A stretch of DNA of 64,000 nucleotides. Origin: Candidatus Bathyarchaeota archaeon. Lineage in GTDB: Archaea; Thermoproteota; Bathyarchaeia; Bathyarchaeales; Bathycorpusculaceae. A program made the position numbers and the translations under genes. The notes beneath the pieces were generated by a model. It ran no database searches. It was not told where the DNA came from and worked only from the letters and a program-made list of their open reading frames with translations. The first letter of the stretch is position 1. Every line of letters starts with the position of its first letter. This document shows, in pieces, positions 1-64,000 of this stretch. The stretch is taken from assembly GCA_963775895.1 (NCBI GenBank), contig CAVZKL010000018.1, positions 67,768 to 131,767 of the forward strand, written 5' to 3'.

Positions 1-1
1 G

Positions 2-151
2 GGCGAAGGAACAGTCTTTGGCAAAGAAGGAGAAAAGAAGTTCAAGCCAGGATGCGTCGTTTTTGTTCCGCCTAACGAGAAGCATCAGTTCAAGAACACG
101 GGCAAGAGCCTCTTGAAGTTCCTTTGTCTCGTGCCTTATCATGAAGAGTGA
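2..151 (+). CDS. Cupin-domain protein, 3' end (5' part outside window)
   Basis: Hand translation GEGTVFGKEGEKKFKPGCVVFVPPNEKHQFKNTG...* shows cupin motif 2 (G-x5-P-x4-H-x3-N). Confidence 0.75.
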   Translation, partial: GEGTVFGKEGEKKFKPGCVVFVPPNEKHQFKNTGKSLLKFLCLVPYHEE

Positions 152-199
152 AAAGTAAACTTCACTTGTTTTCCTTTCTCGGTTGCTCGCTAGGAATAT

Positions 200-1633
200 A
201 TGCTAGTTGCTTCATCTAGTTCAAGGTTTCAGGAGACAAGCCGGTTGAAATACGACGTGATAATTGTTGGCGCTGGGCCGGCGGGAATATTTTCTGCGTT
301 GGAGCTCACTGAAAAGACCAAACTTAGCGTTCTCATGCTGGACAGGGGTCAGGACATTAGTCAACGCAAGTGCCCTGCCAGCAGAGGATACGAGTGTGTT
401 AACTGTGATCCGTGCGCGGTCTTGTCTGGTTGGGGTGGGGCAGGCGCCTTCAGTGACGGTAAACTGACACTGTCCACCGAGGTTGGCGGCTGGCTCGACC
501 AGTACATGTCCACCAAGGAGCTTCAAGAGCTCTTGGACTACGCTGACAGCATCTATCTGAAGTATGGGGCAACAGAACAGGTTTACGGCAGAGACGAGGA
601 AAAAATAGAAAACATTGAAAGAAAAGCGTCTCTGGCAGGTCTGAAGCTTGTGCGGCAGAAAATCCGTCACATGGGCACGGAAAGGTGTGCTCAGACACTT
701 CGAAAGATGCGGCAGGAACTGAACGGTAAGGTTGAATTCAAACCTCGAACCGACGTAAAGGGTCTGATTGTCAAGAACAATGTGGTCGAAGGCGTTGAAA
801 CGACTAACGGTGAAAAATACCCTGCCAAATACGTCATCGCCGCTCCGGGCAGAGGTGGCGCCGAATGGCTTAAGACAGAGTCTCAGGCGTTGGGTTTGAA
901 AACCCTTAACAATCCAGTTGACGTAGGGATAAGAATTGAAGTTTTGGCCTCGGTCATGGAAGAGTTGACAAGCGTGCTCTACGAGCCAAAGCTTATCTAC
1001 TACTCGAAATCGTTCGACGATCAAGTTAGAACTTTTTGCGTGGCTCCTCACGGTGAGGTTATTACAGAATCGTACGACGGGGTCTTGACCGTTAACGGTC
1101 AGAGTTACGCTGAACGGAAAACCGAGAACACAAACTTCGCCATACTCGTGAGTACATCTTTTACGGAACCCTTCAAGGAACCAATAGCCTACGGAAAGTA
1201 TGTTGCTCGGCTGGGCAATTTGCTCAGTGGAAGCGTGATGGTTCAGCGTCTAGGCGATTTGGAGTCCGGTAGAAGATCAACTCCTGAGAGGATTGCGCGG
1301 AGTGTCGTGACTCCAACTCTGAAGAATGCGGTGCCTGGGGATTTGAGCTTCGTGCTGCCCTATCGTTACCTCACCGACATCAGGGAGATGCTTCAGGCGT
1401 TGGACAAGCTTGCGCCCGGTCTTCACTCGCGAGACACGTTGTTGTACGGCATCGAGGTCAAATTCTATTCGTCAAGACTGCAGTTGACAAACAGCTTGGA
1501 GACGAAGATTCATAACCTCTTCACTATTGGAGACGGAGCGGGCGTAACGAGAGGGTTGATTCAGGCTTCGGTTTCAGGTGTCATAGCCTCAAAGGAGATC
1601 ATCAAACGGGAGGAGCAAGGGGCGTCGAACTGA
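200..1633 (+). CDS. FAD-dependent oxidoreductase (COG2509-like)
   Basis: N-terminal VIIVGAGPAG Rossmann motif, GWGGAGAFSDGKL, C-terminal GDGAGVTRG; true start probably TTG ~245. Confidence 0.85.
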   Translation: MLVASSSSRFQETSRLKYDVIIVGAGPAGIFSALELTEKTKLSVLMLDRGQDISQRKCPASRGYECVNCDPCAVLSGWGGAGAFSDGKLTLSTEVGGWLDQYMSTKELQELLDYADSIYLKYGATEQVYGRDEEKIENIERKASLAGLKLVRQKIRHMGTERCAQTLRKMRQELNGKVEFKPRTDVKGLIVKNNVVEGVETTNGEKYPAKYVIAAPGRGGAEWLKTESQALGLKTLNNPVDVGIRIEVLASVMEELTSVLYEPKLIYYSKSFDDQVRTFCVAPHGEVITESYDGVLTVNGQSYAERKTENTNFAILVSTSFTEPFKEPIAYGKYVARLGNLLSGSVMVQRLGDLESGRRSTPERIARSVVTPTLKNAVPGDLSFVLPYRYLTDIREMLQALDKLAPGLHSRDTLLYGIEVKFYSSRLQLTNSLETKIHNLFTIGDGAGVTRGLIQASVSGVIASKEIIKREEQGASN

Positions 1634-2385
1634 TGGGCATAGTCAATGAGATCAAATGTTCCCATTGTGGGGGACCCATTTCTTTTCAGCCGGGAGAAAT
1701 ACTGGCAACCTGCAGGTACTGCGGTTTCACTGTCGTAATAGAAACCGGTCAGACTTTCACTTTTGAACATTCCTTGCTGCTAAATAGGTTCGACCAGGTT
1801 CAGGTCGAGGCACCCGCCAGAGACTGGATGAAAGAAGGGTTCCTGAAACCTTCCGACTTGGCAAAGAAGGCTAAACTTGTTGAAAAGGAACTGATATACC
1901 TGCCTTTCTGGGTCGTTTCGGTTGAAGCTAGGAGCAGTTACAAGGGCATTTTCGAGAGAATAACTCCTGCAGTGACGAAGGAAGGGTCGATCGAGAAAGA
2001 TTATGACTGGCTTGTCCTAGCCAGGAAAGCAACTGATTTTCCGACGAGGGACTATGAGGTGCCCTTGGAAGGAAAGATTCCCTTCGACTTCAGACGGATA
2101 GAGGGCTTCGCCAAGGTGTTGAACAGTGAAATAGACAAGAACGAAGCGGAAGAGCAGGCGAAAGAGGAGATTGAGGGAAACCACAAGTTCTTGGCTCAAC
2201 AGGACGTTGACAAGATAATCGAGTTCAAGACCGAAATAAAGATCGTTGAAACGGTTTACCTGCATGCACCCCTTTGGTTCATAAAATACGAGTATAAAGG
2301 AAAAGACTACCAGCTTGTTGTTGACGGCGCGACTGGAGTCACGATAAAGGGGGACATTCCACCCGCGGGTTTTGGAATACTCTAA
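1633..2385 (+). CDS. Zn-ribbon hypothetical protein
   Basis: CSHCGG...CRYCG at N-terminus; YLPFW and LHAPLW motifs; start overlaps the upstream stop. Confidence 0.7.
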   Translation: MGIVNEIKCSHCGGPISFQPGEILATCRYCGFTVVIETGQTFTFEHSLLLNRFDQVQVEAPARDWMKEGFLKPSDLAKKAKLVEKELIYLPFWVVSVEARSSYKGIFERITPAVTKEGSIEKDYDWLVLARKATDFPTRDYEVPLEGKIPFDFRRIEGFAKVLNSEIDKNEAEEQAKEEIEGNHKFLAQQDVDKIIEFKTEIKIVETVYLHAPLWFIKYEYKGKDYQLVVDGATGVTIKGDIPPAGFGIL

Positions 2386-2621
2386 ATCAGACTGCACACG
2401 CGCATGTTCGCGCAACGTGAGTTTGACACCACGTAGAATTGTGAATGGGCTAGGATGTGCCCGTGTTTTGACGACGATTGAAATGTGCTAATATGCCTAC
2501 TGTCTCTCATGTCGTACACGAGCGCGCGCGACGATAATGGCTCAGCGTGATCCTCTAATTTTCTTGCCAGAAAACTTTTTCTTTGTGAAACGAGTGGACA
2601 TCGAACAGGAATGGTGATAGT

Positions 2622-2987
2622 TTGAACCGAGCTAGAGATCAACTGGACTCAGGCTATCCTGAAGTCATAACGTCTCTACCCGAAGCAGACATTCAGTTCA
2701 GAGGCATCAGAGCATGGATCTTGCAGGGCGAGAAAACTCAACTCGTCTTCTTTGAAATGGAGTCTTCTGCAGCCGTACCCGAGCACACACATGGATACCC
2801 TCAATGGGGAATGGTGATTGACGGGGAAATGGACTTGATTATTGACGGCAAATCCATGATATGCACGAAAGGCACCGAGTATCTAATTCCGGCCGGAGCC
2901 AAACACTATGCCAGATTCCACAAAAAGACTAGGGTTGTCGACTTTTTCTCCGAGAAAAGTAGGTACCGACAGAAACTGCTAGGATAA
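2622..2987 (+). CDS. Cupin-domain protein
   Basis: VPEHTH...QWGMVIDG...IPAGAKH cupin motifs. Confidence 0.8.
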   Translation: MNRARDQLDSGYPEVITSLPEADIQFRGIRAWILQGEKTQLVFFEMESSAAVPEHTHGYPQWGMVIDGEMDLIIDGKSMICTKGTEYLIPAGAKHYARFHKKTRVVDFFSEKSRYRQKLLG

Positions 2988-3138
2988 CCGTAAAAAGCCT
3001 TGCCTTTCTATTTAGTGTCTTACGGAGACTTTTCCCCCAAGCCTCTCCACCCTGCTCTTCAGTTTCTCAATCGCCTGTCTGAGCTCCGAGTTCACTAGCG
3101 CGCGCGAAGTCATGCTTAACCTTATTGTCGCGCTAGCT

Positions 3139-3393
3139 TCACGCTCGCGCTCCAACCCAATTGCCGAGCTTTGCAAGTTCGACCGATAAGTAACCGGGAC
3201 CGGGGGCGATTTCAAGCACGTTACTGCTGGGTGCGGTATTGTCCTTTACAAGCTCAGCCCAGGATTTGTATTGTGCAATGCTGTTCTTCTGAATTCTATT
3301 ATACTGCCAAGCGACAATGCCTTCCATCGCTATGCCTTTGTAGGCTTTTCTTTTGTTAGACGAAGGAGAATTTGTTGTCATGCTATCTCTCAC
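3139..3393 (-). pseudogene. Truncated class I SAM methyltransferase (N-terminal part only)
   Basis: VLEIAPGPGYLSVELAK motif I followed almost at once by a stop; rest of the domain absent. Confidence 0.7.
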
Positions 3394-3587
3394 TCTTTAT
3401 CTGTTCCCCTGTATTTCTTCAGGGGTTGCTTAAGATTGATGAGGTTTTGCTCAAGATCTTGGTCTTCATATTTATTCCAAGAAAGGAATGATAACTGTTG
3501 CCTAACGCGCGCTTGCAATTAATCAGGCTCAAAAAGTAGTCCTTCGAACAATGGCGATCGATTTTAACCTTAATGCATTGCCAGTAC

Positions 3588-3624
3588 CACTAATAAATCT
3601 AATGTCACACTTTCCCTTCTAATG
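3588..3624. repeat. 37-bp dispersed direct repeat, copy 1
   Basis: CACTAATAAATCTAATGTCACACTTTCCCTTCTAATG; 33/37 identical to 5590-5626. Confidence 0.8.
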
Positions 3625-3635
3625 TCACACTCTTG

Positions 3636-3950
3636 CTATGTGCCCAGAACAGTTTTTGAATTATTTGCCCATCTTTTCAGATATAGTACACCCATTATCA
3701 ATGAGGCAGCAAAAACTACCGATCCTAGCATTGAAAGGCGAAAGATCGATTGGAAATATTCAGGGTTGACTTGTTGCTCGCCACGGGAGTATGCTAACCA
3801 CACAGCCAATCCGATGAGACTCAAGATCAGACCAGTTGTCAACAGAACAAGGAGAAGCAAATGCCGCCTCTTGATTAGATTATTGGTTCGCTGTAACTTT
3901 TCCGCAACAACAAAAGTCAGTCTGCCAAAGAGTTTTATTAGTTGACCCAA
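3636..3950 (-). CDS. Small membrane protein (2 TM)
   Basis: Two long hydrophobic stretches; no family recognised. Confidence 0.5.
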   Translation of the reverse strand: MGQLIKLFGRLTFVVAEKLQRTNNLIKRRHLLLLVLLTTGLILSLIGLAVWLAYSRGEQQVNPEYFQSIFRLSMLGSVVFAASLIMGVLYLKRWANNSKTVLGT

Positions 3951-4115
3951 TATGCGTTTTCAGAAAAGCATTACGCATCATCTTTTCCACTCATCGTCAC
4001 ACTCTCAGCGAACTCGGAAAACCAAAAAGCGTACGCACTAAAATGGGGAGAGATAGTTGCTGATACAAAAAATATGGAATAGCCTCAGCGGAACCAAGGG
4101 CTCAGACCAGAGCGC

Positions 4116-4637
4116 CTATAGAATTATCGGTCTGAACTGTCTTCTTTTGCCAACTCGGTATCCCAGGTAACCACCTATCACATAGGAGAGTAAAATATAT
4201 GGTATGAAAACAAAAGGGTCTTCTGCCAACGCTGTGAGGAGGAGGACACGGTTTAAGAGAAAGGTTATTGCAGCGTATATGACGAAACCGAAGACGCCGG
4301 CTCCGAGGGCTGTCCAATACGTTTGCCAGAATTTGAGACTGGCGTGCGCCCACGCAATTCGGTAGACCCGAAAAACTGCATAAGTCAAGATTGGGGCTAG
4401 TAAAGTGTATAGTAACGCACCCTCCAATGTAGCATAGCCTGTCAGTTTATTGAAGTAGTCTAGCCAAGTGAACAGAAGCAAAGCAACATAGAGAGATATT
4501 GCCAACCACTTCATGCGGTTGCTTGGAACCATTTCCTTCTGAATACGCACGGACGCTCTCACAATGTAACGTCCAGTCCGCTTTATTGGCCTCGGACAAT
4601 AATACCTGAGTTTTTCACGCACTCCCACGTTCTTCAC
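4116..4637 (-). CDS. Membrane hypothetical protein (~4 TM)
   Basis: Hydrophobic segments from MKWLAISLY onward; real start may be internal. Confidence 0.55.
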   Translation of the reverse strand: MKNVGVREKLRYYCPRPIKRTGRYIVRASVRIQKEMVPSNRMKWLAISLYVALLLFTWLDYFNKLTGYATLEGALLYTLLAPILTYAVFRVYRIAWAHASLKFWQTYWTALGAGVFGFVIYAAITFLLNRVLLLTALAEDPFVFIPYILLSYVIGGYLGYRVGKRRQFRPIIL

Positions 4638-5131
4638 TCTCCAGTGATTTTTTGAAAGAGGAGTTCAGCAATCTTGCTGGGTGAGATTGATTCAAAATTG
4701 TCGGGAGACTGAATGTTTCGTTCTTCCATCTCGGCAAGCAGTGTTTTTCTGCAGTTCTCAAGATGATCGCAGTTCACGCAGTCGCCTTCGTGTCTGTACC
4801 AGACTTGAACTCCGTTTTTAGCAGAAAAAGTGATTATGGCCGGTGTCTTGAACTCGGAGCTGAACCCTGAAAGAATTCCAATTGCGGGATTTACCGCTTC
4901 CACTTTTATCTTGTTCAGTTTGGCCGTTTCCATGAGTGCTTGCGAGACCTTGCTATCGGCCACATCCGCAGCTTTGTGCACCGTTTGACGGCTTACCTCC
5001 AGTCTTCTGGCTATTCCCGCCTCGAACAAACCCTTCCTTTTCAGGTCCCAGATCTTCAATTGCTTGGAAGTCAGGTAACCATCGCTTAGAGCCACGATTC
5101 TCCCTGTAAGTATTTGAATGCTGACAACCAC
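4634..5131 (-). CDS. HTH DNA-binding protein with Cys cluster
   Basis: LTSKQLKIW...EAGIARRLEVSRQTVHK helix-turn-helix; CVNCDHLENC. Confidence 0.75.
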   Translation of the reverse strand: MVVSIQILTGRIVALSDGYLTSKQLKIWDLKRKGLFEAGIARRLEVSRQTVHKAADVADSKVSQALMETAKLNKIKVEAVNPAIGILSGFSSEFKTPAIITFSAKNGVQVWYRHEGDCVNCDHLENCRKTLLAEMEERNIQSPDNFESISPSKIAELLFQKITGE

Positions 5132-5138
5132 TTAAATC

Positions 5139-5441
5139 TTGTGCTCGCCCAGCGCGCGCACAAAGTACTTAAAGTTGAGAAACGACCCTAGAATTGATGG
5201 GTGTAGACTTGTGAAATATGTGTCTGACCCAGTTTCACGTAGAAAAATCAGTATCGGACTTTGGATACTGACAGTTACAATATTGGTAACTGTTTTGGTT
5301 ATTACTGTTTGGAGCCACATCTTTAGACCAGATCTATTTGGATTCATGTTGGTTGCAGACCCTGTTTTGTCCGTCATTGCCTTTTGCCTAATTTTGCTCA
5401 GCCTGTCGTTAAATCGCTGGAAGCCGTTACTTAGAAAGTGA
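5139..5441 (+). CDS. Small membrane protein (2 TM)
   Basis: Two hydrophobic helices; start probably later (~5210-5220). Confidence 0.4.
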   Translation: MCSPSARTKYLKLRNDPRIDGCRLVKYVSDPVSRRKISIGLWILTVTILVTVLVITVWSHIFRPDLFGFMLVADPVLSVIAFCLILLSLSLNRWKPLLRK

Positions 5442-5589
5442 AGCAATTTCAATAGTAACATCACATTTCTTTTTTTCTTGACGGATAAGCGCGTGCTAAT
5501 CCGGCGCGACCCAGGTCTAAAATCCCGATTGTGCCTTGAAACATGAAGTACGTTCAGTTCATAATTCGATAATGTTCCCAAAAATTTAG

Positions 5590-5626
5590 CACTAGTAAAT
5601 CTAATGTTCCACTTTCCTTTCTAATG
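5590..5626. repeat. 37-bp dispersed direct repeat, copy 2
   Basis: CACTAGTAAATCTAATGTTCCACTTTCCTTTCTAATG; overlaps perfect inverted repeat AATGTTCCA-N13-TGGAACATT (5603-5633). Confidence 0.8.
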
Positions 5627-5669
5627 GAACATTCCTGTAAACCATACCCTGAAAAAGGAAGCACGCGCG

Positions 5670-6107
5670 CTAGTATTCCAGAACTCCGATTTGCATCGTC
5701 ATCTTCCACTCCTTCCCGACCTTCGCGTAGACTTTGCAGACGCGCCCCTTCCATCGCATCCCCCTGCCTCTGCTGTCGCGCCAGAGCGTGTTGATGTCTA
5801 CGACCGCGAAAGCCCCGTCTCTTTCCTCCGACACGACTATTTTCTTTATCCTCCTTTCGTTATGGATGAGGATGTGGGTGTCAAATAGATTCTGCCATCC
5901 CCTCTTCCAGCGGTCATGGTTGAACCTACCCTGCGTAAGTACCCAGTCCATCGGGTCGTGTGACTTAGTGGTCTTCGGCCAAGGCCAAACCATATCGGGG
6001 TGGAAGACTGTCAGCAGCAGCTCAGCGTCCCTAGTGTCCCATGCGCGCGTCTCTCTGTTGACGATTTCCTCTATCTCCTTCTTCGCCGTCTTGAGTTTGA
6101 GCGCCAT
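5670..6107 (-). CDS. NTF2/SnoaL-like protein
   Basis: EIEEIVNRETRAWDTRDAELLLTVFHPD...WKMTMQIG pattern; ATG at 6107 preferred over the overlapping extension. Confidence 0.7.
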   Translation of the reverse strand: MALKLKTAKKEIEEIVNRETRAWDTRDAELLLTVFHPDMVWPWPKTTKSHDPMDWVLTQGRFNHDRWKRGWQNLFDTHILIHNERRIKKIVVSEERDGAFAVVDINTLWRDSRGRGMRWKGRVCKVYAKVGKEWKMTMQIGVLEY

Positions 6108-6151
6108 GGTTCCGTTTCCGCTCGACATAAGATGCGCGCGCAATTTTCTGG

Positions 6152-6484
6152 CTATTTTCGCTCTAGCTTGAAGATCACTGGTCTTAACCCGTCTGGGCAA
6201 CACGCTACTGCAACTCCAGGTTCGTCATACCACTCAGAACAGTTGCCACCGAACCTGAGCGTCATAATCATCGGGAAGATTGTGTCCCAAGCGTAAGGGC
6301 AAAACCCGTTTGGCGTGCTATCATCAACTTGGAATACCTGTCCTTCTTTGAAGATGGGACATGGACCACTATACTTTGCCTTGATTGGAGGATCTTTGAA
6401 TACCTCTTTTGTATCAAACAGTTTGAGCACTGTAATCTTTATGCAATTTGCTTCCTTCTTCAAACAAACACCCCATATGCTCAC
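6152..6484 (-). CDS. TIGR04076-family protein
   Basis: CPIFKEGQ...GFCPYAW...ACCPDGLRPVIFKLER signature. Confidence 0.8.
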   Translation of the reverse strand: MSIWGVCLKKEANCIKITVLKLFDTKEVFKDPPIKAKYSGPCPIFKEGQVFQVDDSTPNGFCPYAWDTIFPMIMTLRFGGNCSEWYDEPGVAVACCPDGLRPVIFKLERK

Positions 6485-6612
6485 AGTTGTTCTAGCAATA
6501 CTATTAAAGACTACATCAGGGCGCGCGATTGTTGAATTGCGGCCTAACCTAATTAAACTTTAAAAGCAACAGCTTATTCTGTAGTTATCGACCAAAAACT
6601 GCGAGGATCAGA

Positions 6613-6954
6613 ATGAAAACCGAACGAAAACGATTCAGTTACGGTGTGGGAGCTGTTGCGGTCTTGGCGATTTCCCTAGGCGTAGCCCTAATCTTCTACG
6701 GTTTAGGTCTGATCGCTTTCAACTTCCTGAACCTTCTAGGATGGATTTTCGGTCCCCTAGGAGTCTACACCGTCGTCTATTCGTTCATCACTAAAAACCA
6801 GTCTACGTACTACTTGGTGTGGGGCACAATAATGGTTGCAGTAGCCATCATCGGAGGCTTCTATAACGTCGTCCCCTGGTACCTCGTCTTGGGAATACTG
6901 GTGATAGTGCTCGCAGTGATAGGCGTTATCGCATACATGGAGGGTAAAAATTGA
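6613..6954 (+). CDS. 4-TM membrane protein
   Basis: Four hydrophobic helices; first gene of a putative operon with the SPFH gene. Confidence 0.7.
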   Translation: MKTERKRFSYGVGAVAVLAISLGVALIFYGLGLIAFNFLNLLGWIFGPLGVYTVVYSFITKNQSTYYLVWGTIMVAVAIIGGFYNVVPWYLVLGILVIVLAVIGVIAYMEGKN

Positions 6955-7487
6955 GTGGAAAGGACTATCTTGGAAAAGTGAAGGGCGAACGAAGTCTTCT
7001 AGAACGAATAATGGGCTACATTCCCGGATATCATGGATACAAAGAAAAAGAGTTGAGGCGTGAAAGTGATCGCCTCGTCAGAATGGAAGCCGTCAACAGA
7101 CTCAAGTCTGCGAAAAGTACGATGAGACGTGCTTTTGCAAACCCCACGATGGTTCAGAAACTGAACGGTGAAGATGCCTACAGGTATGACTCGCTCAACT
7201 CCCGCTTGGACAGAGTCACTCAAAGGGTTGACAGGGCAGTCGCAGGTTATGCAGGTATGTTTGACGCGGTGAAGGTCAAAGAGGACAAGCTTGACGTAGT
7301 GCTTCAAAGCGACGTGAACATGATCGAGAAGGCTGATGGAATAAAAACTGACTGCGAAAAACTCGCCAAAATGCAGCCCGGAAACGATGATTGGAGCACA
7401 GCGATGGATGCGTTGCTTTCCAAGGTCGAAGAGTACGATTCATTAATCGATTCTCGAACGGAGGCTCTAAGAGGGCTGGGGCCATAA
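6951..7487 (+). CDS. Helical/coiled-coil hypothetical protein
   Basis: IPGYHGYKEKELRRESD motif; start overlaps upstream stop. Confidence 0.7.
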   Translation: MSGKDYLGKVKGERSLLERIMGYIPGYHGYKEKELRRESDRLVRMEAVNRLKSAKSTMRRAFANPTMVQKLNGEDAYRYDSLNSRLDRVTQRVDRAVAGYAGMFDAVKVKEDKLDVVLQSDVNMIEKADGIKTDCEKLAKMQPGNDDWSTAMDALLSKVEEYDSLIDSRTEALRGLGP

Positions 7488-7522
7488 TCCCCACCCGCTA
7501 CCGCACAAGGAGGTGAAAGCGA

Positions 7523-8579
7523 ATGCCAAAAGTTATCGAATGGGTTGGAGCAAAAGACAGCGACATGGTCTGGAAATACCCCAACGAGGAAATCGCTTGG
7601 GGAGACAACCTCATAGTTCACGAGTACGAAGCAGCAGTGTTCTTCAGGGACGGAAAAGCCTACGACGTATTCCGAGCAGGACGCCACGTGCTGACAACAG
7701 CCAACCTGCCGTTGCTAACCAAGATACTTACAAAGATCACCGGTTTCGACAGAAACCCGTTCACGTGCACCATATTCTTTGTCTCGCTGAAACAGTTCCA
7801 AGGAAAATTCGGCGCTCAAGGACAGACCAAAGAACTTGCACCTCTGAAGTTCTTCGGAGGATTCTGGTTCAGAGTCGAGGAACCAAACTTGTTTGTCAAC
7901 GAAGTGGTCGGCGGACAAGGAGCCTACACAACAGATGCGCTACAGGATTTCCTCAGAGGCTTCTTTAACGAACGATTGATCGACACTCTGAGTCAATACT
8001 CGCTTTCGGACGTTTACGGCAAACTGGATGATACGAGTCTTCTTTCAAAGAACATGCTTTTCGATGCTTTGCACAGGATAGGACTCGAACTGATCGATCT
8101 CAAGTTCGAGGGAATCGACACCACGCCTGAATGGAGAGACAGACTATTCTACATTAAGACCGGAGTAGGCGCAGCCGAAGTGCTCAGGATGGAAACGGTT
8201 CAAAAATCAACCGAGAGTCTTTCGAAGAGTACGGGAGGCGCAGCGATCGCGGCTGGAACGGTTCTCATTCCACCCTTGTTCCAAGGCCAGCCAGCAGGGA
8301 CTCAGGTAACGATGGTAGTGTGTCCCAAGTGCGGTTATCAGAACCCACAGACATCGAAGTTCTGCAACAACTGCGGCGCACCGATGCAAGGTCAAGCAGG
8401 CTGCACAGCCAGCGGGCACGGTCAACTGTCCCAAATGTGGAACTGCGAATCCTACCAGCGCGAAGTTCTGCGTCAACTGTGGAACTCCGATGCAAGCTAC
8501 CGTGAAGTGTGCGAAGTGCGGAACTGAAGCACCTGTCGGGACCAAATTCTGTCCCAACTGCGGAGCCAAACTGAAGTAG
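7523..8579 (+). CDS. SPFH (band-7) domain protein with C-terminal double zinc ribbons; frameshift ~8400
   Basis: WKYP...LIVHEYEAAVFFRDGK; CPKCG/FCNNCG repeats continue in another frame (CPKCG...FCVNCG...CAKCG...FCPNCG) to TAG 8579; GGAGG RBS. Confidence 0.8.
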
Positions 8580-8686
8580 TCAACTTCCCTTTTTCTTCAT
8601 TTTTCTCTCTTTTTCATACTTGCGCAATTTTCTCTGTAACGTTTTTATTTCCATGTTGCGAATGCTAATGGAGAGCACGGTTTCAG

Positions 8687-10294
8687 ATGAGTGAAAAAAT
8701 CATCGGCCACGGCACGTGGTACGACAAGATGGCCGCGAAGATAATCGCCAGGGAAAAGAAGCTAGGAAGGAGCTTGGATCCGGTCAGAACCGAAATGGGT
8801 ATAGCTGCTTCGGGTCTTCCTCACATCGGCAACCTGAGCGACGCCGTCAGATCCTTTGCGGTTGCTCTTGCGCTTCGGGAGCAAAACGTCAATTCTGAGT
8901 TGATCGCTTTCAGCGACGACAAGGATGGGTTGAGAAAGGTTCCAGCAGGCATGCCCGATGAATTGAAAGAACATCTGGGACGACCCGTGACCGACATTCC
9001 AGACTTCTGCGGCTGCCACGCAAGCTACGGTGAGCACATGTCCATCCTTCTGCGCGAAGCACTCGACAAGTGCGGTCTCGATTACACGTTCATGTCTGCG
9101 ACGGAGGTCTACAAAAAGGGATCGTTCAACGAAGAGATCAAGAAGATACTACTGAACGCGAAGAGAGTTGGGGAAATAGTCAAAGAAGAGATAGGACAAG
9201 AGAAGTTTCTAGAAGCTCTGCCCTACTTTGCTGTCTGTGAAAAATGTGGGCGCATATACACTACTAAAGCCTACGAGTTCTTGCCAAGGGAAAACAGGAT
9301 CCTTTACTCTTGTGAAGGAATGGAGGTCAAAGGAAAATGGTTGGAAGGCTGTGGCCACAAGGGCGAAGTGGATTACAGAAAAGGGATGGGCAAACTCAGC
9401 TGGAAGGGCGAATTTGCCGTTCGATGGAGAGCCTTGGACATCCGGTTTGAAGCCTTCGGAAAAGACGTTGCAGACTCGGTGCGTGTGAATGACCGAATCT
9501 GCAGGGAGATACTGGGTTGGGAGCCCCCCGTTCACGCGCAGTATGAAATGTTTTTGGCTCAGGGCGGCGGGAAAATCGCGAAGTCAGCCGGTGGCGTGTT
9601 GACTCCGCAGACGTGGTTCAAATACGGGTCTCCGCAGTCGCTCATGCTATTGCTGCTGAAACGGTTCGTTGGCACTCGCAAAATAGATGTCACTGACATA
9701 CCAGCCTACATGGATGAACTGGATGGACTCGAGGATGTGTACTTCGGAAAGAAACCGGCAAAGGACGAGCGCGAGCTGGCAAAACTCAAAGGCCTTTACG
9801 CGTACTGCTTCGCACTGCACCTTCCAAAATCTCCAGGCATCCACGTACCGTACAATTTGATGACGTTCTTGGTGAAGGTCGCTCCTAAGGGCAGTGAAGA
9901 GGAATACGTCGGTGAGAAGCTTCAAGGCTACGGAGTTTTGCAGAAAGGTCAGAAGGTCGATGATCGTCTGAGGGAACGGATAAAATACGCTTCGAACTGG
10001 ATCAAGGATTTTGAGGAGATAAGGGAAGCACGGGTTAGCCTGAGCGAGGACGAGCGAGCTGCGATTGCCCAACTCGTTGAGGTGTTACAGACTGAAGAGG
10101 AAGCCGAGAAGATTCAAAACGCCGTTTACAACATTGCCAAGGAATGCGGGATTCAACCTTCATCTTTTTTCAGAATAGTCTACTCAATTCTACTGGGCGT
10201 GCCTCAAGGTCCAAGACTCGGCCCATACATCCTCGCGATGGGAAGACACAACGTCATAGCAGCCCTCGATCGGGCTTCGAGAGAACAAGACTGA
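8687..10294 (+). CDS. lysS: Lysyl-tRNA synthetase, class I
   Basis: SGLPHIGN (HIGH), DDKDGLRKVP, KIAKS (KMSKS-like), GPRLGPYI. Confidence 0.95.
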   Translation: MSEKIIGHGTWYDKMAAKIIAREKKLGRSLDPVRTEMGIAASGLPHIGNLSDAVRSFAVALALREQNVNSELIAFSDDKDGLRKVPAGMPDELKEHLGRPVTDIPDFCGCHASYGEHMSILLREALDKCGLDYTFMSATEVYKKGSFNEEIKKILLNAKRVGEIVKEEIGQEKFLEALPYFAVCEKCGRIYTTKAYEFLPRENRILYSCEGMEVKGKWLEGCGHKGEVDYRKGMGKLSWKGEFAVRWRALDIRFEAFGKDVADSVRVNDRICREILGWEPPVHAQYEMFLAQGGGKIAKSAGGVLTPQTWFKYGSPQSLMLLLLKRFVGTRKIDVTDIPAYMDELDGLEDVYFGKKPAKDERELAKLKGLYAYCFALHLPKSPGIHVPYNLMTFLVKVAPKGSEEEYVGEKLQGYGVLQKGQKVDDRLRERIKYASNWIKDFEEIREARVSLSEDERAAIAQLVEVLQTEEEAEKIQNAVYNIAKECGIQPSSFFRIVYSILLGVPQGPRLGPYILAMGRHNVIAALDRASREQD

Positions 10295-10382
10295 ACCATT
10301 GAGAATGTACATGTTTCACAGTCGCGCGCGTTCTGGCGAGGGGGTCTGGTTGACGGTTAGGCGGATTGCGTTCAGAGACGTT

Positions 10383-11453
10383 CTAAGGTGAATTAGGCAT
10401 CTTCGGTCCAGTAGATCTGTCTTTGTCGCTTTCTTTTCTCAGAGTTCCTTTCTTCACTCTTCGTGCAAGGAGGCCCAGAATTTTCTTTTCGTGACCTTTC
10501 GTAGGAATCCTTTTCGTTTCTAAGGCCCTTGCGACATCTTCTAGAGTTCTTTCGTTCGGGTTCTTGAAGAATCCTTCTTCGATGAGACTCTGGAAGGCAT
10601 GATGGGCAAGGCCACCCCACGTCTGGGGACCTTGGTTTCTTTTCGGTTTTGGTCGTGTTTTCTTCGCTGCTTCGAACTCTCTCTTCAGGTCGTCAAAGTC
10701 GGCGCCGACGATTTCTATGTTCTTGATGTTGGCTTGTCCGAGATTTCTTCTCGTGAATTCCTGTATGACTGGCATTTTCTGTGGGTCCATGCCTGCGAGT
10801 GTTGAGCCGACCGCGTCGACCGCGACGGCGTCTCTGCCTACGAGAACGATGTTCATTCGCGTTACAGGGCCGCTCCATCCGTGCCAGAAGTTTGTTCCGT
10901 CCATTACTGCGAGATCGATTCCTCCTATTGCCTCGTAGAGGTCTGCAAGTGCCGTGGGCAGTTTCTTGTGGAATCTCGCTTTTTTCTTGTCTGGAACGAG
11001 TCCAAACAGGTTTTTGAGGATGCTTCCTCTCTCGAAAGTGCGCAGGACGTGCGTGCTAACGACTACGTTGGGTTTGAATAGGATGTGTGAGAGGCTTATG
11101 TTTTCATCGGCGATTCGGAACTGTCGCGTTTCAACATCTTCTGAAAGGTTGAAAGGAACTATTTGTCGGGTGAAGAGTTGTTTCCAGATTTGAAGTCTTT
11201 CTGAACCCGTTCCCTTGTAATTGTCAGATTCTGCTAGAAAGATTTTGGAGGCTCTGTCAAAACTGCGGGTGATAGCATTTACCACGTCGATGGATGAATG
11301 ATGGTCCGTTTCATGATTGAACACTCCGACTTTGACGACGACCGGTTTTTTTTCATCGTTGAGGTCGTCGATTCCTCCGATTAGTTCAAGCCCACGCGCA
11401 AACGGGATGCGTTGATCTTCGTCGAACCGTATCACTGCAACTTTCGAGCCCAC
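10383..11453 (-). CDS. DUF362-domain protein
   Basis: LKNLFGLVP, AVMDG, RDAVAVDAV, GMDP...IQ...LG motifs. Confidence 0.75.
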   Translation of the reverse strand: MGSKVAVIRFDEDQRIPFARGLELIGGIDDLNDEKKPVVVKVGVFNHETDHHSSIDVVNAITRSFDRASKIFLAESDNYKGTGSERLQIWKQLFTRQIVPFNLSEDVETRQFRIADENISLSHILFKPNVVVSTHVLRTFERGSILKNLFGLVPDKKKARFHKKLPTALADLYEAIGGIDLAVMDGTNFWHGWSGPVTRMNIVLVGRDAVAVDAVGSTLAGMDPQKMPVIQEFTRRNLGQANIKNIEIVGADFDDLKREFEAAKKTRPKPKRNQGPQTWGGLAHHAFQSLIEEGFFKNPNERTLEDVARALETKRIPTKGHEKKILGLLARRVKKGTLRKESDKDRSTGPKMPNSP

Positions 11454-11616
11454 GTCATCTCCCCTCTCTGATAGAGGATTCGGATGGTTGGCACGGTGAT
11501 AAGGCTTTTCTACAGGATTGAATACGCTTGCGAAAAGTCATCTGTGAGGATTGATGTTCTGCTGTCTAGTACCGTGGAGGTTGACGGTTTTTCAGCCAGG
11601 TGTAGATGCGATAGGT

Positions 11617-11997
11617 CTAAGACTGTGGTATTTCAGTCGCTCCGATTTTGCTCTTGAAATCTTCGATAAGTTTCTTCATTTTTTGCTTTCTTTCTTCTTC
11701 CAGCTGTCTGTATATGGAAACGTACTTGTCCTCTCTAGGCGGCGGGACCTCTTCGGCATAGGGCCATTTAACGTTGATCTCGGTGCCGTTTTCTCTTTCC
11801 TTGAAAAAAAATTCGATCTCGAAATTCTTTCCCACCCAGCTGGGGCTGTACTGCACTAGCAAATAACGGGGGGACACCTCCTTCCGTACAGTTATGTTCT
11901 TCATGCCCACTTCATCTAAGGCTTCTTGAACCAAAAGAGAACAGTCTTGGATGGGCCTGTTGACCAGGTATTTACCTTGTAAGTATTTGAGGAGCAT
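11617..11997 (-). CDS. Hypothetical protein
   Basis: 126-aa ORF with protein-like composition. Confidence 0.55.
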   Translation of the reverse strand: MLLKYLQGKYLVNRPIQDCSLLVQEALDEVGMKNITVRKEVSPRYLLVQYSPSWVGKNFEIEFFFKERENGTEINVKWPYAEEVPPPREDKYVSIYRQLEEERKQKMKKLIEDFKSKIGATEIPQS

Positions 11998-12144
11998 TTG
12001 ATGATTTCCCGAGTTATGTAGTAGTCTTTTCTCTCATAAGCCTTGTTCGGGCATACACGTCGTCACGAGCCCGCGCGCTAGAATGAGTGGAGCCACTTCT
12101 GGATGTATAGAAGGATTTATACGCAGAAAAACTATTCCAGCTAA

Positions 12145-12399
12145 TTGGTGCTTGCTATGGTTGAAGCGCTAATTCTAGTTCGCACAGGTTCTGGCGAAAC
12201 TCTCAATCTCATGAAAACTGTTAAAGAGAAGATTCGCAAGATCAAAGGTGTTAAAGAAGTGTATGGTGTCTTCGGTCGGTACGATTTCGTCGTGATGCTG
12301 GAAACAAAGACAACCGTGGAATTGGGGAACCTTGTCACTGACTGCATCCGCGGAATTGAAGGAGTCGTGTACACAGAAACCCTCGTAGTCGGCTTCTAA
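12145..12399 (+). CDS. Lrp/AsnC ligand-binding (RAM) domain protein
   Basis: GVKEVYGVFGRYDFVV...IRGIEGVVYTET. Confidence 0.9.
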   Translation: MVLAMVEALILVRTGSGETLNLMKTVKEKIRKIKGVKEVYGVFGRYDFVVMLETKTTVELGNLVTDCIRGIEGVVYTETLVVGF

Positions 12400-12448
12400 C
12401 TCCTTGTACGCAGACTGGAAAATACAGTGACTGTAGGGCGCCTGCTTA

Positions 12449-13230
12449 TTATGACTTGGTTCCTCTGCAAAGGATTGCCCCTGTGCCAAATCTCAAACCA
12501 ACTGCTTTGATTTGTCTCACCATTTTGTCGTGAACAAGACGGACTTCGTTTCTCTCTGCCCCTCCATCTACAACAAGCTTCCAGAGCGAACGCTCGCCAA
12601 ACAGGTTTTTCGTCGTCCATTCAAACATCGAAACATCGGTCACTGTTGGCGGCTCCCTCACCATGACCTCTACGTTTCCCAATCCAGCCCTTTGAAATAG
12701 ACGTCTTCATATTATCTTCATTGAAAGGCACGTCGACGTATAGTTAGTAAAAGGCCCTTTTGATTTGAATAGGAATGCCTAGAAGTCCTCCAGGCTCTGC
12801 GACCACGACCCTTCCACCATGTTTTGCCACGCGCACCATTTCTCTCATCGCTTTTAATCTACGATTGTCGATCGATGCAATCAAGGACTTACAGCATACG
12901 ACATCGGCAAAATCATCTTCAACTGGAATACTGTAGACATCTCCAAATTTGAATTCAAGCGTTTGATACTGACTCTTTCTTCGCAGTCCTCCGTCTTGCT
13001 TGCCGGATAGCAGACTTTGAAATATCTAGGCCTATGACTTTTCCACTTTCCCCAACTTTTTCTGCTAGTTTAAACGCGAGGAACCCTGCCCCTGTTCCCA
13101 CATCAACTATCGTTTCCCCTGTCTTTGGTCCAATAAACTGCACTATACTATCAAGCAGTTGTTTGCTATGGTCTGGGAACTTCGGTACATTTTCTCAGGG
13201 ATTTTGTATGCAGATTCGGTCCAAGACATT
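12449..13230 (-). pseudogene. Class I SAM methyltransferase (UbiE/ArsM-like), multiply frameshifted
   Basis: IVDVGTGAG, KVIGLDIS, GDVYSIPVEDDFADVV, REMVRVAKHGG spread over several frames; ends approximate. Confidence 0.7.
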
Positions 13231-13417
13231 TAACTCCCTCTTCGAAAACTTGTTGAGCAAGCTTTTAAAAGTTCATCTGAAAGAAGTGACTTTCAATGCC
13301 TTCGCAGGCGCATCTTGAAGTGATTCATGAACCAGAAACGCTAAACCTCATTTCGGATGAAACGAGAAGAAACGGTGCGCGCTTTCGATTCACTGCGGTT
13401 TCGAACCTAAACCGTGC

Positions 13418-14410
13418 GTGCGGTGGAAAGATTTAAGGTCATCAGGCTCGTTTTGCTGTAATCTATCAGTGAGAAGTTTGGACTCGAGTCTGATGGGAGA
13501 GACAGCTGCTATACTGACCTCATGCCTCTGGACGGGCAGTTCTCTCCTTTTCACGTCGGCTGGCAGAAGAATAGGCTCATTCGGCGTAAACGCCTATCGC
13601 ACCACGATGGCCATCGGGCTACTGCTTGGCGCACACGTGATTCTGCTTGGCGCCATATTGCCCATTGCGAGCAGTGGACAATGGTTTTGGATGGGTTTGA
13701 GTGGAATCGTGGGGCTGGGCATCGGCGATTTCGGATTGTTCGCTGCGTACGTTACCATCGGTCCGAGGCGCTCGGTGCTCATTCAGTCCTCAGCCCCGAT
13801 ATTCGCGTTAGTGGGAGCATACTTGATGCTCCCGGGAGAGACGTTCAAACTGTTGTCGATCATCGGAATCGCGGTCACGCTGTCAGGCATTTTCGTTGTC
13901 GTGCTGGAAAGACAGGAAACGAGGGAAGAGAAGTCGGAAGAGATGCTTGCAGCCAAGAAACGAAGGAACCTGGGAATCTTTTTTGGTTTGATTTCAGCGA
14001 TAGGGCAGGGGTTCGGTGTAGTTCTTACGAAGAAGGGGCTATATCTTGGCGTAAGTGTGGCCATGAATCCCTTGTCCGCGGCGTTGATACGGATGCTGTT
14101 TGCAGGCGTCTTCGTGTGGGCATGCGTCGTCTTCGCGGGAAAACTGCCTGCACTGCGTAGCGCTTTGAAGGACAGAGAGGGCATGAAGTACACGGCCGCG
14201 GGCGCGTTGATCGGGCCGTTTGTAGGGGTGACGCTTTCCATGGTGGCTGTAGCCTACGCCGAGGCAGGCGTTGCTCAGACTTTGATGTCTTTGATGCCGG
14301 TCTTCATAATTCCAGTGATATGGGTGATCTATAAAGAGAAAACGAATTGGCGTGGAATAGCAGGAGCCGTGCTTGCCGTCGTTGGGGTTGCCATCTTGTT
14401 TCTGACCTAG
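13418..14410 (+). CDS. DMT/EamA-family transporter
   Basis: ~10 TM helices, SGIVGLGIGD; probable start ATG ~13493. Confidence 0.9.
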   Translation: MRWKDLRSSGSFCCNLSVRSLDSSLMGETAAILTSCLWTGSSLLFTSAGRRIGSFGVNAYRTTMAIGLLLGAHVILLGAILPIASSGQWFWMGLSGIVGLGIGDFGLFAAYVTIGPRRSVLIQSSAPIFALVGAYLMLPGETFKLLSIIGIAVTLSGIFVVVLERQETREEKSEEMLAAKKRRNLGIFFGLISAIGQGFGVVLTKKGLYLGVSVAMNPLSAALIRMLFAGVFVWACVVFAGKLPALRSALKDREGMKYTAAGALIGPFVGVTLSMVAVAYAEAGVAQTLMSLMPVFIIPVIWVIYKEKTNWRGIAGAVLAVVGVAILFLT

Positions 14411-14527
14411 CGCGTGCCGTGTCTGTGGCGAATTGTTTTTCCTGCGCGATATGAGAAGACATGGCTTGTTCAAAAAAGCTGATGCTTAGAGTATCGGTGA
14501 TCGCGGATTCTTATTCTGGGTTCATAA

Positions 14528-15028
14528 GTGTTATTTCACGCTATGATGCACGAGCGATTGATGAGCCCTACGAGGAAATATCTGGCGTTTTTCATTCTTG
14601 TCGGTGTCTTGTTAGAGGTTCTTATTTTTCCCGCAGAAGCCACTTCGATGAGCTTCACTGTTCAGGCCGGTCAGGAAGTGACAAAGCCTCTTGACCTTGC
14701 GGTTGAAGATCGCGTTACGGTAAAATTCACTGTGACAGGGCGGACTTCGAACGTGCTGGATTTCTATTTCACCGATCCTGATGGAAACGTCATTCAAGCC
14801 TTCAACGGAACGGGAAGCGTGAATTTCTCCTTCATCTGTTCAAAAGAAGGCACGTATGTATTGCACTTCTCTAACGTAGGCTCGTCGGAGGACAAGCTTG
14901 TCAGCTTGGACTATGAGGCTCAGCACTATATTTTCGGGATGCCTCAGATGCTCTTTATGACGTTGGTTGTCCTCGGCATCTGTTTGGTCATGATTGCAGT
15001 TTTCTTTTTGATGGGAAAACCTCACTAG
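14528..15028 (+). CDS. emp24/gp25L/p24-like (GOLD-like) single-pass membrane protein
   Basis: Signal peptide, beta-rich domain (LDFYFTDPDG...EGTYVLHFSN...KLVSL), C-terminal TM and short tail. Confidence 0.65.
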   Translation: MLFHAMMHERLMSPTRKYLAFFILVGVLLEVLIFPAEATSMSFTVQAGQEVTKPLDLAVEDRVTVKFTVTGRTSNVLDFYFTDPDGNVIQAFNGTGSVNFSFICSKEGTYVLHFSNVGSSEDKLVSLDYEAQHYIFGMPQMLFMTLVVLGICLVMIAVFFLMGKPH

Positions 15029-15171
15029 CAAACACTATGTCTCGCTCACGCCGACCAGACGGCATGAAACATGCGTTCAAACAAAAAAAGAGGAGCATTG
15101 GATTGGCGGGGTGATGCGTCTTCTTCGCTGTCTGACGTGCTTTTTGCGCTTGCTAAGGTGCTGAGATGAAC

Positions 15172-15426
15172 TCACTTCTTGTCTGTTCCAAACCACTTCA
15201 CAAGTTTCTTGTAGGTTTCTGGGCACACTTTTTCCTTTCGAGTCTCCAAAATACCGTCTTTGCGCATAGCTTCAAAAATCTCAGCCTTGGCTTCATCGAG
15301 CCACATGAGCATTGAAGCCAAACTCTCGTTCATGCTGGAACATGACTTTAACGTAGATACCGGTGGGAATTGCTCCAGTATCCTCTTGACTCGTTTTGCC
15401 AATTCTCCCGTTTCGTTCATATTCAT
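15172..15426 (-). CDS. Hypothetical protein
   Basis: 84-aa ORF with purine-rich RBS. Confidence 0.5.
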   Translation of the reverse strand: MNMNETGELAKRVKRILEQFPPVSTLKSCSSMNESLASMLMWLDEAKAEIFEAMRKDGILETRKEKVCPETYKKLVKWFGTDKK

Positions 15427-15656
15427 CTTCCGCCTTCGACTGTCATTTTCCTTCTAACTTTCTAAAGTAGGTTTCGCTCGACTCACGGTTTCAATGGTGC
15501 CCAAGGTTGCAGCGCGATTAATGGCACGCAATCGCTACAGGCAGGGCTAGTTCGGAAAAAAGTAGACCGCACTGTTCTTCTCTTTTGGGAATTCAAATTT
15601 TCAACCAACAAAAAGCTTCTTAAAGACTCTGAGCCACAAGTGGTATTGGTGAGCAT

Positions 15657-15968
15657 ATGCCACTCAAAGTCGAGGATGCGAAGAAGTACGATGCGTACGT
15701 AGAAGACGAAGTGAAAATTGTCAGTTTTCTCGCCAAAAACAAAGGGAACGCTTTCGCCGAAGAGGAAATAATGAGAGGCATTGGAAAGGCTCCGCCTGCT
15801 TACACCCAGGACGAGAAGGGTTCCTATTGGACGTGGCAAAATGTCGGCGAGTTCGCAGTTGGGGTGACCGAGGGCGTTTTGTTTAGGCAAACACTGGGCG
15901 AAATGGTCAAGAAGGGAAAGATAAGGGCCAGTGAAGTCGCCAGAAAGATCTACTATTTCATAGAATAA
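15657..15968 (+). CDS. Hypothetical protein, winged-helix-like
   Basis: IVSFLAKNKGNAFAEEEI...LGEMVKKGKI...YYF; GGTG RBS. Confidence 0.6.
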   Translation: MPLKVEDAKKYDAYVEDEVKIVSFLAKNKGNAFAEEEIMRGIGKAPPAYTQDEKGSYWTWQNVGEFAVGVTEGVLFRQTLGEMVKKGKIRASEVARKIYYFIE

Positions 15969-16122
15969 AGACAACGGAAAACGCGATAGAATATTTGTGG
16001 GGTTTTTTGCTCTGCCAAGATAGGAATATGCGTTGAGAGCTCAGGGCTGAGGAGAATTTCATACGTTGATTGTGCTCCCGATGACAACGCGGGCTTGTCT
16101 CTCGGGGATTGAAAAGTTATAA

Positions 16123-16500
16123 ATGCAAGATGTTGTCAAAATCCGTAGTCTAGGGAGATTTATGAGCAAAAAGAAGAAAGAAGCCAAGAAGACCGAGATT
16201 GCTCCCGCGACTGTGTGGGAATGGTTGGTGAATCCAGTTAGCGCGATCTACCACGATGGTGAGAAATACTTGATTGAAGCCCAATTGCCAGGAGTGAAGA
16301 AGAAGAACATTGAGATTGAGGCCGTTGAAACTAGTTTTTGCATCAAAGGTCATAAGAAAAACGTGCTGTATTCTGCTTGTTACAGCTTGGCTCATGAAGT
16401 GGACTTGAAGAAAGTTGAAGCAGCGTTCAAAGATGGGATACTGACCGTCAATTTGCCTCTGAAGAAGCCCGTAAAAACGGTGAAGATAGCAATCAAATAG
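16123..16500 (+). CDS. Small heat shock protein (Hsp20)
   Basis: AQLPGVKKKNIEI...AAFKDGILTVNLP. Confidence 0.9.
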   Translation: MQDVVKIRSLGRFMSKKKKEAKKTEIAPATVWEWLVNPVSAIYHDGEKYLIEAQLPGVKKKNIEIEAVETSFCIKGHKKNVLYSACYSLAHEVDLKKVEAAFKDGILTVNLPLKKPVKTVKIAIK

Positions 16501-16678
16501 CCTGAACAATCAACATCCTTTTTTCTCTGTACGTTGAGACGCGTAGAGGACGCTGTCTCTTCGGGCTAAAATTAATATTTTTGATTCTCCATTGTTAACC
16601 TAGCCAAGGTGTCCACAGGCAGTTACTTGGCAATAGACTTTCGAGTAACTGTGGCACTAGGCTGGCTGGCATGCGACG

Positions 16679-17278
16679 ATGGTGAATGGCAAACGAGGCA
16701 GACGAAGGAAACATAGCTGGGTTGAATTTCCTGACCTTGAACAGGATTCTTCACGTGAAGCCGTGTACCTGAGGTGGGTCAGTGTCAACAATCCCGCGTT
16801 GGCTCGATGTGCACATGATGGATGCCCACAATGTCGCGACAAGCGCTTCAGGCTCAGACATGACGAGAAATTCAACAACATACGTTTCTACTGTTCAAAC
16901 TGTGGTTATGAGACTTCATTCCACATAATACGCCCCAAACAGAGCTTCAGTTCGATAGAAATCTATGACGAACGAGGTATTCTTGTTGGCTTGAAAAACG
17001 TTGATGATCATCATGAAAAAACTAGCCGGGAGAACGCTGATTCGCGGGTGATGCTTTCTGAGCAGAAGCTGGAGTTGGGCGGTGAATGGTTCGACGGTGT
17101 TTCAGGCACCAATTCGCAGTCTCGCTATTTAACTCGCGAGGAAGTCCTGAAACGGATTGAGGATCGTAAGATGAAGAGATTGATGGAGGCCAACCTTGAT
17201 GAGATCGAAAGCATAGAACGGGATGAACGAGGCTCGAGTTTGAAACCTGAGGCTCAGGATGAGGATGTTGCGGACTGA
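16679..17278 (+). CDS. Zn-ribbon hypothetical protein
   Basis: CPQC...CSNCG. Confidence 0.6.
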   Translation: MVNGKRGRRRKHSWVEFPDLEQDSSREAVYLRWVSVNNPALARCAHDGCPQCRDKRFRLRHDEKFNNIRFYCSNCGYETSFHIIRPKQSFSSIEIYDERGILVGLKNVDDHHEKTSRENADSRVMLSEQKLELGGEWFDGVSGTNSQSRYLTREEVLKRIEDRKMKRLMEANLDEIESIERDERGSSLKPEAQDEDVAD

Positions 17279-17389
17279 TTTTCTGTAATATAGTATGAGG
17301 AAGAGCAGAAGCGCAATATCGCTGTTTCTTGATCTCAATTAGAGCTTTTGGCTTTTTTGACTAGCGCGGTCGTGTTTCCGCGCGGGCAT

Positions 17390-17938
17390 TCAAGAACCGA
17401 TTTTTCTATCTTCTTTTGATCGTTCTGGACGGTAGTATCTGAATAGATTGTATCTCTGCAGGCGTGGCCAACCCGTCTTCGCGTAAATCAGCTTTTCTGG
17501 ATTTTTCCTCAGCCAATTCATCATGTGGAAGAAGCTCTTCGCCTTTTTCGTGTCTCTCTCCTCTATCGGTTCATAACCCAAGTTTCTGATTTCGTCAAGG
17601 TAGGCTATTTCCGTGAGCCTCTGCGGTTCCCCCGTGACTGTGATTCTGTCAATCTGATCGTCGCCATACCTCTCCTTTAGTCCGTCCACAGCTTCGTCGA
17701 AGATGTAGCCTCTGCAGATTTGGATTTGTTCGTCTTTCTTGAGTTCAAGCTTATCGAGCAGGTGAAACACGATTCTCGAAGCTTCCTTCAGGTACTCTTT
17801 TGATCGGAATCGCGGATACCTGAAGTATTTGACGTCCAAGACGTCGTACGTGAATTCCTGAGTTTCGCAGCGAAAGGCGCCTATGACCACGCCGAAAAGT
17901 AGGTCACCTATGCCGGCATCATCGACAATTATCGTCAG
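17390..17938 (-). CDS. RNase H-fold hypothetical protein
   Basis: Frame extends upstream of the listed ORF to CTG 17938: LTIIVDDAGIGDLLFGVVIG resembles the RNase HII DEAG-x-G motif. Confidence 0.6.
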   Translation of the reverse strand: MTIIVDDAGIGDLLFGVVIGAFRCETQEFTYDVLDVKYFRYPRFRSKEYLKEASRIVFHLLDKLELKKDEQIQICRGYIFDEAVDGLKERYGDDQIDRITVTGEPQRLTEIAYLDEIRNLGYEPIEERDTKKAKSFFHMMNWLRKNPEKLIYAKTGWPRLQRYNLFRYYRPERSKEDRKIGS

Positions 17939-18318
17939 TTAACGCCATCCCCCTTTTGTGAGAGATAGATGAACCACACGCGCATTTATAAAAACGCCTC
18001 ACACGTGTCATGAATATTGTTTGTTTCTCGGATTTCTTGACGCTCACGCACGTCATGCTATTCTGCTGAAAGACCGACGATTGTCCAGACCACGACTATA
18101 TCGTGGGATAGTTGGGATTGGAATTGAGGATAAAGGGAGATGTTTTCGACAAAACGCTCTCTCGTGACTAGATGCTGCAGGACTCTTCGAGTCTTCTTCC
18201 CAAATGCTTGAAGCTGGAAAAAGGACCAAGAGTGGGCGCGCGAAAGTTTTAAGAGCAGTTTTCTTCATATACGACTTCAAGGTTTTGCAGAAAAAACAGT
18301 TGGAGAGAGGAAAAAGAC

Positions 18319-20280
18319 ATGAATGTGAAGAAATGTACAGCTTTGCTTTGCTTTTCAGTGTTGTTGGCAAGTTTGATGGCGGGTGGTTTGGGCAGAGTCC
18401 AAGCTCAAACATATCCGAGGGAACAGACGATGATTCTGGGCGGTGACACATCGTACGCCGGTATGGGCTTCAATCCTTACGGTCTCCCTGGCGGCACGTG
18501 CAACAGAGGTAGAGCGCTAACATACATGTCGCTCTTCTGGTACAATTGGACCAGCGGCAGCTTACAGCCGTGGCTGGCCCAAAGCTATGAGTGGTCCACG
18601 GATGGCTTAACGTTTATAATTCATCTGCGTCCGGAAGCTAGATGGCGGGACGGTACGCCCGTGACTGCTGATGATGTCGTGTTCGATTTTATGACAGAAG
18701 ATCAAAACGGGTCCTATCCCATAGAAAGCTCGATAATAGATTCAATAACGGCCGCTGACACCTACACCGTGCACTTTAATCTCGTGTCTGGTACCGAGTT
18801 TAGCAATCACGTGTTTTCGGACCTTCAGGACGTGCCAATCTTTGAAAAGGCAAGGTGGCAGCAGCTCCTGGCGAGCGCGAGCTCGAATTCAACGGATATT
18901 CTGTCGTATACGAACGAGAACTTTGACCAGATAGACGGTAATGGTCCGTATCTGCCAGTCTATTCGGATCCCAACAAGATAGTGTATCAGAGAGTCGATG
19001 ATTGGTGGGGCAATAGCACGTTTGGACAGCCAGCACCAAAGTACGTGATGATGATAAATCACGCTACGAATGATTTGGAGCAACGAGACTTCGACGCTGG
19101 CTCCGTGGATTGGGACGACAGTTTCTTCAGCGGAATCTCCAGTTACGTCACGAGCCACAGCAATGTAGTGGTCTGGAACAGAAATGATCCCAACGGAAAG
19201 ATCTTCAACACGGCTGGTGCCATATACATGGTTCCGAACATTAACAGCACAACCCATCCCGAACTCGGTCAGCCTTGGCTGAGACAGGCTGTGGCGTATG
19301 CAATCAACGTAAGCCGGATAATCTCGACCGCTCAACAAGGACTCGTCGTGGAAGCTTCTCCATCGTTCATCACTCCTACAGGACCAATGGCCGACCAGTA
19401 CATCGATCACGATTTAATAAACAAAACATACGGAGACCCGAACTACATTCCATACGATACGCAGAAGGCGATACAGATTCTGCAGCAGCACTGCAGCGGA
19501 AGTGTTAGCGCAGGCTGGAGTTGGAATGGGAAGCCTATAGGTCCATGGAATGTGTACAGCGTTTCAGGCTGGAGTGACGTCAACCTGATGAGCACTCTGA
19601 TGGCAGAAGATCTGCAGAAGATCGGAATAAAATTGAACGTGGACATCATCGATGAATCCATTTATGACGACCGCAGGCACGCAATGGACTTCGATTGGTT
19701 GGATTTCACCTCTTCGGTGGACAACTCACCGTCGCCTACATATCCTGTCAGCAACTTCGACAATCTGTTCCATGGGGACCCAACGTTGGACGTGGATCCA
19801 TGCAATTACACTACATCCGCGAACTACGAGGAAGTCTACAACTCGACACTGAAGATGTGGAACTTGCCAATCGGGAGCGCCGCGTCAATAGCAGCGGCCA
19901 AGCAAATACAGGCATTAGTCATGCCAGAGCTTCCGTACATCCCACTCTACGTTCAAATCCCGTGGAGCAGATACATCACATCCTACTGGACTGGATGGCC
20001 AACCGTTGACAATCGAGGTCCAGGACAGGGCGCTAGCTGGTGGGAACCAATCATTCCACAGGTGATACTGATGCTCAAACAAGCGCCGACAACGACGACC
20101 ATTGGCGGAGTGTCACCATGGGTCTGGGTCGGCGTTGGAATTGTCATCGTCGTCATCATCGCAGCTGTGGCGTTGGTCTGGACACGGAGAAGCAAGCCAG
20201 AAAGCTCGAGTCCATCTGCTGGAAGCGAAGCGCAAGATAAGGGGAAAGCAACCCCCACCTCTTTTATTTCTTTTTCCTAG
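18319..20280 (+). CDS. ABC oligopeptide/sugar substrate-binding protein (family 5), C-terminal TM anchor
   Basis: Signal peptide, PWLAQSYEWS, WRDGTPVTADDVVF, Thr-rich linker plus TM. Confidence 0.9.
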   Translation: MNVKKCTALLCFSVLLASLMAGGLGRVQAQTYPREQTMILGGDTSYAGMGFNPYGLPGGTCNRGRALTYMSLFWYNWTSGSLQPWLAQSYEWSTDGLTFIIHLRPEARWRDGTPVTADDVVFDFMTEDQNGSYPIESSIIDSITAADTYTVHFNLVSGTEFSNHVFSDLQDVPIFEKARWQQLLASASSNSTDILSYTNENFDQIDGNGPYLPVYSDPNKIVYQRVDDWWGNSTFGQPAPKYVMMINHATNDLEQRDFDAGSVDWDDSFFSGISSYVTSHSNVVVWNRNDPNGKIFNTAGAIYMVPNINSTTHPELGQPWLRQAVAYAINVSRIISTAQQGLVVEASPSFITPTGPMADQYIDHDLINKTYGDPNYIPYDTQKAIQILQQHCSGSVSAGWSWNGKPIGPWNVYSVSGWSDVNLMSTLMAEDLQKIGIKLNVDIIDESIYDDRRHAMDFDWLDFTSSVDNSPSPTYPVSNFDNLFHGDPTLDVDPCNYTTSANYEEVYNSTLKMWNLPIGSAASIAAAKQIQALVMPELPYIPLYVQIPWSRYITSYWTGWPTVDNRGPGQGASWWEPIIPQVILMLKQAPTTTTIGGVSPWVWVGVGIVIVVIIAAVALVWTRRSKPESSSPSAGSEAQDKGKATPTSFISFS

Positions 20281-20316
20281 CATGCACATCTAACGCGCGG
20301 TTCGTTCGGTTCGGTC

Positions 20317-21111
20317 TTAAATTTTCCACCTTTCATGAATGGGCGGCACGCTTGCAACAAGATCCTTCGTGTAAGGATGTTGTGAGTGGAAGATAACATC
20401 CTTGACTGCGCCCTGCTCGACTATCTCTCCGTTTTTCATTATCGCTATCCTGTCGCCGATGTAGTACGCTTGTGATAGATCGTGTGTTATGAATAATACT
20501 GACATTTTCTCCACCTGCTTCAATCGCAGGAGTTCGTTCAAGACTGCGACGCGAGTTGACGCGTCTATCATGCTCGTTGACTCGTCAGCCACTAGTAGAT
20601 TGGGATGGATAATCAAGGATCTCGCGATGAGCAATCGTTGCATTTGTCCGCCGCTAAGCTGATGAGGGTATCTTCCCATAATCTCATCTGGATTCATGCC
20701 GATTGTTTCCAGAGTAGACCTGATTATCTTCTTTCGTTCATCCTTCGAAGTAGACTGCTCCAAGAGGTCAAATGCGTCGTTCAGAGGCTTATCGACGTTG
20801 TAGAAGAAGTTGAACGACGAGTAGGGGTCCTGGAAGATAGCCTGCACTTTTCTCCAGTAAGCTTTCTTGTCGTAGGAATAAGCATCTTTGCCGTCGAGGA
20901 GGATTTTGCCACTGGTCGGCTTGATCAGTCTCAAGATTGCGTTGCCGACGGTGGTCTTGCCGCTGCCGCTTTCCCCTGCCAAGCAGAATACTTCGCTTCT
21001 TTCCACGTTGAATGACACTTTTTTTGCTCCTGTCACTTCGACCGTCCTGACGTAGCCTGAGGTGTACATCTTGGTCAGATCGTTGACTTCCAAAAGCTTG
21101 TTTTCGGTCAT
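20317..21111 (-). CDS. Oligopeptide ABC ATPase (OppF/DppF-like)
   Basis: GESGSGKT, YPHQLSGGQ, HPYT. Confidence 0.9.
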   Translation of the reverse strand: MTENKLLEVNDLTKMYTSGYVRTVEVTGAKKVSFNVERSEVFCLAGESGSGKTTVGNAILRLIKPTSGKILLDGKDAYSYDKKAYWRKVQAIFQDPYSSFNFFYNVDKPLNDAFDLLEQSTSKDERKKIIRSTLETIGMNPDEIMGRYPHQLSGGQMQRLLIARSLIIHPNLLVADESTSMIDASTRVAVLNELLRLKQVEKMSVLFITHDLSQAYYIGDRIAIMKNGEIVEQGAVKDVIFHSQHPYTKDLVASVPPIHERWKI

Positions 21112-22097
21112 GCGGTTTCACTTACGCTTTCAGGATAGCACTTGACGATTCTGCCTCTTACCTCGATCGTCGGAGGCTCCGTCTCCAAGCATCTCTTCGT
21201 GCACTTTTCACACCTCGGACCAAACCTGCAGCCGGGTGGAGGATTTCTCAGATCGGGAACTACTCCACCTATACTGGATAACAGTTTATCCTTCGTCTGC
21301 GGTTCGAGCGGCAAAAGAGAATTCATAAGCGCTCGCGTGTACGGATGAACAGGACTGTTAATCACTTCGTCTGCTTTCCCTTCTTCCACAAATTCTCCGG
21401 CGTACATGATCACAATCCGATCGCAGAGTTGGTTCAGAGCAGCCAAATCGTGGGATATGCACACGAGACTTTTTATTATCCCCTTTCTCTGAATGTCCAT
21501 CATCAGTTCGATCATTCGCCTCTGCGAGGTCACATCAAGGGCCGAAGTCGGTTCATCCGTAATCAGAAGCTTTGGGCTCGCCATCGTTGATATCGCTATG
21601 ATGGCTCTTTGCATCATGCCTCCGCTGAGTTCGTGCGGATAAACGTCGAGCACTCGTTTATCTAGACCCAACTTCTCGAAGTGTTCAGCGGCTATTTCGC
21701 TGGCTTCCTCGACGGAGTACTTCCGGCCAGTGCGCTCCCTCAACATGTCTGCAATGAATTCCCTGACCCTTCTCACGGGGTTCAGAGAATTCAGCATGGC
21801 TTGAGGAACGTAGGACAGGCGTTTGCATTTGACTTCTTTTCTCAACGTTTCTGGAGCGATCTTCCAGATGTTGAAGCCATCTGCTATGACTTCGCCACTC
21901 TCATAATGCAGCAGAGGCGTCGTGGTACCCGTGATTAGCTGTGCGAAACTGGTTTTGCCGCAACCCGATTCGCCAGCGATACCGACTCTCTCGTCCTCGC
22001 CTACTTGGAGTGAAACGCCATCCACTGCATGAATGACGCCAAAAGTGCCTCTGTAGTAGCCTTTGAGATCTTTAACCACGAGGAGGTTTCCGTTCAT
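21108..22097 (-). CDS. Oligopeptide ABC ATPase (OppD/DppD-like)
   Basis: GESGCGKT, YPHELSGGM, PPPGCRFGPRC. Confidence 0.9.
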   Translation of the reverse strand: MNGNLLVVKDLKGYYRGTFGVIHAVDGVSLQVGEDERVGIAGESGCGKTSFAQLITGTTTPLLHYESGEVIADGFNIWKIAPETLRKEVKCKRLSYVPQAMLNSLNPVRRVREFIADMLRERTGRKYSVEEASEIAAEHFEKLGLDKRVLDVYPHELSGGMMQRAIIAISTMASPKLLITDEPTSALDVTSQRRMIELMMDIQRKGIIKSLVCISHDLAALNQLCDRIVIMYAGEFVEEGKADEVINSPVHPYTRALMNSLLPLEPQTKDKLLSSIGGVVPDLRNPPPGCRFGPRCEKCTKRCLETEPPTIEVRGRIVKCYPESVSETA

Positions 22098-22122
22098 GTC
22101 TTGTTTCCGCCCTTTTCCGGGA

Positions 22123-22968
22123 TCACTCCGTGCGCACTTTGGGGTTCAGTACGTCGTCGATTACCGCAGTAATCATGATGAGGGTTCCAGTGAGTATTAC
22201 CAGAGTGAGCCCTGGGGGAGCGAAGTACCACCATACTCCTTGCGAGACAGCGTTGAAGCTGATAGCCCATTCAAGCATCTTCCCCAGTGTGAAGCCTTCC
22301 GTGGGCCCTAACCCTATCACGCTTATGCTCGCTTCCCAGACTATTGCTCCGCTGACGCCTAGAATAAGCACCAGAAAAACGTATGCCAGCATGTTTGGCA
22401 GAATCTCTTTCACCACTATTGTAAGATCGCCTTTGCCTGAAATTCGCGCCAGGTCCACGAATCTTCTTTCCCTCAAAGTGAGAATTTGGGATCTTATGCT
22501 CCTCGCCATCCAGGGCCAGGAGAGCAGTCCCATTAGTAACCCGACAACGACCAGACTTCTGGTTGAAAGAAGCGCGGCAATGATTATGAGAATGACGAGC
22601 TCAGGGAGAACCATAAATATGTTCGTAACAAGGTTCGCTCCTTCATCTACTAACCCTTTCTTGTACGCAAGGAACCCTCCCACCACAACCGCGATCATCA
22701 GCGCGGTTAGTCCGGCGATGATGCCTACCCAGAGTGAGTCGCGGATTGCAGTGCAGAGTTGGGCAAAAATGTCTCTGCCTGCCATGTCAGTGCCCAATAA
22801 GAACTTGAACGATGGAGGCTCGTATATTCCACCTGCATCTTCTGATGGATTTCGGGTGACAAACGGACCCACAACTCCGAGCACGACGATGCTGATTACT
22901 ATGATTGCGCAGACTTGGAATTTCCAGTTTTTCGTAAGAAGTTCCATTCTACCGGGCATGCTAACCAC
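22123..22968 (-). CDS. Oligopeptide ABC permease (OppC-like)
   Basis: LLGTDMAGRDIF, EAA-like loop, EILPN. Confidence 0.9.
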   Translation of the reverse strand: MVSMPGRMELLTKNWKFQVCAIIVISIVVLGVVGPFVTRNPSEDAGGIYEPPSFKFLLGTDMAGRDIFAQLCTAIRDSLWVGIIAGLTALMIAVVVGGFLAYKKGLVDEGANLVTNIFMVLPELVILIIIAALLSTRSLVVVGLLMGLLSWPWMARSIRSQILTLRERRFVDLARISGKGDLTIVVKEILPNMLAYVFLVLILGVSGAIVWEASISVIGLGPTEGFTLGKMLEWAISFNAVSQGVWWYFAPPGLTLVILTGTLIMITAVIDDVLNPKVRTE

Positions 22969-23992
22969 CCACGTAGCCTGTTCTGATGCGGGGGTCGATG
23001 AAACCGTAGATCACGTCCATCAGAAAGTTGCCGATCAGCACGAGAAGGACGGTGAACACGAAAACAGCCTGCATAAGTGGATAATCAATCTTGGTGACGG
23101 CGTTGTAGATCACGGTTCCCAGTCCCGGCCATCCGAAGACGAATTCGACTATCATGGTCTGTCCTATGAGGCTGCTGAGAATTATCGGGAGCCCGGTAAC
23201 TTGGGGCAGAATAGCGTTTTCCTGTGCGTATTTTCTTAGTTTACCTTCTTTGAAGCCCATCTGTTTGGAGTAGTATATGTAATCTGATTGTTTTTCGTAA
23301 ATCGTCATCGCCCTCATCCCAGTGCACCAGTTGCCTATTCCTGTGATGAAGAGCGAGAGGAATGGCAGGACGTAATGGTACCCCACGTCTAGGATAAACG
23401 TGGAGCTGAGGGAGGGCGTCAGGAGGTTGGAATACGCGCCGGAACTGGGAAACCATTTTAGATTGACCCCAAGAGCGTACACGAGAATCAGTCCGAACCA
23501 GTAGTAGGGCGCCGAATTCAGGTAAACCGCGAAGGTGTAAAATGCGTGGATGAGCACGTTCTTGGAAAAGGCGGCCTGTGTCCCGAGGTAATTGTTGCCC
23601 ACTATGAACGCTAGTATCCACGCGGGGATGATGAGGACCAGTGTCCAAATCAAACCGTATCCAACTACACCGCCCACGGTGTTCGTGGGGTATGAAATTG
23701 AGTCTCCGAAATTCAGGGTTAGAACTCTCTTCCAGAAGAGACTGTACTGAACGATGAGGGGTTGGTCGAGACCAAACAGCGCGGTGTATTTCTGGCGTAT
23801 CGCTATTATCTGTTGAGGGGTCTTGCCTATCTTCAGCCGATCGATCATCATGTCGACGGGACTCGAGGGCATAAAATAAGGAAGAATGAACACAAGAGTG
23901 AAAGAGAGAAAGACTGCGACTAACAGAAAGATCAGTTTTTTGAGGAGAAACTTGGCAAACGGATTTAGAGGTCGCGCGCCAGGTTTTTTCAC
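22961..23992 (-). CDS. Oligopeptide ABC permease (OppB-like)
   Basis: GLDQPLIVQY, VEFVFGWPGLG, DYPLMQ, IDPRIR. Confidence 0.9.
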   Translation of the reverse strand: MKKPGARPLNPFAKFLLKKLIFLLVAVFLSFTLVFILPYFMPSSPVDMMIDRLKIGKTPQQIIAIRQKYTALFGLDQPLIVQYSLFWKRVLTLNFGDSISYPTNTVGGVVGYGLIWTLVLIIPAWILAFIVGNNYLGTQAAFSKNVLIHAFYTFAVYLNSAPYYWFGLILVYALGVNLKWFPSSGAYSNLLTPSLSSTFILDVGYHYVLPFLSLFITGIGNWCTGMRAMTIYEKQSDYIYYSKQMGFKEGKLRKYAQENAILPQVTGLPIILSSLIGQTMIVEFVFGWPGLGTVIYNAVTKIDYPLMQAVFVFTVLLVLIGNFLMDVIYGFIDPRIRTGYVGG

Positions 23993-24266
23993 GTTCTCTC
24001 CAATTACAACTTGGGTTGATTCAAAGATATTAATATAACCAACATACCCAGATCTTCGTCGAGAATTGGAACTGGAGGTAGACGCATAGTGGAACTCTGA
24101 GGCGGATAACCATCTGGTCTGCGTTGTTGATCATGTGCCTCAACTCTAGCTGGGAGAAGCATGTTGGTGATTTTTACGAAAAGATAATAGCTGTGATCAG
24201 ATGAACAACAATCCGTCCTAAAGTGTGAACCATCTCTGAAAGTGAGTCTGTCTTCGGGCAGAAATC

Positions 24267-25355
24267 GTGGGGACCAGCTTGAAATTTCGCCACTTGATGA
24301 TTAAGGAAATCTTCGAAGAGCCTCAGGTGACCTCAACTTTTCTCGCGAAAGGTTTCAAGCAGGTTCAAGAAATCGCCGAAGCTGTCAGTTCAAAACGGTA
24401 CGGAATGATGTACATCACCGGCAGCGGAACAAGCTACCACGCTGGCCTCGCAGCTCAGTACGCCATTTCTACATTAACGCGGTTTGTCACAAGCTTGATA
24501 CCGGCATCAGAGTTTCCATCATGGATTCCGTCTGGTTCAACAAGAAGACCGTTGCTTATCGCCATTTCCCAGTCGGGAGAAAGTTCAGACGTTCTTGCCG
24601 CCGCAAAGGTAGCTTCAGAAAAGGGCATGGACATTTTGGCTGTGACCAACACGCAGAACAGTTCCCTCATGAAAATGGCGAAGTACACGTTGCTGACAAG
24701 AGCTGGAAAGGAGTCTGCGGTTACAGCCACCAAAAGCCACGTTGCACAATTGCTTGCGCTCTTTTTGTTGGCCGCGCAGTTTGCGGAAACAGATGGGAAT
24801 GAAGCTGTTGATTCAGCGCAGCTGAGGCGCCAATTGTTCAGGGCGCCAGAAATTATTGCCGAGACGATCAAATCCGTGGACCGCAAGGTTCAGAAACTGG
24901 CACAAGAATACTGTCATCAAAACTTTTTCTTTCTGCTGGGCAGCGGCCCAAATTATGCGACAGCCTTGGAAGGAGCCCTCAAGCTGAAGGAGGCGTGCAA
25001 CATTTTTGCTGAAGGTTTCGCTACTAGGGAGTTTCTGCACGGCCCCATACAACTGGTGGACAAGGGAACGTCTTTGTTCTTCATTCTCACTGAAGACCAG
25101 TTAGAGGATGCGGTGAGTGAGATAAGAAGAGTGAGAGCCTTTGAAGCGTCGGTGCTTTCGATTTTTGAAAGAGATGATGAGCGATTGAAGCGCGCGTCCG
25201 AACGATCTGATACGTGTTCCCACGGGCTTTCCAAAAGTCTTTTCTTCGATGATACACATAATTCCGTTGCAGCTGTTTGCGTACTACAGCTCGGTTGCAA
25301 GGGGATTGAATCCGGACAAACCGGAGAAACTTACGAAGGTGGTGAAGTGAAATGA
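24267..25355 (+). CDS. Two-SIS-domain sugar-phosphate isomerase/deaminase (GlmS C-terminal-like); frameshift ~25215
   Basis: GSGTSYHA, ISQSGES, ALEGALKLKE, EFLHGP; the C-terminus NPDKPEKLTKVVK is in another frame. Confidence 0.85.
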   Translation: MGTSLKFRHLMIKEIFEEPQVTSTFLAKGFKQVQEIAEAVSSKRYGMMYITGSGTSYHAGLAAQYAISTLTRFVTSLIPASEFPSWIPSGSTRRPLLIAISQSGESSDVLAAAKVASEKGMDILAVTNTQNSSLMKMAKYTLLTRAGKESAVTATKSHVAQLLALFLLAAQFAETDGNEAVDSAQLRRQLFRAPEIIAETIKSVDRKVQKLAQEYCHQNFFFLLGSGPNYATALEGALKLKEACNIFAEGFATREFLHGPIQLVDKGTSLFFILTEDQLEDAVSEIRRVRAFEASVLSIFERDDERLKRASERSDTCSHGLSKSLFFDDTHNSVAAVCVLQLGCKGIESGQTGETYEGGEVK

Positions 25356-26051
25356 AGATTAAATGCGTCATCTTTGGAATTGACGACGTGCTGTACGATG
25401 CTTCCTTTCAAATGAGCACAGCTAGGTTGAATGCTATCAAGGCCATGATTGAGGCTGGGCTCCCCACAGACATAGAAACGGCTTACCGCGTGCTTCAAAG
25501 CGTGGTCAAAGAGCGTGGATCGGACAATAACAAACACTTTGACAGGCTGCTGGAACGGTTGGGGTTGAAGTGGAACCCGAGAGTGATCGCTGCGGGTGTC
25601 GCTGCGTATCGTGAAACAAGCCCTGCATATTTGAAACTGTACCCGGACACTTTTCCCACACTGTTGAAGTTGCGAGAAACAGGCTACAAAATAGGAATAG
25701 TCTCCGAAGGCCGTGCTGTAAAACAGTGGCAAAAACTCATACAGCTTGGCATTCAGCACTTGTTCGATTACGTTGCTCACATCAGAGGAAACGGGCAGTG
25801 AAGTTCTAAAACCTGAAACCATCGGGTCAGTTCTGAAAACGCTTACAGTGCGTCCTGATCAGGCGATATTCGTTGGCAACAATCTGGAAACAGACATCCG
25901 GTGTGCGAACAAGGCAAAGGTGACCTCTGTCCGAATCAGAAAGGGTGAGAACAGGACTAAAGAACCAGAATCGACTGAGACCAAACCGAAGTATGAAATA
26001 AGCAAGATATCAGAGATATTCAAAGTGATAGAAAAAGCTGAAAAAGCCTAG
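25352..26051 (+). CDS. HAD-superfamily hydrolase-like protein (TIGR02253-like); frameshift ~25775
   Basis: VIFGIDDVLYD (first Asp replaced by Gly), KQWQKLIQLG, FVGNNLETDI across two frames. Confidence 0.8.
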
Positions 26052-26119
26052 TGCGCGCGCGAAGAATGTTTCGATTCCGATAGACGGATTTCACGAATGA
26101 GGTTGGTTCTGTCTGGTAT

Positions 26120-26593
26120 TCATCTATGGCTGCTGGTCTGCTGGACGGAGAATCTTTTTCGTGCGCGAGATAAGTAGTAGATTTGTAGTATGGTTATGAG
26201 TAGCCAGACAACGAGGATGGCGGCAGTCACGATTCTTAGTTCCCAGCTTTGAATGAAGTAGTTTACGAGCAGGAGAGTTATCAAGAGAACGATGATGCCC
26301 AGCTGAACGAGTCTCAGCGTCATGATTCTTTTTCTCGGGTTCCACTCGCCGCCTCTTGCGGCTCGCATTTCTTCTATCTGCTTCAGTCTTTCCTCGGAGA
26401 GATAGTACTTGCCGTTCACTTCTATGAAGACGCCTGAGCGGCCCAGACGTCTCTTCATCGCCTCCTCGAATCTTGGCGGGAGATCGAGTTCTTGCGGCGT
26501 CATGGCTTTGTCTGGGCTGGTGGCTCCTTTTTGGCGGAACTTTTCGACGATTTCGTTGAACCATCTCTGGATTTGTTCTCGTCTTTCGAACAT
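26120..26593 (-). CDS. Membrane hypothetical protein (2 C-terminal TM)
   Basis: FRQKGATSPDKAMT...GKYYL followed by two TM helices. Confidence 0.7.
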   Translation of the reverse strand: MFERREQIQRWFNEIVEKFRQKGATSPDKAMTPQELDLPPRFEEAMKRRLGRSGVFIEVNGKYYLSEERLKQIEEMRAARGGEWNPRKRIMTLRLVQLGIIVLLITLLLVNYFIQSWELRIVTAAILVVWLLITILQIYYLSRARKRFSVQQTSSHR

Positions 26594-26623
26594 GGTATTT
26601 CACTTTGAACGTTTTGTGCTCCT

Positions 26624-26854
26624 TTATTCGTCTGCGTGTTGTTCTAGTCCTTTGAGGACTCTTGAGGCGAATTCTCTCATGGCGTCTGCCTTTACCATCG
26701 TGATGCCGCGTCTGTTCTTGCCTGTTATGACGAGCAGGAGGTCTCCGGGTTTTATGTTGAAGTCTTTTCTAGCTTGTGCGGGTATGACGATTTGGCCTCG
26801 GTCGCCGACCTTTACGGTTCCGTAGATGTGCATGTCTTCATCGTTTTTGCTCAT
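26624..26854 (-). CDS. AbrB/MazE/SpoVT-family DNA-binding protein
   Basis: GTVKVGDRGQIVIPAQARKDFNIKPGD; start taken at MSKND. Confidence 0.85.
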   Translation of the reverse strand: MSKNDEDMHIYGTVKVGDRGQIVIPAQARKDFNIKPGDLLLVITGKNRRGITMVKADAMREFASRVLKGLEQHADE

Positions 26855-26930
26855 AATTATTCCACTTTTCGTGTATTTCATATTATTCATACTGTTTAAA
26901 AGGCGTTGTGCATGATTCGTACATGGCGCG

Positions 26931-26996
26931 CGCAAAAAAGGAATCGAAGAAACCTACGACTATCTGAACAGGCAACCAGGTAAACAACGGGCTTAG
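26931..26996 (+). pseudogene. Orphan C-terminal remnant, NAD-dependent epimerase-like tail
   Basis: Hand translation RKKGIEETYDYLNRQPGKQRA* begins within the (GC)4 run. Confidence 0.4.
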
Positions 26997-27171
26997 GTTG
27001 TACGAGACTGCTTCGATGCGGTCGGCGACTCACTCATGGCCCACTTTCTTCTATCTTCACTCTCGCCCCTTGCCCTTCGAAAGAATAGAGTATTGCAGCG
27101 AAATATTCTAGCGAACTCGCTATTTTCGCTTGAGTCAGACCGTGCTGTGCCAATCAGAGTAGTCTTGAAGT

Positions 27172-28521
27172 CTAATGCGCCTTAAACTGTGGCATGTACT
27201 CGGCGTGAGCGAGCAAAAGCTCGTTCATTATTTTCTTGGCAGCCTTCATGTCATGAACGAAGGGAGATGCTAAAATTGCTTCATACAGAAGACCCTTGTC
27301 GCCGCTGAGCGCAGCGTCAACGGTTAGTTCCTGCCAGTTAAGTATGTGTCTGGTGATTCCTAGAAAGACTTTGGGCAAATGGCCCATTGATATCGGTGTT
27401 AAACCTCTTTTGTCCACTATGCATGGTCCTTCGACTATTGCATCCTCAGGAAGATTAGTGATAGCGCCCTTATTGGCGAAGTTTATGCCTCCCCATTCGC
27501 GTCCTTCGTTGGCAAGTATGCTTACCATGATGCCTACAGCTTGTCTGGAATGGTGCAGGTGGAAACAGTACTCCGGACGCGCGGGATCATATGGCGTTCC
27601 AGCGGCCATTTCGTTTACGAACTTCCATGCCGACTCGGTCCATCCAAGTATTGATGCTCGTTTCTTCTCATCCTTGAGGAGCGTTCGTCTGTTTTTCAGG
27701 ACTTTGTCGTGTTCCCAGAGCATCCAGCAATGATCTGGGCAAAGGTTCCAGTAGCCATAAGTTTCGAACAGACGTAATGCAAAATCCATTTCTGGTTCCC
27801 GGGCAAGTTGTTTTTTCTTCTTCATCATTTTTCTCTTGAAAAGAGGAAGTCCATCTTTTCCATTCACCAATAGGTCGACGAGCCAAGTGCAATGGTTGAT
27901 CCCTATCCCTCTGGGTCTCAAGTCTTCGTTTACGCAATACCGCCTTTCTAAAGGCGGCATATCGAGCCAATCGGGAAGGCAGGTCATCGCAAAGCCTGCG
28001 AAGCAGTCGCATATAGAAATGAACTTTACCTTTGTCTCTCTTCGAACTGCGTCGGATATGAAGTTCGCTGGGTTTATGAAGCTGATGACCCAAGCGTCTG
28101 GACAAAGTTCCTCTATCAGCCTACAATATTCGAGAGTCGTGGGAATGGTGCACTGGGCCATGAATGTCCCTCCTGGTCCAGCGGTTTCGTCCCCACATAT
28201 CCCATATTTTGTGGGAACCACGAAATCGTATCTCATGTGTCTTTCTCCGCCGACTCTGTAGCTCGGCATAACAAAAGTAGCATCCGTCAGAGCTTTCTTC
28301 GCATTAGTTGTATGTGTGATCTTCATCTTCACTTTCGCTTTGTGAGAGAGCCTTTCGGCAACCTTTGCAAGAAGCGGTAGGCGTGTGGGATTAATGTCCA
28401 TTAGGCAGATTTCACTTCCCTCAAGGACCTCTTTGTTTTCGAGCATTACGTAAGTTAGAGATGGGACGAAGGGACTTGCTCCGCCCAGGATTACGATTTT
28501 CTCTTTCGACATAGGGATCAA
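27172..28521 (-). CDS. Family 4 glycoside hydrolase (NAD-dependent)
   Basis: KIVILGGAS, ETAGPGG, CPDAWVISFINP, GINH, NLPEDAIVEGP. Confidence 0.9.
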   Translation of the reverse strand: MIPMSKEKIVILGGASPFVPSLTYVMLENKEVLEGSEICLMDINPTRLPLLAKVAERLSHKAKVKMKITHTTNAKKALTDATFVMPSYRVGGERHMRYDFVVPTKYGICGDETAGPGGTFMAQCTIPTTLEYCRLIEELCPDAWVISFINPANFISDAVRRETKVKFISICDCFAGFAMTCLPDWLDMPPLERRYCVNEDLRPRGIGINHCTWLVDLLVNGKDGLPLFKRKMMKKKKQLAREPEMDFALRLFETYGYWNLCPDHCWMLWEHDKVLKNRRTLLKDEKKRASILGWTESAWKFVNEMAAGTPYDPARPEYCFHLHHSRQAVGIMVSILANEGREWGGINFANKGAITNLPEDAIVEGPCIVDKRGLTPISMGHLPKVFLGITRHILNWQELTVDAALSGDKGLLYEAILASPFVHDMKAAKKIMNELLLAHAEYMPQFKAH

Positions 28522-28721
28522 TTCAACATGATATTATACCGCATAAAAGTTTTGGCTCAATGCGCGCGCTGAGTTGAGATTTCAACTGCGTTGCTTAGTG
28601 GTGGCCACAGGTCTTTGTTTTCCTTTTTTGAAGGCAATTGGTTTTGCGGTTAAGTTGAGCCCGCGAGTGAGCTGGAAGGCAAAATCTTATCCATCCGTGC
28701 GTTCAGGTTGAATGGGGGTTT

Positions 28722-29168
28722 GTGATCGTGAAGGAAGGTTCGAGGAAGAAGGCTAACGTGCTCGGTGTGCGTTTCTGGTACACGGGCATTCGCGTGAAGG
28801 ATCTTGAGGAGTCGATGAGGTTTTACAGGGAAGCACTCGGGTTCCACGTTATATTGAAGGGCAGGATGGTTGCTCATGAGGGAACGTACGTGCAGATGAG
28901 GACTCCGACGGGTAAGCAGGTTCTTGAATTGAACTATTATCCGAAGACGAGCAAGTTTTACGAGGATTATGTTTGCGGTTCGGAATTGGATCACATCGGG
29001 TTGTACGTGAGCAACGTTAGAGAGCAGTATAAGCGGTTGATTGGGTTTGGATGTGAGCCGGCGGTGGAACCGTTCACTCAGGGTTCTTGGGTTCTGGCTT
29101 TTGTCAAGGATCCTAACGGCATCTGGTTGGAACTGATCGGCAAGGAAGCGCAAGCCACTCGGAAGTAG
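28722..29168 (+). CDS. VOC/glyoxalase-family protein
   Basis: GIRVKDLEESMRFY...LDHIG...FVKDPNGIWLEL. Confidence 0.9.
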   Translation: MIVKEGSRKKANVLGVRFWYTGIRVKDLEESMRFYREALGFHVILKGRMVAHEGTYVQMRTPTGKQVLELNYYPKTSKFYEDYVCGSELDHIGLYVSNVREQYKRLIGFGCEPAVEPFTQGSWVLAFVKDPNGIWLELIGKEAQATRK

Positions 29169-29239
29169 CGTTGTTTTGGCGGGCGCGCGCGAACTAAAGC
29201 GGACAGGTGCGAGTTAGAGTCTTATAATCCTCGGTTTTA

Positions 29240-30277
29240 TTGTTTGATTGGAGGCGCGGTTCTGTGGAGGGCACTGGCAAATCTGGGTTCTCAGGAAACT
29301 CTTCAGAGACAAGGCTGACGACTTGGTCGATGGGAAATGCTGAATTGAAGGACCATGTCTTGGCTCGCGTGGGCTTCAACCGTATGGGGCACCGGGTTGC
29401 GCCTGGGTTGTATGCGATTGGGCGTCCTGGACCGGAATCGCCGGTGTTTGTTACGGCGAACTATACGCTGAGTTTCGACGCTTTGAGGTCTTCGTTGAAG
29501 GATATTGATGGTTACATTTTGGTTCTTGACACGGAGGGCGTGAACGTCTGGTGTGCGGCGGGGAAGGGCACGTTTGGCACGGACGAATTGGTGAACAGGA
29601 TTGCGGTCACTAAGCTTGGAAACGTGGTTAGTCATAGGAAGCTTATGTTGCCGCAGCTTGGGGCGTCGGGCGTTGACGCTTTTGAAGTTCAGAAGCGGTC
29701 TGGTTTCAAGGTGGAGTACGGGCCCGTTCGCGCAAGAGATATTCCCGAGTTTCTGAAGACTGGGAAGGTGACGTCTGAGATGCGTCTCGTGCGGTTTGAT
29801 CTGGTAGACCGTCTTGTACTCATACCCGTTGAGGTTACCAGTATAGCTTTGCCGCTTGTTGTTGCGGCGGTGGTTTTTGGCTTTCTCGGAGGATTGTTTT
29901 CTGCTGCCGCGGTCATCGTGACTGTGCTCTCAGGCGTTGTGCTGTTTCCAATTTTGCTGCCTTGGCTTCCGACGAAGGATTTCAGTTCCAAGGGTTTCCT
30001 TTTGGGCGTGTTGGCGGCGTTGCCTTTTGCGGTGGGAACGTTTTTGGGTCATCAAGGGTTGTCGTTGTGGTTGCGCGTTGCTTACGGGTTGACCTTTGTG
30101 TTTCTCATGCCGCCGGTTACGGCTTATCTTGCTTTGAACTTCACCGGTTCGACTCCTTTCACTTCCAGGAGCGGGGTGAAAAGGGAGATTTTCAGGTACG
30201 TTCCGGTCATGGCGGGGAGTCTTGTGTTGGGCACGATACTATATATTGGGCTGATGGTGATTCGTTATTTGAGGTGA
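29240..30277 (+). CDS. hgcA: Mercury methylation corrinoid protein HgcA
   Basis: Cap-helix NVWCAAGK, VTANY, PQLGA, YGPVRA, C-terminal TM domain, NFTGSTPFTS; start probably GTG ~29263. Confidence 0.93.
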   Translation: MFDWRRGSVEGTGKSGFSGNSSETRLTTWSMGNAELKDHVLARVGFNRMGHRVAPGLYAIGRPGPESPVFVTANYTLSFDALRSSLKDIDGYILVLDTEGVNVWCAAGKGTFGTDELVNRIAVTKLGNVVSHRKLMLPQLGASGVDAFEVQKRSGFKVEYGPVRARDIPEFLKTGKVTSEMRLVRFDLVDRLVLIPVEVTSIALPLVVAAVVFGFLGGLFSAAAVIVTVLSGVVLFPILLPWLPTKDFSSKGFLLGVLAALPFAVGTFLGHQGLSLWLRVAYGLTFVFLMPPVTAYLALNFTGSTPFTSRSGVKREIFRYVPVMAGSLVLGTILYIGLMVIRYLR

Positions 30278-30278
30278 C

Positions 30279-30563
30279 TTGATGTTCAACTCTTACGTTA
30301 CGAACACTCTGCGGTACGATGAAAAGAAGTGCGTCAACTGCGGCATGTGCAGTGCGGTTTGTCCTCATGGAGTGTTTGCGAGTGGAGAGAAGAAAGCTGT
30401 TCTCAAAAAGCCTGAAGCGTGTATGGAGTGTGGGGCGTGTCAGCTGAACTGCCCGACCGAAGCGATAACTGTTGACAGCGGCGTGGGCTGTGCATCGGCG
30501 ATGATAAGGGCTGCGTTAAGAGGCAAGAAACTTGAAGAAGCCACCTGCGACTGCACTGGCTGA
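30279..30563 (+). CDS. hgcB: Mercury methylation ferredoxin HgcB
   Basis: CVNCGMCSAVCP and CMECGACQLNCP, GVGCA, terminal CDC; directly after hgcA. Confidence 0.93.
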   Translation: MMFNSYVTNTLRYDEKKCVNCGMCSAVCPHGVFASGEKKAVLKKPEACMECGACQLNCPTEAITVDSGVGCASAMIRAALRGKKLEEATCDCTG

Positions 30564-30652
30564 CAGTTGTGCTTGTAGGTAAGGGGCGTTTGCTGCCCCG
30601 CGCGTTTCTGAGCTTTAGCAGCGTCTTGATGATTTTTCCCTCAACGTCAGCG

Positions 30653-30660
30653 TTTATATT
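30653..30660 (+). promoter_or_regulatory. Putative native TATA box of the tRNA locus
   Basis: TTTATATT 26-33 bp upstream of tRNA G1 in attL. Confidence 0.55.
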
Positions 30661-30773
30661 ATTAGAGCAGAGTAATCTCGTGTTAGGGCCCGTAGTCTAG
30701 TCTGGATTAAGACGCTGGTCTTTGGGCTTAGTAGATCATCATGTTGTGTTGTTATTTGTGTTAGTTTATCCAT
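30654..30773 (-). CDS. int(N): N-terminal fragment of split tyrosine integrase
   Basis: Hand translation MDKLTQITTQHDDLLSPKTSVLIQTRLRA...*; crosses attL in the same frame as int(C) crosses attR. Confidence 0.8.
   Translation of the reverse strand: MDKLTQITTQHDDLLSPKTSVLIQTRLRALTRDYSALII
30686..30718 (+). repeat. attL: intron-less 5' 33 nt of tRNA-Arg
   Basis: GGGCCCGTAGTCTAGTCTGGATTAAGACGCTGG = 36816-36832 + 36899-36914 exactly. Confidence 0.92.
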
Positions 30774-31113
30774 GGGTTGTTGGTCTATACGGGGTGTTTT
30801 GACTACAGGTTCTGACATTTTTCTTATCTCCATTCTATTGTTTCTACTTGTTTAAGTCGGCATTTTTGGCCTTAAACCTTCTGGTTAAACCGTTCTACAT
30901 TTCTACACTAGAACCATGTTCTGTATACTTGTTCTACTGTTCTACATATCTACAGAAGAGGCTAGAGGTTCTCAATTATTCTTAGCGTTCTGTCGTTTCT
31001 AGCGTTCTATCTATTTGTTCCTCTATCCGTTGCTTCCTGCTGTTGCTTCTGTTAGTCTGTTGTTTAACGCTCTGCGTCTTCATATCTCAATGACTTCACA
31101 ATTTCGTTCGTGG

Positions 31114-31270
31114 ATGGGCAAGGGAAACCCCAGCTTATTGTCCTTCGCCCCATCGCGTGAGATTTGCGTCGGTACTCTTTGCGAGTACCAAGACAGCGAT
31201 GGCTCTGGGGTTTCCTGTCTCCTTGGCTCTATGGAGACTTAAGGGATTATCGCATTTGCGTTCCGCCCAT
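31114..31270. other. Multi-stem structured non-coding region (candidate single-strand origin or ncRNA)
   Basis: Five perfect complementary pairs of 6-11 bp in a nested/branched arrangement. Confidence 0.55.
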
Positions 31271-31543
31271 TTGCACCTGCCCTTGATTGTTTGTTCGCTC
31301 ATTCTGAGGCATTCGTTATCTGCGTAACGTGTTTATCAGGAACGGCATTTTTTTTATTTTTTTGTTGTTGTTGGTAGTTTAATGTAGACTTATATAACGC
31401 GGGTGGAATTTTTAAATAAGTCTTATAACATGGTTTTCGTATGTTGATTTTAAGCATCTGGTTTAGGCTGGGTGCATGGCTATGGTAGTAGTCCTCTACT
31501 CGACGGGGGGCTTTGGGTTCTCCGTCGTGGAAGGTAATGTAAT

Positions 31544-31735
31544 ATGCGAATGTGCAGGTACCATGTAGATAAGCGTTGTTACCATTCGTCTTGCAGTTTG
31601 ATCGACGAGTTTGGTAATGTCTCCGCGTGCTCGTTGCACCCTAATCCTGAAGGGTTTTTCCGTCGTCGTAAGGTTGTGACTGTTCGGGTTTCTATTTTTT
31701 GTAGGGGTTTTCGGCGTGGTGAGGGTGGTTGTTGA
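31544..31735 (+). CDS. Small Cys/His-rich protein (element)
   Basis: CRYH...CYHSSC...CSLH; first gene of the rep operon. Confidence 0.5.
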   Translation: MRMCRYHVDKRCYHSSCSLIDEFGNVSACSLHPNPEGFFRRRKVVTVRVSIFCRGFRRGEGGC

Positions 31736-31944
31736 TGGTCAGTAGTGTTTTGGCTAAGCGTCGGCGTTTGCTCTACTGCCCTGTTGACGACGAACATTAT
31801 GTTGGTTTCGACTGCGGTACGTGTTTTGATTATGAATGCCCTGAGCGTGCGTTAGCTCGTGGTCTGAAGGTTCGTAGCGTCGTTAAGTCTCGTGAGCGCG
31901 GGCGTTTTGAGTTTAAGGTACGGGAGCGTGAGCTATTTGGTTGA
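31729..31944 (+). CDS. Small Zn-finger-like protein (element)
   Basis: YCP...CGTC...CP; GGTGG RBS; overlaps both neighbours. Confidence 0.55.
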   Translation: MLMVSSVLAKRRRLLYCPVDDEHYVGFDCGTCFDYECPERALARGLKVRSVVKSRERGRFEFKVRERELFG

Positions 31945-32922
31945 GGTAGTCGGGAACCTGTCTGATGGCTCTATGGATGAGCCTGACGTTGTTGATGGTT
32001 ACTGCGAACATAGAAATGGCTCTTTCGAGCATTTCAAGTTGGTAGGTCATGGTCGCGTGACTAACAGCAAGTGCGGTTCTTTTAAGACGTTCTGGGGTTG
32101 TAATCGTCGTGAGTTGCATGATCATGTTGGGCTTGATGGAGTGAATTATAAGGACAAGGGGTACTTTAAGCCCGTTTTTCTGAGTTGCGATAAGCCGTCA
32201 TGCCCTGTTTGCTATAAGTACGGTTGGGCTAGTCGTGAGGCTCATAAGATTGAGGTACGTTTGGCTGAGGGGGCGAGGCTGTATGGTCATGTCGAACATA
32301 TCGGGGTTACGATTCCGCCTGAGTTCTATAACTTAAGCTATGCAGATCTTCGTAAGAAGGTTCTGGATTTGTGTATGCGTCTTGGCATTATCGGTGGTTG
32401 CCTGATCTTTCACGGCTTTCGGTACAATGAGCGTAAGGAGTGGTATTGGTCTCCGCACTTTCACGTTCTGGGTTTTGTTCAGGGCGGTGTTGCGTGCCAT
32501 CATTGTAAGGTGAAGTGCTTTAAAGGCTGTGGCGGCTTTCGGGATAAGTGTTATCGGCTGTTTGAGCAGGATCGTTGTATTGTTGATTGTTACGGTGAGC
32601 GTAAGACTGTGGGGGGTACGGCTTGGTACCAACTCAATCATGCGGCTGTGTTGACTGATGTTAAGCGGTTCCATGTCGTTACGTGGTTTGGGTGCTGCAG
32701 TTATCGTCGGCTAAAGGTTCTGTTGAGGCCAAGAGATCGTTCTGCCCTATTTGTGCCCATGATTTGATTCGGATGAAATATCTAGGCGGTAACGATAATA
32801 TTCGTGGAGTTGAGGCTGGAGATCGGGATTGCGCGGCGGCTCGTCGCTGGAAGTGTATTTGCGATTTAGACGAGGATGGTTCTGAGGCTTGGGCTGTTGA
32901 TTTGAGTGATGGTTTTGGTTAA
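31892..32922 (+). CDS. HUH rolling-circle replication initiator (Rep); frameshift ~32718
   Basis: Zn motif SCDKPSCPVC, motif I EHIGVTIP, motif II SPHFHVLGF, motif III AWYQLNH; C-terminal CPICAHDL in the next frame. Confidence 0.85.
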
Positions 32923-32962
32923 CTTGCGTAGTGGTAACTAGGCTTTTTACGGGTGGTGATTA

Positions 32963-33109
32963 TTGGCTAGGATTCGTTTGTATGTTAAGCATCGTGATCA
33001 GGGCTGTCGAATTGAGTCTGTTCCATTAAAGCGTTTGATCAAGTTGTCAGCTTACCGTAAAACTCGTTGGAAGTTTGAAGATGGTTGGCTGGTTTTGGAG
33101 GCTTTTTAG
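32963..33109 (+). CDS. 48-aa basic protein (element)
   Basis: Hand translation MARIRLYVKHRDQG...GWLVLEAF*; GGTGGTG RBS. Confidence 0.5.
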   Translation: MARIRLYVKHRDQGCRIESVPLKRLIKLSAYRKTRWKFEDGWLVLEAF

Positions 33110-33158
33110 TCGCGCGCGTGAAGTGTGGTTCTCTGACTAGGTATTCTTATAAGCAGAA

Positions 33159-33548
33159 ATGTCGATAATGAAACTGGAAACTTGGTTGGCGATGCAAATG
33201 ACCAAAATTACGTTTCAACCTTGGGCAGAAATCATCGTTCATGAAACAATAAAACGAGACCTGAAGGATTTGGTCAAGCTGAAAACTTTGTACTTCAAAA
33301 CTGGACAAATTACGGAGGTTTTTCTTTGGGCAGAAGGAGTTGTTTTTGTGCGAACTCCAATGCCTCCTACCGACGATGTAGTCAGAGACCAACTGAAAGG
33401 AGTGATTCACTATTCATCAGTAGAATATGCTAAAATGCCAAAATATAGAAAAACCATAGTGTCTGGAGGCATAACAGTTCCAGTAGTAGATGTGAGCGAG
33501 ACTCGTGCGTTAAGAGATGTGGCGAGAGAGCTCAAGAAACAACTTTGA
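33159..33548 (+). CDS. Hypothetical protein (cargo)
   Basis: ITFQPWAEIIVHE...WAEGVVF...VPVVDVS; looks like a conserved archaeal family but not named with confidence. Confidence 0.65.
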   Translation: MSIMKLETWLAMQMTKITFQPWAEIIVHETIKRDLKDLVKLKTLYFKTGQITEVFLWAEGVVFVRTPMPPTDDVVRDQLKGVIHYSSVEYAKMPKYRKTIVSGGITVPVVDVSETRALRDVARELKKQL

Positions 33549-33553
33549 TATCG

Positions 33554-34354
33554 TCAAACAGGTACTTGGTTTGCGGTCCCGACTCTCGTCTCTAACAACC
33601 CAAATGCAATGTCTAATTTGTCTAATTCACTCTTGAGGATTTTGACACATAGAGTTTGAACGCTTCTTTTCTTTTGGTAACTCAACTGAGGAGAGAGTGG
33701 GTTATCTGGTAGGAATATTGCTCGCACATCATGTGATGTAATGTATTCTCGAAGGGGTCTATATGACGTAGGTTTGTACGAGATTTCATAATCGATTGCT
33801 CCATAGTGGATGGCACATCTACGGAAACGTTTTATTTCTCCATACCACTTGTTTCGTTTCATACGAACAAGATGCTGAGTTATCGGCTCATTCCGTCTTG
33901 CAGGGTCATTCGTCAATTCTCCAACAATATAATCAAAACCAATTCTTTCAGGTGTTCGGGGAGGAGCGAAGTATACGAGATTTATGATATGTGCGAAAAT
34001 ATCAAGTGCACTTGTTAGACTTTCAAAGAAGCCATCCAACTCCAAAGAGAGATTCATCGCCTGAATAGGCGGGACTGAGGTGGGGATAGTAGCGGCTGCG
34101 TTAGATGCGGAACCAGTTGTGACATAAGGTGGCACAGTCGGTGTCGTTGAGGGTGTGATATTCCATTTCTTTATTGCAAGCATACTCTCTAAATGTGTTT
34201 TGCTGTGATGTAGTTTCAATCTTACAGAAGTACAATAGCGAGGAATCGGTGATGCGTCTGTAGAGACCCTTTGGTTACATCCTAGATTATTGAAAGTTGC
34301 TGAGAAAAGGTCAATGTTAGCAAACTGATGATATGGGTTGAATATCGCAATCAC
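33554..34354 (-). CDS. HEPN-like (Cthe_2314-type) putative RNase (cargo)
   Basis: LDGFFESLTSALDIFAHIIN helix plus R-x4-H motif RRCAIH. Confidence 0.65.
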   Translation of the reverse strand: MIAIFNPYHQFANIDLFSATFNNLGCNQRVSTDASPIPRYCTSVRLKLHHSKTHLESMLAIKKWNITPSTTPTVPPYVTTGSASNAAATIPTSVPPIQAMNLSLELDGFFESLTSALDIFAHIINLVYFAPPRTPERIGFDYIVGELTNDPARRNEPITQHLVRMKRNKWYGEIKRFRRCAIHYGAIDYEISYKPTSYRPLREYITSHDVRAIFLPDNPLSPQLSYQKKRSVQTLCVKILKSELDKLDIAFGLLETRVGTANQVPV

Positions 34355-34609
34355 CGATATCCTAGCGAAATTCTATTGTCTTCTATTATCAATTCAATTC
34401 TTTAAGACTTCGCTACAAACGATATTATGATAACTAGACCTCTCTGCGCATGCGCTCAAGTTTTCGGGTTACTCCAAAACTCGGTGGAGTTTTGAGAATG
34501 GTTGACTGGTTCTTGAAGCGTTTTAGTAATGTTTTCTGTTTGTTTTGTTTTTTGAAGTGTTTTTTTAGCGCGCGCTATTCTTATAAGCAATACAGATGAA
34601 GATTGATGT

Positions 34610-35101
34610 ATGGCACGTTCTTCGCCTCACACTGAGGATTTGAAAAAAACGCTACTTGATTTCACGTCTTCAGAGCTGGCTTCACATTCCGCAAGTCTGA
34701 TAGGATTTGCTCTACTTTTTTTCACTTTCATAGAACTATTCTCGAGACAGGATTTCTTGCCAAGAGCCAGTTTTCCGACGGCTCTCCCGACATGGTCGGG
34801 GGACACAGGTCGCTATTTAGCATTTTTTGGTTTTTCCGTCCTGCTAAGTACAGGAACAATCTACTTGCTTCTGCGGCTAGTCTACTATGGCGTGCTTGCC
34901 CATGAAATAATAACCTTGAAAGGCTTCAGTTGTGCGTCCATAGACCAATTGCGAGAGAAGATATGGCAAGAAACCAGCAAAAAAACGTTCCAGAAATGGT
35001 TTGCGGGCGGAATATCACCTAAGTCAACAGGGTTTCTTCTCTGTGTAGTTCTTGGATTGATTTTCAGTGTAGCGATGATGCTTGTTTTGTTTCTTAAATA
35101 A
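34610..35101 (+). CDS. 3-TM membrane protein (cargo)
   Basis: Three hydrophobic helices; TTATAA 29 bp upstream of the ATG. Confidence 0.65.
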   Translation: MARSSPHTEDLKKTLLDFTSSELASHSASLIGFALLFFTFIELFSRQDFLPRASFPTALPTWSGDTGRYLAFFGFSVLLSTGTIYLLLRLVYYGVLAHEIITLKGFSCASIDQLREKIWQETSKKTFQKWFAGGISPKSTGFLLCVVLGLIFSVAMMLVLFLK

Positions 35102-35119
35102 TGCACGCGCGCTTCGACT

Positions 35120-35779
35120 TCAAGGCGTTACCTCAGTTAACCCGTTTACTGCATTGAGTGCAATTACACAAACACAATCTGAGTAGAGGCTCTTTTCACG
35201 AATATCCTTTATTGCTCTTCCAGTTTTTCCTTTTCGGGTAATCTCGACAATGCTTCCGTCATCGTTGACAATGATTCTAAGATGAGCAATACTATTCCTA
35301 AGGTCTCTGTCGCATGCGTCTGAGATAAACTTGAATCCGTGTATCTCAACAAATTGCATCTTTTCAAGTAGATTCAGATTGTTAAGCCCTTCGTAGTTCC
35401 TTACAAAATCCCGTGTTTCTGGGTCATAGATGTCGTGATGATTTTCCAAAAGGATAAATGCTATCACTTGAATTGTTTCAGAAAAGATGCCTTCTGCCAT
35501 CACTAAGTATGCGTATAATTCCAAAAGCGACTTTTGTTTTGGTGTTAGATTTGCTTTTGGTGAAGCGGGAAGTAGAACAACATTCGTCCAATAATCATGT
35601 TTTCGGTCTATCTCAGCAATTTTCTCAAAAACTATTTTCAAATTCTCGTTTGTGAGATTGCGTAGAAGAGGTGCAATTATCGAGTTGAGTTCTTCGACTT
35701 TCTTGAAATCTGCTCCAGATATCTCACATAACCTCTTTTGCGAGGCAAGGAAATCTGCGCTCTTAGTTGTATCTGTCAA
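35120..35779 (-). CDS. HEPN-like putative RNase (cargo)
   Basis: Mostly helical; YLVMAEG plus R-x4-H motif DLRNSIAH. Confidence 0.65.
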   Translation of the reverse strand: MTDTTKSADFLASQKRLCEISGADFKKVEELNSIIAPLLRNLTNENLKIVFEKIAEIDRKHDYWTNVVLLPASPKANLTPKQKSLLELYAYLVMAEGIFSETIQVIAFILLENHHDIYDPETRDFVRNYEGLNNLNLLEKMQFVEIHGFKFISDACDRDLRNSIAHLRIIVNDDGSIVEITRKGKTGRAIKDIREKSLYSDCVCVIALNAVNGLTEVTP

Positions 35780-35928
35780 TTTCCCTCACTTTCTTCATAA
35801 TGGTTTATTTCGGTTCGGCTATAACTTTTCTGCAAAGCTTGTTTTGGTTGGTTGGAGCACGAGCGTCATGCGAGTGCGACATAATGGCTATGCATGATAT
35901 TGAATAGAAAAAGGGGGGGGGGTTGTGT

Positions 35929-36832
35929 TTATTTGCGTTTTCGGTATAGTTTGATTCCGTCTATTTCTTGGATGTATGTGAATCCGTGTTCTAGTAGGTC
36001 GGTGGCTTCTTTGATGTTTGTTGCTGTTTTGACTGTGTATTCGTCGTCTTCGTTGAAGTTTACGAGTTGTGTGTAAAGCATCGTTGTTTCGATTTTCTTG
36101 TGGCCTAGTTTCTGCATGACTAGTAGGATGTCTTTGGTTCTGTCGTATGTCGTTGTTGCGTAGTGGTGTCTTAGGTTCCGTAGTGGTATCGCTTTGAGTT
36201 GTGGTTGGTTGAGTTTTTCTGCTAGTCGGTCGCGTGTGCTTCTCCATACTTCGCCCATGCGTATGCTTTTCGGGAATGGGTGTTCTCCTGTGTATTTGTG
36301 TAGGTAGGCTCTCAGCATTTCGGCGGTTTGCTGTTTCAGTTTGAGGCTTCTGGAATTGTGGCCTTTGCATCCCTGTACGTTTATGATTCCTTGCTCTGCG
36401 TCTATGTCTCGTCTGGTTGTGGTTTCCAGTTCTTTTCCTTCCAAGCCTGTTTCTTCTAGTATGGTGAAGATTGTTGCGTATTTTTTGCATGATGCGCTTA
36501 TGATTTTGTAGATGTTTTCTGTCGTTGGGATTAGTGGTATTTTCCGTTCCCATCTGTACGTTGGCTTCTTCCAGTTGATTTGGTTCGTTATGCAGTAGTA
36601 GTTGTAGTCGTTTGCTAGTTTTTGTTTGGTGGCGTTTGATACCGTGCTGTTTGCGATGTATGCTAGTATCTCTTGGGGGTTTTGTAGGTCTGCGTGTTTG
36701 CCTAGTTGGTTCAGTTTCTGTGAGGCTGTTGCGAGGGTGCTTTCTGACAGTCCTGAGCTCTTCATTTGTAGGAGAGTGTTTATTATTCGGTCTTCGTGCA
36801 GTATTCCGTGTGTGTGGGCCCGTAGTCTAGTC
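35929..36832 (-). CDS. int(C): catalytic part of tyrosine integrase
   Basis: GCKGH, LRNLRH, LGHKKIETTMLY; frame stays open through the tRNA intron to 36942. Confidence 0.92.
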
Positions 36833-36960
36833 AGGCTGTCTGGTTCTGCCTGTGTCTTGGGTAAATTACCCTGTGTCCTAGTTCCAGAAGCCCTAGATTG
36901 GATTAAGACGCTGGCCTGCGGAGCCGGAGACCTTGGGTTCAAATCCCAACGGGCCCGCCA
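36816..36960 (+). tRNA. tRNA-Arg(GCG) with 66-nt D-loop intron (36833-36898), CCA encoded; contains attR
   Basis: Acceptor GGGCCCG/CGGGCCC, D-stem GTCT/AGAC, anticodon stem CTGGC/GCCGG with GCG at 36918-36920, T-arm TTGGG-TTCAAAT-CCCAA; BHB motif at the junctions. Confidence 0.93.
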
Positions 36961-36984
36961 CTAGTGCGCGCGCCATAATTGTAA

Positions 36985-37413
36985 TTAAGCGTGGGTCTTG
37001 AGAAAATCAATAATGACAGGCTTGAGATCAAAGGCGACTTCAAGTTTTGGGATCTCTTCTAAAGAGAAATACGTCAAGGCAGTTCCTTCGCCAAGTTTAA
37101 GGTTTTCGATTCCTTCAGAAATGTTACCCCAATAGATGTGACGCTCAGTGGTTTCGCTTAACGAATTCTCAACGATGGTCTTGAAAAGATCGTAAGAACG
37201 AAGGTCGAATCCCGATTCTTCCTTCACTTCCCTGAGTATGGCCTGTTCGGGGCTTTCGCCCTCTTCAACTCTTCCACCAGGCAAGGTCCAGCAATTTGGA
37301 TAGAGGTAATCGTCCTCAGACCTAAGCTGCAGAAGAACCTTGGCTTCCTCATTTACCAGAATTATTCCCACGAACCTGTTGAGCTTCAACCAAAAATCCC
37401 TTTCTTCTCTCAA
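36985..37413 (-). CDS. NUDIX hydrolase
   Basis: Nudix box PGGRVEEGESPEQAILREVKEESG. Confidence 0.92.
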   Translation of the reverse strand: MREERDFWLKLNRFVGIILVNEEAKVLLQLRSEDDYLYPNCWTLPGGRVEEGESPEQAILREVKEESGFDLRSYDLFKTIVENSLSETTERHIYWGNISEGIENLKLGEGTALTYFSLEEIPKLEVAFDLKPVIIDFLKTHA

Positions 37414-37667
37414 GTTCGTTTCTTTTCTGTTTCTAGCAATATCCTGAGTGAGCGCTAAAGAACTTTTTTATACGAAATTCGATATTGCAAGAAAACGCGC
37501 GCTGCATGATTTCCGCAAAACCACCTAGAGAACAACATTATGCAACTGGCACGCGCAGAGCGGGCTTGACCCTGATGTTGGTCAGAAAGCCTCAGGCCTG
37601 CCGACCCTCTCTTTCTGAAGAAAGACCAAGAAAACTCGCCGTGCACGATATTATTTAATAGGATGTT

Positions 37668-38333
37668 GTGCACAACAACTCAATCAGTGCGTGCTCTATG
37701 TCTAAAGAAGTGCAGCAAGTCAAACCCGTCTTCTCAAGAAAGTTCGTTTCAGTCGACCCCAGCAAATGCACGGGCTGTGGCATCTGCGAGTACGTTTGCG
37801 CCTCAGAAAAATGCGAGCACTGGACGCCGCTGGGCTCAAGAATACGCGTCATCCGCATAACCCCAATGTTAAACGCTGCGATGACCTGCAAATTCTGCGA
37901 AGACGCCCCATGCGTAAAAGCCTGCCCAGAAAAAGCATTAACCCAAGGCGAAAACGGTGTATTAACCGTCGACGAAAAGAAATGCTCCGCCTGCGACTGG
38001 TGTATCCAAGCCTGCCCGTACGGCGGCATCGCCCTCGACCCCGAAACGCACAAGGCAATAGCCTGCGACCTCTGCGCCGGAGAACCCAAGTGCATCGACT
38101 CCTGCCCAGAAGAAGCCCTGGAACTCGTCTCAGACGGCGAAGCCAACGAAAAAGCGTTCACGGCCGCGTTAGAAAAGATCCCGGCAGAAATCGAACGATT
38201 AAACAACATAATCAAGAAACGAGAGTGGGGAACCCTGATGGTGGAAGCCGAGGACAGAGCCAAGAAAACCACTCAGAAACTCGAAGCCATCAACAAAAGA
38301 AAAAGCCAACCAGAAAAACCCAAACCAACCTGA
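37668..38333 (+). CDS. 4Fe-4S multicluster ferredoxin-like protein
   Basis: Four CxxCxxC...CP motifs; probable start ATG 37698. Confidence 0.9.
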   Translation: MHNNSISACSMSKEVQQVKPVFSRKFVSVDPSKCTGCGICEYVCASEKCEHWTPLGSRIRVIRITPMLNAAMTCKFCEDAPCVKACPEKALTQGENGVLTVDEKKCSACDWCIQACPYGGIALDPETHKAIACDLCAGEPKCIDSCPEEALELVSDGEANEKAFTAALEKIPAEIERLNNIIKKREWGTLMVEAEDRAKKTTQKLEAINKRKSQPEKPKPT

Positions 38334-38432
38334 ACAACCAACCAAAACCCCTTCATGCCACGTTTTATCTGAGCATTCGTCTCACGAAAAAGTGATTAGT
38401 TTTATTAGCGGGTTATCCAGAAACTTGCACCA

Positions 38433-38921
38433 GTGATTCCCGTGAGACTCGACCTGAAATACTTCGCTATAGCAACCCTTCTCACACTCGCACTGATACT
38501 CGTTGACTACCGCATCTGGTACGTCTACGCTGGGGTTCCACCCACCTATTTCGCGACATATTTATTCCAACTCGCAGGACTCGTCATCGCAGTAGTCCTA
38601 CCCTTTGCCATAATGTACTTGATAAGCACCAGAATCCAATCATGGACGAACCTGTCGTCAATTCTGATTTCCACCTTCCTCGGCTGCCTGCTCGGCGGAC
38701 TAATCCACATCTTCTTTGACTGGGTCCCCGGCTTACTTCTCAACGTCAATTACGGCTATCTCGGCCTGCTACTGATACTCTATGAAGTATCCGTCTCGAT
38801 CGTGCAAGCAGTTTTCTCCGAAATCCTGTTCGTCAGCATCGCCGCTATACTGTTCGCCTACTACCGCACGCATCCTGACAGAACCATCCCCCAACCAGCG
38901 CAAGCAACACCTTCAATTTGA
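38433..38921 (+). CDS. Membrane hypothetical protein (~4 TM)
   Basis: Hydrophobic helices. Confidence 0.6.
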   Translation: MIPVRLDLKYFAIATLLTLALILVDYRIWYVYAGVPPTYFATYLFQLAGLVIAVVLPFAIMYLISTRIQSWTNLSSILISTFLGCLLGGLIHIFFDWVPGLLLNVNYGYLGLLLILYEVSVSIVQAVFSEILFVSIAAILFAYYRTHPDRTIPQPAQATPSI

Positions 38922-39056
38922 CATGTACACGAATTCTCTCGATTTCCAACGTCGCAAACCATCAACACGCAACAAACCAGACCCGCGCCATGGAGCACGT
39001 GATTCATGAAAAGTCTTTTCAAAGGCCTATTCATAACTATCTAATGGTTAACCTGC

Positions 39057-42000
39057 ATGTCAGACAGTTTGAACCCAGACGCATTCCTAAGTCAGGCAGT
39101 CGAACGAGAAAAGCAATACGACTGGCTGGAAGCAGCTCAATCTTACAGAAAAGCCCTAGGTCTAGTTCCTAAGTCAGATTTTTCAAGGGCAAGCGAGATT
39201 CATGAACGATTGAGTTATGCCCTGTACCGTTCTGCGTTTCAAACTGAAGACTTGAAAGAGTTCAGGAACAGAATGGCTGAGGCTCTTGCAGATTACGAGG
39301 AAACCAAGAAATCTTGTGAAAAGACAAGCAACGCGGCAAAGGCCCCATGACGCTCAGATGCGACGCCATGATGGCATACGTGAACTATTGGTTGTCTTCA
39401 GATGCTGCGGAAAAGAAGAGGCTACTCGATGAGTGTTGGAAATTGGCAAAAAGCGCCTTGAAAGCCTTTGAGGATGCCGGAGAACGCTCTGGAACATGGA
39501 AAAACGTACAATCAACTCTCAAGTGCAGCTATCATCTTGTTCAACTACGAGTTGACTTTCAAAGAACGCGAAAAGACGATGAAGGAGACAGTGGACCATG
39601 GAAGGCAGGCAATCAAGTCACTTTCCACCTGCGAAGACCCTTCTGAACTTGCAAAGGCCTACGCAAGAACCGTTGTCTGCCTTAATGTCTATGGATACTA
39701 CTTCAAAGACATCGATGAAAGGGAAAGATACTGCCAAGAAGCAAGGGATTACTGGCTGAAAGCCAAGGAGCTTTCTGAAGAAATAGCCCTCATCGAATCG
39801 TTGTACCCAGTTTTCGGAGGTCAAGTTCTGTTCGGTTTGGAAGGCACAGAAGAAACCCTGAAGAATTACGAGAAGGCGCTAGAATATGCGCGAAAAACCA
39901 AAGACAAGTTCTTCATAGGATGCGCACTGGACTGGCTGACCTATCACACTGTCTGGAAAGCATTTGCAATCGAGGACACAGATCAGATACGGCAGCTCGC
40001 CAAAAAAGTTGTCCAATATATTGAGGGTGCAAAACGCACATTCTCTCAGATCTCGTTCACAAGTCCTCGGGACGACCTTGCCTGGATTGAAGCTTTTCCC
40101 GTGGACACCGATATGTGGGATGCTAGCCTGGAGACGGACATGAGGAAGAGGCGGTGATCTGTTGGATCAAAGCCGCCAAGGCTGCGCCAGACTTGATTAG
40201 GCGAGCCGCAGACTCCGGATACGGAGAGGTGCCTACCTATGCGCACAGCATTTTCGGTTCGATTCTTGTCAATTTGGCTAAGATGGAGACGAATCCTGAG
40301 GAGAAGAAAAGTCTGTTGGAACGTGCTTTGGAACACAGAAAAGAAGCGGCTTCAATAACTGAGGAACTCACACCCTATCTGCACTGGAATCGCGGCGCAA
40401 GCCAAGGCGCCCTGTCCACGGATAAAGTCGGACCTTGCCGACCTTGCTGATGAACCCGAAACCAAGAGACGCATGCTCCAAGAGGCCCTGGTGTACAGAG
40501 AGAATGGTTTGGGACTACTTGTTCGAGAATTGACGTTCATGCAAAGAAAAAGTCCAACACCTTCGTCCCTGTTTTCAACTGTGGGAGATGTTCAATCTAA
40601 CTACGGAGACCTCCTGAAGCGACTTTACGTCTTCACTCGCGAGCAGCAAGAGATGAGCAGGGCGATAGAAGCTTTCACGCAAGCGGCAGAATCGTTCCAG
40701 AAGCTTGAACTGAGGAGTCGCATGGCAGAGTGCCATTGGAAGACGGCCGACGCCTATGACACCTTGGGTGAACATCTACAATCGGCTCACAGCTTTGATT
40801 TGGCATCGAAGAATTATGAAAGAGCCGCGGAAAACATGCCTCAGCTCAAGGAACTCTATCAAGATCAGGCGCTCTACATGCAGGCTTGGAGCGAGATTGA
40901 GAAGGCAAGACATCACCATGGCAGACAAGAATACGGTCTTGCCGAGGAACACTTTGAAAAGGCTGCGAACCTGCATAAATCGCTGAAGAAATGGAGCTAT
41001 CTAACGCCAAACTACGCTGCTTGGACACAATTGGAACATGCGGAGGAGTTGAGCAGAAAAGAAAAGAGTGAAGAAGCCCTGCGAGCCTTTGAACAGGCAG
41101 TCGGACTCTTCGAAGAAACGAAGAACTCTTTGAAAACTGAACTCAGCAAGATTGAAGACTCGGACGAAAAACAGATGGCAACGAACATGCTCAAGGCAAC
41201 CGACCTCAGACGCGAATACTGTCTATCCAGGATCGACGTTGAAGAGGCAAGAATTCTCGACAAAAAAGGTGACCACTCCTCCAGCTCACAAAAGTACCGT
41301 TCAGCAGCAGAAACCCTTGAGAAGATAGCATCAGCCATGGAATCAGAACAAGACAAAAAGGAATTCAAACTCATAGCAACCCTTTCACGCGCTTGGGCAA
41401 AAATGACGCAAGCAGAAGCTGAAGAAAACCCTGACCTGTACGCAGAGGCGTCCAAACTTTTCGAGGAAGCCAAAGAACTCAGCCCGAATGAAAAAACCAG
41501 AATACTCGCGTTAGGACACAGCCGCTTCTGCAAAGCACTTGAAGCAGGAACAAAATTCGCAGACACAAGAACCCCAGCACTACACGCTACTGCAATACAG
41601 CAACTAGAGAGCGCAGCCACATATTACGTGAAAGCCGACTTCCAAAACGCCGCAGAATACGCAAAAGCAACAGAACTGCTCCTCGACGCCTATTTGCACA
41701 TGGACAATGCTAAAAAAGAAAACGACCCTGAGAAAAAAGCCAAGCTTTACATGATGACAGAAAAAGTCCTGCAGACGTCAGCCGGCTCCTTCATGAAGGC
41801 TGAACACCCAGAGAAAAGAGAACAAGTGCTAAGACTCTTGGACAAAGTAAAAGAAGAACGGGAACTCGCCGTGTCTCTCAGCGAGGTCTTACACGCACCG
41901 CCAATCGTCTCAACAACCACTGCTTTCACTACTCCTACTCCAACCCAAGAAAACGCGGTGGGCCTAGTAAGGTTCGAAAACGCCGACATACAGGCGAACA

Positions 42001-42374
42001 TATTGATTCGCGAGAAAAACCTGAAAGTCGGCGAAAACCTCGATCTGGAAATAGAACTCGTCAACGCTGGGAAAAGCCCCGCTCTACTGGTCAAGATCAC
42101 CAAGCTGGTCCCAGAAGGTTTTGAACTTGTACAAAAACCCGAAACCTACCGAATTGAAGACAACTACCTGAACCTGAAAGGAAAACGTCTCGACCCCTTG
42201 AAGACAGAAGAACTGAAACTCACCCTCAAAGCGAAAGTTCAGGGCGAATTCTCCCTAACACCGGCAATACTGTACCTCGACGAGAACGGCAAATACAAGT
42301 CCCACACGCCACAACCAATAGACATAACGGTCAAAGAACTCGGCATCAAAGGCTGGCTCAAAGGAGACAAATAG
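39057..42374 (+). CDS. ~1100-aa TPR-like helical-repeat protein with C-terminal Ig-like domain; about 4 frameshifts
   Basis: Five abutting same-strand ORFs with TPR-like repeats (AAQSYRKAL, AIEAFTQAAE); C-terminal LKVGENLDLEIELVNAG beta domain. Confidence 0.7.
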
Positions 42375-42556
42375 CCCACAGACCAGTTTTGCAGAATTCG
42401 CAGTGCCCGCCTAGATATTAACGTAAAATCAGATGACCCACGAAAACCCAGCAAAACCCCGCTTCCTGATAAAACAATGGACCAACACGTGCTTTCACGC
42501 GCGGGCCCCTCCCGTAAGGAGAAGAATAAACCCTAGAAAGAAAAAAAGAGGGGGTG

Positions 42557-45474
42557 TTATTCGCGCATGTTGAAGTAGGCGACACATATGGCTATGTCTT
42601 TCATGTTGACGACGCCGTCGTTGTTCACGTCCGCGTTGGGGTTCCAGTTGGACGAGTCTGGTTTAGTGTTGAACAGCGCTACCGCGTAAGCTATGTCCCA
42701 CATGTTGACGCGACCATCATAGGCACCCGGCGTGGAACCAGAAAAGTCTCCTGGAACGCCGACGTGAACTGAAACGGGACAAGTGTAATTGTTGTCTGCG
42801 TCATCGATCTCCCCTATCAACACGCCAGCGGCGCCCTTCAGAGTGTAGTTTCCGTAGTCGAAACCCGTGGTATCCCAGACCAAGAGTTGGTCTTCCGTAG
42901 TATTTCCCGCCATACCGAAGGATAAAGTGGCGGCCGTGGTCAGGTTTGCGTAGACTTTGACGTTGAGGTTTGCAGATGAACTGCCCTGGTTCTGGGTCGT
43001 CAGCGTCATGTTTCCACCGTAACCTTGTCCAATGATGGTTTTGGCCGTGCCAAGATAGGTCACCGCGACGTCAGGCACGGATACTCCCGTTGCACGCATC
43101 ACCTTAGCGATGTCTTTGTTGTCGACGATTCTGTCACCGTAGACATCGCATCCACCGCAACCATATATTCCCGTCCATTTGGGGTCAGGTGGTTGTCCTG
43201 GAACTGGTGCTTTGGCGTTCAAATGCAATACAATATATGCCAAGTCTTTTAGGTTGACCTTACCGTCCGGAACACCAAGTGTAGAACCTGATATATCGCA
43301 CCATGGATAGTCTGCCTTGAACAGTTGATAGTAGTAGTCAGACGGGTACAGCGGGTCATAGTACCATCCTTTAGCCCAATAATGGGTCCATCTTCTGCCG
43401 CGTGGTTCAGTGATTGGAAAACTCGGACAATCATCGTAGTACATCTGTGCCAGCTGATTGTAAATGGCTTGTCTGGCAGGACCGTCTGGTGTCAACAGCG
43501 CTTGATCTATAAGCAGGTCTTTTTCGTTGCCCCAGCCGTTGTCAGCAGTGTAGCCTTGACCGGACGAGAATGTTCCTTTGCTGTGCATGTAGGGGCGCAA
43601 GAAGTCGTCTGCATCTGAAAAGTCTGCTTTCCAACCCACTGCGTAGATTGGCAGTTCACCTGCTTGTGCAAGGTCCTACATAGTTGGAGCCGATCTCAGC
43701 CACAATTACATTGAAAGGATTGCCAACTCTGCCGTCATAAGTAGCTCAACGTAATGAAGAAGCCCTGTATCATTTGGCAGGCTATCTTTCTCTCGTCGCT
43801 TCCCGAGTTGAAGGCCATGGTCAGAGTGAAACCGCTGTCCCACACGTTCTGGCCGTCGACGACCGCTGCTTTCAATTCAGCTTCGGCAGCGGCTAGGCTC
43901 TCGTAGTAGCCTGGAACGCTGTCGCTGTAATAGTCTGGGTAAAGACCGAGAGCTAGCGGGTTCTTTCGGTAGTCCGATTCACCGTAGAATATTTGTGCAC
44001 TGTACGTTGACCAGTTGAACGAGTACGCGAACGCTTTCCTGCAGTGGGTGTTGTTGAAGAAGTCTGCGTATATGCCATCCGGGAAATGGCCAGTTCCACG
44101 GTAAGGACTTGTGGGATCAACAGGAACTGGAATTGGATTGAGTCTATTGACAGCTCTGGAACAATGTTCTTGATCGTCTCTATATCGGGTGTGCTCGGTT
44201 CTTTTGTTATGGGGTCAAGCAACTCAAACATGTAGGGTCTTGGGACTTCACACGTGTCGATCGCACCTGCTAGGAAGGCAGCTTTCCTCGTGCTCCAATC
44301 TGCAATGTAGTCTATTTCGACCGTGTCGAGATGCTGTTGCGTCCTGTTGCAGGCCAGCCCATCCAGAAGTCTGGGTTTTTCTGGAGAATCACTTTAAGGT
44401 TAACGGGGTCAATCGTTTGCAGATAGTATGGGCCTGATCCGCAGTATGACGTTGGGACTACTTGATCCAGTCCGGCATCCGCCTGTCCTGCGCGTGCCTT
44501 CTTCAAGCTGAGCCCCAGTCCTTGGTTTGCCCAGTCGAGCCACCAGTCTGGGAACGGTCCTCCATATTCTGTCGTGTCGAACAAGTCGCCGTTCCAGCTG
44601 CCTTTGGCGACAAAGTATGCTTTGCATTCGATCGAACCCCACGTGTTGGCAAGACACTGTTTGAACGCGTTATCAGGGAACCGGCAGCCGACATTGATCG
44701 TCAATGTGTTGCCGATAGCGTCGGGCACTATGGCATCGTTTATCAGGTGAGCCAAGTCCATCGCAGTATCGTTACTCCAGTAGGTGTGATCTGAACGGTC
44801 AAGAATCGGTTTATCGAAGGTCCACACTGGTTGACCAGGCACGTCTATGACCATGGCACCTCTGAAGCGAGTACGCCGCGTCAGCTGACACTGAACGTGC
44901 CAGCATGAGCGCCAGTCGAGTCATAGAAGTATATTGTTGGGCTCGTTCGAATGTTAAAAACGTAGGATCCTCTCCACATGCTCAATGTAATGGTTGACGT
45001 GCCGCTGACTGAATCAACGGTCCAAGTGCGCCAAGTGGTTCCATCAGACAAGTAAACGACGTCTCCGTCACCAAAACCATCTCCCAATTCGTCAACCCAA
45101 CCCTTGCAAACGTACGTTGTGGTTCCATCTGTCCACGCCGTATCAGTCAGGTCTGCTCCGACCGCAGACACGTTCGTGACAACCATCGTTATATCCTGTC
45201 TCGTCGGGACATTCGTAGCCAGCGCAGGCACAAAGGCACTGTGCAATTCTCCATTCAAAGCAATCAAACCCTGGTAAGAATTGAATATGAGCTTTCCACT
45301 TGCAGTATCGTAAGCTACAGCTGGGTCAGCATCAACCGGACCCCAACCGCCTTCGCCTTCAAAGAAGTAGTCAGTATAGATCGGTGGCTGTCCAGCAGCG
45401 CGAACAGCAGGTGCAAGCATCGAAATCACCATTGCAAGCGTTGCAAGTATTCCAACAAAACTCAGTTTTCTCAT
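42557..45474 (-). CDS. Family-5 peptide-binding protein with C-terminal CARDB/Ig and dockerin-like motifs; several frameshifts
   Basis: Signal peptide, DPAVAYDTAS, GSGPYYL, GWKADFSDADDF, DGKVNLKD, ADVNNDGVVNMKDI. Confidence 0.75.
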
Positions 45475-45832
45475 GATCTTTCTTCCTCTCTCCAGAACTC
45501 TCTCTCGATAGCTCCGCTAATATAACTTGTGAAACAAAGTTCCGTCCAATCAAAAGTACCAACACAACGTTAACGTTCCCCGTTCACCCAAGAATACCGA
45601 CACTCGTACCATTCCAAATTCACCCATACCAGCACTCGCCATCCCTCCCACACGCCACATGAAACCTCCAGGCATATTTGGATCCTAATATTCACGATAC
45701 ATTGAAACCGAGGAGGGGAGGGTACACAATAAGCTTTTTTTCAGCGAATAAACCCCGCCTCTCGAAAAAGGCAATTCTATTAAACAACCCCGTCACTATC
45801 CATTCCAACACGTCAAGGAAGCTCACGCCCCT

Positions 45833-46753
45833 ATGTCCGCCAAAGTCCTCATCGAAGCAGAGAACCTCACCAAAAAATACGGCAACCTCCTAGCAGTCGA
45901 CGGCATAAACTTCCAAGTCTACCAAGCCGAATGCTGCGGCTTCCTAGGACCCAACGGCGCGGGCAAAACCACCACCATAAGAATGATCCACTGCTTCCTC
46001 CCCATCACATCAGGCAACCTCACCGTCGCCGGCATGAACGTCCAAACAAACGAACGCCAAATCAAACAGCTGATCGGCGTCGCCCCACAAGAAAACAACC
46101 TCGACCCCGACTTCAGCGTCATCCAAAACCTCACCGTCTACGCCCGCTACTACGACATACCCAAAACCCAAGCCACCCAAAAAGCCGACGAACTCCTCAA
46201 ATTCTTCCAACTCGAAGAAAAACGCAACGTCATAATCGACGAACTGTCAACCGGCATGAAAAGACGCCTCATCCTCGCAAGAGCCCTGATCAACGACCCC
46301 AAAATCCTCCTACTCGACGAACCAACAACCGGACTCGACCCCCAAGCCCGCCACCTCATCTGGGACAAAATCCACGACCTCAAAAAACAAGGCACCACCA
46401 TAATCCTGACCACACACTACATGGAAGAAGCCGAGGAACTCTGCGACCGCACACTCATCATGGACGCCGGAAAAATCATCGAACAAGGAACCCCCACACA
46501 ACTCATCCAAAAACACGTCGGCGAAGAAGTCATGGAAGTCGACTACGACGAAAAAACAATGCAAACACTTAAACAAAACTTCCCACAAGCCAGACTCGAA
46601 ACAGTCGGCGAAAGAATACAAGTCTACACCAACCAACCCCACGGCGCCTTCACCCGATTCCTAGAAGACTACCCCCAGAGAAACGCCACCATCCGAACCG
46701 CCAACCTCGAAGACGTGTTCCTCAAACTAACAGGAAGGAAACTGAGAGATTGA
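45833..46753 (+). CDS. ABC-2 exporter ATPase (NodI/DrrA-like)
   Basis: GPNGAGKTT, LSTGMKRRL, LLDEPTTGLDP. Confidence 0.92.
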   Translation: MSAKVLIEAENLTKKYGNLLAVDGINFQVYQAECCGFLGPNGAGKTTTIRMIHCFLPITSGNLTVAGMNVQTNERQIKQLIGVAPQENNLDPDFSVIQNLTVYARYYDIPKTQATQKADELLKFFQLEEKRNVIIDELSTGMKRRLILARALINDPKILLLDEPTTGLDPQARHLIWDKIHDLKKQGTTIILTTHYMEEAEELCDRTLIMDAGKIIEQGTPTQLIQKHVGEEVMEVDYDEKTMQTLKQNFPQARLETVGERIQVYTNQPHGAFTRFLEDYPQRNATIRTANLEDVFLKLTGRKLRD

Positions 46754-47550
46754 ACACACAACAACAAACCCCAAACAACCCCAAACTAACCTACAGACTC
46801 TGGAAAGTCTGGCGCCGCAACTGGGACGTCTTCATGAAAACCTACAAAGTCAACTTCTTCCCACCACTACTGGAACCAATCTTCTACCTCGCCGCCTTCG
46901 GCTTCGGCCTGGGCGGATTCATCGACCCCACAGCCCTCGGAGGGCTCACCTACATCAAATTCATAGCCCCCGCACTCGTCTCAATATCCATCATGTACAG
47001 CTCATTCTTCGAATGCACCTACGGCTCCTTCGTCCGCATGTACTACCAAAAAACCTTCGACGCAATCATCTCCACACCAATAAGCATCGAAGAAGTCATC
47101 GCAGGCGAAATCTTCTGGGGCGCAACACGAAGCCTAATCGGCGGCACAATAGTCCTAGCCGTCGTCGCCGCCTTCGGCCTAATATCCAGCCCCCTCTTCA
47201 TCCTCATCCCACTGATCGCCTTCGCAACAGGACTCATGTTCTCCGCGATAGCAATGTGCTTCACCTCACTAGCCCCCAACATAGACTTCTTCAACTACCC
47301 CCAATTCCTCTTCATACTCCCAATGTTCCTCCTCAGCGGAACCTTCTTCCCCATCACCAGACTCCCCGAATTCATGCAAATCTTCGCACAAGCCATCTTC
47401 CCCCTGACACACACAATCTCCCTGACAAGAGCACTGATGTTCGGAAGCCTAGACCCATCACTCCTACTCAGCCTAGCATGGATCGCCACAGTCACAGCGA
47501 TCTTCTTCGCCCTGGGCATCAGACAGATGAAGAAAAGACTCATCAAATGA
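46750..47550 (+). CDS. ABC-2 exporter permease (NodJ-like)
   Basis: LLEPIFYL, FECTYGSFVRM, LSGTFFP. Confidence 0.9.
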   Translation: MNTQQQTPNNPKLTYRLWKVWRRNWDVFMKTYKVNFFPPLLEPIFYLAAFGFGLGGFIDPTALGGLTYIKFIAPALVSISIMYSSFFECTYGSFVRMYYQKTFDAIISTPISIEEVIAGEIFWGATRSLIGGTIVLAVVAAFGLISSPLFILIPLIAFATGLMFSAIAMCFTSLAPNIDFFNYPQFLFILPMFLLSGTFFPITRLPEFMQIFAQAIFPLTHTISLTRALMFGSLDPSLLLSLAWIATVTAIFFALGIRQMKKRLIK

Positions 47551-47572
47551 CACAACAAGACAGAAAGCCCAA

Positions 47573-48436
47573 CTACGACTCAAACCCCTTAAGCAACCGA
47601 TCCACGTCATTCCCCACATCCTCACCCCTGTAACCACCCTCCAAAACAAAGAACGTAGGCTTCCTCAAACCACCGATCCTCCGCCCTATACCCTCGTAAG
47701 CCCTACCCGACAAACCCAAAGACGCCAAATCCCCAGCATGAGTATCAAACCCCGCCGACACACCAACAACCTCAAACCTCGCCAAATCAAGCATGCCCAA
47801 AGCCTTGTCAAGAGTCTTCAAATACACAACATCCCCACAGTCAGGCGGCAAAGGAAAATTCAGACAATTCCCCTCAGAACGCACGCCTGTCCCAGGAAAG
47901 TTAGGATGACGATGCAACGAAACATAAGTAACCCTCTGATCCCCCAAAAAAATCTCCTGCGTCCCATTCCCATGATGCCCATCAATATCCAAAATCAAAG
48001 TCCGCTTACCAAGATGCTTAACCGCAATAGCAATGTTATTGAAGTAACAAAACCCACGCGTAGACGCCCCCAACGCAATCCCATACGCACCCGCATGATG
48101 CCCAGGCGGACGCATCAAACTGAAACCCTTCACTTCAGCCGCAAGAATCGCCCCACCCGCCGAAAGCTTCGCCAACTCAAAAATGTTATCGTAAGCCGGA
48201 GTATCACCATCCTCAACCAACCCCTTCTTCACCGTCCACACATACTCATGATCGTGCACCTTGAACAAATCCTCCTCCGAAACCGGCTCAGGAACCAAGA
48301 AACCGTAACCCTTCCCCGCCAACATCTCTCGAGCCCTCCGAACCCTCTCAGGTCCTTCCACGTGCCACGACCCGTACCCCAAACATTTCTCCGAGAAGAT
48401 GATCTTGGTCCTCACAGCCGAAAACCCCCACAACAC
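47573..48436 (-). CDS. Histone-deacetylase-family amidohydrolase
   Basis: RPPGHHA, GFCYFNN, DIDGHHGNGTQ, SAGFD, LEGGY. Confidence 0.92.
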   Translation of the reverse strand: MLWGFSAVRTKIIFSEKCLGYGSWHVEGPERVRRAREMLAGKGYGFLVPEPVSEEDLFKVHDHEYVWTVKKGLVEDGDTPAYDNIFELAKLSAGGAILAAEVKGFSLMRPPGHHAGAYGIALGASTRGFCYFNNIAIAVKHLGKRTLILDIDGHHGNGTQEIFLGDQRVTYVSLHRHPNFPGTGVRSEGNCLNFPLPPDCGDVVYLKTLDKALGMLDLARFEVVGVSAGFDTHAGDLASLGLSGRAYEGIGRRIGGLRKPTFFVLEGGYRGEDVGNDVDRLLKGFES

Positions 48437-48509
48437 ACTAACAGTAGATTCTCAAGTTAAAATATTACTTCCTCATAAAACCTTAAAGAACCACGGAGCA
48501 ACGACCACC

Positions 48510-50463
48510 GTGAACATCACCGAAAACCCATTTGCTACCTTCAGAAAACAATGCGAAACCAGCCTAACCTCAGCATTAAAAAAGGTTCTTCCCGAAATCC
48601 AGATCACCGACCTAGCCCTGAAGAAACCGCCCAACCCTGAATTCGGCCAGCTAGCCTCTTCACTATGCTTCGAACTCGCCAAGAAAGTTCAGCAAAAACC
48701 CACAACACTTGCAGAAAACCTGGCCAAAGCCACAGACACTTCAAAATCCACACTCATCCAAAAAGTCTCCTCCGCCGGCGGAGGCTACGTAAACTTCCAA
48801 GTAAACTTCACCAAATTCTCAGCACTGACTCTTGACTCCGCGATGAAACTCGACGCAGAGTTCGGTTTCCTAAAGACCGAGAAACCGTTGAAAATCATAG
48901 TAGAACACACCAGCGCCAACCCGCTTCACCCCATAACAATCGGAACAGCCCGAAACCCAGTGCTCGGCGACACCCTCGCCCGCCTCCTCAAGTCCAGAGG
49001 ACACACGGTCTACCGCCACTTCTACATCGACGACGTGGGCCGACAATCATCAGTCATCGCCTACGGCTACAACAAACTAGGCAAGCCCAAACCCGATGAA
49101 AAACCCGACCAATTCATCGGCAAAATCTACACGATCACCAGCTGCTTCGTCGAAATCAACCGACTCAAAAAAGAGTTAGAGCGAGCCAAAACCCTCGACG
49201 CCGAAAACGAAATCAAAGAATCAACCCGCCAACTAGACGATTGGGTTGCCGTTGCCGCCGAACTCAAAGAAAGATACCCCGAGCTCTTCGAAAAACTGTT
49301 AAAGAAAATCGGCGAAGACGAAAACCCCGAAACCGCCATAAACATCCTCAACCAAGCCTACGAAGCAGGAGACAAGAAAGCAAAACAACTCGTCAGAGCC
49401 GTCAGCGACATGTGCCTGGAAGGGTTCAAACAAACACTTAGCAAAATCGACGTCACAATCGATTCTTGGGATTGGGAAAGCGACCTAACTTGGAGCGGGC
49501 GAGTAGAAGAGGTCCTCAAGAAACTGAAGAATTCACGATACACACACACCGAAGCCGGCGTGCTGGAGTTTGACGCTGAAAAAGCCGTGAGAGACCTCAA
49601 CCTTTGGTCACGACTTAACCTAAAGGAAGAACACGAGATACCATCCTTGACGCTTGTTCGCGCTGACGGAACCACACTCTACACAACGAGAGACGTTGCC
49701 TACACACTAGCTGAAATTCGAAAAAGCCGACAAGGTAATCAACGTCATAGGCATGGAACAGAGTCTAGCTCAACTACAACTCCACATAGCCCTACACGCT
49801 CTAGGCTACACAAAATACGCCGACAACTTGGTTCACTTCGCCTACAACCTAGTCAATTTCCCAGGCTTCAAGATGTCCAGCAGACGGGGAAGATACATCA
49901 CCCTCGACAACGTACTGGACGAAGCTATAAAACGAGCCTACGAAGAGGTTTCGAAGCGCTCCCCACAACTGTCAGAAAAGGAAAAACAAAACATCGCCGA
50001 CTTCGTCGGAAAAGGCGCAGTACGCTACGCGCTGATAGAGGTCGACACTTCGAAACCCGTAGTATTCACTTGGGACCGCGTCCTCAACTTCGAGAAGAAC
50101 AGCGCCCCCTATGTCCAGTACACACACGCAAGAGCCTGCAGCATCCTCCGCAAGGCAAACAAGAAACCAACAAAACCACAATACGAACTATTGAAGGAAA
50201 GGCTTGAACACGAAATAGTGCTCGCGCTCGCCAGTTTCCCAGACGCCTTTATAGAGGCAACAGAATACCTCAAACCCAACCTCATCGCCGACTCAGCAAA
50301 CAACCTCGCCGACAAGTTCAACACATTCTACAACGCATTTCGCGTCATCGGAGCCGAACCTGAAGGCCTGAGTGAAGCAAGACTCGCACTGACCGAATCG
50401 GTCCGAATCACCCTTCGAAACGCCTTGAACCTGATAGGGATTCTGGCTCCCGAAAAGATGTAG
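48510..50463 (+). CDS. argS: Arginyl-tRNA synthetase; frameshift ~49712
   Basis: EHTSANP, LVRADGTTLYTTRD, KMSSRRG, YVQYTHARACSIL, terminal PEKM. Confidence 0.93.
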
Positions 50464-50612
50464 ACGCTTTCCAACTATCACTCTTCCTCAGAACTAGAAA
50501 CGAAGTCTCGAGATATCATCGTGCACGATTTTATCATGGCAATAGGACTGAAAACATCCGGTTTGTCGCACACAGTTTTCATAAAAGAAAATTTGATAAG
50601 CAAGTCAGCCAA

Positions 50613-51692
50613 TTGTCAAGAGAGACCTCAATGAAAGATTCATACTTTAAACGAAAAGTCGAAGCTATAAGAGTTGGCAAGAAGAGTGTTTCAAACCTTC
50701 TTTCCGAAATGGGTAAAACAGCCTACCAAGGGAGAAAACTTGGAGAAGCCGTTGAAGTTTGGGAGGCAATGTTGAAAGAAAAAGAACTCACCATTGTCAT
50801 GGGTTTCGCGGGTTCAATGAGCACCGCGGGCCAATGGAAAATCATCAACTGGCTGATCGAAAACCGCTACATCGACGTCTTGGTCTCCACAGGCGCAAAC
50901 GTTTCAGAGGACATCGTGGAAGCCATGGGCTTCAACTACTGGCAAGGCACACACAACGTTAACGATCAAGAACTTCTCGAAGCAGACGTAAACAGGTACT
51001 ATGATGTTTACGGAAAAGAAACAGATTACCGCGAAATGGAACTCCTTATGACCGAAGGATTGATGACGCTGAAGAAAAACTACCCATACACTTCCGCAGA
51101 AATGCTCTACGTTTTCGGCAAATACCTAAGCAAAAAAGGAGTCAAAAGTATCGCTGCAACAGCCGCCGAAAACAAAGTACCCATCTTCTCACCAGCAATC
51201 GTCGACAGTGCCTACGGCGAAGCGTTTCTCATGGCAAAAAACCAAGGGCATCCAATTGCGTTGGATTCAGTGAAAGAATTCGATCAGTTCATCGGAATAG
51301 GCGAGAGAGCCAAAAACGTCGGCGTCGTCTACATAGGCGGAGGCGTACCGAAAGACCTCACGCAGCTCATAGCGATATCAGTTTCACCAAAAACAAAAGA
51401 CGAAGGAGTCCCCGGAAGAGACGGACACCTGCGCAAAGGCATTAAAGAATACTACTACCCGCACAAATACGCCATCCAAATCACCACGGACTCTCCTCAG
51501 TGGGGAGGCCTGTCTGGCTGCACGCTGGAAGAGGCGATAAGCTGGGGTAAAATCGACGAAAGCGGAAAAAGAGCGGTTGTCTACTGCGACGCAACGATCG
51601 CTCTGCCACTGATCACGCACGCGCTCTGCGAAAGGGTGAAAGTGAAACGAAAAGCTCCAGACATGTCTTGGGTTTTCAGCGGCGTGTCCTAG
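50613..51692 (+). CDS. Deoxyhypusine-synthase-like protein (paralogue)
   Basis: STGANV, GGGVPKD, WGGLSGCTLEEAISWGK, DATIALP. Confidence 0.88.
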   Translation: MSRETSMKDSYFKRKVEAIRVGKKSVSNLLSEMGKTAYQGRKLGEAVEVWEAMLKEKELTIVMGFAGSMSTAGQWKIINWLIENRYIDVLVSTGANVSEDIVEAMGFNYWQGTHNVNDQELLEADVNRYYDVYGKETDYREMELLMTEGLMTLKKNYPYTSAEMLYVFGKYLSKKGVKSIAATAAENKVPIFSPAIVDSAYGEAFLMAKNQGHPIALDSVKEFDQFIGIGERAKNVGVVYIGGGVPKDLTQLIAISVSPKTKDEGVPGRDGHLRKGIKEYYYPHKYAIQITTDSPQWGGLSGCTLEEAISWGKIDESGKRAVVYCDATIALPLITHALCERVKVKRKAPDMSWVFSGVS

Positions 51693-52629
51693 CCTTTCCG
51701 ATCCTCGTAATCAAAGCACTTACCAATATCGGCAATATGACGGAAGCGTCCCCCTCAATCATAGTTTTCTTCGCCCTTTCACTGATCTTTCCCCACGAGA
51801 CCGCTTCTCGCGGTCGAGCACCTGAAAGACTGCCGTCCCATTCATCCGCAGTGCTTACGTACAGAGCATAGTCCAATCCGTCCTTAAACTGGTTCCACCA
51901 CAAGGTGTGATGCTTCGATATTCCCCCACCGACCAACAAGGCTCCCGTTTTCTTTGCATTGAAAACTATTTCACTGAGTTCCCCAGAATCCTTGAGCAGG
52001 TTGAGTCTGAAATCGTGGTCCTGTGAGAAAAGCCAAATCTGGTACCCGACAGCCCCATCAGTTATGCCTGGCACGTAAACGGGCACGTTGTTCTTTGCAG
52101 CCCAGTAGAGGATCGAGGTTTCATTGCACAAACGTTTTCCGATTTCACGACACAGTTGACTCGACGAAACCTCTCTGACTCCTTCTTTCCAAAGCTCTTG
52201 AAGCAGTGACTGCATCTTCTTTTCGATTATCAGCCCGTAACTTTCGTTCGGAACCAAGACATTTCCCAAACGGTTGATCTTTTGACTTCGAAGTTTCGCG
52301 TCGCTCATAAGAAATGAGCCCTTGTAGTAGTCTTTCCAACTCCTCGCCAGGTCATGATCAATTGTGCCGCAGGTCGTTACAACAACGTCAACGAGTCTTC
52401 TTTTCACAAGCTCCTTTAATGCGCCTCTCGTTCCCGTTGCGACGAGGTTCCCAGTGAAGGAAATGAACTTCAGGCATTTCTTGTCTTCAACCATTCTCTC
52501 GAAGATCTTCAAGCCCACAGCAAATTTTCCTGCTGTAAACCCCCAAGCTTTGTCCATTTGGGAAACAAGCTCGTCAACCGTCATTTTTTCAGAGAACTCG
52601 TAATCTTCCACTCTTTCTTTCAGGGTCAA
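51676..52629 (-). CDS. dys: Deoxyhypusine synthase
   Basis: FTGNLVATG, GGGISKHH, DGSLSGARPREAVSWGK. Confidence 0.9.
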   Translation of the reverse strand: MTLKERVEDYEFSEKMTVDELVSQMDKAWGFTAGKFAVGLKIFERMVEDKKCLKFISFTGNLVATGTRGALKELVKRRLVDVVVTTCGTIDHDLARSWKDYYKGSFLMSDAKLRSQKINRLGNVLVPNESYGLIIEKKMQSLLQELWKEGVREVSSSQLCREIGKRLCNETSILYWAAKNNVPVYVPGITDGAVGYQIWLFSQDHDFRLNLLKDSGELSEIVFNAKKTGALLVGGGISKHHTLWWNQFKDGLDYALYVSTADEWDGSLSGARPREAVSWGKISERAKKTMIEGDASVILPILVSALITRIGKARTRR

Positions 52630-53582
52630 CTCTTTCCCTCTACTGCTTCGTGATAGGTTTTGTATATGGCCGCTGCCGCTTCCTTAACCGCCTGTTGCTC
52701 AGGTTTAGAGAGCGATTCCCACAGGTCTGGACCAAGCGATTTTGCTATTCGCGCCGGGACCGTTACGTACACTGGCTCAGGCGTTGTCTCGAACTTCAAT
52801 GGTCTAGAATATGCCACCACTTTTCCCGTGTTGAGCATGATTCCCCTGATAATCTCGATGAACGAGCCTGCTGGGCCGTACCGTGTTCCACCTAGATAGG
52901 TTATTACTTGTCGACTCACTTCTTTCACGTAATTGTCGCATTTTTCCCTATCGAGGTTCTTTCCAGTTTTCTGAAGATACTCATCAAGCGGCAAACCGTC
53001 TATCTTCACGGTGCTCCACAAAAGCACCGCTGCTTCTCCGTGTTCGCCAGCTGCATACGCTTCAACGGAGCTAATCGGGACTTTTAACTCACGGCTGACT
53101 ATGGTTCTGAACCTTGAAGTCTCAAGATTAGTGCCCGTTCCAATCACGGGTCTCCTGCCCCTTGCCGTTTCGTTGGCTAGAGTTGTCATAGCATCAACCG
53201 GGTTGGTTACGACAAAATACCATGCTTCTGGGTTGTTGTCAACGGTGTCTCTGACTATTTGCCGTACAACCGACGCGTTCTTCGAAGCCAAGTCTCTTCT
53301 GCTCATATCAGGCGTTCTGGGAAAACCTGCAACGATGACTATTAACTCGGCATTTCTGACCGACTTGCTATCGTCGTAAGCTTCTATTTTCAAGTCTATG
53401 CCGTGACTTGCAATTGCATGATACAGTTCTTCTTTCATCATCTTTGCCACGTTCGGTGCAGTGTCCACAAGCGAAAGTTGAGTTACGTATCTCTCGAAAA
53501 CGAGGCTGAACGCCACTTGTCCGCCTGTGCGGCCAGTACCAATAACTGCCAGATGTGTCATACTGTTCCCTTCGCTACGCAA
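52626..53582 (-). CDS. Malate/lactate dehydrogenase family protein
   Basis: VIGTGRTG, AGFPRTPDMSRRDL, VTNPVD, GEHG. Confidence 0.9.
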   Translation of the reverse strand: MRSEGNSMTHLAVIGTGRTGGQVAFSLVFERYVTQLSLVDTAPNVAKMMKEELYHAIASHGIDLKIEAYDDSKSVRNAELIVIVAGFPRTPDMSRRDLASKNASVVRQIVRDTVDNNPEAWYFVVTNPVDAMTTLANETARGRRPVIGTGTNLETSRFRTIVSRELKVPISSVEAYAAGEHGEAAVLLWSTVKIDGLPLDEYLQKTGKNLDREKCDNYVKEVSRQVITYLGGTRYGPAGSFIEIIRGIMLNTGKVVAYSRPLKFETTPEPVYVTVPARIAKSLGPDLWESLSKPEQQAVKEAAAAIYKTYHEAVEGKS

Positions 53583-53644
53583 ATGGTCTCAAGCTTTTAT
53601 TAAAACAATCGCATTTCACGAAAAACCTGCAACGGAGTCGAAAG

Positions 53645-54526
53645 CTAATCAACAAGGAACTCGATGATTTTTCCGTAGACATCTTTGTTTCTTGAGTCCT
53701 CGTATCCTGAGTAGATGCTTGGATTATCGTTGACTTCGACCACGACATAGCTACCATCCGCCAGCTCTTTGATGTCAACTCCATAAAGTCCATTTCCGAT
53801 TATGTCGCAAGCTCTAAGTGCCAATTCTTTTAACGCTGCAGGCGCGTTCTCCCTTCTAAGCGAGAAAGTTCTGCCCCAAATGAACGTGGGCTTACCGCGG
53901 AGTTTGGCTCCATGCTTCCATCTGCCCTTCGGAATCATGTACTTGCATACATAGAGCACTTCGCGGTTGAGCACGCCGACTCTCCAGTCAAAAGCCGTCG
54001 GCATAAAAGTTTGAACCGCCAGAAGATCCGATTTTCTGCTAAATCTCTTGGCAACGTCCCGAAAACTCGTCTCGCACGCAACTTTTTCCACGTACCTCGA
54101 AAAACTCGTGTAGGGCGCTTTGACCACGACCGGTTTTCCTAGGCTTCTAAAGATCTCCATGAAACGTTTATGGTGCAGTTCATCCTTGCTGAGAAAAACA
54201 GTCGGAATGTGCGCAATTTTATGTTTCTCGAAGAGATCGTACAGGTGAATTTTGTTACCACAGATCTGGATTGATTCAGGGTCGTCGACCACTCTCAATC
54301 CCAACTCCGCTGCTGTTTTGGAAACGACGTACGCCGTGAAGAGGGGATCGGTAGTTGCTCTGATGAAAACTGCATCGTACTTTGGAATTTCGGATATACC
54401 ATTCCTGAACATGAAGTTGAAAGAGTGCCCTCTCTCTTCTGAAGCGCGCCTGAAATTATCAAGGGCCCGCGCCTCTCTCCCATCTGTAAAGTTATATTTT
54501 TCAACGAAACAGGCTATCTTGGCCAA
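53645..54526 (-). CDS. RimK-family ATP-grasp ligase
   Basis: DAVFIRATT, VVDDPESI, FDWRVGVL, YGVDIK, EVNDNPS; TTG start at 54526 inferred. Confidence 0.88.
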   Translation of the reverse strand: MAKIACFVEKYNFTDGREARALDNFRRASEERGHSFNFMFRNGISEIPKYDAVFIRATTDPLFTAYVVSKTAAELGLRVVDDPESIQICGNKIHLYDLFEKHKIAHIPTVFLSKDELHHKRFMEIFRSLGKPVVVKAPYTSFSRYVEKVACETSFRDVAKRFSRKSDLLAVQTFMPTAFDWRVGVLNREVLYVCKYMIPKGRWKHGAKLRGKPTFIWGRTFSLRRENAPAALKELALRACDIIGNGLYGVDIKELADGSYVVVEVNDNPSIYSGYEDSRNKDVYGKIIEFLVD

Positions 54527-55211
54527 ATAAGTTTTCACCCTTCTCCGATATCCGTAGAATCTCTGCCGAGACCATTTCCAAATCTGACGGAAAAATCTCT
54601 TCAGTTCTAAGAGGTTGAAGTCCACACAAGTAAGCCTTCTCTTGAACTGTCTGCACGTGTAGTTTGCACACCGGAATTCTGAAAATTTCATACACTTTCT
54701 CAGAAATCGCTGCAACCTCTCCTCCGTGCTCGCACTTGCCAAATATAGTTTTGAAAGAAAGCATCTTCCCTTTCAAGGGTTGAACACAGACCGCGAACTT
54801 GTAATTCATGCTCAGACTCTTGACAGCTCTGTACAACGCGCTTCTGTTTCCTGCTGTCTTGTAACCTTCGAAAGAGAACGGGTTAACCGCGAAGACTACT
54901 ACGGGGAAAGAAAACTCGGTTATCATCTGCTTAACAGAACTTGTCACCAAATATGGCAGTGTGGGAATGCGTGCTTTTGAAGCTTTAAGTAACAAAATAG
55001 GCGTTCTGCTGGCGTCGATTATGTTTTCAGTTGAAGGAATGACTCGGTTGCCTAAAACCTCCGCATGCATTGACACGTAGTACCCTGTTTTCAAATAGCG
55101 ATAATCAGTATCGAGATTGAGAGTGAAATCTTTAGTCGACGATTTTAGGAACGCGGAAGGTTTCATCTTTGTTAGATCTGTCGTTAGGTCGATGTTAGAG
55201 ACGACCAGCAC
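54501..55211 (-). CDS. RimK-like ATP-grasp N-terminal (RLAN) domain protein
   Basis: NLDTDYRYLKTGYYVSMHAEVLGNRVIPS. Confidence 0.75.
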   Translation of the reverse strand: MLVVSNIDLTTDLTKMKPSAFLKSSTKDFTLNLDTDYRYLKTGYYVSMHAEVLGNRVIPSTENIIDASRTPILLLKASKARIPTLPYLVTSSVKQMITEFSFPVVVFAVNPFSFEGYKTAGNRSALYRAVKSLSMNYKFAVCVQPLKGKMLSFKTIFGKCEHGGEVAAISEKVYEIFRIPVCKLHVQTVQEKAYLCGLQPLRTEEIFPSDLEMVSAEILRISEKGENLFGQDSLFR

Positions 55212-55316
55212 TCAAGTGACACCAGATAACTGAAACTTTCGGTATTGCAATCTGACATATTTAAAACTAACTATTGCGTTTATATCAAAACCGCGCACAA
55301 CAGCAGGTAGGAGAGG

Positions 55317-55721
55317 GATGAGCAGGAATGCGTTAAGTCAGACGTTGCCCTGAGCTGCTTCATGAGAGCTCTCCTCAGAGGTTTGATGCGACAGCAGGTT
55401 CCTCATCCGAAGCATGAAATCTTGGTCAGAGACTTCAAATCAGTTGTAAAAGACGGGCTTGATGCGAGGGTTGAAAACTCGCAGGGAAAGACTGCCCGTG
55501 AGGTGTGTCTGTCCCTACTACGCATTGCCTCTGATAATGCAACCGAAGAAGAGAAGAGGTTTCTTCCGGTTGTGCACAAGAGAATTGAGCAAGGTAACTC
55601 ATCAAATGTCCTGCGGGAGAAAATAATCCGGAAAAGTCAGAAGACGGACTTCAACGATGCAGTAATTCACATCTATCTAAAGCTTACAGAAAGTCTTATT
55701 GACAATCAGCCCTACTTCTAG
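55317..55721 (+). pseudogene. C-terminal remnant of a glutamate--cysteine-ligase-like (GCS2) protein
   Basis: DEQECVKSDVALSCFMRA with an in-frame TAG just upstream (55308-55310). Confidence 0.6.
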
Positions 55722-55749
55722 AAATTGCGACGGAGAAGGGGTGTTGACT

Positions 55750-56294
55750 ATGAAAAGGAACAATCAAAGACAACGGAATTTCTTTAGCGTGTGTCGCAAC
55801 TGCAAAACCAAGTGGAGCTGCTGTCACGAAACAACCCCGCCGATAACTGAAAAGCGCAGGGAAAAAATCGAATCCTATTGAAAGAAAAGAAGATCAGCAT
55901 TGAAAACGCGTTTGTGACCGAAGAATACGTTTATCCAAAGCTGGATTCAGAGGGTTACTGCGTCTTCCAAGACAGGAAAACGAGGAAATGTCTCATCCAT
56001 TCCGTGAAGCCCGAAACGTGTGTTGCCGGTCCTATAACCTTCGACATGAACACCCGAACAAACAAAATCGAGTGGTTTGTGAAAATGGAAAAGATTTGCG
56101 CGCTGGCGGGACACGTGTATCAGGATAAGGCTTTGCTGGGACGACATGTTCAAATTTCGAAGAATGAAATATCAAGACTCGTGAATGAACTGGATCGCAA
56201 TGAGTTGAAGGCAATCCTGAAGAAGGATGAACCAGAGACTGTAAAGATAGGCGAAGATGATATTGACCGGCGCATATTCCAGAAGATCAAGTAA
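55750..56294 (+). CDS. YkgJ-family cysteine-cluster protein; frameshift ~55870
   Basis: CRNC...SCC then CVF...CLIHSVKPETCVAGP. Confidence 0.8.
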
Positions 56295-56300
56295 TGCACG

Positions 56301-58176
56301 CTATTTGCGCAGTTCTGTCAGTGCCTTGTCAACGTCCGCCAACCCCAGCTTCTTGAGGGTCGCCGATTTCGGTATCCCGTTCTCGTCCCAGCCCGCTGCC
56401 TCATAATATTCCTGCACGCTCTTCTTGACCTTGGACCTGTCAGCAGCTTTCCCTTTGTAGGGGCCCGAAGGCAAAGGTTCGTAGAACCTTCTAGGGTTGT
56501 CGTCGTCAACTTTCGGGTTCCACGTCAAATCGGGTCCTCCCAGAAGCAGCAATGCTCTTTGTATTTGCAGGGTCTTTAATCCGCCGCCTTTTGCCCACTC
56601 TTCCCGCGTCAATTCCAGACCTGTAATGGCATTATAAAAGTCGAACTTCAGGTTCCTAGGCAAACCAAAACCGCCACTGAAATTGCACAAAACCGCTGAA
56701 TCGTTGAATATTTCCCACACCTCGCTATCAGGACCATCTAGGGGTAAGTCGGTCATCGAAGTGTGATCGCCGCATTGAACCGAACATGCGTAGGTAATGT
56801 CATTCGAAAAGTCCTTGCCGCTGCGAATGCCATGAGCACCGATCCCGATGCCTTTGTTCTGAACGGCATACTGCAGTACATCTCTGCGTTTCATTTTACC
56901 TATTTTCAAGGCTGCTCGATACGTGCCTTCTGCCAGCAAATCACCTATGCCTTGTCTCAGCGCAATTTTTTTTGCCAGACTCGCAAAGGCTTCAGTATCT
57001 CCCCATTTCAGTTCTATGCCGTCTAGATCTTCTTTGGACAGAATGCCTCTCTGATATAGTTCGGCGGCAAAACCCATGACATTTCCTGTTTGGATGCCGC
57101 ATAAACCTAAATCGTCAATTAGTGAAGCCATGAACACATTTTCTTCTGGAGTGAAGATTCCTAGGTTTGGGCCAAGATACGCCTGCATTTCATAATCCGG
57201 GTTGTCAGTTATCGCTCCTTTATACTTGCCAGATTTGACGAACGCGATCTTCATGCAGTTTGTGGGACAGCCGAAGTCGCTCCAAGACTGTTTTACCCAA
57301 ACTCTGTTCTCGAACTGATCAACGCCGTATCCTTTCTCTTCATGCCATTCTTCCTGCCAGTTCCTGATTGGTTCAGAACTAGTCTTTGCGGCGAAATTAT
57401 AGCCGCCACCACCTGTTCCCCATCGTCTCCACAACACGTTTTCATAGGCGCTCTTGTTTACGGCGTTTATCAATCGTCTCACTCTTGCAAGGTCGGAAAC
57501 TTCGGGCAACGGTCCAGTGCCTTTAACGGTGATGGCCTTGAGCTTCTTAGAGCCCATGACCGCTCCGTAACCACCGTAACCTGCCGCATGCGTCCATTTG
57601 GCCATAACCGCTGCGGTTCGAACTCTGTTCTCGCCTGCGGGACCGATGTACACTTTCGCGGGTTCCTTCCAAGCACCATAACGTGGATAGCGTTCATCTA
57701 ACAGTCGCCTACATTCTATGTTAAGCAGCTTGTTCGTTTCTTTGCCATCTTTGCTCCAGATCTTGCCTGCCTCTCGTATCTCAACGTCCGAGTCTTTGAT
57801 GAAGATGTAAACGGGCTTTTCAGGCTTCGCCCAAAATGATTATCCCGTCATAGCCAGCGCAGCGCAACTCAACTCCGAACTCTCCGCCTACAGTCGAACC
57901 CACAACGCCGTTACTCTGCGGGGACTTGCCTGAGACGCAGATTCTGCCGCCGGGGAAAAACCCCGTGAGTGGGCCAGGCAGAAACAATAGAATGTTTTCA
58001 GGGCCAAGCGGATCGAGTTGTTTCCATTTGTTGATCATTCTTTCGCAAAGGATCTTCGCAGCAAGTGCTCTGCCGCCCACGTAATCCTTCAACCATTTCT
58101 CGCCAAGAGTAATGTCTTTGGAAGTGTTGTCTGAGAGGTCAACCTCCAAGAACTTTCCCGCATATCCTAATATCAA
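56301..58176 (-). CDS. Tungsten aldehyde:ferredoxin oxidoreductase family; frameshift ~57825
   Basis: YVGGRALA, GKSPQS, GYDGIII, IGPAGEN, GAVMGSKKLKA, YYEAAGWDENGIP. Confidence 0.9.
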
Positions 58177-58697
58177 ATGAACTCTTCCCCCTTCTCTCCG
58201 TAAAGCTTGACCGCTAGATTCTTGGCCTGCTCCTCAGGCTTGCGCGCGTACAATCTGTAGGGGTGTTCTTGTCTCGTGACGGTTTTCAGAACGTTCCATT
58301 CACCTTCCTGGCAGACCTTCACGCACTGTGGATTTCCATTACAAAGATCACAGATGAGGATTCTCTTGTCGACTGGATGCATATGCGGAATCTTGCCAGG
58401 GCAAGCTTCTATGCACTTTCCGCAGCCAGTGCACTTCTCGTTGTTCACTAAAACAGCACTTGTCTTCTTGCTGACAGACAAGGCCTTGAAGGGGCATGCC
58501 TCAACACACGGATAGTCTTCGCATTGGGCACAGAGATGCGGGAAGTCTGTGCCAGGAACCAGCATGAAGACTCGGACTCTCGATGCTTCTGGCCATATTC
58601 TTTTCTCATGGTAGAGCGAACAGGTGATCTCGCACTTACGGCATCCGCTGCATTTCGAGAGTTCCCTCGCTATCCAGATAGGCTCATTCTTTGCCAA
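58173..58697 (-). CDS. 4Fe-4S electron-transfer subunit of the AOR
   Basis: Four Cys-cluster motifs; overlaps the AOR start. Confidence 0.9.
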   Translation of the reverse strand: MAKNEPIWIARELSKCSGCRKCEITCSLYHEKRIWPEASRVRVFMLVPGTDFPHLCAQCEDYPCVEACPFKALSVSKKTSAVLVNNEKCTGCGKCIEACPGKIPHMHPVDKRILICDLCNGNPQCVKVCQEGEWNVLKTVTRQEHPYRLYARKPEEQAKNLAVKLYGEKGEEFI

Positions 58698-58947
58698 AAC
58701 GACTTGCCTTCTACAAAAGCCTGAGGAATTGTCTTTGAGTCTGCCTCGATTTAAACGTGACGATTTCTAAAATCTCGAACTCGGTTAGCTGCGGGCGATG
58801 AGCGAGTCCAAAAATCGAGCAGGAATTGTGAGGTTTAGTGCAAACTGCATTAAGTATCAGTTCCTCTGAACTGTTTTAACCATCCCCATCTACGAATCTG
58901 AAGGCAAACCTAAAGAATTCTCGACGCAATCTGGTTTATGATGTCAA

Positions 58948-59147
58948 ATGTTCAAAATCACTGAGCGAACACGTCGAGTCGCTAGAAAAGTGATGGACAA
59001 CGCCTTGCCAATCAAACAAGACGAAGTGACTGTCTTCTATGCCGGAATAGAGAATCTGGATCTTGCTTATGCATTTGCTGCTGAATGTGAGTCTCGCGCG
59101 CGCTTGACAGAAGACTTGTTCTGAAAAACGGAGAATTCATCCTGTGA
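58948..59147 (+). pseudogene. M29-like aminopeptidase with large internal deletion
   Basis: N-terminus MFKITERTRRVARKVMDNALPIKQDE...AFAAECESR joined at CGCGCGCGC to C-terminus LDRRLVLKNGEFIL*. Confidence 0.65.
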
Positions 59148-59203
59148 ATTTTGCTCAAAGGTGTCAGACTTGGAGCAATTGATGAATTCTTGACTATGAA
59201 TAA

Positions 59204-59229
59204 TGGCGGGCCCGAGGGTATTTGTACCT
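59204..59229 (-). repeat. Degenerate tRNA 3' fragment (possible old att site)
   Basis: AGGTACAAATACCCTCGGGCCCGCCA resembles T-loop + acceptor + CCA. Confidence 0.45.
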
Positions 59230-59425
59230 AATTAGGTGCAAGTACCTTTATCACGCACGACCAATGAGAATCAGACCACGCGTCCGCCTCGTTCAAAAGT
59301 CAGAATTTGCATGCCCTTCGCGCGCGCTATCATTCAACCCAGCACTAATAGCACGGGCGTTTCCATGTAGACGATTACATTGAGCAACGTTACATCCGGC
59401 AGTGGTCCTACTGCGCGTTCTAGCA

Positions 59426-60469
59426 TCATTCATTTGGCTTCGTTAATGAGTCGTCTCTGATAAGGGTTCCAACTGTGCAGTGAGGTCCGCCTCCACCCTT
59501 TGCGAATTCACCCATCTCAACTTCAATAACGTCCACACCCTTCTTTCTCAGCTCTGCAGCTGTGTGATCACAGTGTTGGGGAATAATGACTTTGCCTGGC
59601 TCCAAAGCAAGGACATTAGGTGCACAAAGGTGTAATTCTTCGGTTGTACATTCTACCAACTCTATTTTCTTGCTTTCAAGATATCGAATCGTGTCATAGT
59701 CTATAAGTCCGGGATACGCAACGGCTAGGTTATAGTCAGCCATTCCGAATACCATGTCAAGATGGAAAGTACCAGCACCATCACCTACTTGCCACTTCCT
59801 GGCGCCAGCGAGACCTCCTACAGCAGTAGGTAAATGGGCGATGTGTACTTCCTCCACTCCAACTCTCTGTAGAACTGAAATCACCTGATTAATTCCCTCT
59901 ATATTTGCCTGACTGGATGTAGCAATAACACAACTCCTATTGTTAATCCATGCCAAGTCAGCGCTTTCGTAAATCCCCCTTCCGATCACTTGGAGAAGTA
60001 TAGGGATCCCAATTTCTGCAAATCTCTTTGCAAAGATACTTCCCTTTCCAAAGCTCAGGGGAGAAGCATATCGTTGAACAATATAACCGCCGTTGATCAG
60101 ACGAGCACTTTCACAGTAACAGAGGTCACGATACGGAAAACCATACGGCCCTATTAAACGCGACCCTGGGTTAAGCCAAAGAATCTCAATGTCTTGACCT
60201 TTAATCGTCTTGACAAGTTCGTCATGCTCCTCTTGCATCCTTTCCAGGTCAAGCGGGCCCTCAGGTAGCCCCAAGAGCTGAAGCATGACAGGGTCTTTCT
60301 TTGCCTCCTCCGGCATTGCCTCAGGGCCTGGCCTATGCATCATTACGGTTCTGATCTTTCCAAGGCCTTGTTCTCCCCATTTTCTTTCCCAAACACGTAT
60401 TTCGTCGAGAAAGTCCGGAAACACCTTTTCGGTTTGTCCCGCAAGTTCCTTACATGTGCTTTTGTACAT
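59426..60469 (-). CDS. Amidinotransferase/arginine deiminase/DDAH-family protein
   Basis: VMMHRPG, EEHDELV, FHLDMV, NVLALEPG, KGGGGPHC. Confidence 0.88.
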   Translation of the reverse strand: MYKSTCKELAGQTEKVFPDFLDEIRVWERKWGEQGLGKIRTVMMHRPGPEAMPEEAKKDPVMLQLLGLPEGPLDLERMQEEHDELVKTIKGQDIEILWLNPGSRLIGPYGFPYRDLCYCESARLINGGYIVQRYASPLSFGKGSIFAKRFAEIGIPILLQVIGRGIYESADLAWINNRSCVIATSSQANIEGINQVISVLQRVGVEEVHIAHLPTAVGGLAGARKWQVGDGAGTFHLDMVFGMADYNLAVAYPGLIDYDTIRYLESKKIELVECTTEELHLCAPNVLALEPGKVIIPQHCDHTAAELRKKGVDVIEVEMGEFAKGGGGPHCTVGTLIRDDSLTKPNE

Positions 60470-60635
60470 GTTCTCAGTCTCTGATCTGAAACGCTTTTCT
60501 TTATAAATTTAGCACGGGCACGAACGCAAGATAGTGGAAACCGTGGCGCGCGCGTGTCTTGACTGTCGCGCTTGGGGCTTGTGCTCAAATTCAACCCCTG
60601 CTGCTCAAAGTGCCGGCTTTCTGACAGGTGCTTTT

Positions 60636-61016
60636 TCATTCTCCAATCTCTATTACCAGACGATTCGTGGTTATATGGTGTTTCCTTCCATCATGCGAGA
60701 TAAACACAGCTGATGCTCGAACAATTGCGTCATCTGTTGAGACTGCGAAATACCTATAGATCTTCTTACATCTGACGCTCATCTTCTGTATCCCTGACGC
60801 GGTAGATTGTCCTTTTACGTCAAAAATCTCGAGTGAACCGCCTGCGGGCGTGCAAATGAGACACTCTGAGGTAACGAACAAACCAAGGATTCTTCCTTTT
60901 TGATGGAAAAATGCCTGTGCAGTCGCAAGACCACCGAGTGACAAGCAGGTTTTATCAACTTTGAGTGTCACAGTCACTTCACAAGCATCGATCTTCTTGC
61001 TGCTCGTAGTTTCCAT
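60636..61016 (-). CDS. Hypothetical protein
   Basis: 126-aa ORF with ATG; no motif recognised. Confidence 0.35.
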   Translation of the reverse strand: METTSSKKIDACEVTVTLKVDKTCLSLGGLATAQAFFHQKGRILGLFVTSECLICTPAGGSLEIFDVKGQSTASGIQKMSVRCKKIYRYFAVSTDDAIVRASAVFISHDGRKHHITTNRLVIEIGE

Positions 61017-61618
61017 GGGCGTGAATTACCAAGACGAGGTTCTTCATAGCTCTATTTGAATCTTATTCTGCTAAGTTCTGTCAAGTCTTGCATCCTACTG
61101 AATCAAATTTTCCACTTTCTCTCATCTGACATGTAATCCACAAGCTTGACTAGATATTCTGACTTCTAGTTTTTCTGGTCCTCAACGTATCTCTAATTGA
61201 CAATGTCAGAGGCTGCGCGTTTTGGATCAATGTAAGCTGCTCATTCTGTTCTTCTTTTTGTTCGCAGAAAATCACATAGGGTTCTCATAGGGATACTAGG
61301 TTCGTCTTGTAACTTGGGTAGCGCGCACCCTAATTTTGACAAGAAAAAGGTTTGACGACGACTTGCCAATTCTATCAGATACTAATACTTAAATAAGCCT
61401 ACTAACATCAAGCATAATGATGAGCGCGCGGAATGACCACGTGTCTTTTCCTCACTTCCTCTCATTTGTACCGCCGCCGCGCGCTCCAAGATCACCTAGA
61501 CGTCGTCCTTTATTGAGAAAAAGAAGATTCCCGTAGGAGTTTGCGCACCAAGTTTATTCCGTTTATTGTCTGGCACACTTATGTGCTTCTCTCGCGTCGT
61601 GATTTATTGTGGTAAAGC

Positions 61619-62718
61619 CTAAAGATTTTGGGTCATTCCTAACTGCTGCCCTATAGTGCGCAACTCTTCCACGACTTTGCGGTTCAGAGGAATGCCTTCT
61701 CTTGCCAACTGTTCTGCTCGCTCGAATTCCTTCTCTCCGTGAATGTAGATGCGTTTTGCGCCTTCAGCTTTTGGTGCATCTTTCAAGCGCCGAACGAGGT
61801 CATCCATATCACGTTTGAATTCATCTTTCGAGCGGAAGGCATCGATACGCAAGGCTCCGAAGAAATGTCCGATTCCTGAAGGCAAAGGTTTTCCCTCTTC
61901 GTTTTTTGGATAGACCTTATTTGCATAAAGAGCACCTGGCAACACTGCGCTGAAGATCTCCACGGCCAAGGCCAGTCCATACCCCTTATGTCCGCCAGAC
62001 TCTTCCAAAGATCCGCCCAATGGAAGCAAGCCTCCTCCTGCTCGTGTCATAATGTTTTGAAGAACACGACGTGGGTCATCTGTGGCTGTCCCGTTCTCGT
62101 CAGTTGCCCAGTTCAATGGCATGGATTTTTCCAGACGGGCATAGACTTCCAACTTGCCACGCGTTACCGTGGCTGTTGACATGTCCAAAACGAAGGGTCG
62201 TTCTTTGCCAGCAGGGATCGCTATTGCTATAGGATTTGTGCCTAGTAAGGCGTTGCGAGCGAAAGTCGGGACTACTAGCACCTCAGAATTGGTTGTGCAG
62301 ATACCTATCATATCTTCAGGAAGACTCATCATAGCATAGAATCCAGCGATTCCAAAGTGGTTGGAGTTTCTGACGGCAACAAATCCAATTGAGTGTTCAC
62401 GTGCTTTGGCTATTGCGAGCTGCATTGCTCTGTAGGATACGGGCTGGCCCAGACCGGCATCAGCGTCTATTGTTGCTGTGTTCGGCGTTTCATGAACTGA
62501 TTTTCGGGTTGGCTTTTGGTCGCATCATCCCATGCTGAATGCCATTAACATATCGGCTCATACGTGCAACGCCATGAGACTCGATGCCCCGCAGATCCGC
62601 TTCCAAGAATACTCTGCTGTTGTCTGCGCGTCTTCAGAGGGACTTCCAGTGTCTCCAAAGCTTCAATACAAAACGACCTAACTTTGTCAACTGGAAAACG
62701 TTTTTCATTATCCATCAT
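61619..62718 (-). CDS. Ldh2-family (malate/L-lactate/sulfolactate dehydrogenase-like) oxidoreductase; frameshifts in 5' part
   Basis: ADLRGIESHGV, RNSNHFG, GTNPIA, LDMST, GHKGYGL. Confidence 0.88.
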
Positions 62719-62725
62719 TTTTCGA

Positions 62726-63842
62726 TCACCTTTTGATTTCATTCTCATAAATTTCAGCGACATATTCAGCTATAGCCGGTGCTGCCGTCAGCGCTGGCGA
62801 TTCTAGTCCGATAAGATTGATTAACCCAAAAAGATCTCTGTCAGCTTCATGCTTTATGATGAAATCCCTAAACCCATCGTTCGGCCCTTGAAGTTTCGGT
62901 CTAATCCCTGACGAATCGGCTTGAATTTGGTGTTCACGAAGGCCTGGCAAAAATCTTTCACATCCTCTCGAAATTCCTTTTCGCTGGATTCGACCTCATA
63001 GTCAATATTGTTTACGTAGTATGCGTTTGGCCCAAGCCTGATCGACCCGCCAAGGTCAGGGGTTAAATGAATCCCCAATCCTGCTCCCTTTGGAACAGGA
63101 TATACCAGCATCTTGACTGGGGGTTTTCCTAAGAGCCTGAAATAGTCTCCCTTACAGTGATGCAATCGGTAGCCAAGCCTGTCAACCTTCAATCCAACCA
63201 TCTCAGCAATCTTGTCCGCATAGAGACCACCACAGTTTATAACTGTCTTGGCGTTGACAACAAACTTTTCGTTCACGCTGGTGCCGCTGAGACTCATATC
63301 CATCCCTCATTTTTTCTGAGGCCTGTGACTTCTGTTTCCATCGAAAAGGCGGCGCCTTTTCTGTAAGCTTGCGCGTAGAAGTGATTCATTAATTCATCAG
63401 GTTCAACTATGCCTGTTGAAGGTGTGAAAAGAGCTCTTTCCACCTTGATATTCGGTTCTAGCTTCTTGATTTCTTCCTTGTCCAAGAATTTTAAACCTTC
63501 AGTTCCGTTGTCTTGACCCATTCGCATCAGCTTTTCCAGCTCGTCTATCTCTTCTTCTTCAACTGCTACAGTCAATTTCCCAAGTTTCTTGAAAGGAAGT
63601 CTGTATTTTTCACATATTTGATAGTTCATGTAGTTACCTTTTACACATAATCTAGCTTTGAGTGTGTTCTTGGGGTAATGGATACCTGAGTGAAGTACTC
63701 CGCTATTATGACTACTCGTCTCTTGCCCAAACTTCTTGTTTTTTTCGAAAACATAGATGCCTTCATTAGTTTCCGAAAGTTTTGCAGCGACGGATAAGCC
63801 TACGATGCCAGCTCCGATAATCGCTATGTTTACAGTTTCCAT
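62726..63842 (-). CDS. L-2-hydroxyglutarate oxidase-like (LhgO family) FAD oxidoreductase; 2 frameshifts
   Basis: [51 protein letters not shown]. Confidence 0.88.
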
Positions 63843-64000
63843 GGTCTACCACCAAAGTTCATGAGCTAATAAATCTTTTGCGCCCACCAGAACGGTGAAA
63901 CTTAAGAACGCGTACAATCATTGCAATTGTCTTGTGGTGAGAAAGTTGAAGCAGAAGACTAGTCATTCAAAGGAAGAAATTATGTATTTCGAGAAGCCAG

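Follow-up and report, generated by a model that had tools for sequence, protein, structure and literature searches.

Why is the intergenic DNA of an uncultured archaeon punctuated by short alternating CG runs? The window analysed here, a 64,000-nt stretch with a GC content of 48.0%, contains 37 alternating CG runs of at least 6 bp. All 15 runs of 8–9 bp (seven 9-mers and eight 8-mers) listed in the initial annotation were found at the starts given there, as were its 15 runs of 6–7 bp (those in Table 1 together with 17379, 18236, 20294, 30599, 42498 and 61321); seven further shorter runs, at 6043, 23973, 25190, 27578, 54444, 56098 and 58242, were absent from that list. Dinucleotide-preserving shuffles of the window predicted 0.73 copies of GCGCGCGC and 0.71 of CGCGCGCG, whereas 13 (a number reached in 0 of 100 shuffles) and 9 were observed. 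These expectations show that the earlier rough estimate of about one 8-mer per 64 kb was right, and the enrichment survives composition correction both in the window and, against an order-3 Markov background, in the genome.

The runs had been described as lying outside intact genes. With a crude gene caller, this holds for 13 of the 15 longer runs; the other two, 6134 and 26926, lie near the start of called ORFs whose true starts are uncertain (about 20 codons in and within the first codons, respectively). The housekeeping block at 45.6–58.7 kb is indeed free of runs of at least 8 bp, and the reported run beside a tRNA 3' end was located next to tRNA-Arg, which the sole integrase of the window overlaps. 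In addition, the genes of the 4.2-kb accessory block have their best matches in a complete single-contig genome of the same genus (G001) dispersed elsewhere in that genome.

Table 1. Alternating CG runs and associated segments of the window.
Feature	Position	Context
Accessory block, 4.2 kb	2386..6612	8 runs; separates two genes adjacent in same-genus G001
GCGCGCGCG run	2522..2530	first in accessory block; 137 nt past conserved gene ending at 2385
GCGCGCGCG run	3098..3106	110 nt past cupin gene stop; one end of run-to-run joint in a metagenome contig
CGCGCGC 7-mer	3506..3512	within 4.2-kb accessory block
GCGCGCGC run	5152..5159	20 nt upstream of minus-strand gene 4634-5131
CGCGCGC 7-mer	5664..5670	shares one base with TAG stop of minus-strand gene 5670-6203
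GCGCGCGC run	6134..6141	metagenome contig departs from window 6 nt beyond (loose end 6148)
GCGCGCG 7-mer	6521..6527	last in accessory block; 86 nt before conserved gene 6613; end of 3099->6521 joint
CGCGCGCG run	10323..10330	29 nt past LysRS stop, between convergent genes
CGCGCGC 7-mer	12072..12078	between divergent small genes
Variable segment, 971 bp	12406..13376	right edge abuts run 13377
GCGCGC 6-mer	13377..13382	right edge of 971-bp variable segment
GCGCGCGCG run	26053..26061	1 nt past TAG stop of ORF 25746-26051
GCGCGCGC run	26926..26933	5' edge of MazE-like ORF 26624-26935
GCGCGCGC run	28562..28569	between divergent glycosyl hydrolase 4 and glyoxalase genes
GCGCGCGCG run	29183..29191	15 nt past glyoxalase gene stop, ahead of CdhD gene fragment
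CGCGCGCG run	33111..33118	AT-skewed stretch by integrase; 40 nt before gene 33159
GCGCGCGC run	34568..34575	AT-skewed stretch by integrase
CGCGCGC 7-mer	35106..35112	8 nt from stop of minus-strand gene 35120-35779
GCGCGCGC run	36966..36973	6 nt past tRNA-Arg (36888-36960); adjoins integrase gene 35929-36939
CGCGCGC 7-mer	37496..37502	upstream of NUDIX gene
CGCGCGCGC run	59095..59103	730-nt gene-free gap by truncated/split genes
CGCGCGCGC run	59319..59327	730-nt gene-free gap, together with run 59095
GCGCGCGCG run	60546..60554	upstream of arginine-deiminase-like gene fragment
GCGCGCG 7-mer	61424..61430	downstream of truncated Ldh_2 gene
CGCGCGC 7-mer	61478..61484	downstream of truncated Ldh_2 gene

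Genome-wide counts supported the suggestion of a HIP1-like iterated palindrome. GCGCGCGC is the most frequent 8-mer of the source genome (G000), with 254 sites or 12.8 times the order-3 Markov expectation, and also of the complete genome G001, with 464 sites or 13.6 times. Run lengths peak at 8 with no simple decay (118 runs of 7 bp, 155 of 8, 79 of 9, 26 of 10 and 2 of 11), and conservation around the 8-mer is limited to A/T (TA) flanks, with none past about 12 bp. The sites are clustered, 32–35% of inter-site gaps being 1 kb or less vs. 12–16% under a Poisson model. Moreover, each of the 10 other genomes of the genus that were searched holds 29–464 motif matches, these genomes being related by kinship and not independent samples. 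High counts were also obtained in several other Bathyarchaeia lineages among 151 genomes of the class, as raw counts before GC correction. A literature search found no paper on this palindrome.

The location of the sites follows gene conservation. With a crude purpose-made ORF scorer, which assigned about 76% of the genome to coding sequence, 201 of 235 collapsed sites (about 86%) were fully intergenic, compared with a non-coding genome share of 24%. Over 60.8 kb of spacers between conserved adjacent ortholog pairs, G000 has 3 sites, and G001 has 6 over 50.6 kb; spacers without a conserved flanking gene have 92 sites over 110.8 kb in G000 and 195 over 217.6 kb in G001. The corresponding densities are 0.05–0.12 per kb with conserved neighbours and 0.56–0.90 per kb where the flanking genes are non-conserved. 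The restriction to accessory regions first seen in the window is thus a 5- to 17-fold difference in density, and the runs belong to the variable genome.

It had been proposed that the runs are a recombination footprint or a gene-cassette boundary, and that synteny breakpoints between close strains might coincide with them. This comparison was positive. When 400 kb of a genome about 93% identical to G001 (G008) was compared with G001, 10 of 24 sites were no more than 15 nt from the end of an alignment; of the others, 8 fell in the aligned part (336 kb) and 6 in the unaligned part (64 kb). The density was 0.024–0.036 per kb inside the 330–336 kb aligned vs. roughly 2 per kb at 15 nt or less from an alignment end, and 8–12 sites stand inside conserved aligned DNA of this 93%-identical pair. 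Of 141 alignment ends, 30 had a CG run of at least 6 bp no more than 20 nt away in one or both genomes. A run bordered 11 of the 51 collinear events (indels or replacements), so that most structural events (40 of 51) occurred without one. Duplicates within a genome showed the same association: the motif peaks at the duplicate boundary, the three central 10-nt bins collecting 51 hits in G001 (667 ends; about 0–6 per bin elsewhere) and 16 in G000 (151 ends; about 0–3 per bin elsewhere). In an unbiased 8-mer scan of these ends, GCGCGC-type words took each of the eight highest ranks in G001 and each of the ten ranks listed for G000. Of 44 cases at duplicate ends, 38 had the run in just one copy; simple run-run exchange therefore fails to explain most joints. 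In addition, 9 of 56 contig ends of G000 lie within 300 nt of a site (2.2 expected).

With a third genome (G002) as reference, four events were polarised: two insertions into an existing run, and two deletions whose joint carries a run. A 1,750-bp insertion in G001 carries two genes, has 6 bp of run sequence on one side and 8 bp on the other, and corresponds to an empty site with a single run in both G008 and G002. The insert encodes only regulator-like and zinc-finger-like proteins, with no mobility gene, and no recombinase was found in it (the sole inserted segment examined). A 170-nt module stands at both its ends, of which G001 has two full copies and one partial copy and G000 none. The second insertion (184 bp, in G008) interrupts a run that both G001 and G002 have in unbroken form. 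The run sequence duplicated by the two insertions differs (about 6 bp vs. about 2 bp), a difference that speaks against both a precise recombinase and a transposase with a fixed stagger. As for the deletions, a run alone remains in G008 where G001 and G002 have 1.1 kb in one case, and 601 and 120 bp in the other. The ancestral endpoints of both carry no full run, which leaves two possibilities: addition of run letters during joining, or intermediates that are absent from the genomes compared.

Strain-level variation was also found in metagenome contigs. Contigs of two metagenome runs have 33 nt including a CG run in place of the 971-bp variable segment, and a single contig, one side of which is 22 nt, connects runs 3098 and 6521 through 8 shared letters.

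Profile searches for a partner enzyme gave the following results. The methylase partner suggested in the initial annotation was not found with the C5 methylase profile (PF00145) in G000, G001 or the highest-count genomes. Across the genus there was no match in G000, G001 or six more of the 10 other genomes; across the class, matches occurred in 21 of 151 genomes, and genomes with more than about 110 motif matches gave no full-length one (G111, with 298, has a 21-bit fragment only). The N4/N6 methylase profile PF01555 gave one weak match in G000, of a kind found in every genus including motif-poor ones, and a search for Vsr gave a sub-threshold match only. The Y1 transposase profile (PF01797, RAYT) had no match in G000 and matched 23 of 151 class genomes, none from the family to which the high-count genomes G080, G089 and G100 belong. 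Ku was matched in 34 of the 151; whole Ku-bearing groups are motif-poor, and none was matched in the highest-count genomes (601, 373, 325 and 300 motif matches). As candidate partners, C5 methylase, Ku and RAYT each fail to track the motif across the class. As for a primase-polymerase partner, the genus has a complete Ku/LigD end-joining operon that includes the LigD Prim-Pol, but the domain likewise does not track the motif across the class.

The palindrome looks like a join point of the flexible genome of an uncultured archaeon (Bathyarchaeia). We consider it evenly balanced whether (TA)GCGCGCGC(TA) is a self-propagating break-and-rejoin site for gene cassettes in the flexible genome of this Bathyarchaeia genus. 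Under this proposal, an 8–12-bp, lineage-specific and highly iterated palindrome would serve as the preferred break-and-rejoin point, where DNA would enter, be lost, or be swapped alongside, probably through cleavage or strand exchange at the run itself. An insertion would split a run and leave whole or partial run sequence on either side; as run sequence is left on both sides, every insertion would add a run, and runs may thus multiply by duplication at insertion. Such an increment per insertion would explain the pile-up of runs between accessory genes, their arrays, and their near absence from conserved syntenic spacers. The Ku/LigD operon of the genus could perform the joining.

A stronger version, which we regard as doubtful, holds that the palindrome is the universal crossover site of an undescribed, integron-like, attC-free, enzyme-catalysed cassette exchange that has spread among several families of the class. 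If true, genes without a mobility gene of their own could be inserted, excised and shuffled at a minimal palindrome.

Alternatively, the runs may be a passive hotspot: a mutational or repair bias, as proposed for HIP1, would generate GCGCGCGC in unconstrained DNA, where it would merely offer the best microhomology for illegitimate recombination. Because such a bias acts on unconstrained DNA, long young accessory spacers would collect the word, and the conserved spacers are short (about 160 nt on average) and largely functional. One-mismatch neighbours of GCGCGCGC are enriched 2.2–2.9 times for transitions vs. about 1–2.2 times for transversions, as expected from gain or decay by point substitution. 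In four close relatives, moreover, the place of run 10323 just past the LysRS stop is taken by versions of a CG run altered by transitions. However, the searches returned no C5 methylase in G000, G001 or the highest-count genomes, only a weak N4/N6 match of a kind that every genus has, and only a sub-threshold Vsr match. Furthermore, a diffuse drive fails to predict the contrast in density between aligned DNA and alignment ends, and two insertions split a run that already existed. This explanation is unlikely.

It is quite unlikely that the runs are only fragile sites, at which alternating CG forms left-handed or slipped DNA or a topoisomerase cleavage site and repair rearranges the region, with no generating mechanism and no use. 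Alternating CG tracts provoke breaks and deletions in other systems, and the coincidence with breakpoints, the variably processed joints and the Ku/LigD operon are consistent with such behaviour, as is a length change of one CG unit at run 10323 (an extra CG in contigs of three of four metagenome runs). Yet a purely harmful site should be purged, whereas GCGCGCGC is the commonest 8-mer at 13 times expectation, and its length is sharply capped at 8–10, in contrast to tracts that grow by slippage. A search for a z-alpha domain in G000 gave none, although the same search was blank in control genomes too.

A functional signal of accessory genes, whether a 3'-end signal or a palindrome bound by a dimeric regulator, silencer or boundary factor, would move with its cassette, so that coincidence with junctions would reflect cassette boundaries. 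The runs are placed between the upstream stop and the downstream promoter: stops have 36 sites at a distance of 20 nt or less and starts 5, the last 40 nt ahead of starts are depleted of runs, and the density in convergent-gene spacers is twice that in other spacers. Moreover, runs sharing their G with a TAG stop form a peak (7 cases in G000 and 13 in G001). No association with a T-tract beside the runs was detected, which rules out an intrinsic terminator. The near-total absence of runs at conserved genes, the splitting of runs by insertions, their appearance at deletion joints and the lack of conservation past about 12 bp all count against a functional signal, which we consider very unlikely. 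Finally, although G000 is a metagenome-assembled genome of 28 contigs (88.8% complete, 3.5% contamination), an artefact of assembly or binning has virtually no probability, as the identical pattern appears in the complete genome G001 and all 10 other genus genomes searched, and contigs from four independent public metagenome studies cover the runs of the window.

The break-and-rejoin site proposed here can be compared with several known systems. Cyanobacterial HIP1 was first noticed at deletion borders. Like HIP1 (GCGATCGC) and the alternate HIPs, the present word is a GC-rich octameric palindrome that is lineage-specific, top-ranked far above compositional expectation in G000 and G001, and accompanied by enriched one-mismatch variants. 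As to the bias towards the first and last positions expected for variants of a HIP-type word, the enrichment here is 1.6–2.9 times at positions 1 and 8, and internally 2.2–2.6 times for transitions and 1.0–2.0 times for transversions. A link between HIP1 and DNA exchange has been proposed in published abstracts. A high HIP frequency is reported to accompany methyltransferases recognising the palindrome (PMC4390886); the main text of that paper contains neither "GCGCGC" nor "archaea". Unlike HIP, the present palindrome has no C5 methylase beside it in G000, G001 or the highest-count genomes, and its sites are mostly intergenic and nearly confined to variable DNA.

REP elements occupy duplication join points and attract insertions. 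As with REPs and BIMEs, the runs form hundreds of lineage-specific extragenic copies, mostly 3' of genes. According to published abstracts, REPs are 20–40-bp stem-loop palindromes that accompany a RAYT gene, whereas the unit here is 8–12 bp without a loop and no RAYT was found in G000. Transposon target-site duplications, which are of fixed length and go with terminal inverted repeats and a transposase acting in cis or in trans, also differ, in that the duplicated run sequence varies and the 1,750-bp insert lacks a transposase. Z-DNA-prone or other non-B fragile tracts share the alternating CG, the association with breakpoints and the length changes of one CG unit. Z-DNA-prone patterns are described as generally suppressed in the prokaryotic genomes surveyed in PMC4060949; in contrast, the present word is the most abundant 8-mer, with its length capped at 8–10.

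In integrons, attC sites are imperfect inverted repeats of 55–140 bp that are recombined by the IntI integrase, and the cassettes are mostly co-oriented. The site here is 8–12 bp with no extended repeat, genes face both ways, joints are imprecise and no dedicated integrase was identified. Nevertheless, as in integron cassette arrays, single accessory genes are spaced by a repeated palindromic site, and a new gene, in the examined case without a mobility gene, enters an existing site and leaves a site on each side.

A script scan of the window found 37 maximal alternating C/G runs of at least 6 nt, among them seven 9-mers and eight 8-mers. The 15 starts given by the initial annotation for runs of 8–9 bp were all exact, and the 15 6–7-mers that it had listed were all present, together with seven further ones that it had left out. 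The GC content of the window is 48.0%, and dinucleotide-preserving shuffles predicted 0.73 occurrences of GCGCGCGC and 0.71 of CGCGCGCG; the observed counts were 13 and 9, respectively, and neither was reached by any shuffle. The scan agreed with the annotation that runs of at least 8 nt are absent from 45.6–58.7 kb. As for its view that the 8–9-bp runs lie outside confidently intact genes, our crude gene calls place 13 of the 15 outside genes and two close to the starts of ORFs whose start codon is uncertain. In addition, the genes at 200–2385 and 6613–10294, which are adjacent in G001 (a complete same-genus genome of 2.35 Mb), are parted in the window by a 4.2-kb block with eight runs, and the best G001 matches of the genes in this block are scattered.

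Several further features of the window were recorded. Genes that look split or truncated adjoin runs at 56301–58173, 61619–63839, 29240–30274 and 59426–60466. Near runs, an aldehyde:ferredoxin oxidoreductase is spread over two ORFs, an FAD oxidoreductase consists of two overlapping ORFs, and fragments of CdhD and of an arginine-deiminase-like protein are present; ~90 profile positions are missing from the start of Ldh_2. The stretch at 29000–37000, in which runs are present, has a strongly negative AT skew and GC down to 0.41, and is closed by an integrase gene (35929–36939) overlapping a tRNA-Arg (36888–36960); it is probably an integrated element. Two deoxyhypusine synthase genes (50613–52626) are arranged tail to tail, their ends overlapping. 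Moreover, proteins encoded at 14528–15025 and 40473–43636 match emp24/GOLD, TRAP-beta and dockerin domains, which we take to be best known from eukaryotic secretion or cellulosomes.

The abundance of the word was then assessed across the source genome (G000; 1.77 Mb in 28 contigs), of which the window is G000:C18:67768-131767. GCGCGCGC is its commonest 8-mer, with 254 sites, 12.8 times the order-3 Markov expectation. CGCGCGCG has 152 sites, mostly as an overlap product of GCGCGCGC, and the GCGCGCGC core is missing from only 29 of 263 long runs. The decay of run length is not geometric (313 runs of 6 nt, 118 of 7, 155 of 8, 79 of 9, 26 of 10, two of 11 and one of 14), and other alternating dinucleotides fall off steadily with length. 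Words with one mismatch to GCGCGCGC are also enriched, transitions 2.2–2.9-fold and transversions about 1–2.2-fold. At the flanks, a preceding A and a following T are preferred (~57% of half-sites), and next to this TA is weakly preferred; there is no other preference, and no longer repeat was found around the core at the G000 sites. The site's strict length of 8–10 bp, together with its A/T (TA) flanks, suggests recognition by a protein. After the CG words, the 8-mers with the highest over-representation include TTAGGATC and TAGGATCC, words of an ~85-bp non-coding element (window 45668–45760) that has at least 27 copies in G000 at 86–98% identity. The other genus genomes searched also contain a 46-bp core of this element, and an Rfam search with the 85-bp repeat gave no match.

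Gene positions were taken from our own ORF scorer, which called only 76% of G000 coding. Of 235 collapsed sites, 201 were fully intergenic, 7 lay across a gene end and 27 were coding. Site density was highest in spacers between convergent genes (0.80 per kb; tandem, 0.41; divergent, 0.35); 36 sites were no more than 20 nt from a stop, as against 5 that were equally close to a start, and runs were depleted in the 40 nt upstream of starts. The commonest single arrangement was a run sharing its G with a TAG stop (7 in G000, 13 in G001). A terminator reading was rejected, as tracts of at least five T are not in excess beside runs oriented by the upstream gene.

The word is widespread in the genus. 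All 10 other genus genomes searched had 29–464 matches, compared with 0–14 in other genera of the family; in G001 it occupies 464 sites (13.6-fold). Most of 151 sampled Bathyarchaeia genomes had fewer than 20 matches, and several other families were high (601, 373, 325, 300, 298 and so on); in these raw counts, which carry no correction for GC, the motif-rich families had the ~2:1 excess over CGCGCGCG seen in G000. The LysRS loci closest to that of the window come from Bathyarchaeia of peat, soil and sediment.

Reciprocal best hits between G000 and G001 gave 1,062 orthologs (median amino-acid identity 75%), by which intergenic spacers were sorted (see table). In the coding DNA of conserved genes, density was 0.012 sites per kb, approximately the chance level. 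The runs thus belong to the variable genome. They are also clustered, with 32–35% of inter-site gaps no longer than 1 kb versus 12–16% expected. Three direct comparisons of G000 with G001 were of limited reach: only one orthologous spacer shared a site, too few for a test of conservation; homology in aligned cassette flanks ended at the coding region; and only 36 matches of at least 88% identity (14 kb in total) were available as recently exchanged DNA, again too few.

Density of sites by spacer class, and coordinates of features discussed in the text
Feature	Location	Sites per kb, G000	Sites per kb, G001	Remark
Spacer between two conserved genes that neighbor each other in both genomes		0.05 (3 in 60.8 kb)	0.12 (6 in 50.6 kb)	
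Spacer, both flanks conserved, distant in the other genome		0.25	0.70	
Spacer, one conserved flank		0.56	0.70	
Spacer, no conserved flank		0.83	0.90	
170-nt module	L242:1501-1670 and 3091-3257 (locus from G001)			Non-coding, direct repeat
Complete bacterial-type end-joining operon	G000:C22:28987-29526; L133:17178-19999 (locus from G001)			

The position of the motif relative to breaks in homology was profiled using within-genome duplicates (at least 150 bp and 80% identity), as the distance from alignment end to motif. The three central 10-nt bins held 51 motif hits in G001, against about 0–6 per bin elsewhere (667 ends), and 16 in G000, against about 0–3 (151 ends). An unbiased count of all 8-mers at duplicate ends returned GCGCGC-type words as the top eight in G001 and as all ten shown in G000. 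Among 652 duplicate ends of G001, 44 had the motif within 14 nt, 38 of them in one copy only and 6 in both. Clean insertion with target-site duplication was not supported: in only 1 of 326 duplicate pairs did one copy have a run at each end and its partner have none, and simple insertions could be resolved at only six one-copy ends, none with a run at the far junction.

Closer relatives gave the same picture. G008 and G002, two genomes of the genus, are ~93% identical to G001, spacers included, and 400 kb of contig G008:C1 was compared, of which 336 kb aligns to G001. The initial annotation had asked whether synteny breakpoints between close strains fall at runs, and the outcome here was positive: this part of G008 has 24 sites, of which 10 are no more than 15 nt from an alignment end, 8 are inside aligned DNA and 6 belong to the 64 kb of unaligned sequence. 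The corresponding numbers for the matching part of G001 were 10, 12 and 47. In one or both genomes, a CG run of at least 6 nt was present no farther than 20 nt from 30 of 141 alignment ends, and 11 of 51 collinear indel or replacement events had a run at the edge (40 had none). Furthermore, 9 of 56 contig ends of G000 lie within 300 nt of a site, where 2.2 are expected. Runs coincide with homology breakpoints.

The direction of change was set using G002 as the third genome. An insertion of 1,750 bp in G001 has 6 bp of run at one side and 8 bp at the other; at the empty spot, G008 and G002 have one uninterrupted run. The insert codes for a helix-turn-helix/MEDS-domain protein and a small zinc-finger-like protein, and no mobility gene was found in it; its build is modular, with a 170-nt module bounded by CG runs at both of its ends (~81% identity; see table). 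This module was rejected as a MITE, as G001 has only two full copies and one partial copy and G000 none. A 184-bp insertion in G008 interrupts a run that G001 and G002 have intact. Two deletions were also polarized to G008, which has four letters plus GCGCGCGC in place of about 1.1 kb in G001 and G002, and a 10-nt run-bearing joint in place of 601 bp in G001 and 120 bp in G002; the ancestral endpoints of both were without a full run. These events indicate that DNA enters runs, with run sequence then remaining on either side of it, and that deletions end in runs. A 13.4-kb 'insertion' of G001 that starts with a run was rejected as a mobile element because it holds housekeeping genes, which points to rearrangement or to loss from G008.

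Variation at runs was also seen among strains and close relatives. Part of window 1–10000 is covered by 20 DNA metagenome runs from nine studies and by none of RNA among those listed, and contigs of four of these were compared with window 1–20000. Contigs from three of the four have an extra CG in the run at 10323. In two, the 971 bp at 12406–13376, whose right edge abuts the run at 13377, are replaced by 33 nt with a CG run. One contig joins the run at 3098 to that at 6521 through 8 shared letters, a weak joint because its short side is only 22 nt, and several loose contig ends lie within 20 nt of runs, among 24 listed of 507. Close relatives have, at their LysRS locus, a segment of 1,076 bp with CG runs on both sides; in one genome its place is taken by 44 nt starting with a degenerate run.

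Collectively, these data show that a hyper-abundant palindrome lives in variable DNA and at its joints, takes insertions and stays at deletion joints. The simplest account is that the runs are a preferred site of breaking and rejoining. Such a site would be duplicated, wholly or partly, with every insertion of DNA, and would multiply solely where insertions are tolerated; the chemistry would be either that of a dedicated recombinase or cleavage with subsequent end joining. Break-and-join is favored over precise site-specific exchange because the duplicated run varies (about 6 versus about 2 bp), because many joints have a run in one copy only, and because the endpoints in the other copy are arbitrary. 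Passive drive of the HIP type, combined with use of the runs as microhomology, explains part of the data. So does a pure fragile site; topoisomerase II cleaves at alternating purine–pyrimidine tracts, and Z-DNA induces deletions. A regulatory site travelling with cassettes likewise explains part, but none of the three accounts for both the 13-fold excess and the sharp peak at junctions.

Enzymes that might track the motif were sought. The initial annotation had suggested a co-occurring methylase, and methylase drive was rejected for the two families searched, PF00145 and PF01555, whose distributions do not fit that of the motif. The C5 cytosine methylase (PF00145) had no match in G000, G001 or six more of the 10 other genus genomes. 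In the class it occurs in 21 of 151 genomes, including 6 of 7 from one motif-poor genus, and no full-length copy was found in those above about 110 matches; G111, a class genome with 298 matches, has only a 21-bit fragment. The N4/N6 methylase (PF01555) has one weak match in G000, with similar matches in motif-poor genera, and Vsr has only a 21.6-bit match, below the cut-off and with an in-frame stop. A z-alpha search gave no match, nor did it in control genomes. A RAYT-like transposase was also rejected, as the Y1 transposase (PF01797) is lacking in G000 and its presence in 23 of 151 class genomes is unrelated to the motif. Of 11 genus genomes, 8 have a Ku match, and the remaining three are 65–89% complete. 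In the G001 operon (see table), Ku is encoded alongside a primase-polymerase of the LigD type and a ligase that carries a fused 3'-phosphoesterase domain. An end-joining system also occurs in Methanocella. However, Ku/LigD end joining was rejected as the determinant of the motif: Ku is present in 34 of the 151 Bathyarchaeia genomes sampled and is not associated with motif count.

Bathyarchaeia belong to the archaea that are most abundant in sediments, peat and soils. To our knowledge, they have no genetically tractable member, and we know of no account of how they gain and lose genes. A short tag marking where the genome opens would give a direct handle on the turnover of their pan-genome, a practical means of marking genomic islands and the places where metagenome-assembled genomes break in assembly, and a concrete bait (a TAGCGCGCGCTA duplex) in the hunt for the enzyme. 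In the literature searched, no paper on the GCGCGCGC word in archaea was found. Integrons occur in Archaea, and the motif resembles integron arrays in layout and differs from them in site structure. It is like REPs in location, but has neither stem-loop nor RAYT. HIP1, which early reports are said to have placed at deletion borders, is alike in abundance and form. Patterns that promote Z-DNA tend to be suppressed across the prokaryotic genomes surveyed, according to PMC4060949. The Bathyarchaeia motif fails the methylase association that the abstract of PMC4390886 states for HIP; the main text of that paper mentions neither 'GCGCGC' nor 'archaea'. The motif would also be a second, independent hyper-abundant octameric palindrome, here without a methylase link, and the case bears on the long-standing question of what purpose HIP1-type words serve.

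What the first reader, a model, noticed from the sequence alone, without database searches (positions are those of the whole stretch)
30686..36960. A tRNA intron bisects the att site of an integrated element and is read in frame by its integrase
Seen: attL (30686-30718) is the spliced, intron-less 5' 33 nt of tRNA-Arg(GCG). The intact tRNA at attR has a 66-nt insertion after nt 17, essentially the centre of that repeat (17+16). On the minus strand the 66 nt are exactly 22 stop-free codons in the integrase frame: SVLIQ-[SRASGTRTQGNLPKTQAEPDSL]-TRLRA at attR versus SVLIQTRLRA at attL. Known: tyrosine recombinase core sites are about 30-34 bp with a central overlap, and archaeal tRNA introns have been proposed to protect against integration. 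Inference, three testable histories: (a) the intron was gained after integration, splitting the core and locking the element in; (b) an element with an intron-less attP bypassed an intron-containing target using only 17 bp; (c) the element's attP carried the intron inside its integrase gene and delivered it to an intron-less host tRNA, making integrative elements vectors of tRNA-intron spread. The open frame fits (c) but could arise by chance (rough estimate 1 in 8).
Basis: partly seen in the sequence, partly recalled or inferred. Interest (0 to 1): 0.9.

Follow-up and report, generated by a model that had tools for sequence, protein, structure and literature searches.

The report
Integrase-borne tRNA intron delivered on integration
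A small mobile element in a Bathyarchaeia genome rebuilt the host's arginine tRNA gene with its own front half, which carries a spliceable intron that also forms part of the element's integrase gene, so such elements appear to seed tRNA introns.

Summary
A 6.1-kb element (30719-36815) lies between attL, the intron-less first 33 nt of tRNA-Arg(GCG), and attR, the complete tRNA with a 66-nt insert after nt 17. The insert is 22 stop-free codons in the integrase frame.

The insert is a bulge-helix-bulge intron. Its flanking helix shows compensatory changes.

The same arrangement recurs in relatives. Among 73 distinct tRNAs abutted by homologous integrases in Bathyarchaeia, 56 carry such an insert. 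Of 55 inserts, 54 are stop-free in the integrase frame, against 30 and 10 in the other frames, and 40 have lengths divisible by three.

- Same-genus sites without the element are intron-less.
- A 93%-identical integrase in a different host has a 65/66-identical intron, although the tRNA 3' exon there differs at 6/59 positions.
- Junctions between tandem elements carry the intron.

The intron lies beside the probable crossover segment rather than bisecting it.

Sugahara et al. (2012) proposed this model from one locus. New here are the in-frame dual coding, the number of cases, and an integrase family unlike the known self-splitting ones. No free circular form and no RNA evidence were found.

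The parts
30580..30684 (-). Relic of the N-terminus of an older integrase. It now forms the 5' flank and A/T-rich box of the original tRNA-Arg gene, and is shared with the same-genus genomes G005, G010 and G003.
   Evidence: The minus-strand translation shows an integrase-like N-terminal motif. G005 keeps a longer degraded integrase at the same place.
30686..30718 (+). attL: the displaced, intron-less first 33 nt of tRNA-Arg(GCG), still joined to the original upstream flank.
   Evidence: The flank is homologous to the tRNA-Arg upstream flank at the element-free sites of G005, G003 and G010.
30654..30833 (-). Int(N) reading frame. An ATG at 30833 is followed by 39 codons of element sequence, then attL is read as SVLIQTRLRA, and the frame ends in host flank.
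   Evidence: When the element ends are joined in silico, the frame is continuous with int(C). A conserved (K/E)LL motif precedes the att site in relatives.
30719..36815 (.). Integrated element of 6,097 bp. The cargo ORFs have no family assignment, and only the integrase end is conserved among related elements.
35929..36815 (-). Int(C): the tyrosine recombinase core. It is XerA-like and has Glu at the position of the first catalytic Arg.
   Evidence: Pfam PF00589, E = 6.6e-12. The closest solved structures are XerA 4a8e and 5hxy. Arg-I position.
36779..36787 (+). TATA-like box (TTTATTATT) about 29-37 nt upstream of the rebuilt tRNA. It is the antisense of the conserved integrase motif IINT and is the probable element-borne promoter for the tRNA (inferred).
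   Evidence: The TTTATWAT consensus sits at about the same distance upstream in most of the 56 attR flanks.
36816..36832 (+). tRNA-Arg(GCG) 5' exon, 17 nt, supplied by the element.
36833..36898 (+). 66-nt bulge-helix-bulge intron at position 17/18. Central helix: 36827-36830 with 36893-36896. Bulges: 36831-36833 and 36897-36899. Flanking helix: 36834-36837 with 36889-36892 and 36839-36843 with 36884-36888. On the minus strand it is 22 codons of the integrase frame.
36899..36960 (+). tRNA 3' exon plus CCA. Its first 16 nt (36899-36914, matching attL 30703-30718) are the probable crossover segment; the rest is host-derived.

Best explanation
The window holds a small integrated element of a Bathyarchaeia-specific family. 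Its tyrosine integrase gene contains the attachment site, a self-splitting or 'suicidal' layout. In the free element the integrase frame would run through a short N-terminal part, then the antisense of tRNA nt 18-33, then the antisense of a 66-nt intron, then the antisense of tRNA nt 1-17, and on into the catalytic part. Recombination with the intron-less host tRNA-Arg(GCG) takes place in the roughly 16 bp between the intron and the anticodon loop. As a result, the host promoter and first 33 nt are left behind as a dead fragment (attL) fused to int(N). The gene is rebuilt at attR from the element's 5' exon, its intron and its upstream TATA-like box, joined to the host's 3' two-thirds. The host splicing endonuclease must then remove the intron through its relaxed bulge-helix-bulge motif. 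Shown here: the anatomy, the RNA motif with covariation, the linkage of the intron to the integrase, and the coding constraint. Inferred: the crossover position, splicing, promoter use, and the existence of a free circular form.
For: Intron-less state before integration:
- 3 of 3 same-genus element-free sites with a homologous upstream flank (G005, G003, G010) have an intron-less tRNA-Arg(GCG). G005 and G003 are also syntenic downstream.

Association with the integrase, sampling by tRNA:
- Arg(GCG): 3 of 29 genes have a D-loop insert, and 2 of those 3 abut an intact integrase.
- Pro(GGG): 10 of 28 genes have an insert. Seven of them abut an integrase, two abut a relic and one has neither. None of the 18 insert-less genes has an integrase abutting its 5' end in antisense.

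Association, sampling by integrase:
- 56 of 73 distinct abutted tRNAs have an insert.

Direction of transfer:
- 20 loci have an insert at attR but not attL, and none show the reverse.

Intron linked to the element:
- Window against L231: intron 65/66 identical, integrase gene 92.7%, tRNA 3' exon 53/59, downstream flank not alignable.
- The junction between tandem elements in G034 carries the intron.
- In the window's own genome, the tandem junction at C23:21039 plus its integrase is 87-88% identical to the attR plus integrase of L250, L258 and L259, and the homology ends at the end of the att block.
- L160 and L306 share 34/36 intron positions, although the host T-stems differ.
- Arg and Pro introns are significantly similar: top local score 19, against a maximum of 17 in 200 shuffles.
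- Insert presence changes 5 times on the integrase tree, while the tRNA target changes 7 times.

Coding constraint:
- 54 of 55 inserts are stop-free in the integrase frame.
- 40 of 55 lengths are multiples of three, as are 14 of 16 similarity clusters.
- 18 of 25 in-silico rejoined att sites give a continuous frame with an ATG. In five of them (L169, L067, L291, L257, L304) this holds only with the attR intron.

Real intron:
- 47 of 56 inserts have a central helix of at least 3/4 pairs and a flanking helix of at least 3 bp.
- Three pairs of the flanking helix show compensatory changes, and 98% of cells are paired.
- The genome holds two EndA paralogs.
- No second tRNA-Arg(GCG) was found in the 89%-complete genome.
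Against: - No free circular form or attP on a non-chromosomal contig was found. Viral-contig relatives belong to another type, and all 12 database proteins matched come from integrated copies.
- No RNA data were available, so splicing and promoter use are not shown.
- 4 of 25 rejoined frames are broken with the attR intron (L156, L158, L258, L265), and 3 more are ambiguous (L160, L249, L297). L158 and L265 are in frame only with the attL version, which on its face fits a crossover 5' of the intron. Decay after integration is the assumed explanation.
- 15 of 55 insert lengths are not multiples of three.
- The integrase has Glu where tyrosine recombinases have their first catalytic Arg, so its activity is not self-evident.
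- The loci are related to one another, so the counts overstate independent support.
Confidence: 0.8

Rival explanations
1. History (b): the host tRNA already carried the intron. An element with an intron-less attP recombined within nt 1-17, so the intron at attR is host DNA and the intron-less 16 nt at attL is element DNA.
For: Rejoined frames of L158 and L265 are intact only with the attL version, and L156 likewise. Some tRNAs keep a D-loop intron with no integrase nearby (L028, L328), so host-resident introns do exist.
Against: Element-free same-genus sites are intron-less. The intron is 65/66 identical between hosts whose tRNA 3' exons differ at 6/59 positions and whose downstream flanks do not align. 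The same intron stays with the same integrase type both at a tandem junction and at an attR. Neither the 3n lengths nor the stop-free frame would be expected. In L169, L067, L291 and L257 an intron-less attP would break the frame.
Confidence: 0.07
2. History (a): the intron entered the rebuilt tRNA after integration, by intron transposition or another route, and persists because it hinders excision. This would produce the association by survivorship.
For: It also predicts an insert at attR but not attL, as seen in 20 loci with none reversed, and an association with resident integrases.
Against: Junctions between tandem elements carry the intron. Loci with the intron at both ends exist (L155). 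Near-identical introns accompany near-identical integrases in different hosts. The coding constraint argues against it. Intron class follows integrase clades across switches of target tRNA.
Confidence: 0.05
3. The insert is not a spliced intron. It is only integrase coding sequence, and the tRNA copy at attR is a dead gene.
For: There is no RNA evidence. Standard tRNA finders do not call the gene correctly. The outer exon helix of the motif is weak, at 1 bp.
Against: The central 4-bp helix is invariant, and the flanking helix shows compensatory changes that a coding-only constraint would not produce. No other tRNA-Arg(GCG) was found in the genome. In G005 the Pro intron is kept intact after the integrase was lost (L336). 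Two EndA paralogs are present.
Confidence: 0.05

Closest known systems
Sugahara et al. 2012 model of tRNA intron gain in Caldiarchaeum subterraneum (PMC3293823; abstract, Results part 1 and Discussion part 1 read). It is restated in the review 'Archaeal tyrosine recombinases' (PMC8371274; passages read).
   Same: An intron-free attB recombines with an intron-containing attP. The 5' tRNA fragment is left upstream, and the rebuilt tRNA gains the intron from the element.
   Different: That model rests on one locus, with the intron at 24/25. The recombinase ORF does not overlap the tRNA (argued to be pNOB8-like), and there is no coding role for the intron. Here there are dozens of loci, the intron lies inside the integrase frame under both coding and RNA-structure constraint, the position is mostly 17/18, and tandem junctions show an attP-like state directly.
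SSV-type 'suicidal' integrases (SSV1, pTN3, pT26-2), as described in PMC8371274 (passages) and PMC7253208 (search listing only).
   Same: attP lies inside the integrase ORF, integration splits the gene into int(N) and int(C), and the target is a tRNA gene.
   Different: The known ones carry Pfam PF16795 and are described as a single monophyletic origin. Here 0 of 12 members match PF16795 even at E <= 1, while 12 of 12 match PF00589, and the nearest solved relatives are XerA. As I recall it, SSV1's identity block covers the 3' part of the tRNA, from the anticodon loop to the 3' end. Here the identity block is the tRNA 5' half, so the promoter is replaced as well.
Randau and Soll 2008: introns protect tRNA genes from integration (seen only as cited in PMC4090602 and PMC3293823).
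   Same: It concerns the interplay between tRNA introns and att sites.
   Different: Here the intron arrives with the element rather than defending against it, and related elements still integrate into intron-bearing tRNAs (tandem arrays).
Intron transposition among tRNA genes of Thermoproteales. The original report is recalled; it is used as a positive control in preprint 10.64898/2026.10.13.758758 (passages read).
   Same: Similar introns occur in different tRNA species (Arg and Pro).
   Different: Here the shared introns sit beside related integrases. The Asgard preprint found no mobile-element enrichment near its gain calls (0 of 71 calls, section 11 read).

Membership tests
Tyrosine recombinase superfamily | Catalytic domain detectable by profile (Pfam PF00589) | tested here: met
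   E = 6.6e-12 at residues 142-293 of the 337-aa ORF. 12 of 12 aligned homologues match.
Tyrosine recombinase superfamily | Full catalytic set: Arg-I, Lys, His, Arg-II, His/Trp, Tyr | tested here: not met
   In the alignment to XerA 4a8e, the LRH box and the HKK..TT..Y box are present, but Arg-I (GLR in XerA) aligns with GLE. None of the 61 integrases in the tree set in which the motif was found has Arg there (E in 47, M in 12, G in 1, I in 1). Arg occurs in 12 homologues outside that set.
SSV-type (suicidal) integrases | attP inside the integrase ORF, so that integration splits the gene | tested here: met
   An int(N) frame with an ATG reads into attL. 18 of 25 rejoined ends give one continuous frame. 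The att region shows a coding constraint. This is an inference from integrated copies; no episome was seen.
SSV-type (suicidal) integrases | Phage_integr_3 domain (PF16795), given as their signature in PMC8371274 | tested here: not met
   0 of 12 members match at E <= 1.
Archaeal XerA (NCBIfam NF040815) | Score above the curated cut-off | tested here: not met
   89.4 bits against a cut-off of 220.
Archaeal bulge-helix-bulge tRNA intron | Two 3-nt bulges on opposite strands separated by a 4-bp helix, with the splice sites in the bulges | tested here: met
   Window: CUAG/CUAG, 4 of 4 pairs, with a 3-nt bulge (two exon nt plus one intron nt, and the reverse) at each splice site. The bulge model was checked by hand on the canonical 37/38 intron of L284 (sequence).
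Archaeal bulge-helix-bulge tRNA intron | Flanking helices (strict hBHBh') | tested here: inconclusive
   The inner helix h' has 4+5 bp, with 3 compensatory pairs. The outer exon helix h has only 1 bp. This is therefore the relaxed HBh' form.
Archaeal bulge-helix-bulge tRNA intron | Removed by the splicing endonuclease in vivo | not testable with these tools
   Two EndA paralogs are present. No RNA holder was listed.
pNOB8-type integrases | Integrase gene stays intact, with the att site outside the ORF | tested here: inconclusive
   Int(C) alone is 292 aa and XerA-sized, and gene callers also start it at an internal Met (P0010, P0012). However, the att region is under a coding constraint.

The most novel reading that the evidence does not exclude
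This integrase family is a main generator of D-loop tRNA introns in Bathyarchaeia. Each intron is a dual-coded module: a bulge-helix-bulge intron on the sense strand and a translated integrase segment on the antisense strand. Integration installs it in Arg, Pro and Gly tRNA genes, and it stays behind as an orphan intron once the element decays, as in G005:C1, where the intron is kept and the integrase is lost. The family would also be a second, independent origin of self-splitting integrases, working without the canonical first catalytic arginine.
Probability: 0.5. Interest if true: 0.88.

Novelty: new variant of a known kind. Interest (0 to 1): 0.8.

Why it matters
Where non-canonical archaeal tRNA introns come from is an old open question. 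The only mobile-element model rested on one locus, and a 2026 census in Asgard archaea found no mobile-element link (section 11 of the preprint read).

This family offers dozens of natural before-and-after pairs (attL against attR), tandem junctions and orphan introns, so the delivery route can be tested directly.

It also shows one stretch of DNA constrained in two ways at once, as an RNA splicing motif and as a protein-coding segment on the opposite strand.

Finally, it adds a XerA-like, PF16795-negative lineage to the self-splitting integrases, which have been described as having a single origin.

Tried and rejected
- Sequencing runs: no RNA holder was listed. Nine DNA runs, all kept as contigs, each held a share of 0.16 or less.
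- Laying four runs: this gave patchy cover by related organisms and a few joints with 22-nt sides (30707 to 36899 and 30707 to 36934). These are most simply intron-less tRNA-Arg genes of other organisms. No verdict on circle junctions or empty sites.
- The search for homologous proteins with the 59-aa int(N) ORF, longer lengths: no hit.
- The same tool with residues 1-120 of the 337-aa ORF: 12 proteins, all from integrated copies.
- Viral contigs with the integrase alignment: only 31-36% identical integrases of another architecture, with an N-terminal zinc-finger extension and no tRNA-like att.
- Viral contigs with the 291-aa cargo ORF: nothing.
- PHROGs, PADLOC and NCBIfam on the cargo ORFs: nothing usable.
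- The MFE fold of the precursor did not show the motif and was not used.

Errors of mine:
- One search used a bulge-helix-bulge register that was off by one. It was corrected.
- One search placed L169 at 43 nt. The attL/attR difference gives 44 nt, and that value was used from then on.
- In one search the L235 rows are invalid, because the wrong start was found.
- In one search the L297 junction was set too far 3' and is not counted.
- In one search I registered the acceptor stem one column off, so helix 1 there is meaningless. The other helices are unaffected.
- One search was sent by mistake with a whole locus as query and n=2. It was repeated correctly.
- In one search only the first 10 of 300 shuffles were printed (14-17 changes).

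Considered and dropped: the conserved mid-intron motif as an integrase binding site. It was not tested further.

Supplementary files of the papers were not opened; those of PMC3293823 (Figures S1-S2, Table S1) might bear on the comparison.


Full report
**What is in the sequence**

The finding's description holds.
- The sequence at 30686-30718 equals the first 33 nt of the spliced tRNA-Arg(GCG).
- The full gene lies at 36816-36960. A 66-nt insert (36833-36898) follows nt 17.
- On the minus strand, a 337-codon open frame (35929-36942) carries a tyrosine recombinase domain (PF00589, E = 6.6e-12). It reads the insert as 22 codons between SVLIQ and TRLRA.
- A second minus-strand frame (30654-30833) starts at an ATG inside the element and reads attL as SVLIQTRLRA.
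- Record titles of related contigs name the host lineage as Bathyarchaeia.

**The insert looks like a true archaeal intron**

I took the bulge-helix-bulge geometry as follows: two exon nt plus one intron nt form the 5' bulge, and the mirror arrangement forms the 3' bulge. I checked this by hand on the canonical 37/38 intron of L284 (sequence).
- With this geometry the window has a 4/4 central helix (CUAG at 36827-36830 with CUAG at 36893-36896), two 3-nt bulges, and an inner helix of 4+5 bp.
- In an alignment with six related precursors, the central helix is invariant. The inner helix is paired in 98% of cells, with three pairs changed on both sides.
- The outer exon helix has only 1 bp, so this is the relaxed form.
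- The genome encodes two EndA paralogs. From recalled knowledge, that is the subunit make-up associated with broad substrate range.
- No second tRNA-Arg(GCG) was found in this 89%-complete assembly.

**Sites without the element**

Three same-genus genomes (G005, G003, G010) have an intron-less tRNA-Arg(GCG) behind the same roughly 70-nt upstream flank that now precedes attL. In G005 and G003 the downstream Fe-S protein gene is also shared. The window has about 690 nt extra there, including a NUDIX gene.

**The pattern recurs across relatives**

I pooled homologous integrases from reference genomes and metagenomes: 124 loci including the window.
- 90 loci have a tRNA 5' end next to the integrase N-terminus on the opposite strand.
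- 81 of those tRNAs are complete, giving 73 distinct sequences.
- 56 of the 73 carry an insert in the D region and 17 do not.
- 47 of the 56 have a central helix of at least 3/4 pairs and an inner helix of at least 3 bp. Most are spliced at 17/18.

I then sampled by tRNA rather than by integrase.
- Arg(GCG): 3 of 29 genes have an insert. Two of the three abut an intact integrase.
- Pro(GGG): 10 of 28 genes have an insert. Seven abut an integrase, two abut a relic, and one has neither.
- None of the 18 insert-less Pro genes has an integrase abutting its 5' end in antisense.

**The element carries the intron**

- Twenty loci have the insert at attR but not attL. None show the reverse. Five have it at both ends or at a tandem junction, and two lack it at both.
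- The window and L231 share 65/66 intron positions and 92.7% of the integrase gene. Their tRNA 3' exons differ at 6/59 positions, and the downstream flanks do not align.
- In the window's own genome, contig C23 holds a tandem array. The junction between the two elements carries an intron. That junction plus its integrase is 87-88% identical to the attR plus integrase of L250, L258 and L259. The homology stops at the end of the att block.
- In G034 the tandem junction likewise carries the intron.
- L160 and L306 share 34/36 intron positions, although the host T-stems differ.
- Intron cores from Arg and Pro tRNAs are more alike than shuffles allow: top score 19, against a maximum of 17 in 200 shuffles.
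- On a FastTree of 71 integrases, insert presence changes 5 times. The first 10 of 300 label shuffles gave 14-17 changes. The target tRNA changes 7 times. One 13-member clade is insert-less across Arg, Pro and Gly targets. The sequences are related, so these counts are not independent.

**The intron is under a coding constraint**

- 54 of 55 inserts are stop-free in the frame continuous with int(C), against 30 and 10 in the other two frames. One of those frames necessarily meets the TAG of the CTAG motif.
- 40 of 55 lengths are multiples of three. So are 14 of 16 similarity clusters and 20 of 29 cluster-length classes (binomial P about 1e-4 against one third).
- Within the window's own group the lengths are 66, 66, 66, 66 and 63 nt, with 54 nt in two more distant members.
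- Database proteins show in-frame inserts of 14 to 22 residues.
- Joining the element ends in silico gives a continuous frame with an ATG in 18 of 25 loci. In five of them (L169, L067, L291, L257, L304) this holds only when the attR intron is included.

**Where the crossover lies (inferred)**

attL and attR can differ at nt 5 (L249), at nt 16 (L232), and just 3' of the intron (L160, L306). From there to the anticodon stem they are always identical, and that segment varies between hosts. The strand-exchange region therefore probably lies in the 13-16 bp to the 3' side of the intron (window 36899-36914). This fits the homology breakpoints found. On this reading the intron sits beside the core rather than through it.

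**Evidence against this reading**

- No episomal copy was found, and there is no RNA evidence.
- Four rejoined frames are broken with the attR intron (L156, L158, L258, L265), and three are ambiguous (L160, L249, L297).
- L158 and L265 are in frame only with the attL version. I attribute this to decay after integration; for example, L156 has 59 nt where its relatives have 60, 60, 60 and 57. That is an assumption.
- The integrase has Glu at the first catalytic Arg position.

**Comparison with what is known**

- The delivery model was proposed by Sugahara et al. in 2012 from one Caldiarchaeum locus, where the recombinase does not overlap the tRNA (PMC3293823). A 2021 review repeats it (PMC8371274).
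- Searches of the held library for intron-containing attP in archaea returned only these two papers. A survey of Bathyarchaeia viruses does not mention introns.
- Known self-splitting integrases carry PF16795 and are described as having one origin (PMC8371274, passages). This family matches only PF00589 and is closest to XerA.
- I therefore rate the finding a new variant of a known kind.

Noticed in passing
window 36400-36480 (the motif ETGLEGKEL on the minus strand), and loci L153-L310: The first catalytic arginine of tyrosine recombinases (GLR in XerA 4a8e) is Glu in the window's integrase. Among the 61 integrases in the tree set in which the motif was found, it is E in 47, M in 12, G in 1 and I in 1, and never Arg. 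Twelve homologues outside that set keep Arg. Whether another residue takes over, for instance from the Arg-rich peptide encoded by the tRNA 5' exon antisense, was not tested.
   Followed up: partly
window 36779-36787 and 56 attR flanks: A TTTATWAT box sits about 27-36 nt upstream of nearly all rebuilt tRNAs. It is the antisense of the conserved integrase motif IINT, so the element seems to carry the promoter for the tRNA inside its own coding sequence.
   Followed up: partly
window 30580-30684; L017 (G005), L015 (G010), L021 (G003): The 'native' upstream flank of tRNA-Arg(GCG) in this genus is itself the relic of an older integrase N-terminus. G005 keeps about 120 degraded codons. This locus has therefore been hit repeatedly, and the tRNA's A/T-rich box derives from an earlier element.
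   Followed up: partly
G000:C23:15600-22000 (own genome, outside the window): A second case occurs in the same genome. tRNA-Pro(GGG) has a 54-nt intron at 17/18 and abuts an integrase (C23:15890-16762). It is followed by a tandem junction with another intron (C23:21039) and a second integrase with one TAG (C23:21092-21919).
   Followed up: yes
L336 (G005:C1:47824-47889 region): Orphan intron: the same 54-nt Pro intron as in G000:C23 and G009, with about 60 nt of element flank, but the integrase is gone after about 25 codons. L331 (G008:C8) keeps about 55 codons.
   Followed up: partly
window 33554-34354 (-) and 35120-35779 (-): Two cargo ORFs have weak HEPN-like signals: PF18730 at E = 0.0048, and Cas13a HEPN-region models at E = 0.006-0.009. 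Both are below any threshold, and the function is unknown.
   Followed up: no
window 36985-37413 (-): A NUDIX hydrolase gene lies between the tRNA and the Fe-S protein gene. In G005 and G003 the Fe-S gene follows the tRNA directly, so about 690 nt are extra here.
   Followed up: no
L251, L252, L256; L284, L301; L264, L269; L288; L281: Some abutted tRNAs carry further introns: a second insert in the variable/T region, a canonical 37/38 intron, or an intron after the anticodon. L281 has a tandem duplication of the flank plus the 5' tRNA part.
   Followed up: no
window 36942 (TTG) and T-loops in general: The antisense of the conserved T-loop contains TTG in frame with the integrase when the insert length is a multiple of three. 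An integrated int(C) could therefore in principle start inside the tRNA antisense, and gene callers do start there (P0005, P0006, P0009). Whether this start is used is untested.
   Followed up: no
L291: The rebuilt tRNA-Gly(TCC) has C at the nearly universal U33 position, while the attL fragment keeps T.
   Followed up: no
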